Shown: piece by piece, positions 1 through 64,000 of the stretch
Layout: each line of letters opens with the position of its first letter
How positions within the stretch are numbered: the stretch's first letter is position 1
Assembly (NCBI GenBank): GCA_965215195.1
Contig: CBDCDC010000001.1
Location: 1,120,001 to 1,184,000, forward strand
Direction of reading: 5' to 3'
Source of the DNA: Candidatus Latescibacterota bacterium
Lineage (GTDB): Bacteria > Latescibacterota > UBA2968 > UBA8231
Length of the DNA: 64,000 nucleotides
Notes under the pieces: model-generated
What the model was told of the DNA's origin: nothing
What the model saw: the letters and a program-made list of their open reading frames with translations, nothing else
Database searches by the model: none
Position numbers and translations under genes: made by a program

Positions 1-633
1 GTCCGAATTGAGGCTCTGAGCTCCGGCGGGCAGGGGGAAGGCGGCTTTGTGGCTGCCGCTGATGAACAGGGTGCCGCCGCCACTGGCATCAACCTCGTTC
101 AATTCCCACACCACGCAGGTCAAGCTGCTGCGCGCCTTGCCGGGCACGCAGCGGTAGTTGTGCCCGTCGCCGGGCAGGCGCCACAGGCCATTGCCGTTGT
201 GGGGCCCAAAGCCCCCTTCCCCGGTCTGGCGCATACTTAGGCTGGTTGATTCCATGCGAAAACCGTAGCAGTCTTGGCTCGACAGGTCGGGATTGGCGAG
301 GAATTCGTTCATAAAACCGACGATAAAGGGGTGGTCGGTCAGTTCTTCCAAGGGGCCGCCAATCGGGCTACGCTGTGGCGCCGGTAGCGATTCAGGTGCT
401 TGGTGCAAGCGGTAGCAAAAGGCCCGCATCTTTTGCACTTCGCCTTCGCTGAGCAGACCGGGTATCAATAGCCAACCTTGGGTATCAAACAAGTACCTCT
501 GTTCCGGCGTCGGATCAAGTACCGGCTTGCCAGCGGCGTTGGTTCGGGGTAGGTCAACCGCGTCTATATCGACGTAGCCGACGCGACTCTGTTGAAAGAG
601 GAGGGGCTGGGCGGTGCTGGGATCAACGGACAT
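1..633 (-). CDS. PhyH-family Fe(II)/2OG dioxygenase-like protein (3' end runs off window)
   Basis: Translated by hand from ATG at 633: ...PTPEQRYLFDTQGWLLIPGLL...GFGPHNGNG...VVWELNEVDASGGGTLFISGSHK; not in the ORF track because it lacks a stop in the window. Confidence 0.85.
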   Translation of the reverse strand, partial: MSVDPSTAQPLLFQQSRVGYVDIDAVDLPRTNAAGKPVLDPTPEQRYLFDTQGWLLIPGLLSEGEVQKMRAFCYRLHQAPESLPAPQRSPIGGPLEELTDHPFIVGFMNEFLANPDLSSQDCYGFRMESTSLSMRQTGEGGFGPHNGNGLWRLPGDGHNYRCVPGKARSSLTCVVWELNEVDASGGGTLFISGSHKAAFPLPAGAQSLNSD

Positions 634-704
634 GGCTGTTCCTTTCTCGGCTTTGGCTGTTGGCTCAACCAAGATAAGGCGATAAGGTTAGCGGCGCATG
701 GACA

Positions 705-1523
705 TCAGCTAGCGGCGATCACTTGGCGCAAATGAGCCACGGCCAAGCCCATGCATTCCTCGTGGCTGCAACTGTTGAACTCGCCTAGTTCAAAGACTAG
801 GCCGATCGCGCCGTTGAAATCCACTCCGCGCAGAATTTCTAACACGCGCCTGTAGTCGATAAACTCCTCAACGCCGCGGTCGATCTTGTAGATCTTGGCC
901 CGCACGTACGTGGCAAAAGGCGCGGTCGGCTCCAGATAGTCTTTGTACAAATCGACATTTGGATCGAACTCGCCGCGCGGATGCGAGCCAATGGCCCCCA
1001 GCCACTGCCCGGTATCCAACAGGAAGCTGAAATTGTCGCGCTCGGTCTCGCGCAGGATGCGCAACACTTGATTCGCAGTCATGGCGAAACTGCCGTTGTC
1101 GTGATTCTGCAAGGCGACCATTACCCCGCGTTGGGCCGCGTAGTCGGCAATGGCTTGGAAATCCTCGATCATCGGGTGCCACAGGGCCTCTTGTTCCTCG
1201 ACGGTGCTCGGCCACTTGTGGCGCGCAAAAACGCGCAGTACTTGTGCTCCTAACAAAGCTGCGGTATCGACATCGGCGCGGCCCTGCTGCAAACGCGCAG
1301 CCCGCTCCTCGGCCGGCCCCACAAAGCTGCCGGCTCCAGCATAGCCAATGTGCAAGCCGCGTTTGCGACAGAGGCTCTTGAGGTGGTTGATATACTCGAC
1401 GCTGCGGTCTAGGCCCGACAAGTGGAAATCGACGCCGTCTAGCTGCAAAAGGCGGGCCTGCTCGACAACCTGCTCAAGGGTGGTAGTGGGCGTCTGACGG
1501 GCCATTGTGCTCAATTTGATCAT
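705..1523 (-). CDS. Sugar phosphate isomerase/epimerase (xylose isomerase-like TIM barrel)
   Basis: AALLGAQVLRVF, VALQNH, LLDTGQW motifs of the AP_endonuc_2 family. Confidence 0.85.
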   Translation of the reverse strand: MIKLSTMARQTPTTTLEQVVEQARLLQLDGVDFHLSGLDRSVEYINHLKSLCRKRGLHIGYAGAGSFVGPAEERAARLQQGRADVDTAALLGAQVLRVFARHKWPSTVEEQEALWHPMIEDFQAIADYAAQRGVMVALQNHDNGSFAMTANQVLRILRETERDNFSFLLDTGQWLGAIGSHPRGEFDPNVDLYKDYLEPTAPFATYVRAKIYKIDRGVEEFIDYRRVLEILRGVDFNGAIGLVFELGEFNSCSHEECMGLAVAHLRQVIAAS

Positions 1524-1603
1524 GGTTTGCTCGGGCCGCTCAATGTCGAGTACTTTGAATGAATGGCCGGCTGGTTCCGCTTAGCACTTGGGCGTAACAT
1601 CAC

Positions 1604-2194
1604 TTACTCTGCGTTGGCCTCGATCAATACCTGAATTTTCACTTCGTCTCCGAGCACGGCGCTGAAGCGTTCCCAGCTATTGACTCCGTAATCCGAGCAG
1701 AGTATGGAAAAATTCGTTTCTAGGCCGATCTGCGCCTTGCCACTCCGCGGATTGGTGCCGGTGCCGAGGATTTCGACGGGCAGGGTGACTTCTTTGGTGG
1801 TGCCGTGCAGGGTCAGCTTGCCCTTCACGCTGAGCGCGTTTTCGCCCGCGCTGGTCACCTCGGTAGATTCAAAGGTGATCGCGGGGTAGGTTTCGGCAGC
1901 AAAAAAGTCGTCACTTTGCAGGTGGCCATCGCGGCGTTCGTTGCCCGTGTCAATGCTCTTGACCTGAATGGTGCCGGAGAAGCTGGAGGCTTCGGGCTTG
2001 GCGGCGTCGTAGCCGATGGTGCCGCTAAAGTCCCCGAAACGGCCCTTTGTGCGGCCGACGAGGTGGCGAATGCTGAAATCGACTGAAGAGTGCGAAGCAT
2101 CGACTACGTAGGTTTCCGCCAAAGTCGCCTCGGCGGTGAGAGCGAACGTCAGGGCGGCAACCCATGCGAAATGGAGTGCATTAGGGCGAGTCAT
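1604..2194 (-). CDS. YceI family protein (secreted)
   Basis: Signal peptide; VDASHSSVDFSIRH, SIDTGNERRDGHL, GKLTLHGTTK. Confidence 0.93.
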   Translation of the reverse strand: MTRPNALHFAWVAALTFALTAEATLAETYVVDASHSSVDFSIRHLVGRTKGRFGDFSGTIGYDAAKPEASSFSGTIQVKSIDTGNERRDGHLQSDDFFAAETYPAITFESTEVTSAGENALSVKGKLTLHGTTKEVTLPVEILGTGTNPRSGKAQIGLETNFSILCSDYGVNSWERFSAVLGDEVKIQVLIEANAE

Positions 2195-2332
2195 GGAATT
2201 CTCCTTGGGCTATTGGTGTGAGAGTGGATCAGGCATTTTGTACCTAAGGGTGCCTTTTACTATACTAAAAATCTGACGCAGTAAGATGTGAATCCATAGC
2301 GGCCGGGGCAAGTCGCCCGGCAGGAGGCGGCC

Positions 2333-3181
2333 ATGATCAATTTCCCCCGTTCATCCTTTACGTGGAAGGCCCATCCCGCGCAGCCAGACCCTTATTACAA
2401 GTGGCCCGGCGGCTTCGTCGGCGAGCACGGTCAGGTCTATCACGTGCGTTTTACCTTAGAAGCGCGTTGCGTTTTGCGCGACAGCGATGGGGCCGAGCTG
2501 GCCGAACTTTTTTTGGGCGCGCCCTGCCGCAGCGAATACACCATTGCCAGCGAAAACCTGTTCCAAATCCCCAGCGGCGAGTGGCGGATGGCCTTTAGCC
2601 GCTCCTCCATTCCGGCAATCGCCCAGCGGCCGAGCACCGAGCCCGAAGCGGTTAGCGCACGTGCGCTGGCGGATGCGTACCAGCGTTACACCATTGACAT
2701 TCGCTCCTATCCCGCATCCGAGGCACTCGAAGAAGCCGACGCCATTGTGGCCTCGACCTTTGCCGGCGACGCGCAAAACGCCCGCTCGGTGTACCAGGAC
2801 GCGGCGAGCGGTATTGAGGTCGCGCTCGAATACCCGATCAACGTCGTGAACCTCAACCCTGCCGACGGCCAATACCAAGTCTGTACTGGCCCGGTACTGC
2901 TGCCGGATCTGGCGACTTGGGATGGGCGCGACGTGCATCGGGTCTTCGTTGCCCATGCGGCCTTCTCGCGCCGCGACCGGGTGGAGTTTATTTTGCGGCG
3001 TCCGGTGCAAGCCGCGCCCGAGGAGCGGGTGTGGCTCGATGCGCCCCGGGGCCGCGATCGGCTTCAGTTGCTCGATCCCAACAACCCGCCCCCCGGCTAT
3101 CCGCCCGCACGGGCCCAGCCGCTGGTGTACAACGAGACTTGGGATCTGGCCGCGCACAATGCGGTGCTGCGGGCCGATTGA
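2333..3181 (+). CDS. Hypothetical protein
   Basis: 282-aa ORF with AGGAGG RBS and host-like codon usage; no motif recognised. Confidence 0.75.
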   Translation: MINFPRSSFTWKAHPAQPDPYYKWPGGFVGEHGQVYHVRFTLEARCVLRDSDGAELAELFLGAPCRSEYTIASENLFQIPSGEWRMAFSRSSIPAIAQRPSTEPEAVSARALADAYQRYTIDIRSYPASEALEEADAIVASTFAGDAQNARSVYQDAASGIEVALEYPINVVNLNPADGQYQVCTGPVLLPDLATWDGRDVHRVFVAHAAFSRRDRVEFILRRPVQAAPEERVWLDAPRGRDRLQLLDPNNPPPGYPPARAQPLVYNETWDLAAHNAVLRAD

Positions 3182-3182
3182 T

Positions 3183-3416
3183 TGGAGCGCCGCAGTTATC
3201 GGCCTAGGCTGGTCTGGCGGGCCGGATCGCGTTGAGTGTGGGGCCAAGGGCATTGTCGCCGAAAAGCCGATGGCGCATACTTTAGAGGAGGTCGATCGGA
3301 TGGTGGGTGCCTGCGCCGCAGCCGGGGTGCCCTTGTGTTGCGGGGCGATTACCACGACTCATCCTTCGTTTGCGCGGGCCAAGGCGCTGCTTGCAGAAGG
3401 GGCGATCGGCGAGTGA
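3183..3416 (+). pseudogene. Collapsed remnant of a Gfo/Idh/MocA oxidoreductase
   Basis: AAVIGLGW (Rossmann start) joined almost directly to KGIVAEKPMAHTLEEVDRMVGAC...LLAEGAIGE, then a stop; no start codon. Confidence 0.7.
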
Positions 3417-3439
3417 GAGACGTTGTCGCGAGCACAGTG

Positions 3440-4624
3440 ATGCTGACTATCGACCAATTGCGCGCTTTGATGGTACGGGGCGAGTCTGACCGCGTAGAGC
3501 TGACTACCTCCACTAAGAACACGGACAAGTTCGGAGAGGCGATATGTGCCTTTGCTAACGACTTTCCCAATCACAAGCAGCCCGGTTATCTCTTGGTGGG
3601 AATGGACGACAACGGTAAGGCCAGCGGCCTGACCATCACCGATGAGTTGCTGCGAGATCTCGCAGCACTGCGTTCGAATGTCAATTTAGAACCGTTGCCA
3701 GCAATGACCGTGCAAAAGTGCATGTTGCCGGAGGGCGATGTGGCTATAGTGGAGGTAGTGCCATCCGATCTACCCCCCGTGCGATACAAAGGCCGAGTGT
3801 GGATTCGGGTGGGACCGTCCCGGCGCGGGGCAAACCAGCAGGAGGAGCGAATTCTCATTGAGAAGCGGACTGCCCTGCAACGGCCATTCGATGTCCGGCC
3901 TTGCTCGGGCTGTACGATTGACGATCTGGTCTTGGATCTATTCCTGATAAGTTACCTTCCAGCAGCGGTGGCTCGAGACGTACTCAATGAAAACAGACGT
4001 AACGTTATTGAGCAGATGGCTTCCCTCCGGTTTTACGATTTGGCCGCCCACTGCCCGACGAATGCGGCCGCCTTGCTGTTTGCCAAGGACCCTCTACGTT
4101 GGATTCCCGGCTCCCACATCCAATTTGTCCGCTGGGCGGGGACAACCATGGCTGACGACCCGATTGACGAGAAACGCTTCAGCGGCGACCTGCTGACAGT
4201 CTTGCGCGAAATCCAAGCGTTTGTCTCGCTCCCGACACAGGCCCAGCCCGTGGCTGAATCGGCTCTCCGGGAGCGGACGGAAATGGATTACCCGACGGTG
4301 GCCGTGCGAGAGTTGTTGTTGAATGCTATCATGCACCGCTCCTACGAGTCAAACGCACCTGTGCGGTTCTATTGGTACGACGACCGTATCGAAATCCAGA
4401 ATCCAGGAGGCCTGTACGGAATGGCCTCGCCCGAGAACTTCCCGATGCAGACAGATTACCGCAATCCGGTCATAGCGGAGGCCATGGCGACGCTAGGCTA
4501 TGTCAACAATTTCGGTCGCGGCGTCATCCGTGCACAGGCTGCGTTGCAAAAGAACGGGAACCCTGAGGCCGGATTCACCTTCGAGTCCTCTCATGTGTTG
4601 GCGACCATTTGGGGAAAGCGATGA
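3440..4624 (+). CDS. AlbA_2 (Schlafen-like) domain plus HATPase_c_4 (RecG C-terminal-like) ATP-binding protein
   Basis: GESDRVE, EAICAFAND, GYLLVGMDDNG; AVRELLLNAIMHRSY, RIEIQNPGGL, YRNPVIAE, FGRGV; no C-terminal HTH. Confidence 0.85.
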   Translation: MLTIDQLRALMVRGESDRVELTTSTKNTDKFGEAICAFANDFPNHKQPGYLLVGMDDNGKASGLTITDELLRDLAALRSNVNLEPLPAMTVQKCMLPEGDVAIVEVVPSDLPPVRYKGRVWIRVGPSRRGANQQEERILIEKRTALQRPFDVRPCSGCTIDDLVLDLFLISYLPAAVARDVLNENRRNVIEQMASLRFYDLAAHCPTNAAALLFAKDPLRWIPGSHIQFVRWAGTTMADDPIDEKRFSGDLLTVLREIQAFVSLPTQAQPVAESALRERTEMDYPTVAVRELLLNAIMHRSYESNAPVRFYWYDDRIEIQNPGGLYGMASPENFPMQTDYRNPVIAEAMATLGYVNNFGRGVIRAQAALQKNGNPEAGFTFESSHVLATIWGKR

Positions 4625-5634
4625 AGACAATCGCTTTCTTCAACAACAAAGGTGGTGTCGGCAAGACATCGCTGGTCTATCACCTCGCATGGATGTACGC
4701 GGAGCTCGGTGTTTCCGTGGTTGCTGCGGACCTTGACCCACAAGCGAACCTGACCACCATGTTTCTCGCTGAGGACCGGCTTGAGGAGTTGTGGCCTGAT
4801 AGCGATAGCGAACATCCCAAGAGTATCTTGGGGACGGTCTCGCCAATCCTGCGAGGTCTTGGCGATATTTCAGAGCCGTACATAGAGCAAATCACCCAAA
4901 CCTTAGGCTTGGTTGTCGGTGATCTCGGCTTGTCCCGTTTCGAGGCAAAGCTCTCTTCAGCGTGGCCGGATTGTCTAGACCGCGACGAAGCGGCATTTCG
5001 CACCGAGTCCGCGTTCCATCGTGCGATTCTCTGCGCCGCCGAGGTGCGGGATGCCGATCTAGTGTTGATCGATGTCGGCCCCAATCTCGGCGCGATCAAC
5101 CGGGCGGCGATTATAGCAGCGAACTTCGTTGTTTTCCCTCTTGCTCCCGATCTCTTCTCGATCCAAGGGTTACGCAACCTTGGACCGACTCTTCGCACAT
5201 GGCGGGAAGAGTGGCAGGAGCGCGTAGCCCGCAAGCCATACGGGTCGGATTTGCCACTGCCTTCAGCCGCGATCATACCGGTGGGCTATATCGTGATGCA
5301 GCACGCTGTGCGAGCGGGGCGTCCCGTTCAGGCATACCAGAAATGGATAAGGCAGATTCCCGATGTCTATCGCAAGGAAGCGCTCAATGACGTTGGCACA
5401 AGCACCTCCTCGATTGATGACGACGTGCATTGCCTTGCTACGCTGAAGCACTACCGCAGTCTGATGCCCATGGCGCAGGAAGTACGCAAGCCAATGTTCC
5501 ATCTCAGAGCAGCCGATGGTGCTCTCGGTGGTCACATCCACGCTGTGCAGGATTGCTACGAGGACTTCAAAGATCTCGCGACATCCATAGCTGACAAGTG
5601 CAGAGCAGCGTCGCAGCCCGATCACCACTCGTGA
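4621..5634 (+). CDS. ParA-family ATPase
   Basis: FFNNKGGVGKTS, DLDPQANLT, LIDVGPNLGAINRAA; ATGA overlap with the upstream gene. Confidence 0.9.
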   Translation: MKTIAFFNNKGGVGKTSLVYHLAWMYAELGVSVVAADLDPQANLTTMFLAEDRLEELWPDSDSEHPKSILGTVSPILRGLGDISEPYIEQITQTLGLVVGDLGLSRFEAKLSSAWPDCLDRDEAAFRTESAFHRAILCAAEVRDADLVLIDVGPNLGAINRAAIIAANFVVFPLAPDLFSIQGLRNLGPTLRTWREEWQERVARKPYGSDLPLPSAAIIPVGYIVMQHAVRAGRPVQAYQKWIRQIPDVYRKEALNDVGTSTSSIDDDVHCLATLKHYRSLMPMAQEVRKPMFHLRAADGALGGHIHAVQDCYEDFKDLATSIADKCRAASQPDHHS

Positions 5635-5692
5635 ATGCGCACCTTCAAGAGGTGAGCTTCGCAGGTGGATTGAGCGTGACGGAGCGGACGCC

Positions 5693-5999
5693 ATGTTGGA
5701 TATAGGCGACAGGAAGCAGCTTTTTATCGACGAGCGGTTTTTTGCCGAGCGCGATGGGGACGCCGGTGCAGCATGTAGAGCCGGTATTGCGGCCGGATCG
5801 GGCCTTCGACGGCGGGGCCGGGGGTTGGCTGCGGGTGGAAGTGCTGGACGAAAGCGGACAAGCGGTGCAAGCGTCCGCGGCGGTGATGGGCAATGGGGTG
5901 TGCAAGGAGGTGCCCATTGGAAAGCTGGCGGGTACGCCGGTGCGGCTGCGCTTTGAGATGCGGGCCGCGAGGCTCTACGCATTGCAGTTTTCGCGTTGA
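5693..5999 (+). pseudogene. Collapsed remnant of a glycoside hydrolase-like beta-propeller protein
   Basis: N-terminal MLDIGDRKQLFIDERF and C-terminal LRVEVLD...LAGTPVRLRFEMRAARLYALQF segments in ~300 bp with a frameshift; the middle is missing. Confidence 0.55.
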
Positions 6000-6067
6000 G
6001 GAGTGGGTTTTCTTGACCGGGACGACCCTATTGGGGTTATTTGTATTAACGGAGAAAGGAGACTGTC

Positions 6068-6298
6068 ATGCAGATTATTCGCGGAAAGACCGAAAGGGAA
6101 GCTCTTGAGGAGATTCAGCGGCGCAGGAGTACGCCGGAAGGGATCGGGCTAATTTATAAAATCGTCAAATCGCGCTTTGGCACCGGGTTTGATATTGTGG
6201 CCATGGACCCGGAGCTATACTTGGATATGCTGACGGGCGAGTTGCCGACCATTCCCGAACTCAGGGGCCACTCGCTGATGGACAGGATGGCCCCCTGA
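6068..6298 (+). CDS. Small hypothetical protein
   Basis: AAAGGAG RBS; TGATG coupling to the next gene. Confidence 0.6.
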   Translation: MQIIRGKTEREALEEIQRRRSTPEGIGLIYKIVKSRFGTGFDIVAMDPELYLDMLTGELPTIPELRGHSLMDRMAP

Positions 6299-6705
6299 TG
6301 GCGTCGCGACCTGATGTGACCGACAGCCGACAGAAAGAGGCCGATGCTACCGATGACAGGCAATATGAGCTTGTTGCCGAAATGGTTTCTGTGCAGCGCA
6401 AAAAGATCGAGCTTGCTGGCCGCTTCTTGGAAATTGGCCAACAAGAAAACCAACGCCATTACGATTTGGCCGTCAAAAAGCTAGAAATAGAAGACGAACA
6501 AAACAAGAGGGCGTACCGACTGGTGAAGCTAATCGTCGGCGGTTTTTCGATCGTTCTGTTACTGCTGCTGTACATGGTGTTTTTCGGGAGCGAGGCCCAA
6601 GCCGGCAAGGCTGAGAAAATACTGACCGAGGGGGCCAAAGCACTCGGCGGTGCCGGTTTCATATTCCTCATATATGGCGGTCTAAAACGTCTCATTAATC
6701 GCTAA
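6298..6705 (+). CDS. Coiled-coil plus two-TM membrane protein (DUF2335-like)
   Basis: Charged helical N-half followed by two hydrophobic segments; translationally coupled. Confidence 0.65.
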   Translation: MASRPDVTDSRQKEADATDDRQYELVAEMVSVQRKKIELAGRFLEIGQQENQRHYDLAVKKLEIEDEQNKRAYRLVKLIVGGFSIVLLLLLYMVFFGSEAQAGKAEKILTEGAKALGGAGFIFLIYGGLKRLINR

Positions 6706-6808
6706 TCCCAAGAGATTTTTATGCCCTCATCGGCGTCTGTTCCTTCATAAGAGCGGGCTGCCGCTGGGGGCTATTTTTTGTCGGCGGACCTACGAGAAGG
6801 GACGAAAA

Positions 6809-7633
6809 ATGAAGCTAGGGATTTTCCACAAAGTCTTTGCGCGGCCCGCGCTGGAGGAGAGCTTGGACGGGGTACAGGCCGCTGGCTTGGAGGCCGTGCA
6901 GGTCGATTTGACGGCTGCGGGTATCGATCCGGCCGCGCTGACGGACGCCGATTGCGAGCACATTCGCGCTGCGTGTGCAACGCGCGGCATTGAGATCGCC
7001 GCGCTGTCGGGGACCTTCAATATCATCGACCCGGACTTGGAAAAGCGCCGCTGCGGGATGCGCTGGCTCGCCGCGCTGGCCGCCGCAAGCCGCAAGTTGG
7101 GGACGGCGTTGATCACCTTTTGCACCGGCACGCGCAACCCCGATTATATGTGGGGGTTCCATCCCGACAACCACACGCCGGCCGCTTGGGCCGACATGGT
7201 CGCGGCCATGGCGGAAGCCGTGGCGATCGCCGAGGCGCAAGGCGCGACCCTCGTATTTGAGCCGGAGGTCAACAATGTGGTGGATTCGGCGCAAAAGGCG
7301 CGGCGCTTGCTTGACGAGGTGCGGTCCAAGCACTTGCAGGTGGTTATCGACGGGGCCAACCTGTTCCACGCCGGCCAGTTGCCGAGGATGCGCGAGATCT
7401 TAGACGAGGCATTCGATCTGCTCGGGGATTCGATTCGGTTGGCCCACGCCAAGGACTTGGAGCGGGATGGCGACGCCGGGCACCAAGCCGCGGGCACGGG
7501 TTTGCTCGACTACGATCACTACTTGGCGCTCTTGCGGCAGATCGGCTTTGACGGGTCGTTGATATTGCACAGCCTCGAAGAGGAGCAGGTGGCAGCGGCA
7601 GCGGCTTTTGTGCGCGAGCGCATGAACACTTGA
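6809..7633 (+). CDS. Sugar phosphate isomerase/epimerase
   Basis: ITFCTG, LVFEPE, VIDGANL, LAHAKD, AGTGLLDY. Confidence 0.88.
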   Translation: MKLGIFHKVFARPALEESLDGVQAAGLEAVQVDLTAAGIDPAALTDADCEHIRAACATRGIEIAALSGTFNIIDPDLEKRRCGMRWLAALAAASRKLGTALITFCTGTRNPDYMWGFHPDNHTPAAWADMVAAMAEAVAIAEAQGATLVFEPEVNNVVDSAQKARRLLDEVRSKHLQVVIDGANLFHAGQLPRMREILDEAFDLLGDSIRLAHAKDLERDGDAGHQAAGTGLLDYDHYLALLRQIGFDGSLILHSLEEEQVAAAAAFVRERMNT

Positions 7634-7680
7634 GGCCGTTATTGGCGCGGGCTATGCCTGCGCCCCGGAATACGAGCTCG

Positions 7681-8676
7681 TTACGCACCCCGTCCGCGCA
7701 TCATCGCCAAAAACCGCTGGGCATTCCCGGCAAAGTGATCTTCGATTTCCGCAGGCGTTAGTTGCAGCATCTCGGCCACTTGCCGCTCTTGGCGCAGTTG
7801 CTCGTAGATGACGAGCGTGGCCCGCGAGTCACAGTGCGGCGTGCCGGCTTCGTCCCCAGGATAAAACAGCCAGGCGCGGCCATAGGTGATGTACTTGCCG
7901 CGCGCACAGCCAGCGACCACGTTGTCCGACCCAAACATCACCCTCCTGCGGTCTTCGTGTTTCATCAGCAAATAGTGAGCATACAGGTCGTTCACCGCCG
8001 AGGTGTCGTACCATATATTGGGCAGATCGCACAGGAAGTGGACGGCCTCCTCCATCATAAAGGAATTGAACGAGCGGGCGCAGTGGGCCAAAATCCACTG
8101 TGCCTTAGGGTATTCGCGGGTGTAGTGCGCCAAGTCGCGCTGGTTGTCCGGGTCGGCTGGGCCGGTGGGTTTGGCGAGGTGCATGGTGATGGCCAGCTTC
8201 TTGTGGTGGGCGACTTCGATGAGGGATTCCGGGAGGAAGTCGCAGATGCGGGCGGCGACTGGGTCTGGGGCAAAGGTGCGGTAGGGCTTGAGCCCGAGGA
8301 AGCCGTACGCATCGACTTGGGCCGCCACGTATTCGGGCGTCATGTCCGGGGTGACCATCATGTTGACCGCGGATTCGGGGTCGGCCGCAAGCTGGGCCGC
8401 CATCCACGCGTTGTGCCCGGCCGCGTCCATGCCCGGCATCGGGGTGCCCAAGGCCAGCATGTGGAAGGCGCGGCCCGGGTAGAGCTGGGCCGCCCAGTCG
8501 AGATGATCGCGATAGTCGATCTCCTCGCGCAGGCCGGTAGGTGCGCCCGTCAAGGAGCCTCGGTGCGCCTCAGACCACAGGTGCGTGTGCATGTCGTAAA
8601 CCGCGGCCGGGACGAAGTCTTCAAGCTCTTGCTCCCAGATCTGGCGGTCAAAGTCTCGATAGGTGAAAGCAGTCAT
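7681..8676 (-). CDS. Amidohydrolase_2 family protein
   Basis: YDMHTH, GFLGLKPY, ILAHC, WYDTS, VMFGSD; start taken at ATG 8676. Confidence 0.85.
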   Translation of the reverse strand: MTAFTYRDFDRQIWEQELEDFVPAAVYDMHTHLWSEAHRGSLTGAPTGLREEIDYRDHLDWAAQLYPGRAFHMLALGTPMPGMDAAGHNAWMAAQLAADPESAVNMMVTPDMTPEYVAAQVDAYGFLGLKPYRTFAPDPVAARICDFLPESLIEVAHHKKLAITMHLAKPTGPADPDNQRDLAHYTREYPKAQWILAHCARSFNSFMMEEAVHFLCDLPNIWYDTSAVNDLYAHYLLMKHEDRRRVMFGSDNVVAGCARGKYITYGRAWLFYPGDEAGTPHCDSRATLVIYEQLRQERQVAEMLQLTPAEIEDHFAGNAQRFLAMMRGRGA

Positions 8677-8753
8677 GGCGGGGTGCTCCTGTGCGGCGCG
8701 TTTGACAGAAAATGGCAGGCAACCTAGGGTTGCCCCAAAGGAGAAAATCCGAG

Positions 8754-9641
8754 ATGAACAGAGAAAAGATAGCACCCGAACTCGTTGTGGAAAAGGACGC
8801 GCTCATCGGCGAAGGGGCCGTTTGGGACGCGGACGATCAATTGTTGTACTGGGTCGATATCCTCGGCCACGAGGTCTATGTGTACGATCCGGCGAGCGGG
8901 GTCAACCGCACCATTCCCACGTGCCAAGCCGTGGGCACGGTGGTCAAGCGGCAGAGCGGCGGCCTCGTCGTGGCTTTGCACAATGGCTTTGCCCACATCG
9001 ACTTGCAGGCGGAGCGCATGGTGCCCCTCGGCGAAGACCCGGAGCGGGCGATCCCGGCCAATCGCTTCAACGACGGCAAGTGCGACCCGGCTGGCCGGCT
9101 GTGGGCGGGGACAATGGAGTTTGGAGGTGCGACTGATCGCGGTGCGCTCTACTGCCTCGACCTAGATCACTCGGTGAGTCGAAAGATCGCGCCGGTCAGC
9201 GTGTCCAACGGCATCGTCTGGAGCGCCGACCAGCAGACCATGTACTTCATTGACTCTGGCTTGAACAACGTGCGCGCATACGACTACTGCCGCGACAGCG
9301 GGACCATCAGCAACGAGCGCGTGGTGGTAGAGTACGGGGGGCCGGGGGTGTTAGACGGCATGGCCATTGACGAGGCCGATGCCTTGTGGATCGCCGTGTA
9401 CGGGGGCTGGTGCGTTTTATGCTACGATCCTCGCTCCGGGGAGTTGCTGCGTCACTTGGACCTGCCCATGGCCAATGTGACGTCCTGCGCCTTTGGCGGC
9501 GCGCATCTCGACCAGCTCTACGTCACCTCGGCTTGCCAGGGTTTGGACGCCGAGGCGCGGCAGGCCCAGCCTTTGGCTGGGTCGTTAGTGCGGCTCGAGC
9601 CCGGGGTGGGCGGCGTGCCCTCCGATGCGTTTGCCGGCTAG
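8754..9641 (+). CDS. SMP-30/gluconolactonase/LRE family protein
   Basis: IGEGAVWD, RFNDGKCDPAGRLWAGTM, SNGIVWS, DGMAIDE, VTSCAFGG. Confidence 0.93.
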   Translation: MNREKIAPELVVEKDALIGEGAVWDADDQLLYWVDILGHEVYVYDPASGVNRTIPTCQAVGTVVKRQSGGLVVALHNGFAHIDLQAERMVPLGEDPERAIPANRFNDGKCDPAGRLWAGTMEFGGATDRGALYCLDLDHSVSRKIAPVSVSNGIVWSADQQTMYFIDSGLNNVRAYDYCRDSGTISNERVVVEYGGPGVLDGMAIDEADALWIAVYGGWCVLCYDPRSGELLRHLDLPMANVTSCAFGGAHLDQLYVTSACQGLDAEARQAQPLAGSLVRLEPGVGGVPSDAFAG

Positions 9642-10426
9642 AGGGCGATGGCGCGCATCTCGTCCGACCAGTCGCGCCACATGTCTTTTTGCGGCGGTTC
9701 CTGTTGGGTTTGTTCTATATCCTGTTTGAGAAAGTCGTAGAGCACGGCTTGGCGCAGTTGGCGCGAGGTGTTCGGGCTGGCCATGTGGCCGAGGCGGTGG
9801 TGCCAGAAGACGATGTCGCCGGCTCGGCCGTGGGTATCGACGGGTGTGCGCTGGTTGAATGCGGTGCGCACTTTTTCGTAGGCGGCTTCGTCTTGGTCGC
9901 GGAGGTACTGGGAAGTGAAGGTCGGGTAAAAGGCGCGATGGCTTTCGGGCCAGACCGTGAAGCTGCCGCCGTTGGGCGGCACATCGTCGATGTAGCCGAC
10001 TACGCCGAGGTGGAAGGGATGACCGTCGGTGTGGCAGCCTAGGGCTTGGGGCGGGTGGTCGCCGTAGGGCAAGGTGCAGTAGATGCCGCGAATACGCGTG
10101 GGCTGGACGAGCTGGCCCTTGCCGAGCATTTGCTCGGCCATGGCCCACACCTTGGGGTCGGTGGCCAGCAGGCGCACCATCCACGCCTCGCCGCCGGGCT
10201 CGCGGAAGTTCCAGCGGAAGCCGCGGCGGTGGTTGGCACCGTCGAGGTTTTCTTCGTCTGGGCGAAAGGGGCCAACCCAAGTGTCGGGGTCATTGCGGCG
10301 GCGGCCCGGAGGTGCGCCGTCCCACAGCCGGGCGCGGGCGCGCTCCATGAGCGCAAGGTTGAGCACGCCGCGCTTGATGAGGTAGCCGTTGCGCTTGAAG
10401 AAGCGCATTTCGTTGGTCGTCAGCAT
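9638..10426 (-). CDS. PhyH-family dioxygenase (canonical HxD)
   Basis: FFKRNGYLI, CHTDG, GGSFTVWPESH, GDIVFWHHRLGH. Confidence 0.88.
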   Translation of the reverse strand: MLTTNEMRFFKRNGYLIKRGVLNLALMERARARLWDGAPPGRRRNDPDTWVGPFRPDEENLDGANHRRGFRWNFREPGGEAWMVRLLATDPKVWAMAEQMLGKGQLVQPTRIRGIYCTLPYGDHPPQALGCHTDGHPFHLGVVGYIDDVPPNGGSFTVWPESHRAFYPTFTSQYLRDQDEAAYEKVRTAFNQRTPVDTHGRAGDIVFWHHRLGHMASPNTSRQLRQAVLYDFLKQDIEQTQQEPPQKDMWRDWSDEMRAIAL

Positions 10427-10578
10427 TTTTTCCCTGTTAGAATTGCTTGAGAAGGATAGGCAAAGGGCGTGCGCTTGAAAAGCCGCGATGCTGCTGTAAT
10501 TTACTATTTATTTGGAATCGAGAAAGCGAAAATCAGGTCGGATGCAACCAAGCTAGTCGGCATTCGCAGTAGACGTGC

Positions 10579-10607
10579 TTGACAGGTGTCAGGCGAAAAA
10601 GTAGTAT
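10579..10607 (+). promoter_or_regulatory. Putative sigma70 promoter
   Basis: TTGACA-N17-TAGTAT about 80 bp upstream of the ATPase gene. Confidence 0.55.
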
Positions 10608-10686
10608 GAAGGCGCGTCTTATGGACTTCGAGAATAGTCTGAACGAAAATCATATCTGAGTGGCGGGGAATCGGACAGGACAGAAG

Positions 10687-11775
10687 GTGGACAAACACTT
10701 TTACGAGACGCTAAAAATTGAGAATTTCCGCGGCATCAAGTCGCTGGAAATCGACGACCTCGCACGGGTTAATCTGTTTGTCGGAAGAAATAATTGCGGC
10801 AAAACCTCGGTGTTGGAGGCAGCATTTTTGCTTACTGGAATGTCAAATCCTAGCTTGCTTGTCAAGATAGAAAATTTGCGAGGACTAAATATCAAAGAAA
10901 GTTCCCATCTAAGGAATTTATTTTACCGTCAAAAATATACTGAAGGATTTAGATTATTCGGAAAGCAAAAAACAGAAAGCAGAGAACTCAATGTTAGTCC
11001 GGTATATGAAAGTTCCAATGTTGGACAAGTAGCTTCCGCTCCCTCAAACAGTTTGGATAGAGTAGGAGATACGATCGAAACATATATGTTAAGCTCGGCA
11101 ACCGAGCAATCATTAAATGGACTAAAATTTAGATTCACTCATTCGGCCCAAAAAAGTCGCCAATACGAACCTACAATGCGTTTGGTAAAGTCGGGGGATG
11201 CCCCGTTTAGTTTTCAATTGGACGAAGAATACAAGGAAACTACCCATAGTTGGTTTTTGACTCGGTTATACGGTGCGAATATGGTTGACAGGATGCTTAA
11301 CGAAAAGCGCAAGGACGTGCTAGTGAGCTGTCTTCAAGCTATAGAGCCGAAAGTTCAGGATATAAGGGTAGGGTTGGACGGGATTGTGATGGTCGATATT
11401 GGAATGGACAACTTCCTTCCGCTCAATCACCTTGGAGCGGGAACAATGCGTATCCTAAACATACTCTCCACTATCTACTGGGCTAGGAACGAGCTTTTGA
11501 TGATCGACGAAATTGAAAACGGACTCCATGTTTCTTCTATAAAAGATATGTGGGATATGGTGCTGGAGTCTTCTAAACAAAACAATACACAGATATTCAC
11601 GACGACCCACGGCAGCGACGTCATAAAGGGTTTGAGTATGGCCTTGAAGGACAAATCGGATTCAGTCGCCTGTTTCTGGCTGCATAAATTTGCTGACGAC
11701 CGGATCAAAGCCTACAGATATTCGCCCGCTGGACTAAAAAATGCCTTAGATGTGGGTATCGATATTCGCCATTAG
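10687..11775 (+). CDS. ABC-type AAA ATPase (AAA_15/AAA_21-like, defence-associated type)
   Basis: IENFRGIK, Walker A GRNNCGKTS, LGAG signature, Walker B LMIDEIENGLH, TTH; markedly lower GC than the flanks. Confidence 0.88.
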   Translation: MDKHFYETLKIENFRGIKSLEIDDLARVNLFVGRNNCGKTSVLEAAFLLTGMSNPSLLVKIENLRGLNIKESSHLRNLFYRQKYTEGFRLFGKQKTESRELNVSPVYESSNVGQVASAPSNSLDRVGDTIETYMLSSATEQSLNGLKFRFTHSAQKSRQYEPTMRLVKSGDAPFSFQLDEEYKETTHSWFLTRLYGANMVDRMLNEKRKDVLVSCLQAIEPKVQDIRVGLDGIVMVDIGMDNFLPLNHLGAGTMRILNILSTIYWARNELLMIDEIENGLHVSSIKDMWDMVLESSKQNNTQIFTTTHGSDVIKGLSMALKDKSDSVACFWLHKFADDRIKAYRYSPAGLKNALDVGIDIRH

Positions 11776-11777
11776 CC

Positions 11778-11819
11778 ATGCTGGATCCGCTGAAAAGTTT
11801 TCTGACGCAGAACTTGTAG
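11778..11819 (+). pseudogene. Probable C-terminal remnant of the ATPase partner gene (DUF3226-like)
   Basis: MLDPLKSFLTQNL* 2 bp after the ATPase stop resembles the LxPLKxFL end of such partner proteins. Confidence 0.35.
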
Positions 11820-12028
11820 AACGAATTCGCCGCATCGTAAGTACGCGTAAATCAGACATCTGCCCCCTTGACGAAGGCTCAAAGTGCTGTGTGAAAGGGA
11901 GCTCGAAATGACGGACGAGCAGATTGCGCCTTTCACTGACTCTTAGCTTCCGCCGTACTGGATCCGTGCCTACATTCCTTCATAGACAAGGTGCCCGATC
12001 CTTTCTACCCAAATAGGAGCCATTATAC

Positions 12029-12775
12029 ATGACCCAAGTAGAGCAATATCTGTTTGACCTACAGGGCTATTTGATCGTCGAGGACGTGTTGGATGCGGAA
12101 GCGGTTGCCGAGTTGAACCGGCTGATTGACGCTCAACAGATGGGCGCGGATATAGAGCAGGCGCAGGGGCGGCTGCACAGCGGCGGGTTTTTGACGTGGG
12201 GCCAGCCCTTTGTCGATTTGCTGGACCACGAGTGCATTATGCCGCTGCTCAAGGTGATTCTCGGCGACGGCTTTCGGCTCGACCACTATTATGCGATCTA
12301 TCTGGAGGCCGGTGCCGAGCGGCTCGGATTGCACGGAGGCAACACGCCCTACGACCCGCCGGAGTACTACCACTTTCGCAATGGACAGATGTACAATGGG
12401 CTGACGGTGGTCGCCTGGAACTTGGCCGACACCGGGCCGACGCAGGGCGGTTTTTGCTGCATTCCGGGCAGCCACAAGGTCAATTATCCCTGTCCGCAGG
12501 AAATCCGCGAAGCCCATGTCGAGGCCGGGTGCGTAGTGGTGCCGGAAGCCAAGGCCGGGTCGGCCGTAGTTTTTACCGAGGCGCTCACGCACGGCACTGC
12601 GCCGTGGCGGGCCGCGCACCAGCGGCGCTCGCTGCTGTTCAAATACAGCCCGGGGCAGCAGTCGTGGTCCAAAAAACACATTGAGCCGCCGGCCGGCGTC
12701 GCCTTGACCCAGCGGCAGGTGTTGCTTTTTGAGCCGCCGTATTTTCACGCGCGGGCCTCGCTTTTTGCCGAGTAG
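12029..12775 (+). CDS. PhyH-family Fe/2OG enzyme with HGG motif
   Basis: YLFDLQGYL, GLHGGN, GGFCCIPGSHK, FTEALTHGT, RRSLLFKY. Confidence 0.88.
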   Translation: MTQVEQYLFDLQGYLIVEDVLDAEAVAELNRLIDAQQMGADIEQAQGRLHSGGFLTWGQPFVDLLDHECIMPLLKVILGDGFRLDHYYAIYLEAGAERLGLHGGNTPYDPPEYYHFRNGQMYNGLTVVAWNLADTGPTQGGFCCIPGSHKVNYPCPQEIREAHVEAGCVVVPEAKAGSAVVFTEALTHGTAPWRAAHQRRSLLFKYSPGQQSWSKKHIEPPAGVALTQRQVLLFEPPYFHARASLFAE

Positions 12776-12853
12776 TGCGACAGATATAGGGATACACTCG
12801 TCACGCTAGATTTATCGCAGCTTGAGAATGCAATTCGATTGGAGATTTGAGGT

Positions 12854-13603
12854 ATGGAAGCACTGTTGCGCCCCTTTGCGTTTGGTGCTGCCGAACGGGC
12901 CATACTCGACCGCGATGGGCACTTCGCGCTGCCGGGCATCCTGACCGCCGCGGCTTGCGCCCAGTTGACCGCGGCGCTGGCACGGATCCAGTCGCTGCCG
13001 CACGGCGACGAGGAATATCGCCCCCCGCGTTTTGCCGCTGAATTCGACGCCTATTTGGAGAGCCTGATCGGGCATCCGCAACTGCTGGACTTGGTGCGCC
13101 TAGTGCTGGGGCCAGCGATCCGCTACGATCACTGCGTGGCGTTGAACCGCGCAGGGGGCAATCAGGGGAGCAGGTGGCACAGCCACGAGTACGCGGACGA
13201 CGATCCGACGCTGGGTTTTGTGCGGGTGTTTTTTTACGTCAATGGCTTTGCGGCCGACGATGGTGGGTTAAAGGTGGTGCCGGGAAGCCATTGGTATCGC
13301 GATCCGGATATTAGCGCGGAATCGGATGCCGAGTTGGCGCAGGGGTGGATGGCGGGGAAGGTACATGCGATTAGCGGTCAACCGCTCACAATTGAGGAGC
13401 TTGCAGTGCCGCCGGGGACGGTGGTGTTGATGTGGACGCATGCGGCGCATGGAGTCAATCCGCGCAAGGAAGACAGCGATACGCGGTGGTGCGTGGTGTA
13501 TGCGTATCGCAATCCGGGGCAGGAGTCGCGGGCGCGGTGGCTTAGTCCGAGCTTTGAAAAGAAGCAGATCAAAGGCGCAGAAGGATTGATGAGTTTGTAC
13601 TAG
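12854..13603 (+). CDS. PhyH-family Fe/2OG enzyme with HSH motif
   Basis: RWHSHEY, GGLKVVPGSH, MWTHAAHGV. Confidence 0.85.
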   Translation: MEALLRPFAFGAAERAILDRDGHFALPGILTAAACAQLTAALARIQSLPHGDEEYRPPRFAAEFDAYLESLIGHPQLLDLVRLVLGPAIRYDHCVALNRAGGNQGSRWHSHEYADDDPTLGFVRVFFYVNGFAADDGGLKVVPGSHWYRDPDISAESDAELAQGWMAGKVHAISGQPLTIEELAVPPGTVVLMWTHAAHGVNPRKEDSDTRWCVVYAYRNPGQESRARWLSPSFEKKQIKGAEGLMSLY

Positions 13604-13616
13604 AAAGGGAAAGAAG

Positions 13617-14732
13617 ATGAAAATCGCGGAGATTCGGACGTTTTTGGTGGGCAGGTTTTTGTTGGTGCGGGTCTATACCGATGCGGGGATCGTCGGCAAT
13701 GGGGAGGCCGGGCTGTGGGCGCACCACCGGGTGGTGAAAGAGGCACTGGACGAGTTGAGCCACTACTACGTGGGCAAAGACCCGTTCCGCATTGAGCATC
13801 ACTATCAGGTGGTGTCGCGGTCGGCGCACTTCATGGGCGCGGCGCTGAGCGCGGCGCTGAGCGCGATAGACATTGCGCTGTGGGATATATTCGGCAAGGC
13901 GGTGGATTTGCCCGTGTACCAGTTGTTGGGAGGCAAATGCCGCGACAAGGTAAAGGTGTACGAAAACGTCGGCGGACAGACGCCGGCGGAAGTGCGGCAG
14001 AGCGCGCAGGCGCGGGTGGAGGAGGGGTTTACATCGCTGCGGATGACGCCATTTGTCAGCGGGTTTGAGCAGCGGACTGGTACGGCCAACATAGCGACGG
14101 CCGTAGAATTGGTGGCCGCGGCGCGCGAGGCGATTGGGGACGAGGTGGATTTGGGGTTGGAGATCCACCGGAACTTGCGGCCGGAGGAGGCGATTGCCCT
14201 GGCCACGGAGTTGACGCCCTTTAAGATACTGTACTACGAGGACCCGCTGCCGCCACAGAGCTTGGAGGCCCTCGAGTACGTCGCCCGGCACATCAACATC
14301 CCAATCGCCACGGGCGAGCGGTGCTACAACCCCTTCCAGTTTAAGGACCTGATCGACCGCCAGATCGTCAGCCTGATTCGGCCGGACGTATCCCTGGCCG
14401 GCGGATTCACGCAGGTGAAGAAAATTGCCGCGCTGGCCGAGGCGGCTTTTGTCGGGGTTTTTCCGCATCTGATGGGCAGCCCTGTCAGCAACGCAGCTTT
14501 TGCCCAGCTAGCCGCGGCCATTCCCAACTACACGCACACCGAGCACAACGCCCTCAACGGGCCGCTGGCCGAGATCGTCGATGAGCAGCTACGAGTTGAG
14601 GACGGCTATCGGCTACTGAGCGAGCGGCCGGGGATTGGGATTGAAATAGTCGAGGACGCACTGGCGAAATACCCGTACGAACGCTGGGCGATTAAGGGCA
14701 ATTTCCACGCCGACGGCTCGGTGGCGCACTAG
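13617..14732 (+). CDS. Mandelate racemase/galactonate dehydratase-like enolase superfamily enzyme
   Basis: SAIDIALWDIFGK, PVYQLLGG, YYEDP, PIATGER, RPDVSLAGG, PGIGIE, HADGSVAH. Confidence 0.9.
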   Translation: MKIAEIRTFLVGRFLLVRVYTDAGIVGNGEAGLWAHHRVVKEALDELSHYYVGKDPFRIEHHYQVVSRSAHFMGAALSAALSAIDIALWDIFGKAVDLPVYQLLGGKCRDKVKVYENVGGQTPAEVRQSAQARVEEGFTSLRMTPFVSGFEQRTGTANIATAVELVAAAREAIGDEVDLGLEIHRNLRPEEAIALATELTPFKILYYEDPLPPQSLEALEYVARHINIPIATGERCYNPFQFKDLIDRQIVSLIRPDVSLAGGFTQVKKIAALAEAAFVGVFPHLMGSPVSNAAFAQLAAAIPNYTHTEHNALNGPLAEIVDEQLRVEDGYRLLSERPGIGIEIVEDALAKYPYERWAIKGNFHADGSVAH

Positions 14733-14741
14733 GATATTCTC

Positions 14742-15390
14742 ATGTTTGAGAAAATCTATCTCGATCCAGAAAACAGGTGTTTTGCCGAGATTATGTCCAA
14801 TAATAGGAGGTACGTTGTACCGCCATTTCAGCGAGACTATTCTTGGGAAGACGAACAATGGGCGGAACTGTGGGCGGATATTGAGCAGATGCGGCAAGGC
14901 CAGACTCAGCACTTTATGGGCTATCTGGTTTTGCAGACCGAGGATGGCAAGAGCTTTCAAATCTATCCACGCGATGCAGAGGTGCGCCAGCACTTTGGCG
15001 ACAAGAGTATGCCAAGCCGCCGCAGTAGCAAAAAAATTATGTTTCTGTTGCGATCAATTGAAACGCATTTAAGCGGCCAAGCCCCCCCAAAATCTGACGC
15101 TCGAACATGTGTTGCCATACAACCCAGGAGACGATTGGCAGGCTTATTTTGGCCGCGAGGTCTATGAAAATGCGATTGACCGCTTGGGTAACATGGCCCT
15201 GCTGCTTGGGCATCAAAACATGGGACAGGAGGTTTTTGAGCAAAAAAGAGAGAGGCTACAGGCTAGCGAGTATCACATTAATCGGCACATCGCTGAGTAC
15301 GCGGAATGGAACATGGACTGCTTAGCAGAACATCAAAAATGGTTGGCGAAGCAGGCCACCGCGGTGTGGAAAATATCTGAATACGCTTAG
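14742..15390 (+). pseudogene. Internally deleted GmrSD-like (DUF262 plus DUF1524/HNH) gene
   Basis: YVVPPFQRDYSW...HFMGYLV fused in frame to the C-terminal part; after a frameshift near 15085-15092 it reads NLTLEHVLP...RLGNMALL..N; the DGQQR motif is missing. Confidence 0.8.
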
Positions 15391-15562
15391 AAGCGGTCTG
15401 AAAGTTCCGGGAACCGTCCCTTGTGTGCAGCAAACAATTCTAGGATCGAGGGCGTCTCGCCCTCGCAAAACGCGCCATCCGAGGGCCGCTGGACTGCTAC
15501 TCAACGCGGTCCGCCGGGGGTTTGTCACGCCTAAAGGCGCGGTGAAGCAGACCGCTTCTAAG
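15386..15562. mobile_element. MITE-like element, copy 1
   Basis: Perfect 15-bp terminal IR CTTAGAAGCGGTCTG...CAGACCGCTTCTAAG; internal hairpins; second copy at 31445. Confidence 0.75.
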
Positions 15563-15575
15563 GCAGGAGAACGCG

Positions 15576-16487
15576 ATGATCGACCATGCTTTGCGCGACC
15601 AGCTAAAGGACGTCCACGCATACACTCTGACCATTTACCAGCGCGATGACCTCTACGCACTTGATTTGGACGGGTTTGCGCGCAATATGGCGTGGGCTGC
15701 CGACCGGGGGGTGCGGGTTTTCGTGGTGGCTGGCGGCACCGGCGAAAACGACGCACTGGCCCCATCCGAGCGCGTGGTGCTGGCCGAGTGTGCCCTAGCG
15801 ACGGTGGGGGAGCGGGCGCTGGTGGTGCCGACCTTGCCCGGCAACTTGGGCGAGGCCGCGGATTTAGCGCCGCGCTACGAGGCGTTGGGGTTGCGCGTGG
15901 CGCTGGCTATGGCGCCCTACACGCGCCACCAAGTGCCCGAAGATCCCGAAGGCGTGTACCAATACTACGAGGCACTGGGGACGCGGTCGGGGCTGGCGCT
16001 GATGCCCTACAATACCCAGGGCTGGTCGGCCGAACTGTTCGAGCGGCTGGCCGCAGTGCCGCAGATCGCCGCGATCAAGGACCCCTGCGTTGAGCCGCAC
16101 CCCCTCTTCCGCGCCATCAAGCGGCTCGGCGACCGCTTCGTCTGGATCGGCAATAAGCGCCACGATCCGGGCGTGTTGCACTTCCGCTTCCAAGCCGGGA
16201 TCGAGGGCTTTACCGCTGGTTTTGTCAACTTCGCCCCCCAGCTAGAGCTGGCACTTTTCGCGGCCGCGCAACAGCAGGATTGGCCGCTTATGATCGAGTT
16301 GCAGGAGCGGCTGGCCCCCTTGGAGCGATTGCGCTCGCGCTTTGACGACGCCGGCATGCTCAAGGCGACGATGGAGCTGATGGGGCTAGCCGGCGGGGCG
16401 GTGCGCCCGCCTCGCATCAACGTGCAGCCGGCGGGGCGCGAGGCCATTAAAAAGGAGCTGCAGCGCTTGGGGGTCTTGGGCGGATAG
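15576..16487 (+). CDS. Dihydrodipicolinate synthase (DapA)-family aldolase/dehydratase
   Basis: AGGTGE, LMPYN, IAAIKD, LKATMELMG, VRPP. Confidence 0.88.
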   Translation: MIDHALRDQLKDVHAYTLTIYQRDDLYALDLDGFARNMAWAADRGVRVFVVAGGTGENDALAPSERVVLAECALATVGERALVVPTLPGNLGEAADLAPRYEALGLRVALAMAPYTRHQVPEDPEGVYQYYEALGTRSGLALMPYNTQGWSAELFERLAAVPQIAAIKDPCVEPHPLFRAIKRLGDRFVWIGNKRHDPGVLHFRFQAGIEGFTAGFVNFAPQLELALFAAAQQQDWPLMIELQERLAPLERLRSRFDDAGMLKATMELMGLAGGAVRPPRINVQPAGREAIKKELQRLGVLGG

Positions 16488-16558
16488 GCTGCCCGCGCAC
16501 CCGGCGGGAATAACGTCAGTTAGTTAGAACAAATGTCCACAAGCGACGCCCCTACAAG

Positions 16559-18445
16559 GTGTTAACGTTGTACGATCCCGCAGTGCAAAAGCAAACGTTG
16601 CCCTTGCTCCCCATCACCTTGCTGGGGGTAGCTGTCGATCTGTGGCTGCGGCCGACGCTCGACTTGCGGCCGACGCAGTGGGCGTGGTGGGGGCTGTCGG
16701 TGGCGTTTTCGCTGGCGATGTGGCAGGCCCTTTTCGCGCTCAGCAGCCGGTTGCGCCCGCGCTGGCAAACCGCGTTTGTCGGCGTCGTCGGCTTGGTGGT
16801 CGCCGCGCTGGCCGTGGTGTGGCTTGGCTTCCACGAGGTGTTTTACTGCTGGCCGACAGCTTACGCGCTCGTGCATTCGGCTGGCCATCCACGCGAGGCT
16901 TGGGGGTATATCTGCAATGCGGCCGATTGGGGAGACGCGGTCGTCTGGGTGGCGGTGGTGGTTTTTGTCGTGGGCTGGTGGTGCTACAAGCTGCGCCCGG
17001 GCCGCCAGTTAGCGCCCGGCCGAGTCTTCCGGCCTCACTATTGGGGCCGCATGTTGGCCGCCCTGTGCTTGGCCGGGGTGGTGGCTTTTGGCGCGGTGCA
17101 TCGCCACGCGAGCATCATGGTGCCGGATGCAGCGGCCGCAAAGCTGGCCATTGACCTTGCCGTCCACGCGCTCGTCGGCGGGGTACACGGGCGTTTGTTG
17201 CAGGCGAGCCGCCCGGCGGCGGGTGCAATCTACAGCGGTGCGCCCGTGGATGCGAGTGCGCCCAATCTCATCGTGGTGATCGGGGAAAGCGTCGCGCCCG
17301 GCCGCATGGAGCTCTACGGGTACGGGCGGCCAACCACGCCCCGGCTGGCGGCGTTGCGCAAGGCGCGGCCAGCGGATTGGGTGCAGATGGAAAAGGCCGT
17401 GTCCAATGCCACGGCGACCAAGGTGGCGCTGCCGGCCATGCTGAGCGGGCTGTTCCCGTCGCGCCCGCCCGTGGAGCAGCACACCTTCCCGCTGCTGTGG
17501 CACTACGCCCACGCGGCCGGCTACCAGACCGCGCTGATCTCGGCGCAGAGCTACGCGTGGAACAATCTCGAAGGCTTTTTCGTGGATGACGCGCTGGACC
17601 ACGTGTTTACGCTGGAGCGCTCGGACGCGCCCGTCGTCAACTCCGAAGGCATGGACGACCGCCGGATGATGGCCGAGACCCTCGCAACCATCGACCGCTT
17701 TGCCGCACGCGGCCCGTTTGTGGTGGCCCTGCAATTCAACTGCACGCATTATCCGGGCTACGCGCCGCCGGACTGGCAGCCGTGGCCGGACGCGAGCTAC
17801 GACAATGCAGTGGCCTATATGGATCACCTGCTCGGACGGCTGTTCGACCACCTCGCCGCACAGGACCTAGCGGCGAATACGATGGTGCTCTTTGCAGCCG
17901 ATCACGGCGAAGATCTCGACGGCGTCCACAAACTCCACCGCACGGATTCGTATTACCAGACCGCGATTGCCGTGCCGTTTTTTGCCGTCGTGCCCGAGCG
18001 ACAGCGGCGGCGGCTAGGGATCCGCTTCGATCAGTGGCGTCAGAACGCACGGGTGCGCGTCGCGCTCGCGGACTTGGTGCCGACCGCGCTGGACCTCCTC
18101 GGGCTGTGCGCGGATTCCTTGGTCGGCGCGTGGCAGGAGCGCCTAGACGGCCGTTCGCTCCTGCGTCCGCTCGCTAACGAGCGCCTGATCGTGGTGGTCA
18201 ACACGGACGAACACGTGCAGTGGTCGCGCAAAGGCTACGCAGTCGTGGCCGACGACTGGAAGTACATCAACTATAGCTGGCGCGGCACCATGCTGTTCAA
18301 CTTGGCGACCGACGCGCTGGAGCAGCGCGATTTGCTGGCCGGGGGCGCATCCGCGCTGAGTCGGGCCGGTCAGCGGCACCTGCGCCGCGTACGCGCCTTG
18401 GTCGCCAAGACGCCGGTGCTGGCCGACATCCATGTGGAGTACTGA
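16559..18445 (+). CDS. Membrane-anchored sulfatase-fold protein (phosphoethanolamine transferase/EptA-like)
   Basis: N-terminal TM helices; VVIGES, YGYGRPTTP, SNATATKVAL (Thr nucleophile position), YDNAV, ADHGE. Confidence 0.8.
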   Translation: MLTLYDPAVQKQTLPLLPITLLGVAVDLWLRPTLDLRPTQWAWWGLSVAFSLAMWQALFALSSRLRPRWQTAFVGVVGLVVAALAVVWLGFHEVFYCWPTAYALVHSAGHPREAWGYICNAADWGDAVVWVAVVVFVVGWWCYKLRPGRQLAPGRVFRPHYWGRMLAALCLAGVVAFGAVHRHASIMVPDAAAAKLAIDLAVHALVGGVHGRLLQASRPAAGAIYSGAPVDASAPNLIVVIGESVAPGRMELYGYGRPTTPRLAALRKARPADWVQMEKAVSNATATKVALPAMLSGLFPSRPPVEQHTFPLLWHYAHAAGYQTALISAQSYAWNNLEGFFVDDALDHVFTLERSDAPVVNSEGMDDRRMMAETLATIDRFAARGPFVVALQFNCTHYPGYAPPDWQPWPDASYDNAVAYMDHLLGRLFDHLAAQDLAANTMVLFAADHGEDLDGVHKLHRTDSYYQTAIAVPFFAVVPERQRRRLGIRFDQWRQNARVRVALADLVPTALDLLGLCADSLVGAWQERLDGRSLLRPLANERLIVVVNTDEHVQWSRKGYAVVADDWKYINYSWRGTMLFNLATDALEQRDLLAGGASALSRAGQRHLRRVRALVAKTPVLADIHVEY

Positions 18446-18448
18446 CGC

Positions 18449-20593
18449 TTGCAGCGGTCCATCCCCGATACATTTGCCGATCATTTTGAATCTCGCTCTG
18501 AGACGCGGAGCTTGGCCGGGCGCACGGGCATCACTTGGCGCGGCTTTTGGACCGGCGCCTTTCTGAGCTTCTTTTTGGCCATTGGCGCGCCTTATGCCAA
18601 TACGGCCATGCACGCGACCTTCATGGCTTGGGACTTCAATACCCCGGGCGCGATTTTTCTTTTTCTGGTCCTCATCGGCCTGCTGAACGTCCTCTTCAAG
18701 CTGGTGGCGCGGAATGGGGTCTGGGCACTGGGGGTGGCTGTGGCCGCGCTGGTCGCCTATCTGGCCTACTACCTGCCGCTGGCGCAGATTGACGCGCTCG
18801 AACCGGGCTGGTGGTTGGCCTCCTTTTTGGTGGCCTCGGCCCTGCTCAACCTCGGCGCGGTTATGGGCGGCGGCTCGCTGGCACTCAACCGCGCCGATCT
18901 GGTGCTGGTGTACATCATGCTCTTGATGGTCTCGGCCCTGTGTACCATGGGCATGAGCCAGCAGCTACTGCCGATCATCGCCGCGTTTTCCTACTATGCC
19001 ACGCCGCAGAACCAATGGGAGGAAAAGCTGCGGGTGCTCTTTCCCGAGCGCGCCATTTTGGTTGATGACGGCGAGGACAACCGCGCCTTCTTCGAGGGAG
19101 GGGAGATCCCCTACGCGGCTTGGGTTGAGCCGCTCGTGTGGTGGGCGGTGTTGCTCAGCGCGCTCTACGTGGTGATGGTCGCGCTGGCAGTGATTTTGCG
19201 GCGGCAGTGGATGGACCGCGAGCGGCTGGCCTACCCGATTACCCAAGTTGGGCGGGCCATGGTGCAGGGGGAGGGCCAGGGATTGCTCAACCGCTTTTTT
19301 ACCAGCCGGGCGATGTGGTACGGCTGCGCCATCCCCATGTTTTTCGGTTCGCTCAAGGCCCTGCACCACTACGAGCCGGCCCTGTCCAGCGTCAATTTGA
19401 GCTGGAGTGTGCCCTACGTGGGCAGCCAGACGCTGCAACTGCGGGTCATCTTCGCCCTCATTGGCTTTTCCTATCTGATCAACACCAGCATTTCCGCCGG
19501 GCTGTGGGTGTTCCAGCTAATCGCTAAGGCCGAGTCCGAGGCCCTGATCCTGATGGGGATCGTCTCAAAGCAGAAGTTCGTCTATGGGATTGCCGGGCAG
19601 CCCTATCTGGCCTATCAGGGGGGTGGGGCACTTATAGCGATGGTAGTGGTTGGGCTGTGGGTGGGACGGGAGCACCTTGGCGGGGTGTTCCGCAAGGCAT
19701 TTGGGGGAGGGCGCGACGTGGATGATGGCGGCGAAATCACCACCTATCGCGGTGCGGTCTGTAGCTTGCTAATCGGCGTCGGGGTCATGGTGGGATGGCT
19801 GTGGCTGATGGGGGTGCCTTTATGGGTGGCGGCGGTGTTTATAGGGTTGGCCCTGTTGATCTTTATCGGGATCAGTCGGGTGGTGGCCGAGGCCGGGTTG
19901 GCGGCCGTGCGCTCGCCCATGATCGCGCCGGACCTGATGATCCACGGGCTGGGAGCCAATCTGGTCGGCACCAGCGGGGTGTTCAATCTGTCGCTGGCCT
20001 ATATCTGGTGCGCCGACATCCGCATCTTCGTCATGGCGCTTTTGGCCAACGGGCTGAAGCTGGTTGAGGACTTGGACCGCCGGAGTCGTCGGCTGGTGCT
20101 GTGGGGGGTGTATCTGGCGATCTTGATCGGTGCGCTCGGCTCGTGCTGGATGGTGCTGCAAATGGCCTATCGCCACGGCGGAATCAATTTGGTGGAGTGG
20201 TTTTTCAAGGGCGGACCTTCAACCGTGTACAACTACGCGGTGCGCGGGTTGGAGCCGGCCGGCGTAGCTTGGGATGGGTTGGGCTTTTTCGCCGGGGGTG
20301 GCGTCGCGATGCTCCTGCTGATGTGGGCGCGGCAGCACGTGCTGTGGTGGCCTTTGCACCCGCTGGGCTTTGTGGTCGCGGCCAATCACCTGATGGACAA
20401 GATCTGGTTCAGCGTCTTCATCGCTTGGGCGATCAAGCGATTTGTGCTGCGCTTGGGCGGGCCGGCAATTTACGCGGCGAGTGTGCGTTTTTTCTTAGGG
20501 CTGATTATGGGCGAGACCCTGTGCAACGGCCTCTGGGTCGTCATCGACTACTTTACCGGCAAGACCGGCAACAAGGTCTTTATCATCGGCTGA
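18449..20593 (+). CDS. Polytopic membrane protein (DUF6785/DUF6784-like)
   Basis: Many TM segments; RRQWMDRERLAYP, SRVVAEAG, WWPLHPLGF, FFLGLIMGE. Confidence 0.8.
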   Translation: MQRSIPDTFADHFESRSETRSLAGRTGITWRGFWTGAFLSFFLAIGAPYANTAMHATFMAWDFNTPGAIFLFLVLIGLLNVLFKLVARNGVWALGVAVAALVAYLAYYLPLAQIDALEPGWWLASFLVASALLNLGAVMGGGSLALNRADLVLVYIMLLMVSALCTMGMSQQLLPIIAAFSYYATPQNQWEEKLRVLFPERAILVDDGEDNRAFFEGGEIPYAAWVEPLVWWAVLLSALYVVMVALAVILRRQWMDRERLAYPITQVGRAMVQGEGQGLLNRFFTSRAMWYGCAIPMFFGSLKALHHYEPALSSVNLSWSVPYVGSQTLQLRVIFALIGFSYLINTSISAGLWVFQLIAKAESEALILMGIVSKQKFVYGIAGQPYLAYQGGGALIAMVVVGLWVGREHLGGVFRKAFGGGRDVDDGGEITTYRGAVCSLLIGVGVMVGWLWLMGVPLWVAAVFIGLALLIFIGISRVVAEAGLAAVRSPMIAPDLMIHGLGANLVGTSGVFNLSLAYIWCADIRIFVMALLANGLKLVEDLDRRSRRLVLWGVYLAILIGALGSCWMVLQMAYRHGGINLVEWFFKGGPSTVYNYAVRGLEPAGVAWDGLGFFAGGGVAMLLLMWARQHVLWWPLHPLGFVVAANHLMDKIWFSVFIAWAIKRFVLRLGGPAIYAASVRFFLGLIMGETLCNGLWVVIDYFTGKTGNKVFIIG

Positions 20594-20609
20594 ATAAAGG
20601 AGAGGTGTT

Positions 20610-21335
20610 GTGATTGACCAAGCGCTTATTTTGGCGGCCGGGCACGGCTCGCGCTTGCGCGACCACGTTCCGGTAGCGCACAAAGCTCTAGTGCAAATAG
20701 AAGGCGAACCCCTGTTGGTGCGCACCTGCCGGCTGCTGGAGCAAAGCGGCCTGCGGGAGGTCGTGGTGGTCACCGGGCATTGCGGCGCGGATGTGCGTGC
20801 AGCCCTGAAAGGGGCGAGCGGTCTGGGGGTCGGCCGGCGATTTGTGGAGAATCCACAATGGAAGCTAGCCAACGGGATTTCGCTGTTGGCAGCGACCGAG
20901 GTGCTCGCCGAGAAGTACCTATTGCTGATGGCCGATCATCTCTTCGACCCGGCGATGATCGCTGCGATGCGCGACGTTGCCCTCGCGCCCGGCGAGGTCG
21001 TCTTAGCGGTGGATCGCAAATTGGACGCGATCTACGACATGGACGACGCCACAAAGGTGCGGCTCAGAGGCGAGCGCATCGCGGCGATTGGCAAGGACCT
21101 AAGGGATTTCAACGGCATTGACACCGGCCTGTTCGCTTGCAGCGACGCGCTGGTGGCGCGTCTCAGGGAAGTGGAAGCGCGTCGGGGCGATTGCAGCTTG
21201 ACCGCTGGGATGCGGCTGCTGATAGAGTGCGGCCGGTTGCGCGCTTTGGACATTGGCGCGGCTTGGTGGCAGGACGTGGATACGCCTGGGGCGCTGGCGC
21301 ACGGCGTCCGGCTGCTGCGGGAGCACGGGGGTTAA
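20610..21335 (+). CDS. NTP transferase (inositol-1-phosphate/phosphocholine cytidylyltransferase-like)
   Basis: LILAAGHGSRL, NGISLL, LLMADHL, DDATKV, IDTGLF, WQDVDTP. Confidence 0.88.
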   Translation: MIDQALILAAGHGSRLRDHVPVAHKALVQIEGEPLLVRTCRLLEQSGLREVVVVTGHCGADVRAALKGASGLGVGRRFVENPQWKLANGISLLAATEVLAEKYLLLMADHLFDPAMIAAMRDVALAPGEVVLAVDRKLDAIYDMDDATKVRLRGERIAAIGKDLRDFNGIDTGLFACSDALVARLREVEARRGDCSLTAGMRLLIECGRLRALDIGAAWWQDVDTPGALAHGVRLLREHGG

Positions 21336-21395
21336 GGCGATAAATCGGCATGGGTTCCGGTTTGAAAGCGTCATCGCCGGCCGCGGAGACGACCG

Positions 21396-21632
21396 CTATT
21401 GGCCCTCGGCGGGCGCACTCTTGCTCTGCTTGCGTTTGTTTTTGCGGCGGTACAGCACGTAAAAGGGGTACGAGGCGACGAGGGCAGCCGCGATGACCAC
21501 GGCGGCGACCCAGCCGAACATGCTGCCGATTGCGCCGATGATGATGATGGGGCCGATGTAGGCGTGGGCCGCGCTGCTGCACAGGAGCAGGAGCGCACAG
21601 GAGAGGCTAATTTTCGAGAAATGGCAGGGCAT
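21396..21632 (-). CDS. Small membrane protein (signal peptide, AYIGP motif, TM helix, basic tail)
   Basis: AAHAYIGP followed by a hydrophobic helix and RRKNKRK; co-oriented with the ASST gene. Confidence 0.65.
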   Translation of the reverse strand: MPCHFSKISLSCALLLLCSSAAHAYIGPIIIIGAIGSMFGWVAAVVIAAALVASYPFYVLYRRKNKRKQSKSAPAEGQ

Positions 21633-22926
21633 CTTGGGGTATCCTCTGGGCTTGGGTCATCATGCCGCGCAGGGGCTTGCCTTGGTATTCGGCGCGGTCT
21701 GGATTGTAGTATTCCCACGCGATTTGGCCGGCTGGCGTGACTTCGAGCAAGCGGCCGCGTTGCGATTCGGTGATGAGGGTATTGCCGTTGGGCAGCCGCT
21801 GTTGGGCACCGCGGATCCAACTGTCGAACAGGTGGTCCGGGCTGGTGCCCTTGTACTCCCAGTAAATTTCGTGCGTAAATAGATCGATTTCCAGTACGCG
21901 GCTTTGGCCGAAAGGGTGGCCGCGCAGACCTTGGTTGTCGAAGAGCAGCACGCGGCCGTTGGGCAGGAAGTCGGGGTCGTGCTGCTGTTTCCAAATTCCT
22001 TCTCCATACCAAATCACTTGTTGCTCAATGGGATCGACGATGATGAGGGCGTTGGGGTTGCGCAGGGAGATGAGCAGGTCACCGGCTTTGACGCGCGGAA
22101 CGCGGGCGGCCCAAGCCGGCGGGATGAGGCGAATGGCGTTGGTGTGGGTGACTTCGCTGTGGCGGGTGGTCTGATAGCGGTCGAACACGCTGCGGTACGG
22201 CGAGTTTTTCAGGGCGCGGAAGATGGAAAAGCGCCGCTTCTCTCGGCCGGTTGCTTCGTCGATGACCACGGCAAAATCCTCGATGTACGGAGGTTGGATG
22301 TTGCCGATGGGCGCGGTGCCGATTTCTTGGACGAGGGCGTAGATGTTGCCCTCGCCGTCGAGGTCGAAGTCGTGGTGGGCGGTGCCGGTGTATTTCCAGA
22401 TGACCTGTGAGTTTTTGTCGAGTTTGACGAGGCCGTAGCCGTAGGGGTAGTGGTTGACGTAGTCGTGGTTGGCGAGCAGGTCGCCGTTGGGGTACAGGTG
22501 GGTGCGGTGCCAGTGCAGCATGTCGGGCTGCTGGGGGAAGGCGGCGAAATCGTCTTCGTCAAAGGCTTCGACAAAGTCGCATTGCCACTGGTGGACGACA
22601 TTGCCGAGCGAGTCCATGAGCACGGCGGCCGTGGCGTTTTTGGACACGAGCGTCAGCCCGGGCTGCATGGCATCGGCCTTGTGGATGATGGCCCCGGACG
22701 GCGCGCTGGCGTCTTCAAACCACATGGTGCTGGTGAATTGGTTTTTGGTGTCGGTGAGGTCTTCGTACAGATAGGCGAGATGGCCGTAGGCGTTGACCGC
22801 GTGGATGCGGATGTCGGGAGCGGGGGCGAGGTGGAAGATGGCCGACACCACGCCGTAGATGAAGGCGAGGAATAGGAGGCAGCAGATGAGGGTGGCGATG
22901 TAGGCTTTGTGGAGGAAGGACGACAT
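21607..22926 (-). CDS. Arylsulfotransferase (ASST-like beta-propeller)
   Basis: AHHDFD, THTNAI, LISLRN, QQHDPD, LLFDN, QRLPNGNTLITES, GQIAWEY. Confidence 0.88.
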   Translation of the reverse strand: MSSFLHKAYIATLICCLLFLAFIYGVVSAIFHLAPAPDIRIHAVNAYGHLAYLYEDLTDTKNQFTSTMWFEDASAPSGAIIHKADAMQPGLTLVSKNATAAVLMDSLGNVVHQWQCDFVEAFDEDDFAAFPQQPDMLHWHRTHLYPNGDLLANHDYVNHYPYGYGLVKLDKNSQVIWKYTGTAHHDFDLDGEGNIYALVQEIGTAPIGNIQPPYIEDFAVVIDEATGREKRRFSIFRALKNSPYRSVFDRYQTTRHSEVTHTNAIRLIPPAWAARVPRVKAGDLLISLRNPNALIIVDPIEQQVIWYGEGIWKQQHDPDFLPNGRVLLFDNQGLRGHPFGQSRVLEIDLFTHEIYWEYKGTSPDHLFDSWIRGAQQRLPNGNTLITESQRGRLLEVTPAGQIAWEYYNPDRAEYQGKPLRGMMTQAQRIPQDALPFLEN

Positions 22927-22929
22927 GGG

Positions 22930-23922
22930 CTAGCGCTGGGGGGTGCTGACGAGGACGGTGGAGGGGGATACGCCGAAATTTTCGAGGAGCCAACAGGCAG
23001 TACTCTTTAAGTTTTTGTGGTTGGTTTGCAACCATAGCTCCCCGACTTTTCGCTTTTTTCTGAACGGTTTGCCGGTAGAGTGAACTGGTTCAGTGTGTAA
23101 AAGGTAGTTTTGGAAATTTTTTGCTTTTACTGGGCAATTTTGCGCTGAAATTTTGCCCGTTTCAATCAAGTGCTGAGCAGCGTTGACCAATATATCGGTC
23201 CAATACACGAGATGTTCTTTATTTGAATTCGGAAATTTGATGTATGCCGGAGGCTTCTGACCGGCGGGACCTACTTCTAACGATGTCAGCGGCCCCCAAT
23301 CGCCGTTATTGGACAGCTCAGCGACCTTCTGTCCGCTGCTGGTTGACGATAGCTTAGGCGGCGCAGGCTCCGGTTGATTCGTCGATGATTCGACTTGTGC
23401 GATTTTTTCTATCAGTACGGGCGTCGTCGCTTCCCGCGGCGGCTCGCCACTCGCCAAATTAGGCCGCCATAGACGTAAAGCCTGCAACGCACAAGCGTAA
23501 GGCTCGTCTCGCGTCAATTGGAAGTCCATCAGGATTCGATCGTCGAGCTGGCCTCTCTCAAACACGTCGAACATCTGCCAATGGTCTCCGTTCGTGACGA
23601 CCATGTAGTCAATCCCATCCGTGTTAGCGTAGTTGAGTACCTGCATCATCACGTCGTCATTCAGCGGAGTGCCCAGGGATTTAGCCTCGATCACGGCTAT
23701 TGGTCGTCCACTTCCCATCAGCGCGTAGTCAGCCCACTTTCGCTTGATCCCGTATTCGAGTTCGACGGAATCGGGGTCTCCAACATCCCAGCCCAGCGTG
23801 CGAATCATGGGATCGATAAGCACCTGCCGCGTCCGCGTCTCATTGCCTGCCAAGTATGCGCGATGCGCCTGAATGCGCTCCCGCAGCGTTTCTATGGTTT
23901 CTTTTAGATCGTCTAATGCCAT
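22930..23922 (-). CDS. Standalone HsdR N-terminal-like PD-(D/E)xK nuclease with an unknown C-terminal domain
   Basis: NETRTRQVLIDP..LGWD, ADYAL..VIEAK, QVLNYA, VTNGDHW. Confidence 0.82.
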   Translation of the reverse strand: MALDDLKETIETLRERIQAHRAYLAGNETRTRQVLIDPMIRTLGWDVGDPDSVELEYGIKRKWADYALMGSGRPIAVIEAKSLGTPLNDDVMMQVLNYANTDGIDYMVVTNGDHWQMFDVFERGQLDDRILMDFQLTRDEPYACALQALRLWRPNLASGEPPREATTPVLIEKIAQVESSTNQPEPAPPKLSSTSSGQKVAELSNNGDWGPLTSLEVGPAGQKPPAYIKFPNSNKEHLVYWTDILVNAAQHLIETGKISAQNCPVKAKNFQNYLLHTEPVHSTGKPFRKKRKVGELWLQTNHKNLKSTACWLLENFGVSPSTVLVSTPQR

Positions 23923-23963
23923 TGGGATAGTTCCTTTGCGGATGGGCGTTGCGCTATTTCCAC

Positions 23964-24209
23964 TCAATTGTTGGCTTCCGGGACGCGCCGGCTGGCGTTG
24001 AGGATCGTCAGGCCAATCACTTGGCCTTGCTCGTAGCGGATGATCACGTCATCGTCGGTCAGTTCGCTATCGTCGGCGTGGCTGGGCTTTTTGAAGTTCA
24101 CGTATAACACGTCGGCTTCGGCGTCATAGGAAGACCATAGATACTGCTTGGGGGAATGCTTTACCGCGGGAATCAGGGATACGTATTGCTCAACCGTTAC
24201 AGAGGCCAT
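23964..24209 (-). CDS. DUF2283 family protein (putative antitoxin)
   Basis: YDAEADVLYVNF...VIGLTILNAS. Confidence 0.85.
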   Translation of the reverse strand: MASVTVEQYVSLIPAVKHSPKQYLWSSYDAEADVLYVNFKKPSHADDSELTDDDVIIRYEQGQVIGLTILNASRRVPEANN

Positions 24210-24460
24210 ACTTGCGTTCTCCTATCTTCCTCCACGTCATAGTCGGCGATCTGGACTTGGCGGCGGGAGAGGAGCGCCAGAAATGCGCGATAGGAGAGGC
24301 CCAACAGTTCGGCTCCTTTGCGAATGGAGATGCACTTTTGGCGGAAAAGATCTAGGACCACGGCTTCTTTCATTTCAGTAGAGGCCGTGGCCTCGTCTAG
24401 CCAGAGGCCCTCGACCAAGGACTGGGGAAATTCCAAGGATAGTTTGATCGTGTCTGTCAA
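24197..24460 (-). CDS. UPF0175 family protein (putative antitoxin)
   Basis: LFRQKCISIRKGAELLGLSYRAFLALL. Confidence 0.8.
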   Translation of the reverse strand: MTDTIKLSLEFPQSLVEGLWLDEATASTEMKEAVVLDLFRQKCISIRKGAELLGLSYRAFLALLSRRQVQIADYDVEEDRRTQVWPL

Positions 24461-24522
24461 AATAGACTCCTTTGGTCTCTGTGAATAGTGAAGGCCGCGA
24501 CATGCAGGAATGGTTCCTAAAA

Positions 24523-25002
24523 TTACTCATCGCCTGTAACCTGCGTGATGGTTCCGTTCTCTACCGCCGCCTCCGATGCTAGTGCTTCTAAGAAATCCCT
24601 TGGCGAAAGAATGGGAATTCCTTGAAAATCACCCAATCCAGTGAGATGTCGGTCTCCCGAGACGATGTAATCAACCTCGGTTTCGAGAGCGCAAGCCAAA
24701 ACCATGTTGTCGTCTGGATCCGCAGCAATCAAGTTCACTTCTCTGAGACCAGGGGAGACTTCGGCCACAGCGACGATCTTATCTACGATTTCTTCTGCCT
24801 GCTCAACATTCCTTCCGCCCCTGTTGAGCAAGGCGATCATCTTTTTATACCGAATGACGCGCTGTATTTCGTCTATGAGAGGCGGAGAGAAACAAAGAAA
24901 CACTTTCCGGTCAAAGACCTGATCGAGAATGGCTCCCGGACTCCCATGAGGGTTTAGGATGGCACTGATGAATACATTGGTATCGAGCACGACCCGCGTC
25001 AT
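24523..25002 (-). CDS. PIN-domain toxin (PIN_3-like)
   Basis: VVLDTNVFISA, DPDDNMVLACA, YIVSGDRHL, ILSPRDFL. Confidence 0.9.
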   Translation of the reverse strand: MTRVVLDTNVFISAILNPHGSPGAILDQVFDRKVFLCFSPPLIDEIQRVIRYKKMIALLNRGGRNVEQAEEIVDKIVAVAEVSPGLREVNLIAADPDDNMVLACALETEVDYIVSGDRHLTGLGDFQGIPILSPRDFLEALASEAAVENGTITQVTGDE

Positions 25003-25244
25003 AGGCTCTGTCTTCGCATTGCCCGTCTGGATTCGACAATCACCTGTTCGATCTCTTCGGAGGGTATATCCTTAAAGCCCATGCGAAATCGCTCCACGGC
25101 TTCGCGGACATCTTCTCGGGGCTGATCCGGCTCATCGTCTTCTATGAGAATGAAGGCCCTAACCTTGGTCGCCAAGGGTTTCCCGGTCTGTTCAAGCCGT
25201 TCAATCAGTGCGCCAATCGTGGTATTCGCTTCGGTAATTTTCAT
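24999..25244 (-). CDS. Putative cognate antitoxin
   Basis: Small acidic/basic protein with ATGA overlap to the PIN gene. Confidence 0.65.
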   Translation of the reverse strand: MKITEANTTIGALIERLEQTGKPLATKVRAFILIEDDEPDQPREDVREAVERFRMGFKDIPSEEIEQVIVESRRAMRRQSL

Positions 25245-25263
25245 GATCCCCTCGTCGAAGATA

Positions 25264-25291
25264 GTAGGGAATAACGATCGTTATTCTCTAT
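25264..25291. repeat. 28-bp near-perfect palindrome (GTAG-type REP-like)
   Basis: GTAGGGAATAACGA|TCGTTATTCTCTAT; related to the perfect copy at 31657. Confidence 0.7.
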
Positions 25292-25310
25292 CTTATCTTT
25301 CAATAAAGCC

Positions 25311-26399
25311 ATGAAAGCGGATTTTAATCAAACGCGGCTGATGCGTTTTTGCGGCTGGCTGGTTCACGCGCATCCGAACTTTTGGATTGACGTGGGCAAG
25401 CTGGAGACGCGGCTGCTCAAGGGCCGGCTGGCGGGCCGAGCGGTAAACGCGCCCATTTACATCACGGGCTTGGCGCGCGCCGGCACGACCCTGCTGCTAA
25501 ACATACTGGCGTCCCACCCGCGACTGACCTCGTTCAAATACTGCGATTACTACGGCGCGTTCACGCCCTTTGCGGCCGACCGCCTCTTCCGCGCCGCCGG
25601 ATTGGGCGCGGCGCGCAAACAAGAGCGAGCCCATGCCGACGGCGTGATGGTCAACGCGTACAGCCCGGAGGCCATGGAAGAAATCGTGTGGATGCAGTTT
25701 TTCGATTATTTGCACGACCCGACCGTGAACAACGCGGTCGAAAGGCAAATCAGCCACCCGGAATTTGAAGCGGTTTACGCGGCGACCTTGGCGAAGCTGC
25801 TGCTGTGCCGCAACGCCGAGCGCATCGTCTGCAAAAACAACTACAATATCACGCGGATCGCGTATTTGGCCAAGCTGTACGAGGACGCGCGTTTCGTCAT
25901 CGCCGTGCGCCATCCGGTCGCGCACATCGCGTCCATGGCGCGCCAGCACCAGCGCAACTTGGCCCACTTCTCGTCCCCGGTTCACCGCCAGTACCTGCGC
26001 AACGCCGGCCACTTCGAGTTTGGCCACGAGCGCATTCCCATCACCATCGACGCGGAGAAAACGCGGCACATCCAAACGCTGTGGGGCGAGGGGCGCGATG
26101 CCGAGGGCTGGGCTGAATACTGGAATGTGCTGTACGCTTGGACCTACGAGAAGGTGCTGCAGCACGACGCGCTCAAGACGCGCTGTTTGGTGGTGCCGTT
26201 TGAGCACTTGTGCGCGGCAGCCGAGCAAAAAATTGCGGATATTCTGGCGTTTTGCAACTTGGACGCTGATGGGGCGTGGGTGCAGGGCTGGGCCGAGCAG
26301 GTCGCGTATCAGCCCCAATACGAAGCGACATTCAGCACAGCCGAGCGCGACGCCATCATGCAAATATGCGGCGCGACCGCGAAGAATTATGGATTATGA
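25311..26399 (+). CDS. Sulfotransferase (PAPS-dependent, Sulfotransfer_3-like)
   Basis: PIYITGLARAGTTLL (5'-PSB loop), CKNNY, FVIAVRHP..HIAS, VPFEHL. Confidence 0.88.
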   Translation: MKADFNQTRLMRFCGWLVHAHPNFWIDVGKLETRLLKGRLAGRAVNAPIYITGLARAGTTLLLNILASHPRLTSFKYCDYYGAFTPFAADRLFRAAGLGAARKQERAHADGVMVNAYSPEAMEEIVWMQFFDYLHDPTVNNAVERQISHPEFEAVYAATLAKLLLCRNAERIVCKNNYNITRIAYLAKLYEDARFVIAVRHPVAHIASMARQHQRNLAHFSSPVHRQYLRNAGHFEFGHERIPITIDAEKTRHIQTLWGEGRDAEGWAEYWNVLYAWTYEKVLQHDALKTRCLVVPFEHLCAAAEQKIADILAFCNLDADGAWVQGWAEQVAYQPQYEATFSTAERDAIMQICGATAKNYGL

Positions 26400-26615
26400 C
26401 GGCGTATATTGAGTTTTACGGCGAGCCTTGATCTCGCTGATAATATCCTTTGTCCCCATGCCTTGAAACAGCCGTTCACGCCCTTCGGTATAATCGCCAT
26501 GGCCGGTTCTGAATTGGTTCAGAAAACGGATGGCGTCAACCACGCCTACTTCTCGAATCAGCACATGAGTTGCATGTTGATTGAGTTCGGCTAGAGATTG
26601 TATGCGCACACTCAT
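26394..26615 (-). CDS. Small hypothetical protein (putative PIN-associated antitoxin)
   Basis: LIREVGVVDAIRFLNQF..GHGDYTEGR pattern. Confidence 0.7.
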   Translation of the reverse strand: MSVRIQSLAELNQHATHVLIREVGVVDAIRFLNQFRTGHGDYTEGRERLFQGMGTKDIISEIKARRKTQYTPS

Positions 26616-26695
26616 TGTAAAACCTCCGCTACAAGGCCAAGAACAGACACTACGTTGCAGCCGAGTTCAGACATCGCTCGACATTTTCGCAAAAA
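26612..26695 (-). pseudogene. Probable C-terminal remnant of a PIN toxin
   Basis: FLRKCRAMSELGCNVVSVLGLVAEVLQ* ends in an ATGA overlap with the small gene; bounded upstream by a stop. Confidence 0.35.
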
Positions 26696-26840
26696 TCAGC
26701 ACAGTTTCGAGTATGCAGAGAATATCGGCTCACGGCCTATCTCAGCAACCCTGATCTCGCCACTAACTTGAGCGGGCGAGGGAGATTGACACGAGTCTTG
26801 GACGAACTACCTTCCTCTGCCAAAAAGACGAGGTTGCCCA

Positions 26841-27683
26841 ATGAATCAGCTAGACGGACAAATCGCCGTCGTCACGGGCGGTGCCCAGGGCTTGGGGCTG
26901 GGGATCGCCCGGCAGTTGGCCAGCGACGGGGCCAGCGTAGTTATCGCCGATCGGCAGGAGGATAAGGCGCGAGAGGAAGCTGTGCGGCTCCAGAGCGCGG
27001 GCCTAACCGCGCGGGCCGTGGCGCTCGATATAACCGACAGCGCGGCGGTGACTTCCTTTTTCGCCGCGCTAGTCGCCCAAGAGGAGCGAGTGGACATCCT
27101 AATCAACAACGCCGGCACTGGTCAGCAGGTGGCCCCGATAGTTGAGCTGAAGGACGCCGAATGGCACCGGGTGATGGACGCGACCTTGACCGGGGCCTTT
27201 TACTGCTGCCGCGCGGCCGGACGCATCATGGAAGAACAGGAGGCCGGCTGCATCGTCAATATCTCCTCGATCAACGGCCAGAATCCGGCCGCCTTGGTGG
27301 CCGCGTACAATGTGGCCAAGGCCGGCATCATTAGCCTCACCCGGACTCTGGCGCTGGAGTTGGCTGCGTACGGCGTGCGAGTCAACGCCGTGTGTCCGGG
27401 GCCGGTGTACACGGAATTCAACCAGCGCAACATGGCCCAACGCCGCGTCACCTTAGGGATATCCGAAGAAGAAATGATCGAGCGCATTCGCACGGCCATT
27501 CCCTTGGGCCGCTGGGGCGAGCCCGAGGATATCGCCCAAGGCGTGGCCTTTTTGTGCAGCCCAGCGGCCGCGTGGATCACCGGCGAAGTGCTCCGCGTCA
27601 GCGGCGGCATGGAAGGCGTGTCGGCCACGCCGCCGAAAAGACCGCGTCCGCAGAGGAGTTCGCATGACGACAGTAACTATTGA
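26841..27683 (+). CDS. SDR family oxidoreductase
   Basis: TGGAQGLG, INNAG, YNVAK, VRVNAVCPG. Confidence 0.93.
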   Translation: MNQLDGQIAVVTGGAQGLGLGIARQLASDGASVVIADRQEDKAREEAVRLQSAGLTARAVALDITDSAAVTSFFAALVAQEERVDILINNAGTGQQVAPIVELKDAEWHRVMDATLTGAFYCCRAAGRIMEEQEAGCIVNISSINGQNPAALVAAYNVAKAGIISLTRTLALELAAYGVRVNAVCPGPVYTEFNQRNMAQRRVTLGISEEEMIERIRTAIPLGRWGEPEDIAQGVAFLCSPAAAWITGEVLRVSGGMEGVSATPPKRPRPQRSSHDDSNY

Positions 27684-28032
27684 TGGTATGATATGGCAGC
27701 AATAGATCGGGTTTATCTAGATACAACGGTTCCCAGTGCCTACTACGATGATCGCGCACCAGATCGTCGACGCCTGACGCGAGAATTCTGGCAGAGTAGA
27801 TGCCTTGAAATGGATGCCGTCATCTCAACGATTACCCTATTGGAGATCCGTAATACTCCGAATGAGAATAAGCGTCAGAAGATGGAAATTTTGCTGCAAA
27901 ATATCACAGTACTAAGTTTTTCTAACGAAGCAGATAACCTAGCCCAAGAATATGTTCGACGAGGTATTTTCTCTGACAAATACACTTAGGACGCCAACCA
28001 TGTAGCTCTCGCCGTTGTCCATGGAATTGGTT

Positions 28033-29103
28033 TAGGACTTACGCAGTTGGATAGTTTAGGATAAGATAAAGGCTATTCCCCCTCCACCGCGAGCCCGTCC
28101 GATGAACCCAGCCAAGTGTGCCGACCACGACTACATCCACTTCCTGATCGCCGCTCAGAGTGTCTTCAGTTGTACCGAGGCCGCCCGCTGTCATCCGGAG
28201 GATGGCCCTCCTGTGTCCCATGACGCTTTCACGCGCCTGCTGACAAGACAGCCTCCCGATACCGAGGCGTTGTGGCAAGAGACCCAAGGGCTGGTTCGCC
28301 TCCAAGGCGGCGTGTTAGTGCTGGACGATTCCACCTTGGACAAGCCCTATGCCAAGCGGATCGAACTGGTGACGCGCCATTGGAGTGGCACCCATCACCG
28401 GGTAGTCTGGGGCATCAACCTTATAAGTATGGTCTGGTCGGACGGCCATGCTTGCATTCCCTGCGACTTCCGCGTCTATGACAAGCCTATCGGGGGCCAC
28501 AATAAGAACGAGCACTTCCGGGCGATGCTGGCCAGCGCCCAAGCGCGCGGCTTTCAGCCGGCGTGCGTGGTGTTCGATAGCTGGTATGCGTCCCTGGACA
28601 ACCTCAAGCGGATTCGCTCCTACGAGTGGGCTTGGCTGACGCGCCTCAAGGCCAACCGACAGGTCAACCCGGAGGGGAGCGGCAACGTGGCGATCCGCTC
28701 GGTGGCTATCGGACCGGAGGGCCGGCGGGTACATCTCAAAGGCTATGGGTTCATCAAGGTATTTCGGACGGTCTCGGCAAACGGAGACGCGCACTACTGG
28801 GCAACCAACGACCTAGAGATGGCAGTCAGCCGGTTTGAGGCATGGTCCAAGCGGGCGTGGTCCATTGAGACGTATCACCGAGGCCTCAAGCAGTGCTGCG
28901 GCGTTGAGCAGGCGCAGGTTCGGTCGGCCCGGGCGCAGAGAAATCATATCGCGTTGTCGATCCGCGCCTTCGTGCGGTTGGAGGTGCATAGACTCCAAAC
29001 CGGCGTTAGTTGGTATGAAGCCAAAAGGGACATCATCCGACAGGCCGTCCAGCGGTATCTGCAACGACCATTGCACAGGCTCAGTTCAACTGCGTAAGTC
29101 CTA
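28033..29103 (+). mobile_element. IS701-family insertion sequence (ISAba11-like ends)
   Basis: 17-bp IRs TAGGACTTACGCAGTTG / CAACTGCGTAAGTCCTA; 5-bp TSD TGGTT at 28028-28032 and 29104-29108. Confidence 0.93.
28102..29097 (+). CDS. IS701-family DDE transposase
   Basis: SHDAFTRLL, LVLDDSTLDKP, VVFDSWYAS, WSIETYHRGLKQ; stop lies inside the right IR. Confidence 0.93.
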   Translation: MNPAKCADHDYIHFLIAAQSVFSCTEAARCHPEDGPPVSHDAFTRLLTRQPPDTEALWQETQGLVRLQGGVLVLDDSTLDKPYAKRIELVTRHWSGTHHRVVWGINLISMVWSDGHACIPCDFRVYDKPIGGHNKNEHFRAMLASAQARGFQPACVVFDSWYASLDNLKRIRSYEWAWLTRLKANRQVNPEGSGNVAIRSVAIGPEGRRVHLKGYGFIKVFRTVSANGDAHYWATNDLEMAVSRFEAWSKRAWSIETYHRGLKQCCGVEQAQVRSARAQRNHIALSIRAFVRLEVHRLQTGVSWYEAKRDIIRQAVQRYLQRPLHRLSSTA

Positions 29104-29237
29104 TGGTTATCTTGCTAGCTGGAACTTTCGCCATCTGGTCAAGGTCAATACCCGCCGAGAGGTCAACTTGGTCAACGCCTTAGAAGGCTACAATCCTATC
29201 GAGATCGTTGCTCCACCCGAATTATAGGAGATGGACC

Positions 29238-29426
29238 GTGAACACTTTGACAAAGGACGCAAGAGATCGGCTTTGGGAGGAAGTCAGGGAAGAGTTTCCG
29301 CATGACGAGGTGATGCAGGAGGTACACTTCGTACGTCTTGTACATTTTTTACAGACGAAAGCTCTTACTCCAGAAGAACGTGTAAAGTTCTTTGGACAGA
29401 TAGAAAAAGCCGACGTGATCTCGTAA
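29238..29426 (+). CDS. Small hypothetical protein (partner of the PIN pseudogene)
   Basis: AGGAG RBS, GTG start; EVREEFPHDEVMQEVHFVRL. Confidence 0.6.
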   Translation: MNTLTKDARDRLWEEVREEFPHDEVMQEVHFVRLVHFLQTKALTPEERVKFFGQIEKADVIS

Positions 29427-29500
29427 TTCAATAGTTTCAATAAACGTCCTCTATACCGAGATCGTTGCAACTCAAGCTAATCGACACAGATAACTACCCA

Positions 29501-31447
29501 ATGCCATTGTGGACGTCCCATCTGCTGCCCCTGCCCCACGAGATTTGCATTGCCGACAGTATCCGCTGTCGGCCGGGCGAAGTGGAGATTGCGCTGCGGC
29601 CCCAAGCTGGGCCAATTGAGCGTCAGGGTGCGGCCGAGTTGGAAGCACTGTTCATTGAAAAGGGACAAGCACAGCCAAATGGTGGGGCTTTTACCATCGA
29701 CATTGGCGTGGCGCCGGCAAACAGCGCGGCGATTGGACAGCTCCAGAGCTTGAAGAATAAGGCTCAGGCGTACCTCATTGAGCCACGGGGGCGAGACGGC
29801 CTAGTGCTGACGGGTATAGACGAGCGCGGCGCGTACTACGCCTGCCAGACCCTGATCCAGTTGCTCGAACCCGAAATGAGCGAGGAGCAGGTACACATCC
29901 CCTTGGCGCAGGTGATCGACTGGCCCGATATGGACGAGCGCGGCCTGTGGAATTTTCCCGAGCCTGCGACTTGGATCCCGTGGCTGGCCGCGCTCAAATT
30001 GAACTACGGCAAAATGGCCTCGACGCAATTGCATCCCATTGAACGCGGTCGGCGCAACCGGGCCACTATTGACCGCGAACAGTTCGAAGCGGCGCGGCAG
30101 CGGGCGTTCAATTATCTGCCCTATATTCTGCACCTCAACTTCCTGCACGACTGCGGCCTCTTCAGGGCCTATCCCGAACTGGCCGGCAGGGGAGACAGGG
30201 CTTTGACCGGGCGCTATTTCGCCCACAAGGCCGGCAATCAGCACCGGGTTCCCTGCGCTTCGCAGCCGCTATTGGTGCAAATTCTGCAAGAGTGGATGGA
30301 GGATATCGCCGGGCAGGGAGCCAGGGAAATAAGCTGCTGGTTGAGCGAACGGCCGGGCCAGTGCGGCTGTGTTGAATGCAGTGCAGTGGGGCAGTTCGTG
30401 CTGGAGGCGCGGGCTTTTGTCGCGGCTTGGCGGCAGGCGCAAAAGCGCTATTCCAACTTGCAGATACGCATCTTTTTATCGACCACCACCACCGTGCGCA
30501 ACTATCGGGTGCTGGACGAGTTGCCCCCAGAGGTGAAGATCGAGCGGGCCTGCGCTACCGAGTTGGAGCGGGTGCTGCACCGGCCCCGCGATTTAATGGC
30601 CAATCCCCTGCTGGACCACTATGCGGCCGCGGGGCGCTGGATCGCCAGTTACGATGTGCCCATTGCGGCCAACGGCCGGGTGGATACGCCCGAGTTCAAG
30701 GTGCCGCAGCGCTCGGCCCACCGCATGCGCGACTACATCGGCCAACTGGTGCGGCGGGGTTATAGCGGGGCTTATGGCATGATGGCTTGGGGCGGTCCAG
30801 AGCGCCAGATATGCAGTTTCAATATCCACGCCTTGGCCGAGTGGGCTTGGAACGCGCAAGGCCGCGACGAGGCGGAATTCGCTCTAGCATGGGCCCGGCG
30901 GGAAGGCTACGCCCAGCCAGAGGCCGTAGCCGAGTGGGCCACCTTGATGGGGCCGGTGGAATTCGACGTGTACGATTCCGATTTCCCGATATGCTATTCT
31001 TGGGGCAAGGCCGCAGACATGGTGCGGCAGCGCCAGCGGCCCTATTTGGGCGAGGGGATGTTCCGCTACTATCTCACGGCCGCGGATTTCGACGCCAAAG
31101 TTGCGATTTGCGACCGGGCCTTGGCACTTGTCGAGGGCCTTGGGGAAGCGGAGCTGGCTCACGAGACGCGGGTGGTGCGATCCTATGTGGAATTGGCGTG
31201 CGGCGTCTATTGGGTAGCCGAACAGGTGGCTACGCTCGACTTAGGGGATATGGAAAACCAAGTGCTGGTGCGCGGCAGTCTCGAGCAGTTGCAAAAGGCG
31301 GGGCAGGACAATGTCGAGGCCATTCGGGATTGGCGCACTGGCTTGGGCAGCCAGCCTTGGCACTACCGGGTACACGATGCTATGAAGGGCACGGAGACGA
31401 CCGTGGCGGAGATCGTCCAATGCGTGGCCGACCGCTACTTGTACTAG
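29501..31447 (+). CDS. Protein with a GH20 domain-2-like N-terminus (putative glycoside hydrolase)
   Basis: LLPLPHE, QAYLIE, LTGIDERGAYYACQTLIQL, VIDWPDMDERG, LKLN. Confidence 0.72.
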   Translation: MPLWTSHLLPLPHEICIADSIRCRPGEVEIALRPQAGPIERQGAAELEALFIEKGQAQPNGGAFTIDIGVAPANSAAIGQLQSLKNKAQAYLIEPRGRDGLVLTGIDERGAYYACQTLIQLLEPEMSEEQVHIPLAQVIDWPDMDERGLWNFPEPATWIPWLAALKLNYGKMASTQLHPIERGRRNRATIDREQFEAARQRAFNYLPYILHLNFLHDCGLFRAYPELAGRGDRALTGRYFAHKAGNQHRVPCASQPLLVQILQEWMEDIAGQGAREISCWLSERPGQCGCVECSAVGQFVLEARAFVAAWRQAQKRYSNLQIRIFLSTTTTVRNYRVLDELPPEVKIERACATELERVLHRPRDLMANPLLDHYAAAGRWIASYDVPIAANGRVDTPEFKVPQRSAHRMRDYIGQLVRRGYSGAYGMMAWGGPERQICSFNIHALAEWAWNAQGRDEAEFALAWARREGYAQPEAVAEWATLMGPVEFDVYDSDFPICYSWGKAADMVRQRQRPYLGEGMFRYYLTAADFDAKVAICDRALALVEGLGEAELAHETRVVRSYVELACGVYWVAEQVATLDLGDMENQVLVRGSLEQLQKAGQDNVEAIRDWRTGLGSQPWHYRVHDAMKGTETTVAEIVQCVADRYLY

Positions 31448-31589
31448 CGGTCTGAAAATTCCGCGAACCGTCCCTTGTGTAGCAATCTAGGAGCGCGGGC
31501 GTCTCGCCCTCGAAAAACGTTCCAGCCGAGGGCCGCTGGACCGCTACTCAACGCGGTCCGACAGGGCGGTGAAGCAGACCGCTTCTAAG
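31445..31589. mobile_element. MITE-like element, copy 2 (left IR shortened)
   Basis: TAGCGGTCTGAAA...GAACCGTCCCTTGTGT...GGTGAAGCAGACCGCTTCTAAG, colinear with 15386-15562. Confidence 0.72.
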
Positions 31590-31656
31590 GACTCTTCAGT
31601 AACTGATGTTACGCGCCATTCAGGCGTTGGTGCTCCTTGCGCGTCTGTCTAGCAAA

Positions 31657-31684
31657 GTAGGGCATAACGATCGTTATGCCCTAC
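31657..31684. repeat. Perfect 28-bp palindrome
   Basis: GTAGGGCATAACGA|TCGTTATGCCCTAC. Confidence 0.8.
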
Positions 31685-31849
31685 CGTGCTGCCTACTTCA
31701 CGTTTCAGCGGCCCTCAACGTCGAAGCCGGCTTGTCCGGCCAAGCGCGGCAATGACACCCGACCGGTGGCCGCAAGCCGCAGACGCTGTATAAGAGCCTG
31801 CCCCGGCCAAGGCCGGGGATGCGGAACATCCGTTACCGATATGAACCAT

Positions 31850-31925
31850 CCATTGGTGTTCGTCGATCACCCGCTGGGCTTCTCAGCCGGATCGTCCAGC
31901 GACATGAAACACCCCTACTACAAGA
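31850..31925 (-). repeat. ~75-bp dispersed repeat, copy A (inverted relative to 48470-48544)
   Basis: Reverse complement TCTTGTAGTAGGGGTGTTTCATGTCGCTGGACGATCCGGCTGAGAAGCCC...GAACACCAATGG aligns with copy B. Confidence 0.8.
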
Positions 31926-31927
31926 CA

Positions 31928-33442
31928 TTATCGGTTGACCGTAACGCCTGCTGCTTCGAGGGCGGGGATGTGTGTGTTGATTGACTCGGCACTGAGGGTG
32001 GTAACGCCAATCAGAAACAGCCAGTTCAAGTTGGTCAGGCTGAGCAACGGACTCACATCCGTAATAGACGTGCCATTCAGACTCAGCTCTTGCAAGTTGG
32101 TCAGGCTCGTCAACGAAGCCACCCCCGCATCCGTAATGGACGTGAAACTCAGACTCAGCTCTTGCAAGGTAGTCAGGCTCGTCAACGAAGCCACCCCCGC
32201 ATCCGTAATGGACGTGCTACTCAGATGCAGATTTGTCAACTTGGTCAGGCTCGTCAACGAAGCCACCCCCGCATCCGTAATGGACGTGTTACTCAGACCC
32301 AGCCAGTTCAAGTTGGTCAGGCTGAGCAACGGACTCACATCCGTAATGGACGTGAAAGACAGCTCCAGCTCTTGCAAGTTGGTCAGGCTCGCCAACGGAC
32401 TCACATCCGCAAGAGCCGCGTTGTCCTCCAGGTACAGATCAACCAGCGCCGTCGCGTGTTCGAGGCCGGCCAAGCTCTGAATGCTTAGACTGCTTGCTTC
32501 AAGCGTCGTTAGGGACGCCAGATCGTCGGATGTAAGCGCACCTGTCGGTTTACCCAGTGCCTGCCGCACCGCACCCTCTAAGTTGGCGTCGGCGAACGAG
32601 CCGACTGGCGGGGGTGGAGCCGGAGTCGGGGGTGGAGCCGGGGCCGAGGGTGGAGCCGGGGCTGCTGCCGGGGCCGGTGGTTGCGGGTTCGGCAGGACGA
32701 CGGAGACCTTGACGTCCCCTTCTATCAAGGTGGGCACCTGTTCGGCGAGGTCCCCTTGGCGAATGAGATTGTCCACCAAGCCCAGCCAATCCAGCCGGGT
32801 CAGACCATCCAACGCACTCACGTCCGCCACCGCGTTGTGCCCCAAATCCAGCGAGGTCAGCTTCGTCAATCCCGCCAACGGACTCACCGCTTCAATCTGG
32901 TTGCCCCACAGGTTCAGGTAGGTCAGCTTCGTCAACCCCGCCAACGGACTCACGTCCGCCACCGCGTTGCCCCACAGACTCAGCCATTTCAAATTGGTCA
33001 AGCCCGCCAACGCACCCACATCCATCACCTGATTGTGCCCAAGGTTCAGGTGGGTCAGGCTGGTCAAGCCTGCCAACGGACTCAAATCCGCAATCTGGTT
33101 GCCCCACAGGTTCAGCGTGTCCAGCGCCGTCGCGTGTTCGAGGCCGGCCAAGCTCTCAATGCCTGAGACGTCTTGCCATTCTACGTCGAGCTTCGTCAGG
33201 GACGCCAGATCGTCGGCGGTCAGCGGGCCTTCCGGCTTGTTCAGCGTCCGCCGCACCGCAAGCTCTAGGTTGGCGTCGGCAAACGAGACGACAGCGTCCG
33301 ACGGCGTACTATCGGCTTCGGCCTGCCCGAGGGCTTTGCCCGCCGGCACCGGCGCGACCGGCGGATCGGAACAGGCCATCCAAGTAACCACTACGCCTAA
33401 AACGACGACCAAGTAGGCGTTTATTCGCTTCCATAAAGGCAT
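31928..33442 (-). CDS. Internalin-like leucine-rich-repeat lipoprotein, paralog 1 (504 aa)
   Basis: Lipobox WMAC; two FADANLE cap-plus-LRR blocks separated by a Pro/Ala linker; AAGGAGG RBS. Confidence 0.9.
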   Translation of the reverse strand: MPLWKRINAYLVVVLGVVVTWMACSDPPVAPVPAGKALGQAEADSTPSDAVVSFADANLELAVRRTLNKPEGPLTADDLASLTKLDVEWQDVSGIESLAGLEHATALDTLNLWGNQIADLSPLAGLTSLTHLNLGHNQVMDVGALAGLTNLKWLSLWGNAVADVSPLAGLTKLTYLNLWGNQIEAVSPLAGLTKLTSLDLGHNAVADVSALDGLTRLDWLGLVDNLIRQGDLAEQVPTLIEGDVKVSVVLPNPQPPAPAAAPAPPSAPAPPPTPAPPPPVGSFADANLEGAVRQALGKPTGALTSDDLASLTTLEASSLSIQSLAGLEHATALVDLYLEDNAALADVSPLASLTNLQELELSFTSITDVSPLLSLTNLNWLGLSNTSITDAGVASLTSLTKLTNLHLSSTSITDAGVASLTSLTTLQELSLSFTSITDAGVASLTSLTNLQELSLNGTSITDVSPLLSLTNLNWLFLIGVTTLSAESINTHIPALEAAGVTVNR

Positions 33443-33480
33443 TGTTTGCCTCCTTCTACGAAATAAAGGGGTGGATAGAG

Positions 33481-33535
33481 AGGAACAGGAACCGGCCGCC
33501 ATGGCGGACGACGGCCACGACGTACAGACGAATGC
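33481..33535 (-). promoter_or_regulatory. Conserved 55-nt 5' leader of LRR paralog 1
   Basis: 52/55 identical to 48620-48674. Confidence 0.6.
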
Positions 33536-33600
33536 CGCACGGGTAACATGCGGCGCGGGGTGGGACGGATCGCCAAACGGTCGTTTGGGATCCGTCGCCG

Positions 33601-33685
33601 GTGCTTGAGCAGTAGGGAATCTAGCGCTTTAGTGCTTGAGCAGAATTTCGAGGGGGGGGTAAATTATTGTTTTTTAATGACTTAC
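33601..33685. promoter_or_regulatory. Putative regulatory region of the LRR gene: repeated GTGCTTGAGCAG, G8 tract, imperfect palindrome
   Basis: 12-mer at 33601 and 33632; G8 at 33652-33659; GTAAATTATTG...AATGACTTAC at 33659-33685. Confidence 0.4.
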
Positions 33686-33895
33686 GTAACATTTTTTTAG
33701 CAGGTCGAGAATCGGTGGTGTACTCGGTGCGCCACGCGCTGTAAAAGACAAACACAACATCTCACGCCCTTGTATTCTATGGTCGCTACGTGAACAAATC
33801 AAGGGATATTTGAAATTGCAGTCCCCGGATAAAGAGGCAGAACGTCCCCAAAAAATTCAAAGGGACCCACGACCCCTTATTCGTTCGGTAGTGGA

Positions 33896-34102
33896 TTACA
33901 CGGGCGGCGGGGACCGACCGGCGGCGGGCGCGTCGGACCAAGCCAACAGACTTGCTCGAACCCATTGCTCGCCGGATTGGGTGCCATGTGGAATAGGCAA
34001 CGTTGTGATGTCGCGAGCTTTGAATTGCCGTCGGCGCAGAAATCGGCGTACAAACGTGTCTGTGGCCGCGTCCTCGCAGAGCAACGCGATTCGGACGCTC
34101 AT
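33896..34102 (-). pseudogene. Truncated partner of the AAA ATPase (TOPRIM-like start IALLCED)
   Basis: MSVRIALLCED...GTQSGEQWVR then unrelated low-complexity tail; ATGA overlap with the ATPase. Confidence 0.55.
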
Positions 34103-35200
34103 TCCCAGCGTCTTGCTATGACTTCGGACAGAGACAGGCCATCGACGGTATGCTGCGGTTCCTTGCTCACCCGCACCGGGCCGTCTCCATCGCGGAAGAA
34201 CCACCTACCGTTCGCGCCCGCCATGTAATCAATCGTCACGGGGGTGATGCGATGCGACGACAATTTGCCCCAAGGACCGGCCGACCCGCTCGACCGCGTC
34301 GGCGAGATAGGGCTGTACTTCCCCCAAGGCAAGGTAGTTGTCGGGTTCATCGACGAACAGTGAAACGCGGCGGTCCGCGGCGAGATGGAGCAGGCTGTAC
34401 ATGGCAATCAGGGCTCGCTGGCCATCGGAGAGTTGATCGAAACCGTAGCGGATCGGCTCGGGCGACGAGCCGCGAAAAATTGCTTTGAGGGCGCGGGAGT
34501 TCTCTCCAGATTCCGTCAGATTGATCGAGTCGAAACCGGGGAGTGCTTCGCGGAGGGTCTCGAATAGCGAAACGATGGAGCGCATATTCTCTTGTGCAGC
34601 GCGACGATACCAGCCGACGAAGTTCTGCATCAAAGGTTCCAAGAACTCGTCCTCGGTTCTCGTTTCGGCAGACATGATAGGCGGGCAGCAGCTAACGATT
34701 ATATAGTTGGCGATCTCCTTCTTGAACTGCGTTAGCTTCTTATTGTCGATCCTTTCGTTTAAGAAGCCGATCCCGGACTGCGACCAATCGAAGGGATACG
34801 AAGGGCCTTTGGAGTAGTCATCGCGATATAGCTGTGCGTCTCCGTTCTTGAATTCAAAGATCGGGTTGCCGTCGTGTTCAAGCACTTCTTCCCCGACTCG
34901 CATTTTGCTACGAGAGGGATCGTGCTGCACGATGAGCGAATAACGGTAGGTTTCTTCGTTGATGCGGGTCTCAATTTCGAATCGCTGTTCGTTGCGTTGG
35001 CCGTAAAGCGAAATGTCCCGGGCAGGAAACACTGTGTCCACTTTTGAGCCCCGCACAACCAAATTTTGGATGTTCCTGAGCACGTTCAGGACGGAGGTCT
35101 TACCCGTGCCGTTCCGCCCTAGGAAGACGTTCGTCTGGTCGAGATCGAGTTCAAAGTTCTCCAGACAACGGAAGTTGTCCACATAGAGTCTTGACAGCAC
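34099..35200 (-). CDS. ABC-type AAA ATPase (AAA_21-like), one frameshift in a homopolymer near 34242
   Basis: VDNFRCL, GRNGTGKTS, LSDGQR, FVDEPDNYL, ASHHP; continues VTIDY...SEVIARRWE in another frame. Confidence 0.85.
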
Positions 35201-35438
35201 GGGCGTCCCCTTTAGTGGTTGGTTTTTCTATTCGCATCAATGTCGTTGAGATGGTATTGACCTGTCAAGGAGACCGCGACGAGCCGTCCGGCCTTGGGGT
35301 AAGTCTGCTCAGAAGCTCTGGCGTGTACGCGATCGTGCCATCGGCATTGATCGTCGCCGTGCCGTGGGCCGTGGTAGCTGATGTCGCCACCACCGCCGAT
35401 CTCGAAGAGGCCAGCGGCCGCCCACGCACTGAGCCTCC

Positions 35439-37736
35439 TCAGCGCTGCCAATAGTACGACAATTTGAGCTGCAACGAGCGGCTGGCCTGTTGCAGGCCGC
35501 CCTCGGTATCCCAGACCTGATTGTACACGAGGAACAGATCGCTGCCGGGCAGGTAGTGGTAGTTGAACAGGAAATTGCCGCCCACCAGCTCCCGGGTACT
35601 GTTCCACTGCAAAAAGCCGCGCACAAACATGTCGGGCGAGAAGGAATAGAGGAAGCGGTGCCCGAACAGGTGGGTGTTGAAGGCACTGTCGGGCAGGTCG
35701 ATGTTGTTGAACTCGTAGCGGCCTTCTAGCTCTAGGCGGGCATTGTAGCGCCAGACGGCCTCGGTGGAAGCGCGGTGGCGGATGCCGTTGAAAAAATCGC
35801 CGTATTCGCACGAAGCGCGGCCGGAGAAGCGGCGGCTCGAATTGGCGAAAAAACTGAACTGATAGCTGCCAAATTCGTACGCGCCCGGGGGAATTTCTCG
35901 GTCGTCGCGTATGGCAAACGCCTCGTCCAAAAGCTCGTAGCGCTGGCGATAGCGCACCCCGATCCAGTCGCCTATTTCCAAATTGATAAAGGCGGAGAAT
36001 TCAAAATCGCGGCTCTGCAAGGTATTGCCCCGATCCGTCAGGTAGGTAAGGCGCGGCCCAAGCGAAAACATGCGGATCCAGTCGATGGCCGGTCGGGGCC
36101 GGTAGCGCCCGCTGCCTTTGAAGCGGCGGATGTCACTGCGCGGCACAAAGCCCACTTGGGGCGCAAAGTCCTCCTCCACGTCGAGATAGCTCAGGCGGGT
36201 CTCAAAGCGGCTCTGGCGATAGTCCAGCTCCAGCAGGCCGGCCCGGTCGCGGCCTTCCACCGAGGGGGTCCAAGTCTTGGCGGCAAAGCCGCGCAGGTTG
36301 AGGGCGGCTTGCAACAGCGACAGGGTGAAGTCGAAGCCAGCAGTGCGATTGTAGGAAGCCTCTGAGCCGGGTTGCTTGTCGATGGCGATAAAGCCGAGGT
36401 TGGAGCGGCCCAGCAGGTCGCGCTTGAGGCGCAGGACCGCGAAGTCGGTCTGGGCCACGCGCAGGGTGTCGGGGATGTTCAATCGCAGGGTATCGACGAT
36501 GGCGTCCCCGGTCAGCTCTGCTTGGTCCTCGTCGAGCAGGTCGCCATCTGCGGTGACAAAGCGGTCCTCCTCTGCTTCGGCAAAAAAAGTCCCGGCCTGG
36601 GTGGTCATGCGCAGGACACCAATTTGATAGGGGCCAGCCCGTCCGGTGAGTTTGCCGCCGGCCAATACGGACAGGTTGTGCCCTTCTTCAATGCCAATGC
36701 GACGGCTGTAGAACAGCAGGGTGGGGGGCCGACCTCCCGTGCCCTGCCTTTCGACGCGTTCGCCAAACTCAAAAATCCCGGCCCCTTCGAGGAAGAAGTC
36801 GCGCTTTTCTGGGAAGAACAGGCTGAAGCGGGTGAGGTTGATCTGCTCTTGGTCGGCTTCCACTTGGGCGAAGTCGGTTTTGTAGGACAGGTCCAAGGTA
36901 AGGGAGGGCGTGAGGCCGTATTTGAAATCTAGGCTTGGGTCTAGGCCGTATTCAGTGGGGCGGTCGTCCGCGAAATCGCGCTGGATGCCGCTCAGCAAGA
37001 AGGGGACGACCGCTATGGGTGGGCGACTCTGCAACTCACCCAAACCCTTGAGGACGGCCAGCCGCGAGGTGCGGTAGCGGCCCCTAAGACCATAGGATTG
37101 GGGCGGGGGGACCAAGAAGACTTCCTCGTTTTTGCGGCGAATGGCGCGGCCGATGTTAAGGCCCCACACGGCTTGGTCGCTGTCGGGGTAGCGCACCTGA
37201 TCAAAGGGAATGGCCACTTCGGCACTCCAGCCCAAGCTGTCGATCTCGGTGCGACTCTGCCAGACGCTGTCCCAGGCTTGGTTGCGGGTGCGGCCCTCGT
37301 CGGTAAGCAGCAGGTCTTGGCGCGCACCCAAGGGGTTGGTGCTAAAGTAAAAGCCGCCGCGGCGGTCGTTATAGGGATCGAGGATAATCTGGATGTTGTC
37401 GTTTTCGTCCAAGTCGGCGTCGCGCCGCATCTGGTTGGCCACTAGGCGGTCGGCCTCGCTGTCGAAGCAGCGCAGGGCAAAGTACAGATGATCGTCGTCA
37501 AAGAGAATGCGGACTTGGGTCTGCTCGGTGGGCTGGGCCCCTTCGACCGGCTCGCGCTGGAAAAAGTCGGCCATGATCGGGGCTTGGTGCCAGACGGAGT
37601 CGTCGATGCGCCCGTCGATGCTGGGGGGCGCGGGGGTGCGGGTGGCTTGGACGACCGGGATTTCCCGAGCTGGGCCCGGTGCGGCGAGGACCGCTAGAAC
37701 GACGGCACTTTTGGCAATGGACGATAGAGGGTTCAA
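35439..37736 (-). CDS. CBM9-like plus DUF5916 outer-membrane protein
   Basis: PPSIDGRIDD, WSAEVAIPF, DFAQVEAD, RFSLFFPEKRDFFLEG, LFYSRRIG, beta-barrel-like C-terminus. Confidence 0.88.
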   Translation of the reverse strand: MNPLSSIAKSAVVLAVLAAPGPAREIPVVQATRTPAPPSIDGRIDDSVWHQAPIMADFFQREPVEGAQPTEQTQVRILFDDDHLYFALRCFDSEADRLVANQMRRDADLDENDNIQIILDPYNDRRGGFYFSTNPLGARQDLLLTDEGRTRNQAWDSVWQSRTEIDSLGWSAEVAIPFDQVRYPDSDQAVWGLNIGRAIRRKNEEVFLVPPPQSYGLRGRYRTSRLAVLKGLGELQSRPPIAVVPFLLSGIQRDFADDRPTEYGLDPSLDFKYGLTPSLTLDLSYKTDFAQVEADQEQINLTRFSLFFPEKRDFFLEGAGIFEFGERVERQGTGGRPPTLLFYSRRIGIEEGHNLSVLAGGKLTGRAGPYQIGVLRMTTQAGTFFAEAEEDRFVTADGDLLDEDQAELTGDAIVDTLRLNIPDTLRVAQTDFAVLRLKRDLLGRSNLGFIAIDKQPGSEASYNRTAGFDFTLSLLQAALNLRGFAAKTWTPSVEGRDRAGLLELDYRQSRFETRLSYLDVEEDFAPQVGFVPRSDIRRFKGSGRYRPRPAIDWIRMFSLGPRLTYLTDRGNTLQSRDFEFSAFINLEIGDWIGVRYRQRYELLDEAFAIRDDREIPPGAYEFGSYQFSFFANSSRRFSGRASCEYGDFFNGIRHRASTEAVWRYNARLELEGRYEFNNIDLPDSAFNTHLFGHRFLYSFSPDMFVRGFLQWNSTRELVGGNFLFNYHYLPGSDLFLVYNQVWDTEGGLQQASRSLQLKLSYYWQR

Positions 37737-37890
37737 AATACAAGCTCAGGGCCTCTCACTTGAGTGAGTGAAGCACTTGGCTCGTCGTGGAAAATCCCCC
37801 CATCCGGCGCGGACTTGACGGCCTGCAAACACCCAATCCGTGGCCGACGCTACACTTCTGGGGGGTGATAGCGCCTAGGTGCGCAGCAAC

Positions 37891-39201
37891 TCACGGCGCG
37901 AACCGATAGACCACCGGCAACTGGGCGGCGTCTGCGATGCTCGAGTCCGCGTGGTGGTAGATGTTCACGTGCCCGGTGCCGCAGTCGCCGAAATCGTCGC
38001 AGGAGAGTACGCCGATAATCCCCTGAAAGCCATCCGTCGCCCCGACCGCCTCGCGCAGGGCGGCGCGGTCCACGTACAACTTGTCGCCCTGCGCCCTCGC
38101 AACGGATTCGATGGTGCTGAGCAGCACTGTTGTGGCGTCGTACGCGTGCGCCCAGTACGGAGAGGGAGGCGACTCGCCGTACGCGGCTTCGTACGCGGCG
38201 AGCACTTCGTCCGCGTTTTTGCCGGTCGCAGCATTGACATTCGGGCCGTGGTCCGACTCCGGCCCGGCAAAGTACGTGCCCTCTGACTGGGGCGTGCTGA
38301 GGAAATCGGCCACGAGGAGCGCCGCGCCCGCAATGAACGTCGCGCCTTTTAGGCCGTCGAACGCCAGCGCCTGCTCGGCGAAAGACGTGCCTTCCGATTC
38401 AAAGAGCGGAAAGAAGATGCCGTCCGGCGCGGCGGCCGCGAATTCCGCGAGGACGGCCGTCATGTCCGCGTCGCCCTTGTCGAGCCGGGCGGTGGCAGCC
38501 ACCTCGCCGCCGAGGGCGCGGAACGCATCGCCAAACGCGCTCACGAGGGCCGCGGTGTACGGGTCGCCGTCGTCAACGGCCACCATGCGCCGCAGGCCCA
38601 GTTCACTGTAGGCGAAGTCGGCGACGGCTTGCGCCTGATAGAGGTCGTTGTTAGAAGTGCGGAAATAGCCGGGGTGGTAGGCGGGATTCGCATTGCCGGC
38701 GAGGTCGGACGTGAGCAAAGGCGACGTGTTGGACGGCGAGATCATCACCAGCCCGGCCTCGCTGATAAGCGGTGAGGCTACCACGGCCGCGGCCGAGCAC
38801 GACGTGCCGACGACGCCTATCACCTGTGAATCGGCCGTGATTTGCTCGGCACCCGCACGTCCGCCCTCGGCCGAGCACATGCTGTCCATAGACTCGCCGA
38901 GGTCGATCGCGCGACCGTGGATGCTGCCGAAGTCGCGCACGGCCAACTCAACGCTGTGCCGCAACACCCTACCCAGCGAGGCCGCGCCCGTGATCGAGAA
39001 CAGCGAGCGGATCTGCACGGCCTCGCCAACCTCAACTGCGCCGAGTGGTTGGCGCCGCGGCTCAGCTAGCCCGGCGACGGGGGTGCTGGTCCAAGTGATG
39101 CTGCTGGTTATGCGCTTGGCGGCCGCCGCGACTGGATCGCGCTCAGAACATGCGCCTAGGGTCAAGGAGCAGGTGAGCAAGAAAAACAGAGCGAATTGCA
39201 C
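37891..39201 (-). CDS. Branched-chain amino acid ABC-type substrate-binding lipoprotein (LivJ-like)
   Basis: LGAC lipobox; GVVGTSCS, MISPSNTSP, YFRT, AHAYDA. Confidence 0.88.
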   Translation of the reverse strand: MQFALFFLLTCSLTLGACSERDPVAAAAKRITSSITWTSTPVAGLAEPRRQPLGAVEVGEAVQIRSLFSITGAASLGRVLRHSVELAVRDFGSIHGRAIDLGESMDSMCSAEGGRAGAEQITADSQVIGVVGTSCSAAAVVASPLISEAGLVMISPSNTSPLLTSDLAGNANPAYHPGYFRTSNNDLYQAQAVADFAYSELGLRRMVAVDDGDPYTAALVSAFGDAFRALGGEVAATARLDKGDADMTAVLAEFAAAAPDGIFFPLFESEGTSFAEQALAFDGLKGATFIAGAALLVADFLSTPQSEGTYFAGPESDHGPNVNAATGKNADEVLAAYEAAYGESPPSPYWAHAYDATTVLLSTIESVARAQGDKLYVDRAALREAVGATDGFQGIIGVLSCDDFGDCGTGHVNIYHHADSSIADAAQLPVVYRFAP

Positions 39202-39292
39202 TGCATGGACCTCCTATGGAATTGGGCCAATGCCTTGGTTAGTGGTAGCGAAGCGCGCGGCGCGAATCGATAAACCCCTGCGCCCCTTCTGT

Positions 39293-39850
39293 CTAAAAGC
39301 GACTTTTGAGCTGTCCCCAGGACTGTCCTGTAACTGCCGTAGAAGCGGATTCTGGATAAAAGCCAGAGCCCAAGATGAAATTTTGGCCGAGGGCGGCATA
39401 GGGAATGACATAGCTCACTTTCGGCGAGCCGATTTCTTCGTCCCCTTCTACCAGCGGATCGGGCCAAAGATACTCGACGTAGCCGCCGCCCTCAGCCGCC
39501 GCTGCGATAAACTCTTGGACAAATTTGACTCCATTGGCGTCTTCGAGATCATACAAGTCTTGGCCTTCGAGGTCTGGATTATCCGCGTGAAAAATTGCGG
39601 TGCCCTCGGTGGTCAGGACGAATAGATAGATGGATCCATACTTCCAAGTTTCTTCCGTTCTGAGTTCCTGCAAGACACTTATGTACTCGGGAAGGGTCGT
39701 GGCGTTATCTGCGTACGCCTTGGCCGCGAGTACAAAGGCTTTCAGGGTTTCCCGGTCCACCACATCACTGGCCGTTATCTCCGAGTCTTGAGCCACCGCG
39801 GGCAAGAGGCTGGCCAGCGTTAGAATGAATACTGCGATTAGACTCCTCAT
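39293..39850 (-). CDS. Secreted standalone single Cache-domain protein with C-terminal WGxLK motif
   Basis: Signal peptide; GSIYLFV, DANGVKFVQE, GGYVEYLWPDP, PKVSY, LGSGFY; tail TAVTGQSWGQLKSRF. Confidence 0.85.
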   Translation of the reverse strand: MRSLIAVFILTLASLLPAVAQDSEITASDVVDRETLKAFVLAAKAYADNATTLPEYISVLQELRTEETWKYGSIYLFVLTTEGTAIFHADNPDLEGQDLYDLEDANGVKFVQEFIAAAAEGGGYVEYLWPDPLVEGDEEIGSPKVSYVIPYAALGQNFILGSGFYPESASTAVTGQSWGQLKSRF

Positions 39851-40075
39851 GGTGATCTCCTCTCTTTTGTTGAGAATTGTGAACGATATGGGATAAGGTA
39901 CGACCGATTCTTAAAAAAATCTATTGGATACGCCGCCTGCAAAAGCACTTCCCAGACCCCCCCAATGCGGCTACCCCCTGATGATCATCTAAATTCATTG
40001 ACAAGCTAATGAGGCCAAACGTAGCTTAGTCCCGACAACGCTAACCTTCCCATCCGCCGAAAGAGAGGGTGCAAA

Positions 40076-41255
40076 ATGACTACCGATCAATCTCCGGCAA
40101 AGGAGACCTACCGCGCCACAGCTTTTGCCGACTCCAAGCCCGAACTCGCCGCTCCCGGGGCTACGCCCGAGCGGTTGGACCACTTGCGGGAGCATGGTTT
40201 CGTCATCATCACCGACTTTGTCGATAACCCGTGGATCCCCGTTCTGCGCGAGGCCGGCCGCCGCGTCACCGAGGCGTGTGCGCCCGAGCACGGCTACGGC
40301 AAGATCGACTGCTCAAAGGGCTACGTGCATCGTGCGGGCGGCAATGAGCCGTGGGCGATTCGGGGCCTCATCCATCCCGCTTTTGAGGAGCCTTGCTTTG
40401 CCGAGTTCCACGGCTCGGACGACTTCCTAAACTTCGTCGCCTCTTGGTGCAACGGGCTTGGGCCTGAAGATGTGGTGCTGAGCGGTCTGCTGCTGTGGTG
40501 CAATCCCCGGCGGCACGAGAATGGCCCCAGTTGGCACCGCGACGTGACGTGGTGGGGCAGCGGCAAGCCCTACTTTTCGCAGCGGGACGACCGGGGAGAA
40601 GGCCCGGAGGATTATTCCGAGGAAGTCGAAAAAATCCGCTGGGCAGAAATCTGCGCCAACAACGCCAAGGTGCTCACTGAGCGGAACGGCGTGAGCATGT
40701 TCTTGGCGCTGGTTGACGACGAGTGCCACGAGCTCATACCCGGCAGTCACGAGCGCTGGCGGACGCCGTTTGAGCACGATGTGCTGCTGCCGCAAGCGAT
40801 GAAGGACCAAGGGGTGCCGCACACCCCCAGTTGGAACAGGGTGGACCCGTTGCCGGGCCAGGTTTCGATCCGGCTCAAGCCCGGGGAAGCGCTCATCCGC
40901 AATGGGGGTCACGATCCACACCGGGCACACCGTCCCCGAGCGCGAGCGCAACACCTTGTCCATCGGCTGGTCAAAGTGGTCGGGTCCGTTCACCGGGGAG
41001 CCGTCCGTAGCGGACGCGCGCAACGCGTGGCAACTCGATCCGGCCGTGCGAGAGGCGTTGCCGCACGAGTGGATGCAGACCGCGTGGGATCGTTGGGCCG
41101 AGACCCAAAAATTAGGGGATACGCTCGAGGATCGGTACGCGGGGTTTGATATTCAGCGCATCAAAGCGGGGGAAGTCGTGGGTTGGCGCAGCGAACTGGA
41201 GCGCCAAGCGGCTGCCGCTGGCGAGGCGTGGGAGCGGTTTCAAACGGTGGCGTGA
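40076..41255 (+). CDS. PhyH-like dioxygenase (frameshift at G5 near 40905)
   Basis: LREHGFVII, SWHRDV, LIPGSH, LKPGEALIRNG|VTIHTG. Confidence 0.75.
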
Positions 41256-42081
41256 CGCTCGTCCGCCTCTCTTTTCGCTAGTGCCGCCTTGCGCTCGACA
41301 AACGCCGGCGGCGGGGGCGTGAGGATCGCGCGTTTGCGCTCATCTACCCCTTGCCATGGGTCGGCGTCCGTTGAGCTGAAAAAGTTATTCGGGCCGGAAT
41401 AGGCTTCCTCGCGCACCATGTACTTGTAAAAAAGCGTGGTCCGCGTGCTCGGCGCTGTCCACGGCAGCGTGACGTGACACAGGGCCTCGGTGAAGATAAT
41501 GGCACTGCCGGGCCGGGCCGGCACGCGGGTGACCATCGGATGCACGTCCTTGGACAAATCGACCCACGCTTGCGGACGGGGTAATGCCCCTTGTGCGATC
41601 CCGCCAAACAGCCGAACCCACCCCCGTTGCAAACGGTATCCTCCAGGCTCATACGCCACGGTGACCAGACCATTGGAGAAAGTCCCGCTTGCGGGATCGC
41701 GCGCGAAGTAATGCGTGATTAGCTCATGCGGCCGATTGGGACTTAGCAAGCGCCCATTGCCGCCGTGGATGGTTCCTCCGGCGAGATTTTTGTCGAAGGT
41801 GCCGTGCGTGTGCACGTTGATATGGTCGATGCGGAAGGGCGGGCGCCCGTCGGCTCGTTGGCCACCGTAGATTTCTGCTAGGACTTCCGAAACTACCGGA
41901 ACGTCCAGTAAATCGACGAAAGCCTGCGACCAGAAGCCGCCTCGATCGGCGTGCTGCGAGTGGAGTTGCGGGCCTTTGGCATCGACGGTGGCCTTGAGAT
42001 CGGCAACCTGCTCGGGCGTGATCGCATCCTCTACCGCGAGGAAGCCCACGTGTCAAAAGCAAAGCGCTGTTCTTCGTTCAT
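41240..42081 (-). CDS. PhyH-family enzyme with HGG motif (about three single-base frameshifts)
   Basis: Reconstructed MNEEQRFAFDTWGFLAVEDA...TIHGGNG...GGFGCLAGSHK...FTEALCHVT..RTTLFYKY. Confidence 0.75.
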
Positions 42082-42457
42082 TTGTAAACCCCCACTTGGT
42101 TAATTGCAGTCGACCTGCAAGGTGTAATTTGGCTGCCTGCCCCACGGGCGAAATGCCATACTGGCGCAGCGCATCCTCCAAGGTCGGCCGACGAAGGCGA
42201 AGGCGCTCGTCGCTCAGCAAATAAGAGGACACGCAGTCAAGCATCAGGATCCCGATCAGAAAGCAATAGCTCGTCAGCCCCTCGGGACCTACTCCACGCT
42301 TTCAGGCGAGCTTATCGGTCGCGGGTCAAGCTCGTTTGCTGCATAGTGGACGCCGGCCCGATCGCGGCAATGCGGACTTTGGGGTGGACTTGCGGCGGCT
42401 TTTGGCAGTTTTTTGGGACGACCCATCCCACCACCCGCCAGAACCATAGGAGCCTCT

Positions 42458-44428
42458 ATGCAAGCTCTCACCTCCCGCGCGCCCACCCTCCCGCCGACCC
42501 CGCGCCCGCGCGTTGCCTATTACGACTTGGGCATCCCCTTTGTAGGGGCTGTGTGGAACGGCTTCTCAATCACCTACGACCCTGCCAATGGGCACACCCT
42601 CGCTTGGGGTGCCGAATTCTCCCAAGACGGGGCCTACTACTTTTGCAACGATCTCGACACCGGCGGCTTGGAAGTCTTTCCCATGCCTTGCCGCGAGCAC
42701 GGCCCGGTCTTCCAAGCCCAAGACGGCACCATTTACGCCCGGATCATGTCCGGCCTGTCGGTTGATCACGGCCACCATCTCATGGTCTTTGACGCCCAAG
42801 CCCGCACCTTCAGCAGTCTGGGGCGTCCCGCCCCCGGCGATCAGCGCCTCCTCTGCATGGAGGAGCGCGACGGCCTGTTGTACATGGGCGGCCACGAACT
42901 GGCCGAACTGTTCTGCTACGACCCGCAAAAGCGGCGCTTTGACAAGCTCTGCCGCCCGTTTGCCCCGCCCACCGACCGCCTAGTACGCATCCAATTGCTG
43001 CCCGATGGTCGGCTGCTGCTCATCGGCTATCCGGCCGTCCCGGCCAAAAATCTACGATGTGGAAAGCGGTCACCTGAGCGATGTACCGCCCGCAGCCGAG
43101 GGGATTGCCGGCGCGGTGTGCGAAGGGGATCGCCTGTTTTTGGCGGCTGGCGATCAAGTGCGCGTCCTCAACGCCGATTTCGCCGAAGTGGCCCGCCTCG
43201 ACAGCCCGGTTGCCGGCGCGGCGCTGGTGCCTTTAGCCTTGGGCCGCAACAGCCGCGCTAGGGTGTACGCTTGGGCTGGGGATCAATTGGTGGCCATTGA
43301 CGCCCATACCTTGGACATCCGCTCCATTTGCGAGGGGCCTTTCGCCGGCATATCCGGGCTGAGCAAAGACGGCCATTTGGTCTTCGCCCAAGTCGAGGAG
43401 GGCCGCGCCACTATGGTAATCCCGATACTGGCGACCGGGAAGAACGCAGTTTTGCAGTCTATCAAGGCCGCCGCGGCAGCGCGGTATGCGCCCTAGGGAA
43501 AGGGCCTGATGGCAAAATCTACGGCACCAACATTTACGGCATGCACCTGTGCGCCATAGATCCCGATACCGATGCAATAGACGATTTGGGTTACACGTGG
43601 TGCGGCGGCGAACTCTACCACGTCCACGCCCACCAAGACAAGCTCTACGTTGGCAGCTACGGTGCTCCAACATTGGCGTGTACGACCGAGTCGGCCGTGG
43701 CAGCCCGGCGCGGCGTGCGGCAGCAATCCGCGCAATTGGGGTCCGTTGGGCCAAAACCAGAACCGACCCTTTGAAGCAGTGACCGGTCCCGACGGCCGCA
43801 TTTATGTGGCCAACCGCAGCAATTATGGCATTCCCGGCGGCGGGCTCGCCTCGTACGATCCGCCACCGGCCTCGAGCACCGGGAAATCTTTCTCGACCCG
43901 CAACAAAGCGTACAATGCGTAGCCGCGGACCAACGCTATGTGTACGGTGGCACCAGCATTTACGGGGGCCGCGGCGCGAAAATCACCACCGCCGACGGCC
44001 TGCTATTCGTCTTTGACCCCAGACTAAACAGCGCATTTGCCAACTGCGGCCGGTGGAAGGCGCCAACACGGTCACTAGCTTGGGCCGTCCACCCCTCGGG
44101 GCTGGTTTTTGGCAGCACGGACAACCGCCGCTTGTTCGTTTTTGACCCGCAGCGGTTTGTCATAGAAGAAGTGCTGGGCCCCTTGCGCTCGGAGGGGACT
44201 AGGTTGATGGGGGTGCCCGAAGGGGTGGAGATGTTCCCGCTGATTTGCGCCGCCGATGGCTTTATCTACGGCCTGACGCGCTTTGACCTGTTCCGCCTAG
44301 ACGGCTCGTCCCGCGTCCTCACCTATCTCAACGATCCGCCCCTGCCCGAACTCTACGCCCTGACCGAAGGAAAGGCCCGGTGTGCTTTACATGAGCGCCG
44401 GTACCCACGTCATCAAGTTGCCTGCTGA
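42458..44428 (+). CDS. Beta-propeller repeat protein, broken by several frameshifts
   Basis: AGGAG RBS; consecutive ORF pieces with propeller motifs GPDGKIYG, LYVGSY, GPDGRIYV, ADGFIYG; end uncertain. Confidence 0.65.
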
Positions 44429-44473
44429 GGCCGCCGCCCTTTTACCGCTGAGATTCTGGGGGAAGCGGGTTCG

Positions 44474-45268
44474 CTATGCGTTTATGGCTTCCCGCACCAC
44501 CCGTCCGGCCCAATCCCGCGCTGGTGCCACTGCTAGCAAAGCGGCAATAGTCGTCGGGTTGTCAATGATGCTCACCGGCTCCTGCAAACGCCGCCCGGGC
44601 AGCACCCCAGGACCGGCGATCACCCACGGAATGGTCATGTCCTCGTCCATTTCCGTGCCGTGGGTGCGCTCGTGCCCGCCGTGGTCGCTGGTGACGACGA
44701 CCGCGGTCTCTTCCCGGTTGACCGCCTCCAACACCGCGCCAATGGCCGCATCGGCCCGCCCAACAGCGGCCAAATACTCGGCCGACATCCAGCCGTGGTC
44801 GTGGCCGGCTACATCGGTGCAGCCTAGATAGACAAAGGCGAAATCGGCCGTCCATTCCCGCAGCGCGGCCGCGGCCAAGCCGGCCAATTGCCAGTCGCCG
44901 TCCGGCTCGTGGCAATTGTTCACATAGTACGAGCGGTCCAGCGAGCCCGGGTCGGCCAGATCGCGCAATGGCTCCCAATTGTAGAAGAAGGCCGTGCGCT
45001 TGCCAGCTTGGTGCAGCACGTCGACTAGGCTGGGCACTGGTCTGACTTGGGGCACCCAAGTGTTGGTGGTAATGCCGTGCCGTTGTGGGGTCACGCCGCG
45101 AAACATAGAGGTGTGGCAGGGCAAGGTGGACGAGGGCATTACGGTGCGGGCCGCATAGGTGCTGGCACCCTCGCGGATCAAGCGGTCGATGCAGGGGGTG
45201 GAGGCCTGTTGCAAGCCGTCGGGCCGCAGCCCGTCGATGACAAAGAGGATGAGGCGTCGCGGGGACAT
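44474..45268 (-). CDS. Alkaline phosphatase superfamily (nucleotide pyrophosphatase/phosphodiesterase-like)
   Basis: FVIDGLRPD, PSSTLPCHTSM, DVAGHDHG, VTSDHGG. Confidence 0.88.
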   Translation of the reverse strand: MSPRRLILFVIDGLRPDGLQQASTPCIDRLIREGASTYAARTVMPSSTLPCHTSMFRGVTPQRHGITTNTWVPQVRPVPSLVDVLHQAGKRTAFFYNWEPLRDLADPGSLDRSYYVNNCHEPDGDWQLAGLAAAALREWTADFAFVYLGCTDVAGHDHGWMSAEYLAAVGRADAAIGAVLEAVNREETAVVVTSDHGGHERTHGTEMDEDMTIPWVIAGPGVLPGRRLQEPVSIIDNPTTIAALLAVAPARDWAGRVVREAINA

Positions 45269-45306
45269 GGGATTCCTTTCTTTAGGGGTGGTATCTACTG
45301 AGGCGA

Positions 45307-46371
45307 TCACGCGCTGGCGTACAGCCCGGCATCGTGCGGTTTTAGCGGATACCTCGGTACTACACCTTGGTTGACGATGTTTTCCGGCGCGGGCCAGTGG
45401 CCCTTGAGGACGGAGGCCAGATTGCAGACGCCCGTGCGCGCCACGTCTTCGCCAGACTGCACTGAGTGGGCGGAGACGTGGGAGGTCATCAGGACGTTGT
45501 CCAGCGCCATGAGGGGATGCTGCGGGGTTTGCTCCTCGTCCGTGAACACGTTGAGCCACTCGTAGGTATCCAGCGCCGCGCCGGCCAGTGGCCCCTCCCG
45601 CAGTACCCGCGCCAGCGCCTCTTCATCTACCAAGGCACCGCGAGACGTGTTGATTAGGTAGGAGCCCGGCTTCATTTGGCGCAGCAGCTTCTCGTCGAAC
45701 AGGTGGTAGGTGTTTGCGTTTAGGGGCAACTGCAAGGAGATGAAGTCGGACTCGGCAAGTAGCGTTTTTAGGTCCACCATCTCGACGTCCAAGTCGGCCG
45801 GCAGGGGAGCCTGTAGGTTTCTGCGCGTGGCCAAGACCCGAAGGCCGAAGGCCCTAACGCGGCGGGCGACCATCGCGCCGGTGGCTCCGAAACCCACGAT
45901 GCCCAGCACACAGGTGGACAGCCGCTGCAACTGGGTGGCCTCGGCGCGGGCTTGGCGGAAGCGGCCGGCGCGCATGAACCGTTCCATGCGCGGCAGTTGG
46001 CGGGCGAGGGACAGCAGCATGGCCATGATGTGGTCGGTCATTTCCTCGGCGCAGAAGAGGGGGGCATTGGAGACGACGATGCCGCGTTCCGTAGCCTTTG
46101 CCACGGCGATTTTATCGGTGCCGTTGCCGAGGCGCGAGATCAGGCGACAGCGGTCCAGCGATGCGATTACGGCCGCTGGCAAGCCGGTTGAGACAACGGC
46201 GACCGCGTCGCAGCCGGCCAGCCGGCGAATGAGTGCCTGCGGGTCCTCCTCCTCGACGTATTCGGGTGCGATGCCAAACTGGGCGTACAGCGATCGCTCC
46301 AGCGCGCTGGTTGGGTACAGGGTGGCGTTGAGGCGGACGAAGCGGAAGGGGGATGTGGTGTTAGGCACCAT
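45307..46371 (-). CDS. D-2-hydroxyacid dehydrogenase (CtBP-like)
   Basis: GIVGFGATG, LINTSRG, AALDTYE, MTSHVSA. Confidence 0.9.
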   Translation of the reverse strand: MVPNTTSPFRFVRLNATLYPTSALERSLYAQFGIAPEYVEEEDPQALIRRLAGCDAVAVVSTGLPAAVIASLDRCRLISRLGNGTDKIAVAKATERGIVVSNAPLFCAEEMTDHIMAMLLSLARQLPRMERFMRAGRFRQARAEATQLQRLSTCVLGIVGFGATGAMVARRVRAFGLRVLATRRNLQAPLPADLDVEMVDLKTLLAESDFISLQLPLNANTYHLFDEKLLRQMKPGSYLINTSRGALVDEEALARVLREGPLAGAALDTYEWLNVFTDEEQTPQHPLMALDNVLMTSHVSAHSVQSGEDVARTGVCNLASVLKGHWPAPENIVNQGVVPRYPLKPHDAGLYASA

Positions 46372-46380
46372 GACGGATTT

Positions 46381-46408
46381 CAGTGGTTAGTGGCCAGTGG
46401 TCATTGGT
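46381..46408. repeat. Four degenerate heptamer tandem repeats
   Basis: CAGTGGT TAGTGGC CAGTGGT CATTGGT. Confidence 0.5.
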
Positions 46409-46466
46409 TCGTCCCAGCCCGCCCCCTCGGGAGCGGTAGGAACCGGCCGCGGAGGGATGCAGACTG

Positions 46467-47330
46467 TCACCAGGCCACTTCCATCCTGTCCTGCGCCCAG
46501 TACACAGGCCCGCTGAAGGTGCTTTTTACCTCGGCGATTCCTTGGGTGGTCTCTTCTGCGGGGTCGAGGGTCGGGGACTGGTGGTTGATTACCAAGCGCT
46601 TGGCACCGGCCTCGGCGGCCATGCGCCCGGCATTGAGGGTGCCAGTTTCGGAGATGACGCTGGGGAAGGTTTGGATCTTTTCTTCCCGATGCACGGCCTC
46701 CATCACGAACAGGTCTGCGTCCCGGGCTAGCTCGACCACGGACTCAATCGGCGCGGTATCGCCGCTGAAAGCAACGACGCCTTCTGCGGTCTCAAAGCGG
46801 AAGCCATAGCACTCAATGTACGGCTGGGCATGCTTGACCTCGCGCGCATAGCAGGTCCAGCCTTCTCCGGCGGCCACTTTTCCCTCGGCGTATTCGGCTG
46901 CGTGAACCACTGGTTCTGGCCTAAAATCGCCCACGCCGCCGCGCATCCGGTAGGCGTGGACGCTCATGGGATGATGGGTGCGGGCGATCACGTCGTACCA
47001 GAAGAGGCCATTGGGGCTCCAGAGGCCGTCGGTGATGCGCTTGATGGGAGCCGGCCCGTAAACGTGCAGATCGGGTTCGGTGCCGATGCACTGGTCGAAG
47101 CGCGTCATCAGGAAGCAGAGATAGTCGGAGATGTGGTCGGAGTGCAGGTGGGTGAAAAACAGATTGTGTACTGAAGTGCAGGGGATGCCCATGCGGTGCA
47201 TCTTGAAGGTTGATGCCGGGCCGCAGTCGATCATCAGCCGCTGGCCGCAGATTTCGAGAATGAAACAGGTGCCCCAGCGGTCGGGAGTGGGGGTGGGCGT
47301 ACCGGCACCGACAATTTTTAGCTTTGGCAT
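46467..47330 (-). CDS. MBL-fold metallohydrolase (RNase Z/arylsulfatase-like)
   Basis: GAGTPTP, IDCG, THLHSDH, FSGDT, LVINH. Confidence 0.88.
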   Translation of the reverse strand: MPKLKIVGAGTPTPTPDRWGTCFILEICGQRLMIDCGPASTFKMHRMGIPCTSVHNLFFTHLHSDHISDYLCFLMTRFDQCIGTEPDLHVYGPAPIKRITDGLWSPNGLFWYDVIARTHHPMSVHAYRMRGGVGDFRPEPVVHAAEYAEGKVAAGEGWTCYAREVKHAQPYIECYGFRFETAEGVVAFSGDTAPIESVVELARDADLFVMEAVHREEKIQTFPSVISETGTLNAGRMAAEAGAKRLVINHQSPTLDPAEETTQGIAEVKSTFSGPVYWAQDRMEVAW

Positions 47331-47582
47331 GGAATAGTCTCCGAAGCGCACGAAAAAATAAACTACTCCGCCGCAAGCAGCGGGGTATTGGAAATTCGTT
47401 CATCGGTATAGAATACGCCGCAAGCGGCCGGGTATTCAACCCGAAGAGAATAAATGGGCATTATTGGCAGGGGGTCAAGCTGGTCGGCGGGTATTTGCAC
47501 AATGGTTTCTTGCGGGAAAATAGTGGAAAGAAATCCTTCCCGCAGGTGTTGAGCGTGGTATTTTTAGGACGAGAACCTGTCA

Positions 47583-48005
47583 GTGCTTACTATCCGGGAG
47601 AATCCGACCTTGAGATTCGACACGCAAAAACTGCCCGCCACCTCTGACGTGACCGCTCCCGACGGCGCGGAGGTGCGCGTTCTGCTGGGCCTGCAAGGCG
47701 GCGGCATGGCGCATTTTGAACTCCAGCCCGGCCAGACATCCAAGGCCGTTGCCCACCGCACGGTCGAAGAGATCTGGTTTTTCCTCGCCGGGCGCGGCCA
47801 GATGTGGCGGCGGCAGGACGAGCGCGAGGAAATCGTGGCGGTTGAGCCGGGCGTCTGCCTGACCATTCCGCTGGGCACCCACTTCCAGTTCCGCGCCTTG
47901 GGCGCCGAGCCGCTGGCCGCAATCGCCGTTACCATGCCTCCGTGGCCCGGCGAGGACGAAGCCTATCCGGTCGAGGGCAGGTGGCCGGCGACTACGGCCC
48001 ATTAG
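47583..48005 (+). CDS. Cupin domain protein
   Basis: APDGAEVRVL, AHRTVEEIW, IPLGTHFQFR, TMPPWPG; start uncertain. Confidence 0.85.
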   Translation: MLTIRENPTLRFDTQKLPATSDVTAPDGAEVRVLLGLQGGGMAHFELQPGQTSKAVAHRTVEEIWFFLAGRGQMWRRQDEREEIVAVEPGVCLTIPLGTHFQFRALGAEPLAAIAVTMPPWPGEDEAYPVEGRWPATTAH

Positions 48006-48082
48006 GCGGCGGGATATTGACTCCATTGAGCGTAGATGTAAACTGTAATTACCTCAACCGATGCAAATAAGGAAAACGCCTC

Positions 48083-48442
48083 ATGAAATCCTATCTCTTT
48101 ACGTTCAGCCAACCCTGCACACAGGCGCAGGCGCATGCTGCTCTCAACGACACTGAGGGAATTCAAACATGGGTCGCGCCGTTTCCGTATTCCGCTATCC
48201 TCGTCTCCAGACTTAATGCTCAGGACCTTAGCGCGATTCTTCGCGAGCGACTGCCTAACGATGTGTGGTTCATGGTCGCAGAAATGGATCACCAGACCGT
48301 AGATGGCTGGCTGCCCGGAAACCTATGGGAGTACGTAAACGATCCGCAGAAGGCGTGGTCTCGGCAATTGATCAGGACTATCGCCGATCCAAAGTATCTC
48401 CGTCGTCCCGTCGCAGATGCCGACAGAATGGCGCGGACGTAG
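48083..48442 (+). CDS. Hypothetical protein (small ferredoxin-like fold, GWLP motif)
   Basis: AAGGA RBS; lower GC; DGWLPGNLWEY. Confidence 0.65.
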   Translation: MKSYLFTFSQPCTQAQAHAALNDTEGIQTWVAPFPYSAILVSRLNAQDLSAILRERLPNDVWFMVAEMDHQTVDGWLPGNLWEYVNDPQKAWSRQLIRTIADPKYLRRPVADADRMART

Positions 48443-48469
48443 AGGTATCTTTCTAAAAGACTCTAACCA

Positions 48470-48544
48470 TCTTGTAGTAGGCTGTTTCATGTCTCTGGAC
48501 GATCCCGCTGAGAAGCCCATCGGGTGATATACGAACACAAATGG
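48470..48544 (+). repeat. ~75-bp dispersed repeat, copy B
   Basis: TCTTGTAGTAGGCTGTTTCATGTCTCTGGACGATCCCGCTGAGAAGCCC...GAACACAAATGG. Confidence 0.8.
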
Positions 48545-48619
48545 AACAACTAGCACTATATGGTTAATACCTATAAAAAAATATGCTAAAACAGGTTCAC
48601 GCCTGTTGACACCCATCTC

Positions 48620-48674
48620 GCATTCGTCTGTACGTCGTGGCTGTCGTCTGCCGTGGCGGCCGGTTCCTGTTCCT
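48620..48674 (+). promoter_or_regulatory. Conserved 55-nt 5' leader of LRR paralog 2
   Basis: 52/55 identical to the reverse complement of 33481-33535. Confidence 0.6.
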
Positions 48675-48708
48675 GATTCCTCAAACCGTTTATAGAAGGA
48701 GACAAACA

Positions 48709-50355
48709 ATGCTGTTATGGAAGCGAATAAACGCCCTGCTGGTCGTCGTTTTAGGCGCAGTGGCCTGTTCCGATCCGCCGGTGGCGCCGGTGCCGGCGGG
48801 CAAAGCCTTGGGGCAGGCCGAAGCCGATAGTACGCCATCGGACGCTGTCGTCTCGTTTGCCGATGCCAACTTGGAGCGTGCGGTGCGGCGGACGCTGAAC
48901 AAGCCGGAAGGCCCGCTGACCGCCGACGATCTGGCGTCCCTGACGAAGCTCGACGTAGAGCGGCAAGACGTCTCAGGCATTGAGAGCTTGGCCGGCCTCG
49001 AACACGCGACGGCGCTAGACACGCTGAGTCTGTGGGGCAACCAGATTGTGGATTTGAGTCCGTTGGCAGGTTTGACCCAGCTAACTTACTTGGACTTAGG
49101 GCACAATCAGGTGGCGGATGTGGGTCCGTTGGTGGGGTTGACCAACTTGCAATGGCTGAGTCTGTGGGGCAACGCGGTGGCGGACGTGAGTCCGTTGGCA
49201 GGCTTGACCAAGCTGACCTACCTGAACCTGTGGGGCAACGCGATTGAAGCGGTGAGTGCGTTGGCGGGGTTGACGAAGCTGACCTCGCTGGACTTGGGGC
49301 ACAACGAGGTAGCGGATGTGGGTCCGTTAGATGGCCTGACCCGGCTGGACTGTTTGGGCTTGGTGGACAATCTCATTCGCCAACGGGACCTCGCCGAACA
49401 GGTTCCCACCTTGATAGAGCAGGGCGTCAAGATCTCCGTCGTCCTGCCGAACCCGCAACCACCACCGGCCCCGGCTCCACCCCCGGCGGCAGCCCCGGCC
49501 CCGGCCCCGGCTCCACCCCCGGCCCCGGTAGTCGTCTCGTTCGCCAATGCCAATCTGGAGGGTTTGGTGCGGCAGGCACTGGGGCAAGCGGAAGGCGAAC
49601 TTACATCCGCGGATCTGGCGTCCCTAACGCGGCTCGAGGCATATGGGCAAAACATTCAGAGCTTGGCCGGCCTCGAATACGCTACGGCGTTGACTTGGCT
49701 GGACCTGGAGGACAACACGGCTCTTGCGGATGTGAGTCCGTTGTCGGGCCTGACCAAGTTGGACACGCTGATTCTGAGTAACACGGCCATTGGGGATGCG
49801 GGGGCGACTTCGTTGTCGAGCCTGACCAACTTGGAAACGCTGCATCTGAGTGGCACGTCCATTGGGGATGCAGGGGTGGCTGAGTTGTCGAGCCTGACCA
49901 ACCTGCAAACGCTGTATCTGAGTAGCACGTCGATTGGGGATGCGGGGGCGGCTTCGTTGTCGAGCCTGACCAACTTGGAAACGCTGCATCTGAGTAGCAC
50001 GTCGATTGGGGATGCGGGGGCGGCTTCGTTGTCGGGCCTGACCAACTTGAAAGAGCTGTATCTGAGTAGCACGTCGATTGGGGATGCGGGTATGAGTTCG
50101 TTGTCGAGCCTGACCAAATTGGAAACGCTGCATCTGAGTGGCACGTCCATTGGGGATGCAGGGGTGGCTGAGTTGTCGAGCCTGACCAACCTGAAATGGC
50201 TGGCTCTGAGCAGCACGTCCATTACGGATGTGAGTCCGTTGCTCAGCCTGACCAAGTTGAAAACGCTGTTTCTGCAAGGCAATACCCTCAGTGACGAGTC
50301 AATCAACACACACATCCCCGCCCTTGAAACAGCAGGCGTTACGATCTACCGATAA
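48709..50355 (+). CDS. Internalin-like leucine-rich-repeat lipoprotein, paralog 2 (548 aa)
   Basis: Lipobox AVAC; N-half nearly identical to paralog 1; six 24-aa IGDAG repeats in the C-block. Confidence 0.9.
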   Translation: MLLWKRINALLVVVLGAVACSDPPVAPVPAGKALGQAEADSTPSDAVVSFADANLERAVRRTLNKPEGPLTADDLASLTKLDVERQDVSGIESLAGLEHATALDTLSLWGNQIVDLSPLAGLTQLTYLDLGHNQVADVGPLVGLTNLQWLSLWGNAVADVSPLAGLTKLTYLNLWGNAIEAVSALAGLTKLTSLDLGHNEVADVGPLDGLTRLDCLGLVDNLIRQRDLAEQVPTLIEQGVKISVVLPNPQPPPAPAPPPAAAPAPAPAPPPAPVVVSFANANLEGLVRQALGQAEGELTSADLASLTRLEAYGQNIQSLAGLEYATALTWLDLEDNTALADVSPLSGLTKLDTLILSNTAIGDAGATSLSSLTNLETLHLSGTSIGDAGVAELSSLTNLQTLYLSSTSIGDAGAASLSSLTNLETLHLSSTSIGDAGAASLSGLTNLKELYLSSTSIGDAGMSSLSSLTKLETLHLSGTSIGDAGVAELSSLTNLKWLALSSTSITDVSPLLSLTKLKTLFLQGNTLSDESINTHIPALETAGVTIYR

Positions 50356-50423
50356 TGAATGGTGCGCCGCTTGCTACGCGATACCAGCCCTTCGTGGGGG
50401 CCCCACAGGGGTCGTGAAGGCCG

Positions 50424-51011
50424 ATGGACAGGGTAGCAAAGATCTGGTTCAAAGGCCACACCGTCCACCTGCACACGCCCCGCTTGCACCTGCGTCCCAT
50501 GAACGACGCCGATTGGGGCACCTTGCTGCGCTGGAACCAAGACCCCGACGTGTTGTATTACGCCGATGGCGCGGATGTGACAGCCTATACGCTCAGCCAG
50601 ATCAAGCGCATATACAGCGGCATCTCGCAAGCTGCCTTCTGCTTCCTCGCCGAACTCGACGGCCAGCCCATTGCCGAGGCTTGGTTGCAGGCCATGAATC
50701 TGTCGCGCATTATCGAGGCCCACCCCGGCTGCGACTGCCGCCGCATTGACCTGTCCATTGGCGAGAAGCAGCACTGGAACAAGGGCTTGGGAACGGAAAT
50801 AATCCGCGCTTTGGTCGATTTTGGTTTTGCCGAGGAAAAGGCCGATTTTATTTTCGCCTGCGACGTTGCCGACTACAATCCCCGCAGCCGCGCCGCGTTT
50901 GCCAAAGTGGGCTTCCGCGTCGTGGCCTACATTGCCCAGCCGCCCGGTGCCAAGGCGCGCTCCACCTGCGATATGCGCATCGCCCAAACCGAGTGGGCGG
51001 CAGGTGTCTAA
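50424..51011 (+). CDS. GNAT acetyltransferase (RimJ/RimL-like)
   Basis: TPRLHLRP, HWNKGLGTE, NPRSRAAFAKVGF. Confidence 0.88.
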   Translation: MDRVAKIWFKGHTVHLHTPRLHLRPMNDADWGTLLRWNQDPDVLYYADGADVTAYTLSQIKRIYSGISQAAFCFLAELDGQPIAEAWLQAMNLSRIIEAHPGCDCRRIDLSIGEKQHWNKGLGTEIIRALVDFGFAEEKADFIFACDVADYNPRSRAAFAKVGFRVVAYIAQPPGAKARSTCDMRIAQTEWAAGV

Positions 51012-51140
51012 TTCCAGCGAGGTTAGCGGACAGCACGCTCCAGTACAGCCGCCGTCTCAATAACGACGTGGCACACGGTATAAGACCATGAACGGGGCCA
51101 TGGCCCAGCAATTAGTGGTGCTGGCGCGAGCTAAGTACGT

Positions 51141-51169
51141 GCAAATTGGGAATTGGATTCCAAGTTTGC
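51141..51169. promoter_or_regulatory. Imperfect palindrome (possible operator) upstream of the AAA_14 gene
   Basis: GCAAATTGGGAAT-TGG-ATTCCAAGTTTGC. Confidence 0.35.
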
Positions 51170-51204
51170 TTGAATCTGAGGGCCGTACTCCCTAATTTCT
51201 CGGC

Positions 51205-52431
51205 ATGGCTGAACTTCCGTACAGCGAGCGCACCCTATCCGGCGTCTTGGCCCGTGCGGCCGGGCAATTTCCGGCTGTCGTCCTGACCGGCCCGCGCCAA
51301 TCCGGCAAGACGACCCTCGTGCGCCATCTCTTCGGTGCGACCCATTCCTACTGCACCCTCGACGATATAACCATCCGCGAGCAGGCCCGTAGCGATGCCC
51401 AACTTTTGCTCGCACGCTTCCCCCCGCCGGTGATTGTCGACGAGATCCAGTATGCCCCCGATCTGCTCCACCGCGTGAAGATCGACATCGACGAGCACCG
51501 GGGGGCAAAGGGACGCTACATAATCACCGGCTCGCAGGCATTCCCACTGATGCAGGACGTCTCCGAATCCCTCGCCGGCCGCGCCGCAATGCTCCTGCTC
51601 CAGTCCATGTCCCTAGCGGAAATGAGTGGGCGGGCCGCGCCGTGCGTTGGCTGGCGGGAAGTGCTGGGTGCGGGAGCGTACGCGGCGAGCGGCCCGACGG
51701 AAATCGCCCGGTGCCTTTTCCGCGGCGGCTTTCCCGAGCCAGCCCTCGACCCGCGCATCGACCCAGCCCTGTGGCTGAGCAGCTACATCCAGACGTACCT
51801 TGAACGCGATGTCCGCACCTTGCGCACTGTGGGTGACCTCGGCGATTTCCAACGCATGCTCTACGCCGTAGCCGCTCGCACGGGAGCATTGATCAATTTT
51901 TCCGATCTGGGGCGCGATCTCGGCGTAACCTCAAAGACGGTCAAAGCATGGGTCTCGGTCCTAGAAGCGAGCGGACAGCTCTTAACCCTCAAGCCCTATC
52001 ACGTAAATTTGGGCAAGAGATTGGTCAAGCAGCCCAAGCTATACTTCTTAGACACTGGGGTCCTCGGCTATCTCTTAGGACTGTCAGGACCCGATCAGAT
52101 GCTACGGGGGATGGCCGCCGGTCCCATGATCGAGAGCGCTGTCTTGGGTGCGCTATATCGCCTGCTCCTGCACCGAGGTACGGTGCCACGCCTGTACTTC
52201 TGGCGCACGGCCGGCGGCCACGAGGTGGACTTCATCCTCGAGGACGGCCAGCAGCTCATCCCCATCGAAGCGAAACTCACGGCCACGCCCAAGCCGGAGC
52301 ACGCCCAAGCCATCGAGCGCTTCCAAGCCCTCTTTGGCGCCCGTGCGGCGCACGGGTTGGTGATATGCCTCTGCCGAGAGCGCTTTCCCCTGACGGCGTC
52401 GGTAGATGCCGTGCCGCTGGGCGCACTGTGA
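51205..52431 (+). CDS. AAA_14 ATPase plus DUF4143 (C-terminal PD-(D/E)xK) protein
   Basis: LTGPRQSGKTT, VDEIQY, ITGS, SLAGR, GGFPE, PKLYFLDTG, EVDF..IPIEAK. Confidence 0.92.
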   Translation: MAELPYSERTLSGVLARAAGQFPAVVLTGPRQSGKTTLVRHLFGATHSYCTLDDITIREQARSDAQLLLARFPPPVIVDEIQYAPDLLHRVKIDIDEHRGAKGRYIITGSQAFPLMQDVSESLAGRAAMLLLQSMSLAEMSGRAAPCVGWREVLGAGAYAASGPTEIARCLFRGGFPEPALDPRIDPALWLSSYIQTYLERDVRTLRTVGDLGDFQRMLYAVAARTGALINFSDLGRDLGVTSKTVKAWVSVLEASGQLLTLKPYHVNLGKRLVKQPKLYFLDTGVLGYLLGLSGPDQMLRGMAAGPMIESAVLGALYRLLLHRGTVPRLYFWRTAGGHEVDFILEDGQQLIPIEAKLTATPKPEHAQAIERFQALFGARAAHGLVICLCRERFPLTASVDAVPLGAL

Positions 52432-52433
52432 AC

Positions 52434-52618
52434 GAAAGGCGCTAGCCGATCGCGGGCGAGGTATAGAGGCGCGGTAGCGCGACTGCGGCCCGCGAAAGAA
52501 CGCCACCCTCGCGCAAGCGGGGACGGGCTGGATGGCAAGCATAGAAGCCTGCGCCCGTGAAAACGGGTGGCGCGGTCGAGCGCGGAAATACCCCCGACCG
52601 GCACAGAGCCGGCTTTGC
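52434..52618 (+). ncRNA. Candidate ~185-nt structured ncRNA (6S-like rod fold possible; identity unproven)
   Basis: Between convergent genes; GNRA-capped hairpins and nested long-range pairings. Confidence 0.4.
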
Positions 52619-52633
52619 AAAAGTATTAGGGAA

Positions 52634-53785
52634 TCAAAGCTGCTTATATAGTTGAATGGTGCGCTGGGCCGCGTCTTCCCACGTGAAGGCTGCGGCCCGT
52701 TGGCGTCCTTGGCGCGCTAGCTGTTGGCGGAGCGCGGGATCGGTCAGCAGGTGCTGCATCCCGGCGGCGATGGACGCGGTGTCGAGCGGATCGACGAGCA
52801 CCGCGCTTTCCCCGGCGACTTCGGCCAGCGAAGAACAGTTCGACGTGAGCACCGGACAGCCGCTGGCCATGGCTTCGAGCACGGGAAGCCCGAACCCTTC
52901 TATCAGCGACGGAAACGCAAAAAAGAGCGCGTGGGCAAAACAGGCGCGGATTTGCTCGTCGCTGAGCTGGCCGACGAGGAGCACCCGGTCGCTCAGGCCG
53001 AGCTGCTGCGCCAGCCGCACGAGCGCGGGATTGCCCTCGCCGCGGCCAGCGAACACGAGCGCGAGGTTGGGATGGGCCGAGGCGACTTGGGCAAAAGCGC
53101 ACACCAGCCGCGGCAGGTTTTTGTACGGCAAGCTGTTGCCCAAGCCAAATGCAAAAGGCCGCTCTGCAAAAAGTGCTTCAAGGGTCGCGGCTACGGCGCA
53201 GTCGTCGGCGTTGCCCGAGCTAAACGCAAAGGACGGTTCCGCGCTGTCGACGCGCCAAGCGGGAGCCACGCCGTTAAGGACGGCTGTTACTTTGTCAGCC
53301 GGGACGCCGTGGTCGAGCGCGGCGCGGCGCGTACTGGCGGAGACGGCAACGATGTGGTCGGCGCGAGCTATGGCCCGGCGAATGCCGAAGCTCCCCAGCG
53401 ACCCCTTGACCCACCGCCGCCAGCGCCGGCCATCGGCGAGGTGGGGGTGATCCACCCATATCAGGTCGTGCAAGGTGATGACGACGCGCCGAGCGCGGAC
53501 GCCAATGGGGAGAAAGTGGAACAGGGAGTGGTACACGTCGGCGTCGAGCCCGTTGATGACCCGGGCACCGGCGAGGATATTCCGCCCCGAGGAAATGTCG
53601 TACGGTGCGAAAATCTCCCGGAAGTTGGCTTGGTCGGCGATGGGGCCGTGACGCGAGGGGCGGCGGACGATGATGTACTCGTTTTCGCGGTCCAGCTTGG
53701 CGATATGGCTGACGAGGTCGGCGGCGTAGCGGCCGAGGCTGGTGGGCACGTCGCGCAGGGAGCGGCCGTCGATGCAGATCCTCAC
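52634..53785 (-). CDS. GT4 glycosyltransferase
   Basis: VRICIDGR, VITLHDL, YKNLPRL, FPSLIEGFGLPVLEAMASG; GTG start at 53785. Confidence 0.9.
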   Translation of the reverse strand: MRICIDGRSLRDVPTSLGRYAADLVSHIAKLDRENEYIIVRRPSRHGPIADQANFREIFAPYDISSGRNILAGARVINGLDADVYHSLFHFLPIGVRARRVVITLHDLIWVDHPHLADGRRWRRWVKGSLGSFGIRRAIARADHIVAVSASTRRAALDHGVPADKVTAVLNGVAPAWRVDSAEPSFAFSSGNADDCAVAATLEALFAERPFAFGLGNSLPYKNLPRLVCAFAQVASAHPNLALVFAGRGEGNPALVRLAQQLGLSDRVLLVGQLSDEQIRACFAHALFFAFPSLIEGFGLPVLEAMASGCPVLTSNCSSLAEVAGESAVLVDPLDTASIAAGMQHLLTDPALRQQLARQGRQRAAAFTWEDAAQRTIQLYKQL

Positions 53786-54519
53786 GGGACGAGGCCGGCG
53801 CAGTAGTTGGGGATGTGCGCCAGCGCGGCCCGCGGCCAGACCCGGAAGTCGGCATAGGCGGCCGCGGCGTGCCCCCGGGTCGAATTGGCATCGGTGAGCA
53901 AGGCGATGCCAATGGTTTTTTTGGGCAGCTTGGGCGACAAAATGCGCTCGTGATCCCGTTCTAGATCGACCTGCGCTTGGAGCCATTGCCCCAACTTCTC
54001 CGGCCCGCTTTCGAGCACGACAAACCAGGGGCGGGCAATGCCCTTGCGGCGGGCGACCGTGCCGGGGGCCAAGGTCGTGCTCCACACGTATTTGATCTGT
54101 CGCGGGATGCCGAGGAAGTTGCGCGAGAAAATGACGTGTACCCCGGCGGCGCTGTCGTTGGTCTCGGTATAGCGCTCGTCGCCCCCCGGCGGCAGGGCGT
54201 CGGTGCGCCAGCACCAAGTCATAATCGGATACTGCCGGGGATCCCAGTGGAATCTCTTCATCAGAATGACCGAGTGGCCGCTGTCCTGTGCCGCTAGGTA
54301 GCGGCGACCGTTGGCCTCGCGGACGGCGTAGAGCTTGGGTTTGTCGTTGTCCTTGCGGCGCCAGCGCCAGCCACGGGGCAGGCTGTCTAGAGGCGTGGTG
54401 GCAAAGTCTTCGAGGACAATGTAAGGGGGGACTTCATCCGGCGGTGCGTCTTGGGCAGAGGCCGTGTAGAGAGAGAGGACGCAGTAGCCCGCCAGACAAG
54501 CGAGTATGGGTCGGCGCAT
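53782..54519 (-). CDS. DUF3047 domain protein (secreted)
   Basis: Signal peptide; YPIMTWCW, NDSAAGV, IKYVWS, IALLTDANST, AAYAD. Confidence 0.85.
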   Translation of the reverse strand: MRRPILACLAGYCVLSLYTASAQDAPPDEVPPYIVLEDFATTPLDSLPRGWRWRRKDNDKPKLYAVREANGRRYLAAQDSGHSVILMKRFHWDPRQYPIMTWCWRTDALPPGGDERYTETNDSAAGVHVIFSRNFLGIPRQIKYVWSTTLAPGTVARRKGIARPWFVVLESGPEKLGQWLQAQVDLERDHERILSPKLPKKTIGIALLTDANSTRGHAAAAYADFRVWPRAALAHIPNYCAGLVP

Positions 54520-54537
54520 GGCTCTATCTCGCGTGGG

Positions 54538-55569
54538 TCAGCGCGGGTTGCCTTGTTCCTGAAGCATAGTTAACGCCGTTGAGGGGCGGCGCTGGAGTGC
54601 GGTGCGGCTCATGTAGCTGAGGCAGGTCCAGCCAATGAAAATCCAAAACACGCGGCGCATGCGGCGCACAAGACCCAAGGACAGGCCGAGAGATGGGTCC
54701 AACCCCAAGCTGGAGAACAGAAACACGAGGCTGCCTTCCATGACCCCGATATTGGAGGGCATGAAGAAGAACAGGCCGTTGATGACCGCGCCCAAGGCAT
54801 TGAGCAGAAAACAAAACCAAAAGCCAATGCCCGCGTCGAGGGCCCAGAGGATGGCGTAGGTCTCGCAGGTGCCCATAAACCAGCCGATGCTCTGAAAGAA
54901 CAAGGCGCGGAGGAAGCGGGTGCGGTGGGTGCGGTAAAAGGCTCCGATATTGGTGTCGATGCGCGCCGCACGCCCCATATTGCGCTCGATCACATCGGTG
55001 CGCAGGCCGGCCGAGCGCAGCAGTTTGAGCAGGGACGTGAACATGCGCTCTTGGCGCTTGTAGAAGACCCAGAAGGCCGCCAAGCTGACGGTGAGCAGAC
55101 AGGCGAAAAAAGCCCGGTACTCCAAGGGGATAAGCTCGGACACGTCGTGGTAGTAGAACAACAGCCCTAGGCCGAGGATGGTAAAGGACAGGCCGACCGC
55201 AAGTTGCGCGGTTTTGTCGACGACCACCGAGGCCATGCCGCGCGGGCCGGGCGTCCGGTGGGTGAGCAAATAGGCCTTGACCGGCTCGCCGCCGAGATTG
55301 GCCAGCGGCGTGAGTTGGTTGACGGCCTCGCCGGCCAGCTTGGCCGCAAAAAGGGTGGGCAGCCGCGGTTTGAAGGCGTCGGGCGGGAAGGCGAAGTTCC
55401 AAGCGATGGTGTTGGAAAGATGCCAAGCGCACGAGGGCAGCAACAGCAAGGGGAACACCCACTTGATCGCGTCTAGGTGATGGAGGACCTCGTCAACCCC
55501 GAGCTGGCCGACGAGATAGCCCAGCAGCAGGAAGCCAACGGCGACCATGGAAATTTGCAGGGCTCTCAC
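54538..55569 (-). CDS. Lysylphosphatidylglycerol synthase TM / flippase-like (UPF0104) protein
   Basis: AGEAVNQLTP..LGGEPVK, ASVVVDK, PSNIGVMEG, LVRRMR; GTG start overlapping the upstream stop. Confidence 0.85.
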   Translation of the reverse strand: MRALQISMVAVGFLLLGYLVGQLGVDEVLHHLDAIKWVFPLLLLPSCAWHLSNTIAWNFAFPPDAFKPRLPTLFAAKLAGEAVNQLTPLANLGGEPVKAYLLTHRTPGPRGMASVVVDKTAQLAVGLSFTILGLGLLFYYHDVSELIPLEYRAFFACLLTVSLAAFWVFYKRQERMFTSLLKLLRSAGLRTDVIERNMGRAARIDTNIGAFYRTHRTRFLRALFFQSIGWFMGTCETYAILWALDAGIGFWFCFLLNALGAVINGLFFFMPSNIGVMEGSLVFLFSSLGLDPSLGLSLGLVRRMRRVFWIFIGWTCLSYMSRTALQRRPSTALTMLQEQGNPR

Positions 55570-56840
55570 GCGGCCTCCTCCGGCTTGACGGCCGGTGCGG
55601 GAAGCGCGGCCACCTGTGGCTCGGTGCTGCGCCGGTTGCCCAGCAGGCGGTAATGGGTGGTCAAAACGCCCAGCGCCGCCACGTGCAGCAGGCCGACGAG
55701 GAGCCAATACACGATCGCCAACAGGTTGGCCACCAAGCCGATGGCAATGACCAATGAGAGGAAGTCCCGCTTGGCAATAAAGCCGGTGCGCTCCAAGAAC
55801 CGATAAGTCCAGTCCTTTTCGCAATCGGGGACTTTGTTGCCCAAGTCGCCGAGGTAGTACTGTAGGCTTCCGGTGCCGGTTTTCAGGGCGTAGCTGTAGA
55901 GCAGGATTAGGGTCAGGACCAGCGAGGCGATGGCCGAGATGCCAGCGTAGATGGGCAGGTAATTGTCGGGATAGAGCTGCCACATACCGGCCATCAGGGC
56001 ACCGTACCCGCAGAGATAGGCGAGGTTGTCGGTGACCGTATCGAACCAAGCGCCGAATTTGGTCTCGGCCAGCTTGACGCGGGCGATCTCGCCGTCGCAG
56101 CCGTCGAGGATGGAGGCGAGCTGCCAGAGGACGCCAGCGCAGGCGAGCCGCAGGTAGGAGTCAGGCTGCGTCGCTAGGTACGCGGCGAACAGGCCCGGGC
56201 ACAGGACCATAAAAAAGGTCACCGCGTTGGGCGCGATGCCGGTATCGACGATGAGTTTGCTGATGCGCACGGAGATGCGCACGTTGAGCAGGCGCGCTAC
56301 CGTGCCGCTGGTGGCCTTGCTCACTTGGTCGAAGAGCATGTTCTTAGCGGCGCACGCAGTGGGCTTGTCGGTCACGCGTTGCCACAGGTGCGGCGCAATG
56401 TTTTCGCGGCGCTGCGGGCGCGCTGCGAGCGAGCTCCACAGGTCGCCAGTTAGCGCGTCTGCAGGCAACGCGCCCGGCGCACAGAGGAAGGCCCCGCTGC
56501 TGACGCCGTCGCTGGTCTGCGCGACGAGGTCGTCTCGTTGCAGGCCCGCGTTGAGGAGCGCTCGTAGCGAGGAGTGGTGGTGGACGCAATCGCCCTTGAG
56601 CAGCAGCAAGGGCGCGTCGGGTAGGCGAGCGGCCTGCGGGGTGGTTTGCTCTACTTGGATGTCGAGATCGGGGACTAGGGATTTGCCGCTGGAGGCGTGG
56701 CCGGGGGGCAGCACGACTAAGACGCGCTTGATGCCGGCGCTGGCCATGGTGCGAATTCCGCGTTGGAGGAGGGTGCGGCCAGCGACCTGCACATCGGTTG
56801 CAGCACCAGCGGGAAAAAACAAAATGCCTTGCTCAAGCAT
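55566..56840 (-). CDS. CDP-alcohol phosphatidyltransferase with a degenerate N-terminal nucleotidyltransferase-like domain
   Basis: APNAVT, LDGCDGEIARVK...FGAWFDTVTD; N-terminal VAGRTLLQR lacks the LAAGxGxR motif. Confidence 0.88.
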   Translation of the reverse strand: MLEQGILFFPAGAATDVQVAGRTLLQRGIRTMASAGIKRVLVVLPPGHASSGKSLVPDLDIQVEQTTPQAARLPDAPLLLLKGDCVHHHSSLRALLNAGLQRDDLVAQTSDGVSSGAFLCAPGALPADALTGDLWSSLAARPQRRENIAPHLWQRVTDKPTACAAKNMLFDQVSKATSGTVARLLNVRISVRISKLIVDTGIAPNAVTFFMVLCPGLFAAYLATQPDSYLRLACAGVLWQLASILDGCDGEIARVKLAETKFGAWFDTVTDNLAYLCGYGALMAGMWQLYPDNYLPIYAGISAIASLVLTLILLYSYALKTGTGSLQYYLGDLGNKVPDCEKDWTYRFLERTGFIAKRDFLSLVIAIGLVANLLAIVYWLLVGLLHVAALGVLTTHYRLLGNRRSTEPQVAALPAPAVKPEEAA

Positions 56841-56871
56841 GCGGTTGCCGTTTAGCCGGGGCGGGTTGGGG

Positions 56872-57108
56872 TTATCCGGGTAGCTTGCTGAGGATGCTAA
56901 AAAGCAGGCTGCCCATAGAGATGAGCGTTGCGATCTGGATGCCCAGCAGCCAATACATGCGGCTATTGAGTGCGTCGATGCGGCGGCTCAGCTCGCCCAT
57001 ACCGCGCTCGATCGCGTCCAAGCGGTAGTTGAGTTGCTCGGCAATGCCTTCTAACCGTCCAATGCGGCGGTCGTGGTCTTGTGCTTGGGTTAGGGGTTGC
57101 TCGGTCAT
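56872..57108 (-). CDS. Small coiled-coil plus C-terminal TM protein, copy 1
   Basis: MTEQPLTQAQDHDRRIGRLEG...WLLGIQIATLISMGSLLFSIL; AAGGA RBS. Confidence 0.8.
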   Translation of the reverse strand: MTEQPLTQAQDHDRRIGRLEGIAEQLNYRLDAIERGMGELSRRIDALNSRMYWLLGIQIATLISMGSLLFSILSKLPG

Positions 57109-57243
57109 GGTGGTTCCTTTCGGGGGGATGCCCGGTCCTTGATATGCCCCAAAGCGCGGTCAATCGCCAGCGAGCCAATTTGGGGCTGGATAAAATAAGA
57201 AACACTTATTATGCGGTTGCCGTTTAGCCGGGGCGGGTTGGGG

Positions 57244-57492
57244 TTATTCGGGTAGCTTGCTGAGGATGCTAAAAAGCAGGCTGCCCATGGCGATCAGACT
57301 GGCGATCTGCATCCCGACAAGCCAGCGCGTCAGCGCGTCAATGCGGCGGTTGGTCTGCTGTTGGCCTTGCCGCAGTTCGACAAGGGCACGGTCAATCGCG
57401 TCCAAGCGGTAGTTGAGTTGCTCGGCAATGCCTTCTAACCGTCCAATGCGGCGGTCGTGGTCTTGTGCTTGGGTTAGGGGTTGCTCGGTCAT
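57244..57492 (-). CDS. Small coiled-coil plus C-terminal TM protein, copy 2
   Basis: Same termini, different heptad core. Confidence 0.8.
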   Translation of the reverse strand: MTEQPLTQAQDHDRRIGRLEGIAEQLNYRLDAIDRALVELRQGQQQTNRRIDALTRWLVGMQIASLIAMGSLLFSILSKLPE

Positions 57493-57670
57493 GGTGGTTC
57501 CTTTCGGGGGGATGCCCGGTCCTTGATATGCCCCAAAGCGCGGTCAATCGCCAGCGAGCCAATTTGGGGCTGGATAAAATAAGAAACACTTATTATAAGG
57601 AATTTTGTATCGTTTGTCGGCCCTTAAATTCGCATGGCTATTGGGTTACAATTAACAGAAAGGGCGTGTC

Positions 57671-59689
57671 ATGGCGGTTAAGACCTTTGCATGGCTGCTT
57701 CTGGTGGGCTGGGCGACGGCTAGCAGTGCCCAGCGGCAAAGCTGGCAAATTGGCGGCGCGGGCTTGGCTTGGAGTGAGGGCGATTCTGCTGTGGTGCTCG
57801 TCGATTTCGACTCGGCACCCGGGGCGATTCAACCCGTCTATATCGATCCCGACCAAAGTTTGTTCTCGCTCCTTACTGACTGGGAACCGCTCAAAGAGCC
57901 CCGCGAGTTGACCTATGTCGAAGGCGAGACGCCGCGAGCTTGGAAGGGTGCAGAGGGCAACGAGACGACGGCCCACAATGGCACCTATATGGTCGATGGC
58001 GACAGTATGTCCTTTAATCCGCCGGTCTCGTCCAATCCCGAATCGGTCTGGTACACCATTGATCTAGCCGTGCCCGTGCCTGCGCACCGCTTTGGTTTTT
58101 TTACGCCGCCGCGGGGCTTTCGCTCCGACGGCATTCCCTTTGCCCAAGATGCCGTGCCCGCCTATGAGGTCTCCATTGCGGCGGAAGGCGATCCGAGTTG
58201 GCTCGAAGGCAGTCAGCCATACCAGCGAATTGGTCCGCTAATCGCCGATGTGGCCGAAAACTTTGCCGCCCGGGTGCAGATCGAATTTCCCAGACAATAC
58301 GTGCGTTTTGTGCGCTATAAGCGGAAGACGTCGCTGTTGGATTCGGGGAGGGGAGGCAACACTAGCGTGGGTTCCGGGACCGCTTTCAAGGGATCCATCG
58401 GGGACTTTGAACTCTTTGGCGAGGGGGTGCCGCGCAAGGCGGTTTACCGCTCGCGGATTTTCGCATTGGAAAAGCCCGTCAACTTAGGTCGTCTGTCGTG
58501 GGCGGCAACGCGGCTGCGCGCAGTTGATGGCAAACTGGTGGAGGCGCCCGATGCCGAGGTGGGGGTGGCGGTGGAGGTGCGCACGGGGCGCGACGGGGAT
58601 CCGAACATCTACCACGAATACACCGACCGCGGGGGGGAAGAGGTGGTGCCGCGCGAACGCTACGACTTGGTCTTGCAGCCGCGCTGGCGCGCCGGTCGCC
58701 TGCGCGATCCCCGACCGGGGATGCGGGCCTCGATCACCTACGACAGCGACAATTGGTCTTTTTGGTCGTTGCCCTTTTCTGAGCCGGGGCAGGCGATTGC
58801 CCTCAAAGGGGGAACGCATTTCCAGTTGCGTATTACGCTCACAAGCGAGGAGTTTACCGCATTCGTGCGGCTTGACTCGTTGTGGATTGAGACGGCACCG
58901 CTACTGGCTAGCCGGGTCGTGGGCGAGGTGGCGCTAGCCGGCGACGTGCAGCCGGCAGGGGGCTTGACCCAAGTGCCGTTGGGGACCGCGGCCGAGCTGA
59001 TCTACGATATCCGCGGCGAATTTGCCGATGCGGGGGCCGGCTTTGACGCGCTGAGGATTCGCACCGGGACGCGGGCTGCGTTTACCCGGCTAGAGATGGG
59101 AGACCCGCCGAGGGCGATTGAGCCGGTTGAAGTCGTCGAAGGCGACGAGGAACTCGCGGTCGCCTTGCCGGAGCGGGTCGGGCCGGGGTCCGCGCAGGGG
59201 GCGCGGGTCGTCTTTGTCGCCGATGTGTTCTCGCTGGCTTGGACGTTTTCGGGCGAGGTCTATAATGCAGGCGTCGATGCACTGCCCCAGCCCGTTGAGC
59301 CGGGCGATGCCAGCGCCGAACTGGGGACCAATAGTCTGCGGGTCTTGGGGATGGCCGGGCAAAGCACCGGGCCGGTGGTGGGGTTGGATTTTTCCACTAG
59401 GGTGCTGACGCCCAATGGCGACGGAGTCCACGACGAGGTCGAGATCAGCTATGCACTGGTGGGGTTGCCCGAAGCGGTGCCCGTGGCGTTCAAGGTGTAT
59501 TCGCTCGACCGAAGGCGAGTGGCCAAGCGGTCATTAGGTTCGCAGCGCTTCGGGGCGCAGCGGGTGCGCTGGGATGGGCGCGATGAGGGCGGGGTTTTGT
59601 TGTCGCCGGGTCTCTATCTCGTCGAAGTAGTGCCTGAAGCCGAGCAGACCGGGGTCCGTCGGTTGCGCCCACTAACGGTGATCTACTGA
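57671..59689 (+). CDS. Secreted protein with C-terminal FlgD-Ig-like domain
   Basis: Signal peptide; TPNGDGVHD...RWDGRDEGG..LSPGLYL. Confidence 0.82.
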   Translation: MAVKTFAWLLLVGWATASSAQRQSWQIGGAGLAWSEGDSAVVLVDFDSAPGAIQPVYIDPDQSLFSLLTDWEPLKEPRELTYVEGETPRAWKGAEGNETTAHNGTYMVDGDSMSFNPPVSSNPESVWYTIDLAVPVPAHRFGFFTPPRGFRSDGIPFAQDAVPAYEVSIAAEGDPSWLEGSQPYQRIGPLIADVAENFAARVQIEFPRQYVRFVRYKRKTSLLDSGRGGNTSVGSGTAFKGSIGDFELFGEGVPRKAVYRSRIFALEKPVNLGRLSWAATRLRAVDGKLVEAPDAEVGVAVEVRTGRDGDPNIYHEYTDRGGEEVVPRERYDLVLQPRWRAGRLRDPRPGMRASITYDSDNWSFWSLPFSEPGQAIALKGGTHFQLRITLTSEEFTAFVRLDSLWIETAPLLASRVVGEVALAGDVQPAGGLTQVPLGTAAELIYDIRGEFADAGAGFDALRIRTGTRAAFTRLEMGDPPRAIEPVEVVEGDEELAVALPERVGPGSAQGARVVFVADVFSLAWTFSGEVYNAGVDALPQPVEPGDASAELGTNSLRVLGMAGQSTGPVVGLDFSTRVLTPNGDGVHDEVEISYALVGLPEAVPVAFKVYSLDRRRVAKRSLGSQRFGAQRVRWDGRDEGGVLLSPGLYLVEVVPEAEQTGVRRLRPLTVIY

Positions 59690-62031
59690 TGCGCTCGCTT
59701 TACGCGCTCCTCTTGGGAATCGGCGCGGTATGGGCCGATGAGCTCCGCTTCGACAGTGCGGCCGCGTGGCGGACTTGGCAGATGCCCAACGACTTGGTGC
59801 AGATCGATGCCAGCGGTAGGCTGCGGCTGACGAAATTCCGCAAGGAGATCAACGCCGTGGCCAACGCCGGGGACTTTCGCCATCCAACGCAGGAGCGCGG
59901 CGAGGTGAGCGGCGGGATCTGGGAGGCCAAGAGCAATCCGCAGACGGCAGGCTTGATTATCGATGGCGATCGGGCAACCTTCTGGCAACCCGACCCCGAC
60001 GATGCGCTCGATCAGTGGTCGGTGCAAATAGATTTGGGGCGTCCGGTGCTGGCGCGCCAGATTCGCTTGGTCTTTCCCGACCGCGCAGGAGCGCGGCCCC
60101 TGCGGCAATTCAGCGTCTTTGTCGCCTCGGGGGCGCGCATCCAAGCGCTCAACGATGTGTTCAAGTTTGAAGCGATCTATCGCACGTCCAGACCCAATAG
60201 TGCTACCGAACTGGTGATTCCCTTGCAGTATCTAAGGACCGACAGCACCTATGTACTCGACGAGGGGCTGAAGCTCGACTTAGAGCGCGAGAAGCGCTTT
60301 CAAGTGATCCAGTACATCATCATCGAAATCGACGAACACAGCCCGGGCGCGGCGCTGGCCGAGGTCGAGGTCTTGGCAGTGGGGGACAATGTGAGCTTGG
60401 GCACGGCCGGTCGCGGTGGCAGCTTTCTCGAAGGCGGTCGGACTACGGGCGCGGCCCTGATGTTCGACGGCGATATGGACAGCTTCGCCCTGTTGACCAG
60501 TGCCGAGGGAGGTTGGGTGGAGGCCGGGGTGTGGTGGCGAGTGGATCTGGGAGCGGTGTTCTTCCTCGACGAGCTTTTCATCTACTTCAGCCAGCTAGGC
60601 GAAGGGCTGCGCAGCCAAGTCCAAGGAGGCAATCCCTCGGCCGCGGGCGGGTTGTTTCTGGTGTCCGACGGCCGCCCGGCCACTGGATCGGGGTTGCCGG
60701 TGCCCGAGCGAGTTGACTACGAGGTACTGGTCGAAGATCGCTGTCGGCCGCAGTGCCTCGGCCGGCTGTTTCACCAGCGCTATCTGTTCGCTCCGCGCAA
60801 GGTGCGCTATCTGTTGTGGCACGAGATTGACGGGACGCCGCAGGGATTTGGTTGGGGTCTGGAGGCGATGCTTTTTTCCGCGGGTCATCCGGCCGAGGTG
60901 AACATGCGCTCGGGCTTTATCGACTTGGCGGCTCAGGCGGGTGGCGGTCGGCCCCAAGTGATCGAGCGGCTTACGTGGGAAGCGGAGTTGCCGCCGCGCA
61001 CCAAGATCCAGCTGCGTTCGCGCTCGGGCAATGCACTGCGGGAACTGTACACTTTTTTTGACCGCAAAGGCGATGTCGTCACCGAGGAGAAGTGGAACAG
61101 TTTGCCCAAGGTATTAAAAGGTCCCCTTGATACGACCTTGGTCGTCGGCGCAGATTGGGACGCTTGGAGCAATGTGTACCAGGCTTCGGGCGAGGCTTTC
61201 CAATCGGCGAGTCCGCGTCGCTTCGTGCAACTGGAGATGATTCTCGCAACCGACGACCCACACGTGGCCCCGGCCGTGGAGGCGCTGGCGATAGAGTTTG
61301 CCGACGCGCTAGTGCAAGAGGCGCGCGGGCAAATCTGGCCGCGGGAAGCCCAGCTCAACGAGGATACGCGCTTTACCTATACGCTGTGGCCGGGCACCGA
61401 CGGGCAGGACAGCGGCTTTGATCGCCTGCGCTTGCGCATCCCCGGCGCGACCACAGGCGACGTGGCCCTGCGGATCGGCGGAGAGGAGGTGGTGCCCGAG
61501 GCCGTGAGGTTGCACGGCGATACGCTCTTGATCTTGTTGCCGCGCATAGTGGTCGCCGATTCGGTGGAAGTGGATTTTACCGCGCGGCTGTGGGACAACG
61601 CGGCGCTCTTTGCACTCGATCTAGGCGCGGGCGAGCGCCCCGGGATCTGGCAGTCGGTAGTAGCGAGCCAGCGACGGGCCAATATCGTGTTGTTGCCCGA
61701 CCTGCCCGACCAGTCCGCGCTCGTCGGCGATGTGGAGATTGCGCCCGCGGCGTTTACGCCCAACGGCGATGGAGTCAACGACGCGGCCGAGATCGGCTTT
61801 ATCGTTTTTAAGGCGCAGGACATTCAGCCGCGAGTGCAGATTTTTGACGTCGCCGGGCGGTTGGTGGCTCAGCCTGCTGGTGGCGAGGTTGCCGGACGCT
61901 GGCACTTTCGCTGGTCGGGGCGGACTGCGAGCAATGGGTTGGCCTTGCCGGGGATGTATCTTTGCCGGATTGATCTAGGGACGGCGAGCGGTAACGCGGC
62001 GGTCTTGCGGCCGCTCGCCGTGGCCTATTAG
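59689..62031 (+). CDS. Secreted discoidin-like plus FlgD-Ig-like protein (paralog of the upstream gene)
   Basis: IIDGDRATFW, QIDLGR, FTPNGDGVND, WSGR..LPGMYL; TGATG coupling. Confidence 0.82.
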   Translation: MRSLYALLLGIGAVWADELRFDSAAAWRTWQMPNDLVQIDASGRLRLTKFRKEINAVANAGDFRHPTQERGEVSGGIWEAKSNPQTAGLIIDGDRATFWQPDPDDALDQWSVQIDLGRPVLARQIRLVFPDRAGARPLRQFSVFVASGARIQALNDVFKFEAIYRTSRPNSATELVIPLQYLRTDSTYVLDEGLKLDLEREKRFQVIQYIIIEIDEHSPGAALAEVEVLAVGDNVSLGTAGRGGSFLEGGRTTGAALMFDGDMDSFALLTSAEGGWVEAGVWWRVDLGAVFFLDELFIYFSQLGEGLRSQVQGGNPSAAGGLFLVSDGRPATGSGLPVPERVDYEVLVEDRCRPQCLGRLFHQRYLFAPRKVRYLLWHEIDGTPQGFGWGLEAMLFSAGHPAEVNMRSGFIDLAAQAGGGRPQVIERLTWEAELPPRTKIQLRSRSGNALRELYTFFDRKGDVVTEEKWNSLPKVLKGPLDTTLVVGADWDAWSNVYQASGEAFQSASPRRFVQLEMILATDDPHVAPAVEALAIEFADALVQEARGQIWPREAQLNEDTRFTYTLWPGTDGQDSGFDRLRLRIPGATTGDVALRIGGEEVVPEAVRLHGDTLLILLPRIVVADSVEVDFTARLWDNAALFALDLGAGERPGIWQSVVASQRRANIVLLPDLPDQSALVGDVEIAPAAFTPNGDGVNDAAEIGFIVFKAQDIQPRVQIFDVAGRLVAQPAGGEVAGRWHFRWSGRTASNGLALPGMYLCRIDLGTASGNAAVLRPLAVAY

Positions 62032-62063
62032 CTCCCAAACCCCAACGAACAAAGGCAGGTATC

Positions 62064-63089
62064 ATGGCGGTTAAGACGTGTTTGATGATCGGCACCAGCG
62101 GCATGGCGGGCGGTTGGATCGGACGGATGACCGAGCGCATAGGAGACCGGATCCAGATCGTCGGGCTGGTGGATGTCAACGAGGAGCTGCTTGCCGCTGG
62201 AGGAGCCAAGCTCGGCTTGGACGCCGATCAGCTCTTTACTGACTACGAAGAGGCTTGCGCCAAAGTGCAGGCCGATTTCTGCGGCATTGCCACCCCGCCG
62301 CAGTTCCACAGCCCGCAGGCCATCGCCGCGCTGGAAGCGGGGATGCCGGTCATTTGCGAGAAGCCAATTGCCGATACGTTGGCAGCGGCCAAGGCCATGG
62401 CGGCCAAGGCCGCGGAGACCGGGCTGCCGTGCGCGATTATCCAGAATTACCGCTACGCGCCCAACAAGCAGGAGCTGGTGCGGATTCGCGCCGAAGGGCG
62501 GCTTGGGCGGCTGCAGCACATCTTCGGCCGCTACGCCTGCGACTATCGCGAATACATGTCGTGGGGCAAGGCGTGGCGGCACGATATGGATTTCAGCTTG
62601 CTCTTTGAGGGCGCGGTGCATCACTTCGATATGATGCGCTTTTTGTCGGGCGGGGATTGCGAGGTGTTGCAAGGGTTTGGGTGGAACCCGGCGTGGTCGA
62701 GTTTTAAGCACTATTCGAGCGGGTTTTATCTGATGAGGATGGACAATGGAGTACACGCGGCATACGAGGGGAACAGTTCGGCGGCTGGGATTACGAGCTG
62801 TTGGCAGCGCGAGTACTATCGCTTGGAATTCGAGGAAGGAACGGTGGAGGTGGGGGCGGGAGACGAAGTGCGAATTTATCGGGTGGGGCAGGAGGTGGAG
62901 GTGTATCCAGCGCCGACCATGGAGTGGGCTGGGCACGACTATTTGTTCAAGGAGTTTGTGGACTGGCTGGAGGGGGGCAAGGCCTCGGCGACGAGGATTG
63001 AAGATAATTTGCAGAGTTTTGCGCTGGTGATTGCGGCGATGGAGACGACCGAGGATGGGCAGCCCAAGCGCATTGCGGATTATTTGTAG
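62064..63089 (+). CDS. Gfo/Idh/MocA oxidoreductase
   Basis: IATPPQFH, VICEKP, QNYRY, EGAVHHFD. Confidence 0.92.
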   Translation: MAVKTCLMIGTSGMAGGWIGRMTERIGDRIQIVGLVDVNEELLAAGGAKLGLDADQLFTDYEEACAKVQADFCGIATPPQFHSPQAIAALEAGMPVICEKPIADTLAAAKAMAAKAAETGLPCAIIQNYRYAPNKQELVRIRAEGRLGRLQHIFGRYACDYREYMSWGKAWRHDMDFSLLFEGAVHHFDMMRFLSGGDCEVLQGFGWNPAWSSFKHYSSGFYLMRMDNGVHAAYEGNSSAAGITSCWQREYYRLEFEEGTVEVGAGDEVRIYRVGQEVEVYPAPTMEWAGHDYLFKEFVDWLEGGKASATRIEDNLQSFALVIAAMETTEDGQPKRIADYL

Positions 63090-63236
63090 GGCACGATGGC
63101 CTCGAGGACGGAGACGCACCCGCACATCAATGTCGACACGGGTTTCTCCGCCGCCTTGGAGGACGCCGTGCGTCGGCAACTCCGGTTTGACGAGGAGCAT
63201 CTTGCGCTGGTGGACGGGTGGCCCGGCCTGCAACTG

Positions 63237-63353
63237 GTACATTTCAAGCTCGGACTAGGGGTGGATGCCGGCGCGTTCCATGTCGCGGCGGACGCGCTCG
63301 ACAAACAGCACCTGTAGGGTGAAGCGTTCGACGTGGGTGATGTGGGCCGTGAT
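63237..63353 (-). pseudogene. Possible N-terminal remnant of an enolase-superfamily gene
   Basis: ITAHITHVERFTLQVLFVERVRRDMERAGIHP*SELEMY with GC-rich third positions and an internal stop. Confidence 0.3.
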
Positions 63354-63374
63354 GGGCCGGCTTTCCTTGGCGTT

Positions 63375-63641
63375 TTATCCGGGTAGCTTGCTGAGGATGC
63401 TAAACAGTAGGCTGCCGATAGCGATTAGGCTGGCTACCTGAATGCCGACAAGCCAGCGCGTCAGTGTGTCAATGCGGCGATTTAGGGCGGCGATCTCTTG
63501 CCTCACTTCGGCCAAGGCGCGTTCAACGGACTCAATCCGCTTTTCAATGGAGTCCAAGCGGCGGTCAAGCTGCTCGGCAATCCCTTCTAACCGTCCAATG
63601 CGACGGTCGTGGTCTTGCGCTTGCGTAATCGGTTCGGTCAT
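63375..63641 (-). CDS. Small coiled-coil plus C-terminal TM protein, copy 3
   Basis: MTEPITQAQDHDRRIGRLEG...TRWLVGIQVASLIAIGSLLFSILSKLPG, longer core. Confidence 0.8.
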   Translation of the reverse strand: MTEPITQAQDHDRRIGRLEGIAEQLDRRLDSIEKRIESVERALAEVRQEIAALNRRIDTLTRWLVGIQVASLIAIGSLLFSILSKLPG

Positions 63642-63699
63642 GGGTTTAGGCCCCAGCCGCTGCGTAGGCGGCCGGGGGTTTCCTTAGAGAGCATCCCGC

Positions 63700-63727
63700 A
63701 TCGGCGTTTATCTGCGTTCATCTGCGG
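63700..63727. repeat. 10-mer tandem REP-like repeat
   Basis: ATCGGCGTTT ATCTGCGTTC ATCTGCGG. Confidence 0.5.
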
Positions 63728-64000
63728 GTGCTTTGCCGCTTTTTAGCGCGGATCGCGCTCGAGGTTGAGCGGCACTGCGTAGCGAGGGTCGGCGGCCGGC
63801 CGGCCGGCCGGGCAGCGGATCCTCCAGAAAGGTGATGCTCTCGTAGTAATCGTCCAGTGCGATAAACCGGCCCATTCACACATTCGGCGGTTGCAACTGT
63901 GCCGCCACGACCGCCAGCTTCTGCGGTGATACCTTGGCCATTGCGGTCCTCTGTGCCGAATTGTGAGGGATGGGAACGGGCTTTTTCGCGTCCTCAGACT

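Follow-up and report, generated by a model that had tools for sequence, protein, structure and literature searches.

Switches of the fimS and Hin type are site-specific invertible promoters. At the sap locus of Campylobacter fetus, opposed homologs with conserved 5' regions flank a promoter-bearing segment, and crossover changes the 3' part that is expressed. The vpma system of Mycoplasma agalactiae is presented in extracts of PMC5634654 as a multigene lipoprotein switch with Xer1. For the fim genes of Bordetella, extracts of PMC1891110 describe a C-stretch whose length, 10-15 in fim2 and 13-18 in fim3, alters transcription.

We compared with these systems a locus in which inverted repeats, A and B, accompany two divergently oriented LRR genes, LRR1 and LRR2, within a 64-kb stretch of DNA that was analysed as a whole and is called the window here (Table 1). 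As in switches of the fimS, Hin and vpma type, the inverted repeats adjoin surface-protein genes. Unlike in those switches, there is no recombinase gene nearby, the repeat (77 nt, 89.6% identical) occurs in 14 copies and is part of a longer flank, and the segment consists of ordinary genes over 16.5 kb. The likeness to C. fetus sap is that two homologs flank the segment in opposite orientations and share a long conserved 5' region (703 nt at 92%, including 81 identical nt in a row). The differences are that one orientation is found in relatives, that the paralogs are dispersed over two contigs instead of clustered, that several of them have their own upstream region, and that the segment holds unrelated housekeeping-type genes. 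A and B are very probably two of 14 copies of a gene-family tail and not the ends of an invertible element.

Table 1. Features of the locus in window coordinates.
Feature	Position	Strand	Remarks
Unrelated high-copy intergenic repeat	31446..31593	.	adjoins end of LRR1 unit; 57 genome matches
Full conserved 3' flank, LRR1 unit	31598..31927	-	includes A, hairpin CCCCGGCC/GGCCGGGG and 40-nt palindrome 31651-31690
Repeat copy A	31849..31925	-	first 77 nt of LRR1 family 3' flank; 1 of 14 genome copies
LRR1 gene, 504 aa	31928..33442	-	ATG after AGGAGG; LRR_4 E 3e-48 (Pfam)
Family upstream region, LRR1 unit (about 510 nt)	33443..33951	-	leader hairpin 33493-33517
Poly-C tract (G8 on plus strand)	33652..33659	-	inside module ...TAAGTCATTAAAAAACAATAATTTA-C8-TCGAAATTCT
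Inner segment, ordinary genes	33952..48011	.	Pfam and synteny; ancestral orientation, judging from gene order
ORF119	48083..48442	+	directly ahead of B; single-copy in genome
Repeat copy B	48470..48545	+	sole copy without LRR coding sequence ahead
Junction-type spacer and short LRR2 leader	48546..48708	+	leader hairpin 48638-48662; without poly-C module
LRR2 gene, 548 aa	48709..50355	+	family homology ends ~50360 (TAATGAA)

The inverted pair and the two LRR units

A preliminary description of this DNA had reported inverted repeats of about 75 bp around a 16.5-kb segment, and this pair is present. A and B aligned in blastn with one 1-nt indel and an E value of 4e-22, and a repeat finder returned core arms of 66 nt at 89% (31849-31914 / 48480-48545). 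The first copy begins 2 nt beyond the LRR1 stop, the end of the second is 163 nt from the LRR2 ATG, and the longest exact run common to both is 13 identical bases. It had also been stated correctly that the order LRR1 > repeat > leader > LRR2 would result from flipping the interval that A and B enclose. GC skew, which is a weak test, showed no sign change bounded by A and B.

The LRR1 protein is composed of a signal peptide ending in ..MAC|S, a 22-residue LRR block, a Pro/Ala linker and a 24-residue LRR block, and the DNA repeat periods are 66 and 72 nt. Internalin models of NCBIfam match the protein, all far under their cut-offs. The 3' flank of the gene (31925-31598) is 97% identical over 328 nt to C2:2710924-2711247 on the second contig, and four more long matches bring the total to five, at 79-97%. 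It stops sharply at ...GTAACATCAGT, an end point that is identical in four dispersed copies, and its palindrome folds at -28.3 kcal/mol (z -5.8). The upstream region is 89-94% identical to six other family loci; family homology ends at 33951 and homology to the relative G010 restarts at 33952. Over its full length the LRR1 unit, 31598-33951, is 88% identical to C2:1521310-1523692. The type of high-copy repeat that adjoins it is found within 300 nt of only 2 of the 14 LRR loci.

LRR2 has an in-frame GTG at 48637 upstream of its ATG, without a ribosome-binding site. At 93% identity, positions 48470-48573 match C2:737704-737601 and C2:237834-237929; the leader (48637-48708) matches C2:233269 and C2:235799 at 94-96%. 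No 75-mer follows the gene, and 50356-51100 had no match anywhere in the genome. ORF119 had no match in Pfam or NCBIfam. Its region has an 81% DNA match in the relative G018, at a different location, and a promoter-like site is predicted before it at 48017-48044. A search for LRR remnants in 47900-48470, with E values up to 10, found none.

The inverted 5' sequence shared by the two genes, earlier given as about 800 bp and near-identical, amounts to about 850 nt. The N-terminal LRR blocks match between 32676-33378 and 48761-49463, additional inverted matches extend into the leaders (71 nt at 89% and 75 nt at 84%), and the final 74 nt of the two coding sequences match at 93%. The shared 5' halves are real, but they are not special to the pair: the N-block is common to all 18 paralogs, and just 2 of 18 sliding windows of LRR2 have LRR1 as nearest paralog. 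LRR2 is a mosaic in which nine different paralogs are nearest in one window or another.

The repeat and the poly-C module as parts of a gene family

Counted across the genome, the 75-mer occurs in 14 copies at E 1e-4 or better; four more matches of 16-23 nt (E 0.024-0.29) were discarded as chance. An association with LRR genes, raised earlier as a check on the repeat, was borne out, since 13 of the 14 copies lie directly behind the 3' end of an LRR-family gene or remnant. Eleven stand behind the stop of an intact family gene on the same strand, at offsets of 3-29 nt in ten cases and 151 nt in one, and two partial copies directly follow remnants of LRR 3' ends; B is the exception. For five copies including B the next LRR start is within 54-164 nt. 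The other four of these each stand between two successive family genes, the second of which starts 54-110 nt on; one tandem array contains seven genes (C2:229078-243908).

The 75-mer is the first part of a conserved 3' flank of about 330 nt. It is found at the same end of the family members, and homology runs beyond it into gene and flank, as in a family flank. The family consists of 18 genes that retain the N-terminus (two of them truncated) plus remnants, spread over two contigs, and encodes LRR proteins with a lipoprotein-like signal peptide. The set of LRR units is comparable to paralogous surface-protein families with conserved flanks, arranged in tandem and dispersed. A generic REP or MITE, which would likewise be short, intergenic and present in both orientations, was rejected for the 75-mer: there are only 14 copies, they are tied to one gene family, and their fold is neither stable nor unusual (z of -0.2 and +1.5). 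The true high-copy repeat here is the element at 31446-31593. A search of Rfam with the 75-mer gave no match, and 0 of 20 predicted pairs in it covaried.

One such family is that of the Listeria internalin genes, to which the sub-threshold NCBIfam matches point. Both include many LRR genes, some in tandem, with a conserved signal peptide, leader and 3' flank and a mosaic pattern of similarity between paralogs. Unlike internalins, the proteins described here score 177-201 bits against a cut-off of 1600 and contain a Pro/Ala linker between two LRR blocks that differ in period, and their expansion is limited to one species of an uncultured genus. Among the 31 genomes of the genus the 77-mer is present only in this one. 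The LRR subfamily was found at more than 65% identity only in this genome, plus one 67% ortholog in G018 without the 75-mer.

The poly-G reported in the upstream region of LRR1 is indeed there, 217 nt before the ATG. At the same site in nine family-type copies the tract has 8, 9, 10, 14, 14, 14, 15, 17 and 21 C. A conserved upstream poly-C module occurs in 14 of the 31 genomes, with 7-21 C across paralogs and species and the tract 115-385 nt ahead of the start codon. Among 12 of the 41 indels, those listed from metagenome contigs, none was at 33652-33659. The family has in common with Bordetella fim, as far as the extracts of PMC1891110 describe it, a long cytosine tract fixed in a conserved upstream module of surface-protein genes, and here the length of the tract differs between otherwise near-identical copies. 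It is unlike fim in the distance of the tract from the start codon, and its promoter role is putative. Judged from sequence, the poly-C tract appears to be a better-supported route to surface variation than inversion, and the family would vary mainly by slippage of this tract.

Gene order in relatives

Synteny was analysed with five single-contig genomes of the same genus (G001, G009, G010, G018 and G022), all of other species at about 88-92% DNA identity. The inner segment encodes an AAA_21 ATPase, DUF5916/CBM9, a solute-binding protein, Cache, a phosphodiesterase, a 2-hydroxyacid dehydrogenase, an MBL-fold protein and a cupin. It is colinear with the right flank in all five relatives and with the left flank in three. 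In G009, G010 and G018 the order GH20-like gene > DUF5916 gene > ... > MBL > (cupin) > GNAT runs on one strand as in the window, and in G001 and G022 the inner segment and the right flank are colinear. LRR1, A, B and LRR2 are absent from the corresponding sites in all five genomes. The gap between the cupin and GNAT genes is 20 bp in G009 versus 2445 bp here, and the insertion, confined to the present genome (G000), also holds unrelated DNA in the form of ORF119 and 96 nt after LRR2. Because the segment is colinear in relatives that lack both LRR units, its present orientation is, on the evidence of gene order, the ancestral one. Being other species at the identity given above, the relatives say nothing on switching within this population.

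Origin of the pair and possible recombination

The reading of A and B as family tails is built on direct observation of copy number, LRR association, contiguity with longer flanks, synteny and the absence of the units from relatives. The ancestral arrangement would have been a tandem array with a period of one gene plus its intergenic region, the latter ordered as stop-codon hairpin, 75-mer, up to about 250 nt of 3' flank and an upstream region of at most about 510 nt. LRR1 is a complete dispersed unit (31598-33951), with A as the start of its own 3' flank. B is laid out like the junctions that separate neighbouring genes of the tandem arrays, so LRR2 (48470 to ~50360) would be one array period on its own, in another phase, preceded by the 75-mer, a spacer and an 89-nt leader and with nothing behind its stop. 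The two units were probably placed independently, one in each orientation, at two variable intergenic sites of an otherwise genus-conserved region, so that the inverted pair would be accidental. The family may have spread by duplication and by ectopic recombination, with paralogs undergoing gene conversion. Genes of the junction type would be co-transcribed with upstream DNA, in the case of LRR2 with ORF119.

The proposal that A and B form a dedicated switch site was not upheld. Inverted repeats do bound the segment, though with the short exact run given above. They are not specific to a switch, as there are 14 copies and A runs unbroken into the 330-nt family flank. A dedicated tyrosine or serine recombinase was not found in the window by Pfam searches of 49 of its 52 non-overlapping ORFs of 110 aa or more; the remaining three overlap longer ORFs in other frames. 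The earlier statement that the window has no recombinase gene holds for these two types, and one DDE transposase gene is present at 28102-29097.

The population data were Logan contigs of public metagenome runs. A contig of run X1 (depth 209, shorter side 42 nt) joins the LRR1 stop at 31926 to the start of B at 48470 on the opposite strand, which is the expected product of a crossover between A and B; no paralog in the assembly has both a 2-nt spacer and a B-like 75-mer (92% or more). Two further contigs join opposite strands, 32667 to 49499 in X1 (side 53 nt) and 32609 to 49507 in X4 (side 38 nt), and are chimeras of the N-block of one gene and the C-block of the other. These three joints and the 81-nt exact run, which is in principle enough for homologous recombination, speak against the family-tail reading. 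Other strains or paralogs could explain the joints, because the runs are metagenomes in which word depth in LRR genes is 10-30 times that of the single-copy interior; true recombinants are also possible. Rare recombinational flips of the segment may occur, and nothing here demonstrates a flip switch.

A switch by homologous recombination is unlikely, whether the crossover falls in the inverted N-halves of LRR1 and LRR2 or, with still lower probability, in A and B. It would flip about 15-16.5 kb and move the pair's only poly-C upstream region from the C-terminal block of LRR1 to that of LRR2. Divergent paralogs with a long match do flank the segment, LRR2 has only a short, promoter-less junction leader, and one of the three opposite-strand joints is unexplained by assembly paralogs. 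However, the reference orientation equals that of the relatives, any two of the 18 paralogs could recombine likewise through the N-block, and the promoter-like site before ORF119 could drive LRR2 already. The shorter sides of the joints (38-53 nt) are multi-copy or low-complexity sequence from mixed metagenomes, and no reciprocal junction was among the joints listed. The logic of a shared promoter is unneeded, since a poly-C region of their own is present in nine family-type copies.

It is also improbable that the LRR family is a programmed surface-variation system of three layers, namely poly-C slippage, in a genus-wide promoter module, as the switch of about nine units, one-period cassettes of the LRR2 kind that lack a promoter and have their borders at the stop-codon hairpin, and N-block recombination shuffling C-terminal LRR blocks. 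LRR1 and LRR2 would then be a C. fetus sap-like invertible node and the X1 and X4 joints its products.

The stop-codon hairpin (AATGAA-AACC-TTCATT) with the 75-mer could be a recombination site bounding mobile LRR cassettes, LRR2 being an excised period that was re-inserted; we consider this quite improbable. The LRR2 unit starts with ..AACCATCTTGTAG and ends with TAATGAA, so both borders are in or beside the hairpin. In three copies, A among them, the hairpin is short by exactly 11 nt, in two partial copies 16 nt are deleted right after it, homology of the G018 ortholog also stops inside it, and four dispersed units have one common sharp 3' end. Yet none of the units examined in the window has a linked recombinase, the upstream unit borders are ragged, and at the left border just 4-6 nt match, with an indel required. 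Hairpins are moreover ordinary hot spots for replication slippage and deletion, and the insertion found only in G000 includes unrelated DNA.

The past inversion put forward in the preliminary description, a single 16.5-kb event splitting a former tandem LRR1 > repeat > LRR2, would restore an arrangement seen elsewhere in the genome but is contradicted by synteny and extremely improbable. After one such event the genes of the inner segment would run against both flanks, contrary to the gene order in relatives. Had the breakpoint been in a single ancestral repeat, that repeat would have been split, whereas A is continuous with a full-length 3' flank. What stands of that proposal is the placement of B, which has the layout of a tandem-gene junction as at four other copies.

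An inverted repeat at the shared tail of a gene family

The preliminary description reported an inverted repeat of about 75 bp around a 16.5-kb segment, with one copy next to each of LRR1 and LRR2, two LRR lipoprotein genes. The repeat pair is real: its copies A, behind LRR1, and B, ahead of LRR2, aligned by blastn over 77 nt at 89.6% identity (E 4e-22) and in a repeat search of the window over 66 nt at 89%. Both copies belong to the flanks conserved in an amplified family of surface-protein genes; the apparent ends of a 16.5-kb switch turn out to be that family's shared tail, an ordinary feature.

LRR1 and LRR2 are divergently oriented. In the protein encoded by each, a Pro/Ala linker joins a block of 22-residue repeats to one of 24-residue repeats (periods of 66 nt and 72 nt in the DNA). 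They matched Pfam LRR_4 with E-values of 3e-48 (LRR1) and 8e-61 (LRR2) and are putative lipoproteins according to an ..AC|S motif recognized by eye. The N-terminal LRR blocks have 703 nt in common at 92%, with more matches reaching into the leaders, and the final 74 nt of the genes also match. The gap between the LRR1 stop and A is 2 nt, and 163 nt separate the end of B from the LRR2 start. The 5' leaders of family genes contain a conserved hairpin with a 10-bp stem followed by GTTCCTGTTC, ~50-75 nt upstream of their start codons, which could be an attenuator or stability element.

The source genome assembly comprises 6.13 Mb in two contigs, C1 and C2, with 60% G+C; the window is C1:1120001-1184000. 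Whole-genome blastn at E 1e-4 or better gave 14 copies of the 75-mer; four matches of 16-23 nt (E 0.024-0.29) were excluded as chance. The family N-terminus is kept in 18 genes, as found by tblastn with the first 75 residues of LRR1. Two of these genes are truncated, one of them with an internal TAG, and C-terminal remnants of family genes also occur. Eleven 75-mer copies lie behind an intact family gene on the same strand, offset from its stop by 3-29 nt in ten cases and by 151 nt in one. Two further copies are partial and directly 3' of LRR 3'-end remnants (C1:925176-925238 and C2:1006310-1006408). The association with LRR genes considered in the preliminary description therefore holds for 13 of the 14 copies, all behind the 3' end of a gene or remnant. 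B is the sole copy without preceding LRR sequence; tblastn of the LRR1 and LRR2 proteins against 47900-48470 gave no LRR sequence at E up to 10. In five copies including B the next family start codon follows 54-164 nt downstream. This is the junction arrangement of a seven-gene array at C2:229078-243908 and of a gene pair at C2:4112622-4116454, and the interpretation of B as a former junction between tandem LRR genes is correct.

The conservation of the 75-mer is about that of the last 60 nt of family genes. In A and five other copies the homology extends ~250 nt beyond it, through a G+C hairpin and then a 40-nt palindrome to a sharp common end ...GTAACATCAGT. Upstream of LRR1 the family homology covers ~510 nt, up to 33951, and within the array the upstream region begins immediately where the 3' flank ends. 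From the run-on of the flank homology and this direct joining we conclude that the family is made up of fragments of a tandem array (a gene with at most ~900 nt of intergenic DNA), among which several variants with internal deletions occur. Judged from these alignments the 75-mer is not a discrete element. LRR1 represents a full dispersed unit that is 88% identical to C2:1521310-1523692 over its whole length. The LRR2 unit is one period in another phase, in which the 75-mer is followed by a 28-nt extension also present at C2:737601 and C2:237929, then by a short leader and LRR2 itself; beyond TAATGAA, 5 nt past the LRR2 stop, there is no family sequence. Dispersed units like LRR2 probably derive from the layout of the array, whose seven family LRR genes (469-648 aa) are separated by long as well as short intergenic junctions.

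In most family genes the stop codon overlaps a small palindrome, AATGAA-AACC-TTCATT, that is a breakpoint hot spot, with an 11-nt deletion in three copies and a 16-nt deletion just after it in two. Both borders of the LRR2 unit lie at this palindrome.

Positions of the LRR genes, associated elements and neighboring features (window coordinates unless a contig is named)
Feature	Position	Strand	Remark
LRR1	31928-33442	minus	start preceded by AGGAGG/AGGAGA-type site
LRR2	48709-50355	plus	start preceded by AGGAGG/AGGAGA-type site
Repeat A	31849-31925		blastn
Repeat B	48470-48545		blastn
LRR1 unit	31598-33951		full dispersed unit
40-nt palindrome	31651-31690		fold −28.3 kcal/mol, z −5.8
Stop-codon palindrome AATGAA-AACC-TTCATT	31926-31945, 50353-50360; C2:230730-230744, other copies		
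Leader hairpin	33493-33517, 48638-48662	minus, plus	family genes LRR1, LRR2
Upstream module TAAGTCnTTnAAAAACAnnnnnTTA-C(7-21)-GAAAATTCT	33620-33700; tract 33652-33659		conserved; before LRR lipoprotein and a few other secreted-protein ORFs
Module sites, source genome	C1:899242, C2:738923, C2:1044234, C2:1523394, C2:1554310, C2:2044163, C2:2640104, C2:2709299, C2:4650256		
Module loci, genus	L041-L072		
DDE transposase gene	28102-29097		DDE_5 / DDE_Tnp_1
Intergenic repeat	31446-31593		terminator-like hairpin 31521-31540
AAA_21/AAA_15 ATPase gene	34229-35200	minus	adjoins LRR1 unit
AAA_21/AAA_15 ATPase gene	10660-11772	plus	

Two other identities of the 75-mer were rejected. As a structured RNA it showed no excess folding stability and 0 of 20 covarying pairs, and an Rfam search of 30000-52000 at E up to 1 gave no match, the 75-mer included. 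A small ORF of 12 codons, noticed by eye, is disrupted by an 8-nt deletion in two copies, and the substitutions are without codon pattern.

None of the genus's 30 other genomes contained the 77-mer, and a search of metagenome contigs, a set that may leave out records of the source genome, yielded 0 matches to a degenerate 32-letter core of the 75-mer. At >65% identity the subfamily was found in the source genome only, plus one 67% ortholog in the congener G018 that lacks the 75-mer and whose homology stops inside the stop-codon hairpin. LRR1 as query in genome contigs retrieved only three loci, at 25-33% identity. LRR genes of other families are frequent among the congeners, with hits in 23 of 30 genomes at E 1e-20 or better. 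A single LRR lipoprotein gene was amplified to 18 copies in one species of an uncultured genus, the subfamily being missing in 29 of 30 sequenced congeners.

Orientation of the segment in relatives and public runs

Synteny was examined with a 20-kb DNA query against 40 relatives, flank queries against five single-contig congeneric genomes and blast against the junction loci. G009, G010 and G018 share the gene order GH20-like gene, DUF5916 gene, solute-binding protein, ..., MBL-fold gene, (cupin), GNAT. The genes from GH20-like to GNAT are on one strand, as in the window, with insertions as large as ~195 kb among them. The left flank is at another place in G001 and G022, where the inner segment is nevertheless colinear with the right flank. 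This makes the right junction colinear in all five relatives and the left one in three. LRR1, A, B and LRR2 are absent at these sites in all five. From cupin to GNAT the gap measures 20 bp in G009, 575-1250 bp in the other relatives and 2445 bp in the window, and homology to G010 restarts at 33952, one base past the end of the family homology of the LRR1 unit. A single inversion between A and B after arrival of the LRR genes would have inverted the ancestral genes. Only one orientation was found, the same as in the window, which contradicts the proposed past inversion and shows that no flip took place. GC skew gave no informative break.

The other form of the proposal, that the segment flips by recombination at present, is unsupported. 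In agreement with the preliminary description, a scan of 49 of the window's 52 ORFs found no tyrosine or serine recombinase. The longest identical runs are 13 bases between A and B, 81 between the N-blocks of LRR1 and LRR2 and 42 between their C-blocks, and the latter two make homologous recombination between the genes conceivable. The segment is covered by 24 public runs, none of them listed as RNA, all as contigs and apparently metagenomes, in which word depth at the LRR genes was 10-30 times that of the interior. Three opposite-strand joints in these runs count in favor of a present switch, short of proof. The joint 31926<>48470 (run X1, shorter side 42 nt) is the expected product of an A x B crossover, and no paralog in the source genome reproduces it at 92% or more. 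The other two, 32667<>49499 (X1, shorter side 53 nt) and 32609<>49507 (run X4, shorter side 38 nt), are N/C chimeras located in the linker of low complexity. Given 18 paralogs and a mixture of strains, the joints cannot be assigned. Against homologous recombination specific to this pair, the N-block is conserved across all paralogs; in 18 windows along the LRR2 unit the nearest paralog shifted among nine loci and was LRR1 in only two. The contigs end at the borders of repeated units, and none of the contig pieces listed extends through the complete 77-mer, or through an entire LRR gene, into unique DNA at both ends. One X4 contig covers 45290-48509, but it does not discriminate because the junction from ORF119, an ORF before B without family match, to the start of B is identical in both orientations. 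Copy count, homology run-on and comparison with relatives allow such switch look-alikes to be recognized, which spares a false lead.

A contig of run X5 (depth 6.6, shorter side 34 nt) omits 706 nt (window 47908-48615), running from the interior of the cupin gene to the LRR2 leader, so that neither ORF119 nor B is present. Variation among strains or an artefact of mapping may account for this. A query of metagenome contigs with ORF119 gave no relative. A DDE transposase gene lies 2.7 kb left of A; it belongs to an active-looking IS family in the genus, because its DNA matches three places in G022 at 92%.

A poly-C module upstream of LRR genes

What remains of interest besides the amplification of the family in one species is a C-tract module (7 to 21 C) upstream of LRR genes genus-wide. 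The poly-G tract mentioned in the preliminary description is C8 on the gene strand, 217 nt upstream of the LRR1 start, in a conserved module ...TAAGTCATTAAAAAACAATAATTTA-Cn-TCGAAATTCT. The nine family-type copies at that site have tracts of 8, 9, 10, 14, 14, 14, 15, 17 and 21 C; all tract lengths here were read from assemblies, where errors of one or two bases in a long homopolymer may occur. In five copies the module tract is interrupted, and junction-type genes including LRR2 are without the module. Of the 18 G or C runs of at least 10 nt in the whole genome nine fall in the module, three of these upstream of ORFs other than family LRR genes.

The pattern AAAAACANNNNNTTACCCCCCC occurs 12 times in the source genome and is present in 14 of the 31 genomes of the genus, including 29 occurrences in G046, 21 in G004 and 13 in G042; the reversed control gave 0 in all 31. 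In G046 and G045 the module stands before LRR lipoprotein genes that belong to other subfamilies. Among 32 copies, made up of 20 of the 29 of G046 and a single copy from each of 12 genomes, the tract varied from 7 to 21 C; in G046 copies with near-identical flanks it varied from 7 to 20. Scans for sigma-70-type promoters gave counts not above shuffles.

Based on these tract lengths the module is a candidate slipped-strand contingency promoter, and slippage would be a better-supported route to variation than inversion. If the tract slips, surface LRR proteins would be switched on and off one by one. The contingency-locus strategy has been documented mainly in pathogens so far. The 'C-stretch' promoters of the Bordetella fim genes have a slippage-prone tract pattern like the poly-C of the LRR module (PMC1891110).

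Neighboring repeat and defense-like genes

An intergenic repeat of ~120-145 nt, with 57 blastn hits over both contigs, separates the GH20-like gene from the end of the LRR1 unit. It was rejected as a driver of LRR dispersal, with only two of 14 LRR loci within 300 nt of a copy. The window also contains two AAA_21/AAA_15 ATPase genes of a kind found in anti-phage systems, with weak N-terminal NCBIfam hits to MADS3 and PtuA that are far below cut-off. The one that adjoins the LRR1 unit is present in G010 and absent in G009. In other parts of the window a GmrSD_N fragment, an HSDR_N protein, a PIN protein and a Schlafen/AlbA_2 protein suggest a defense-rich variable region.
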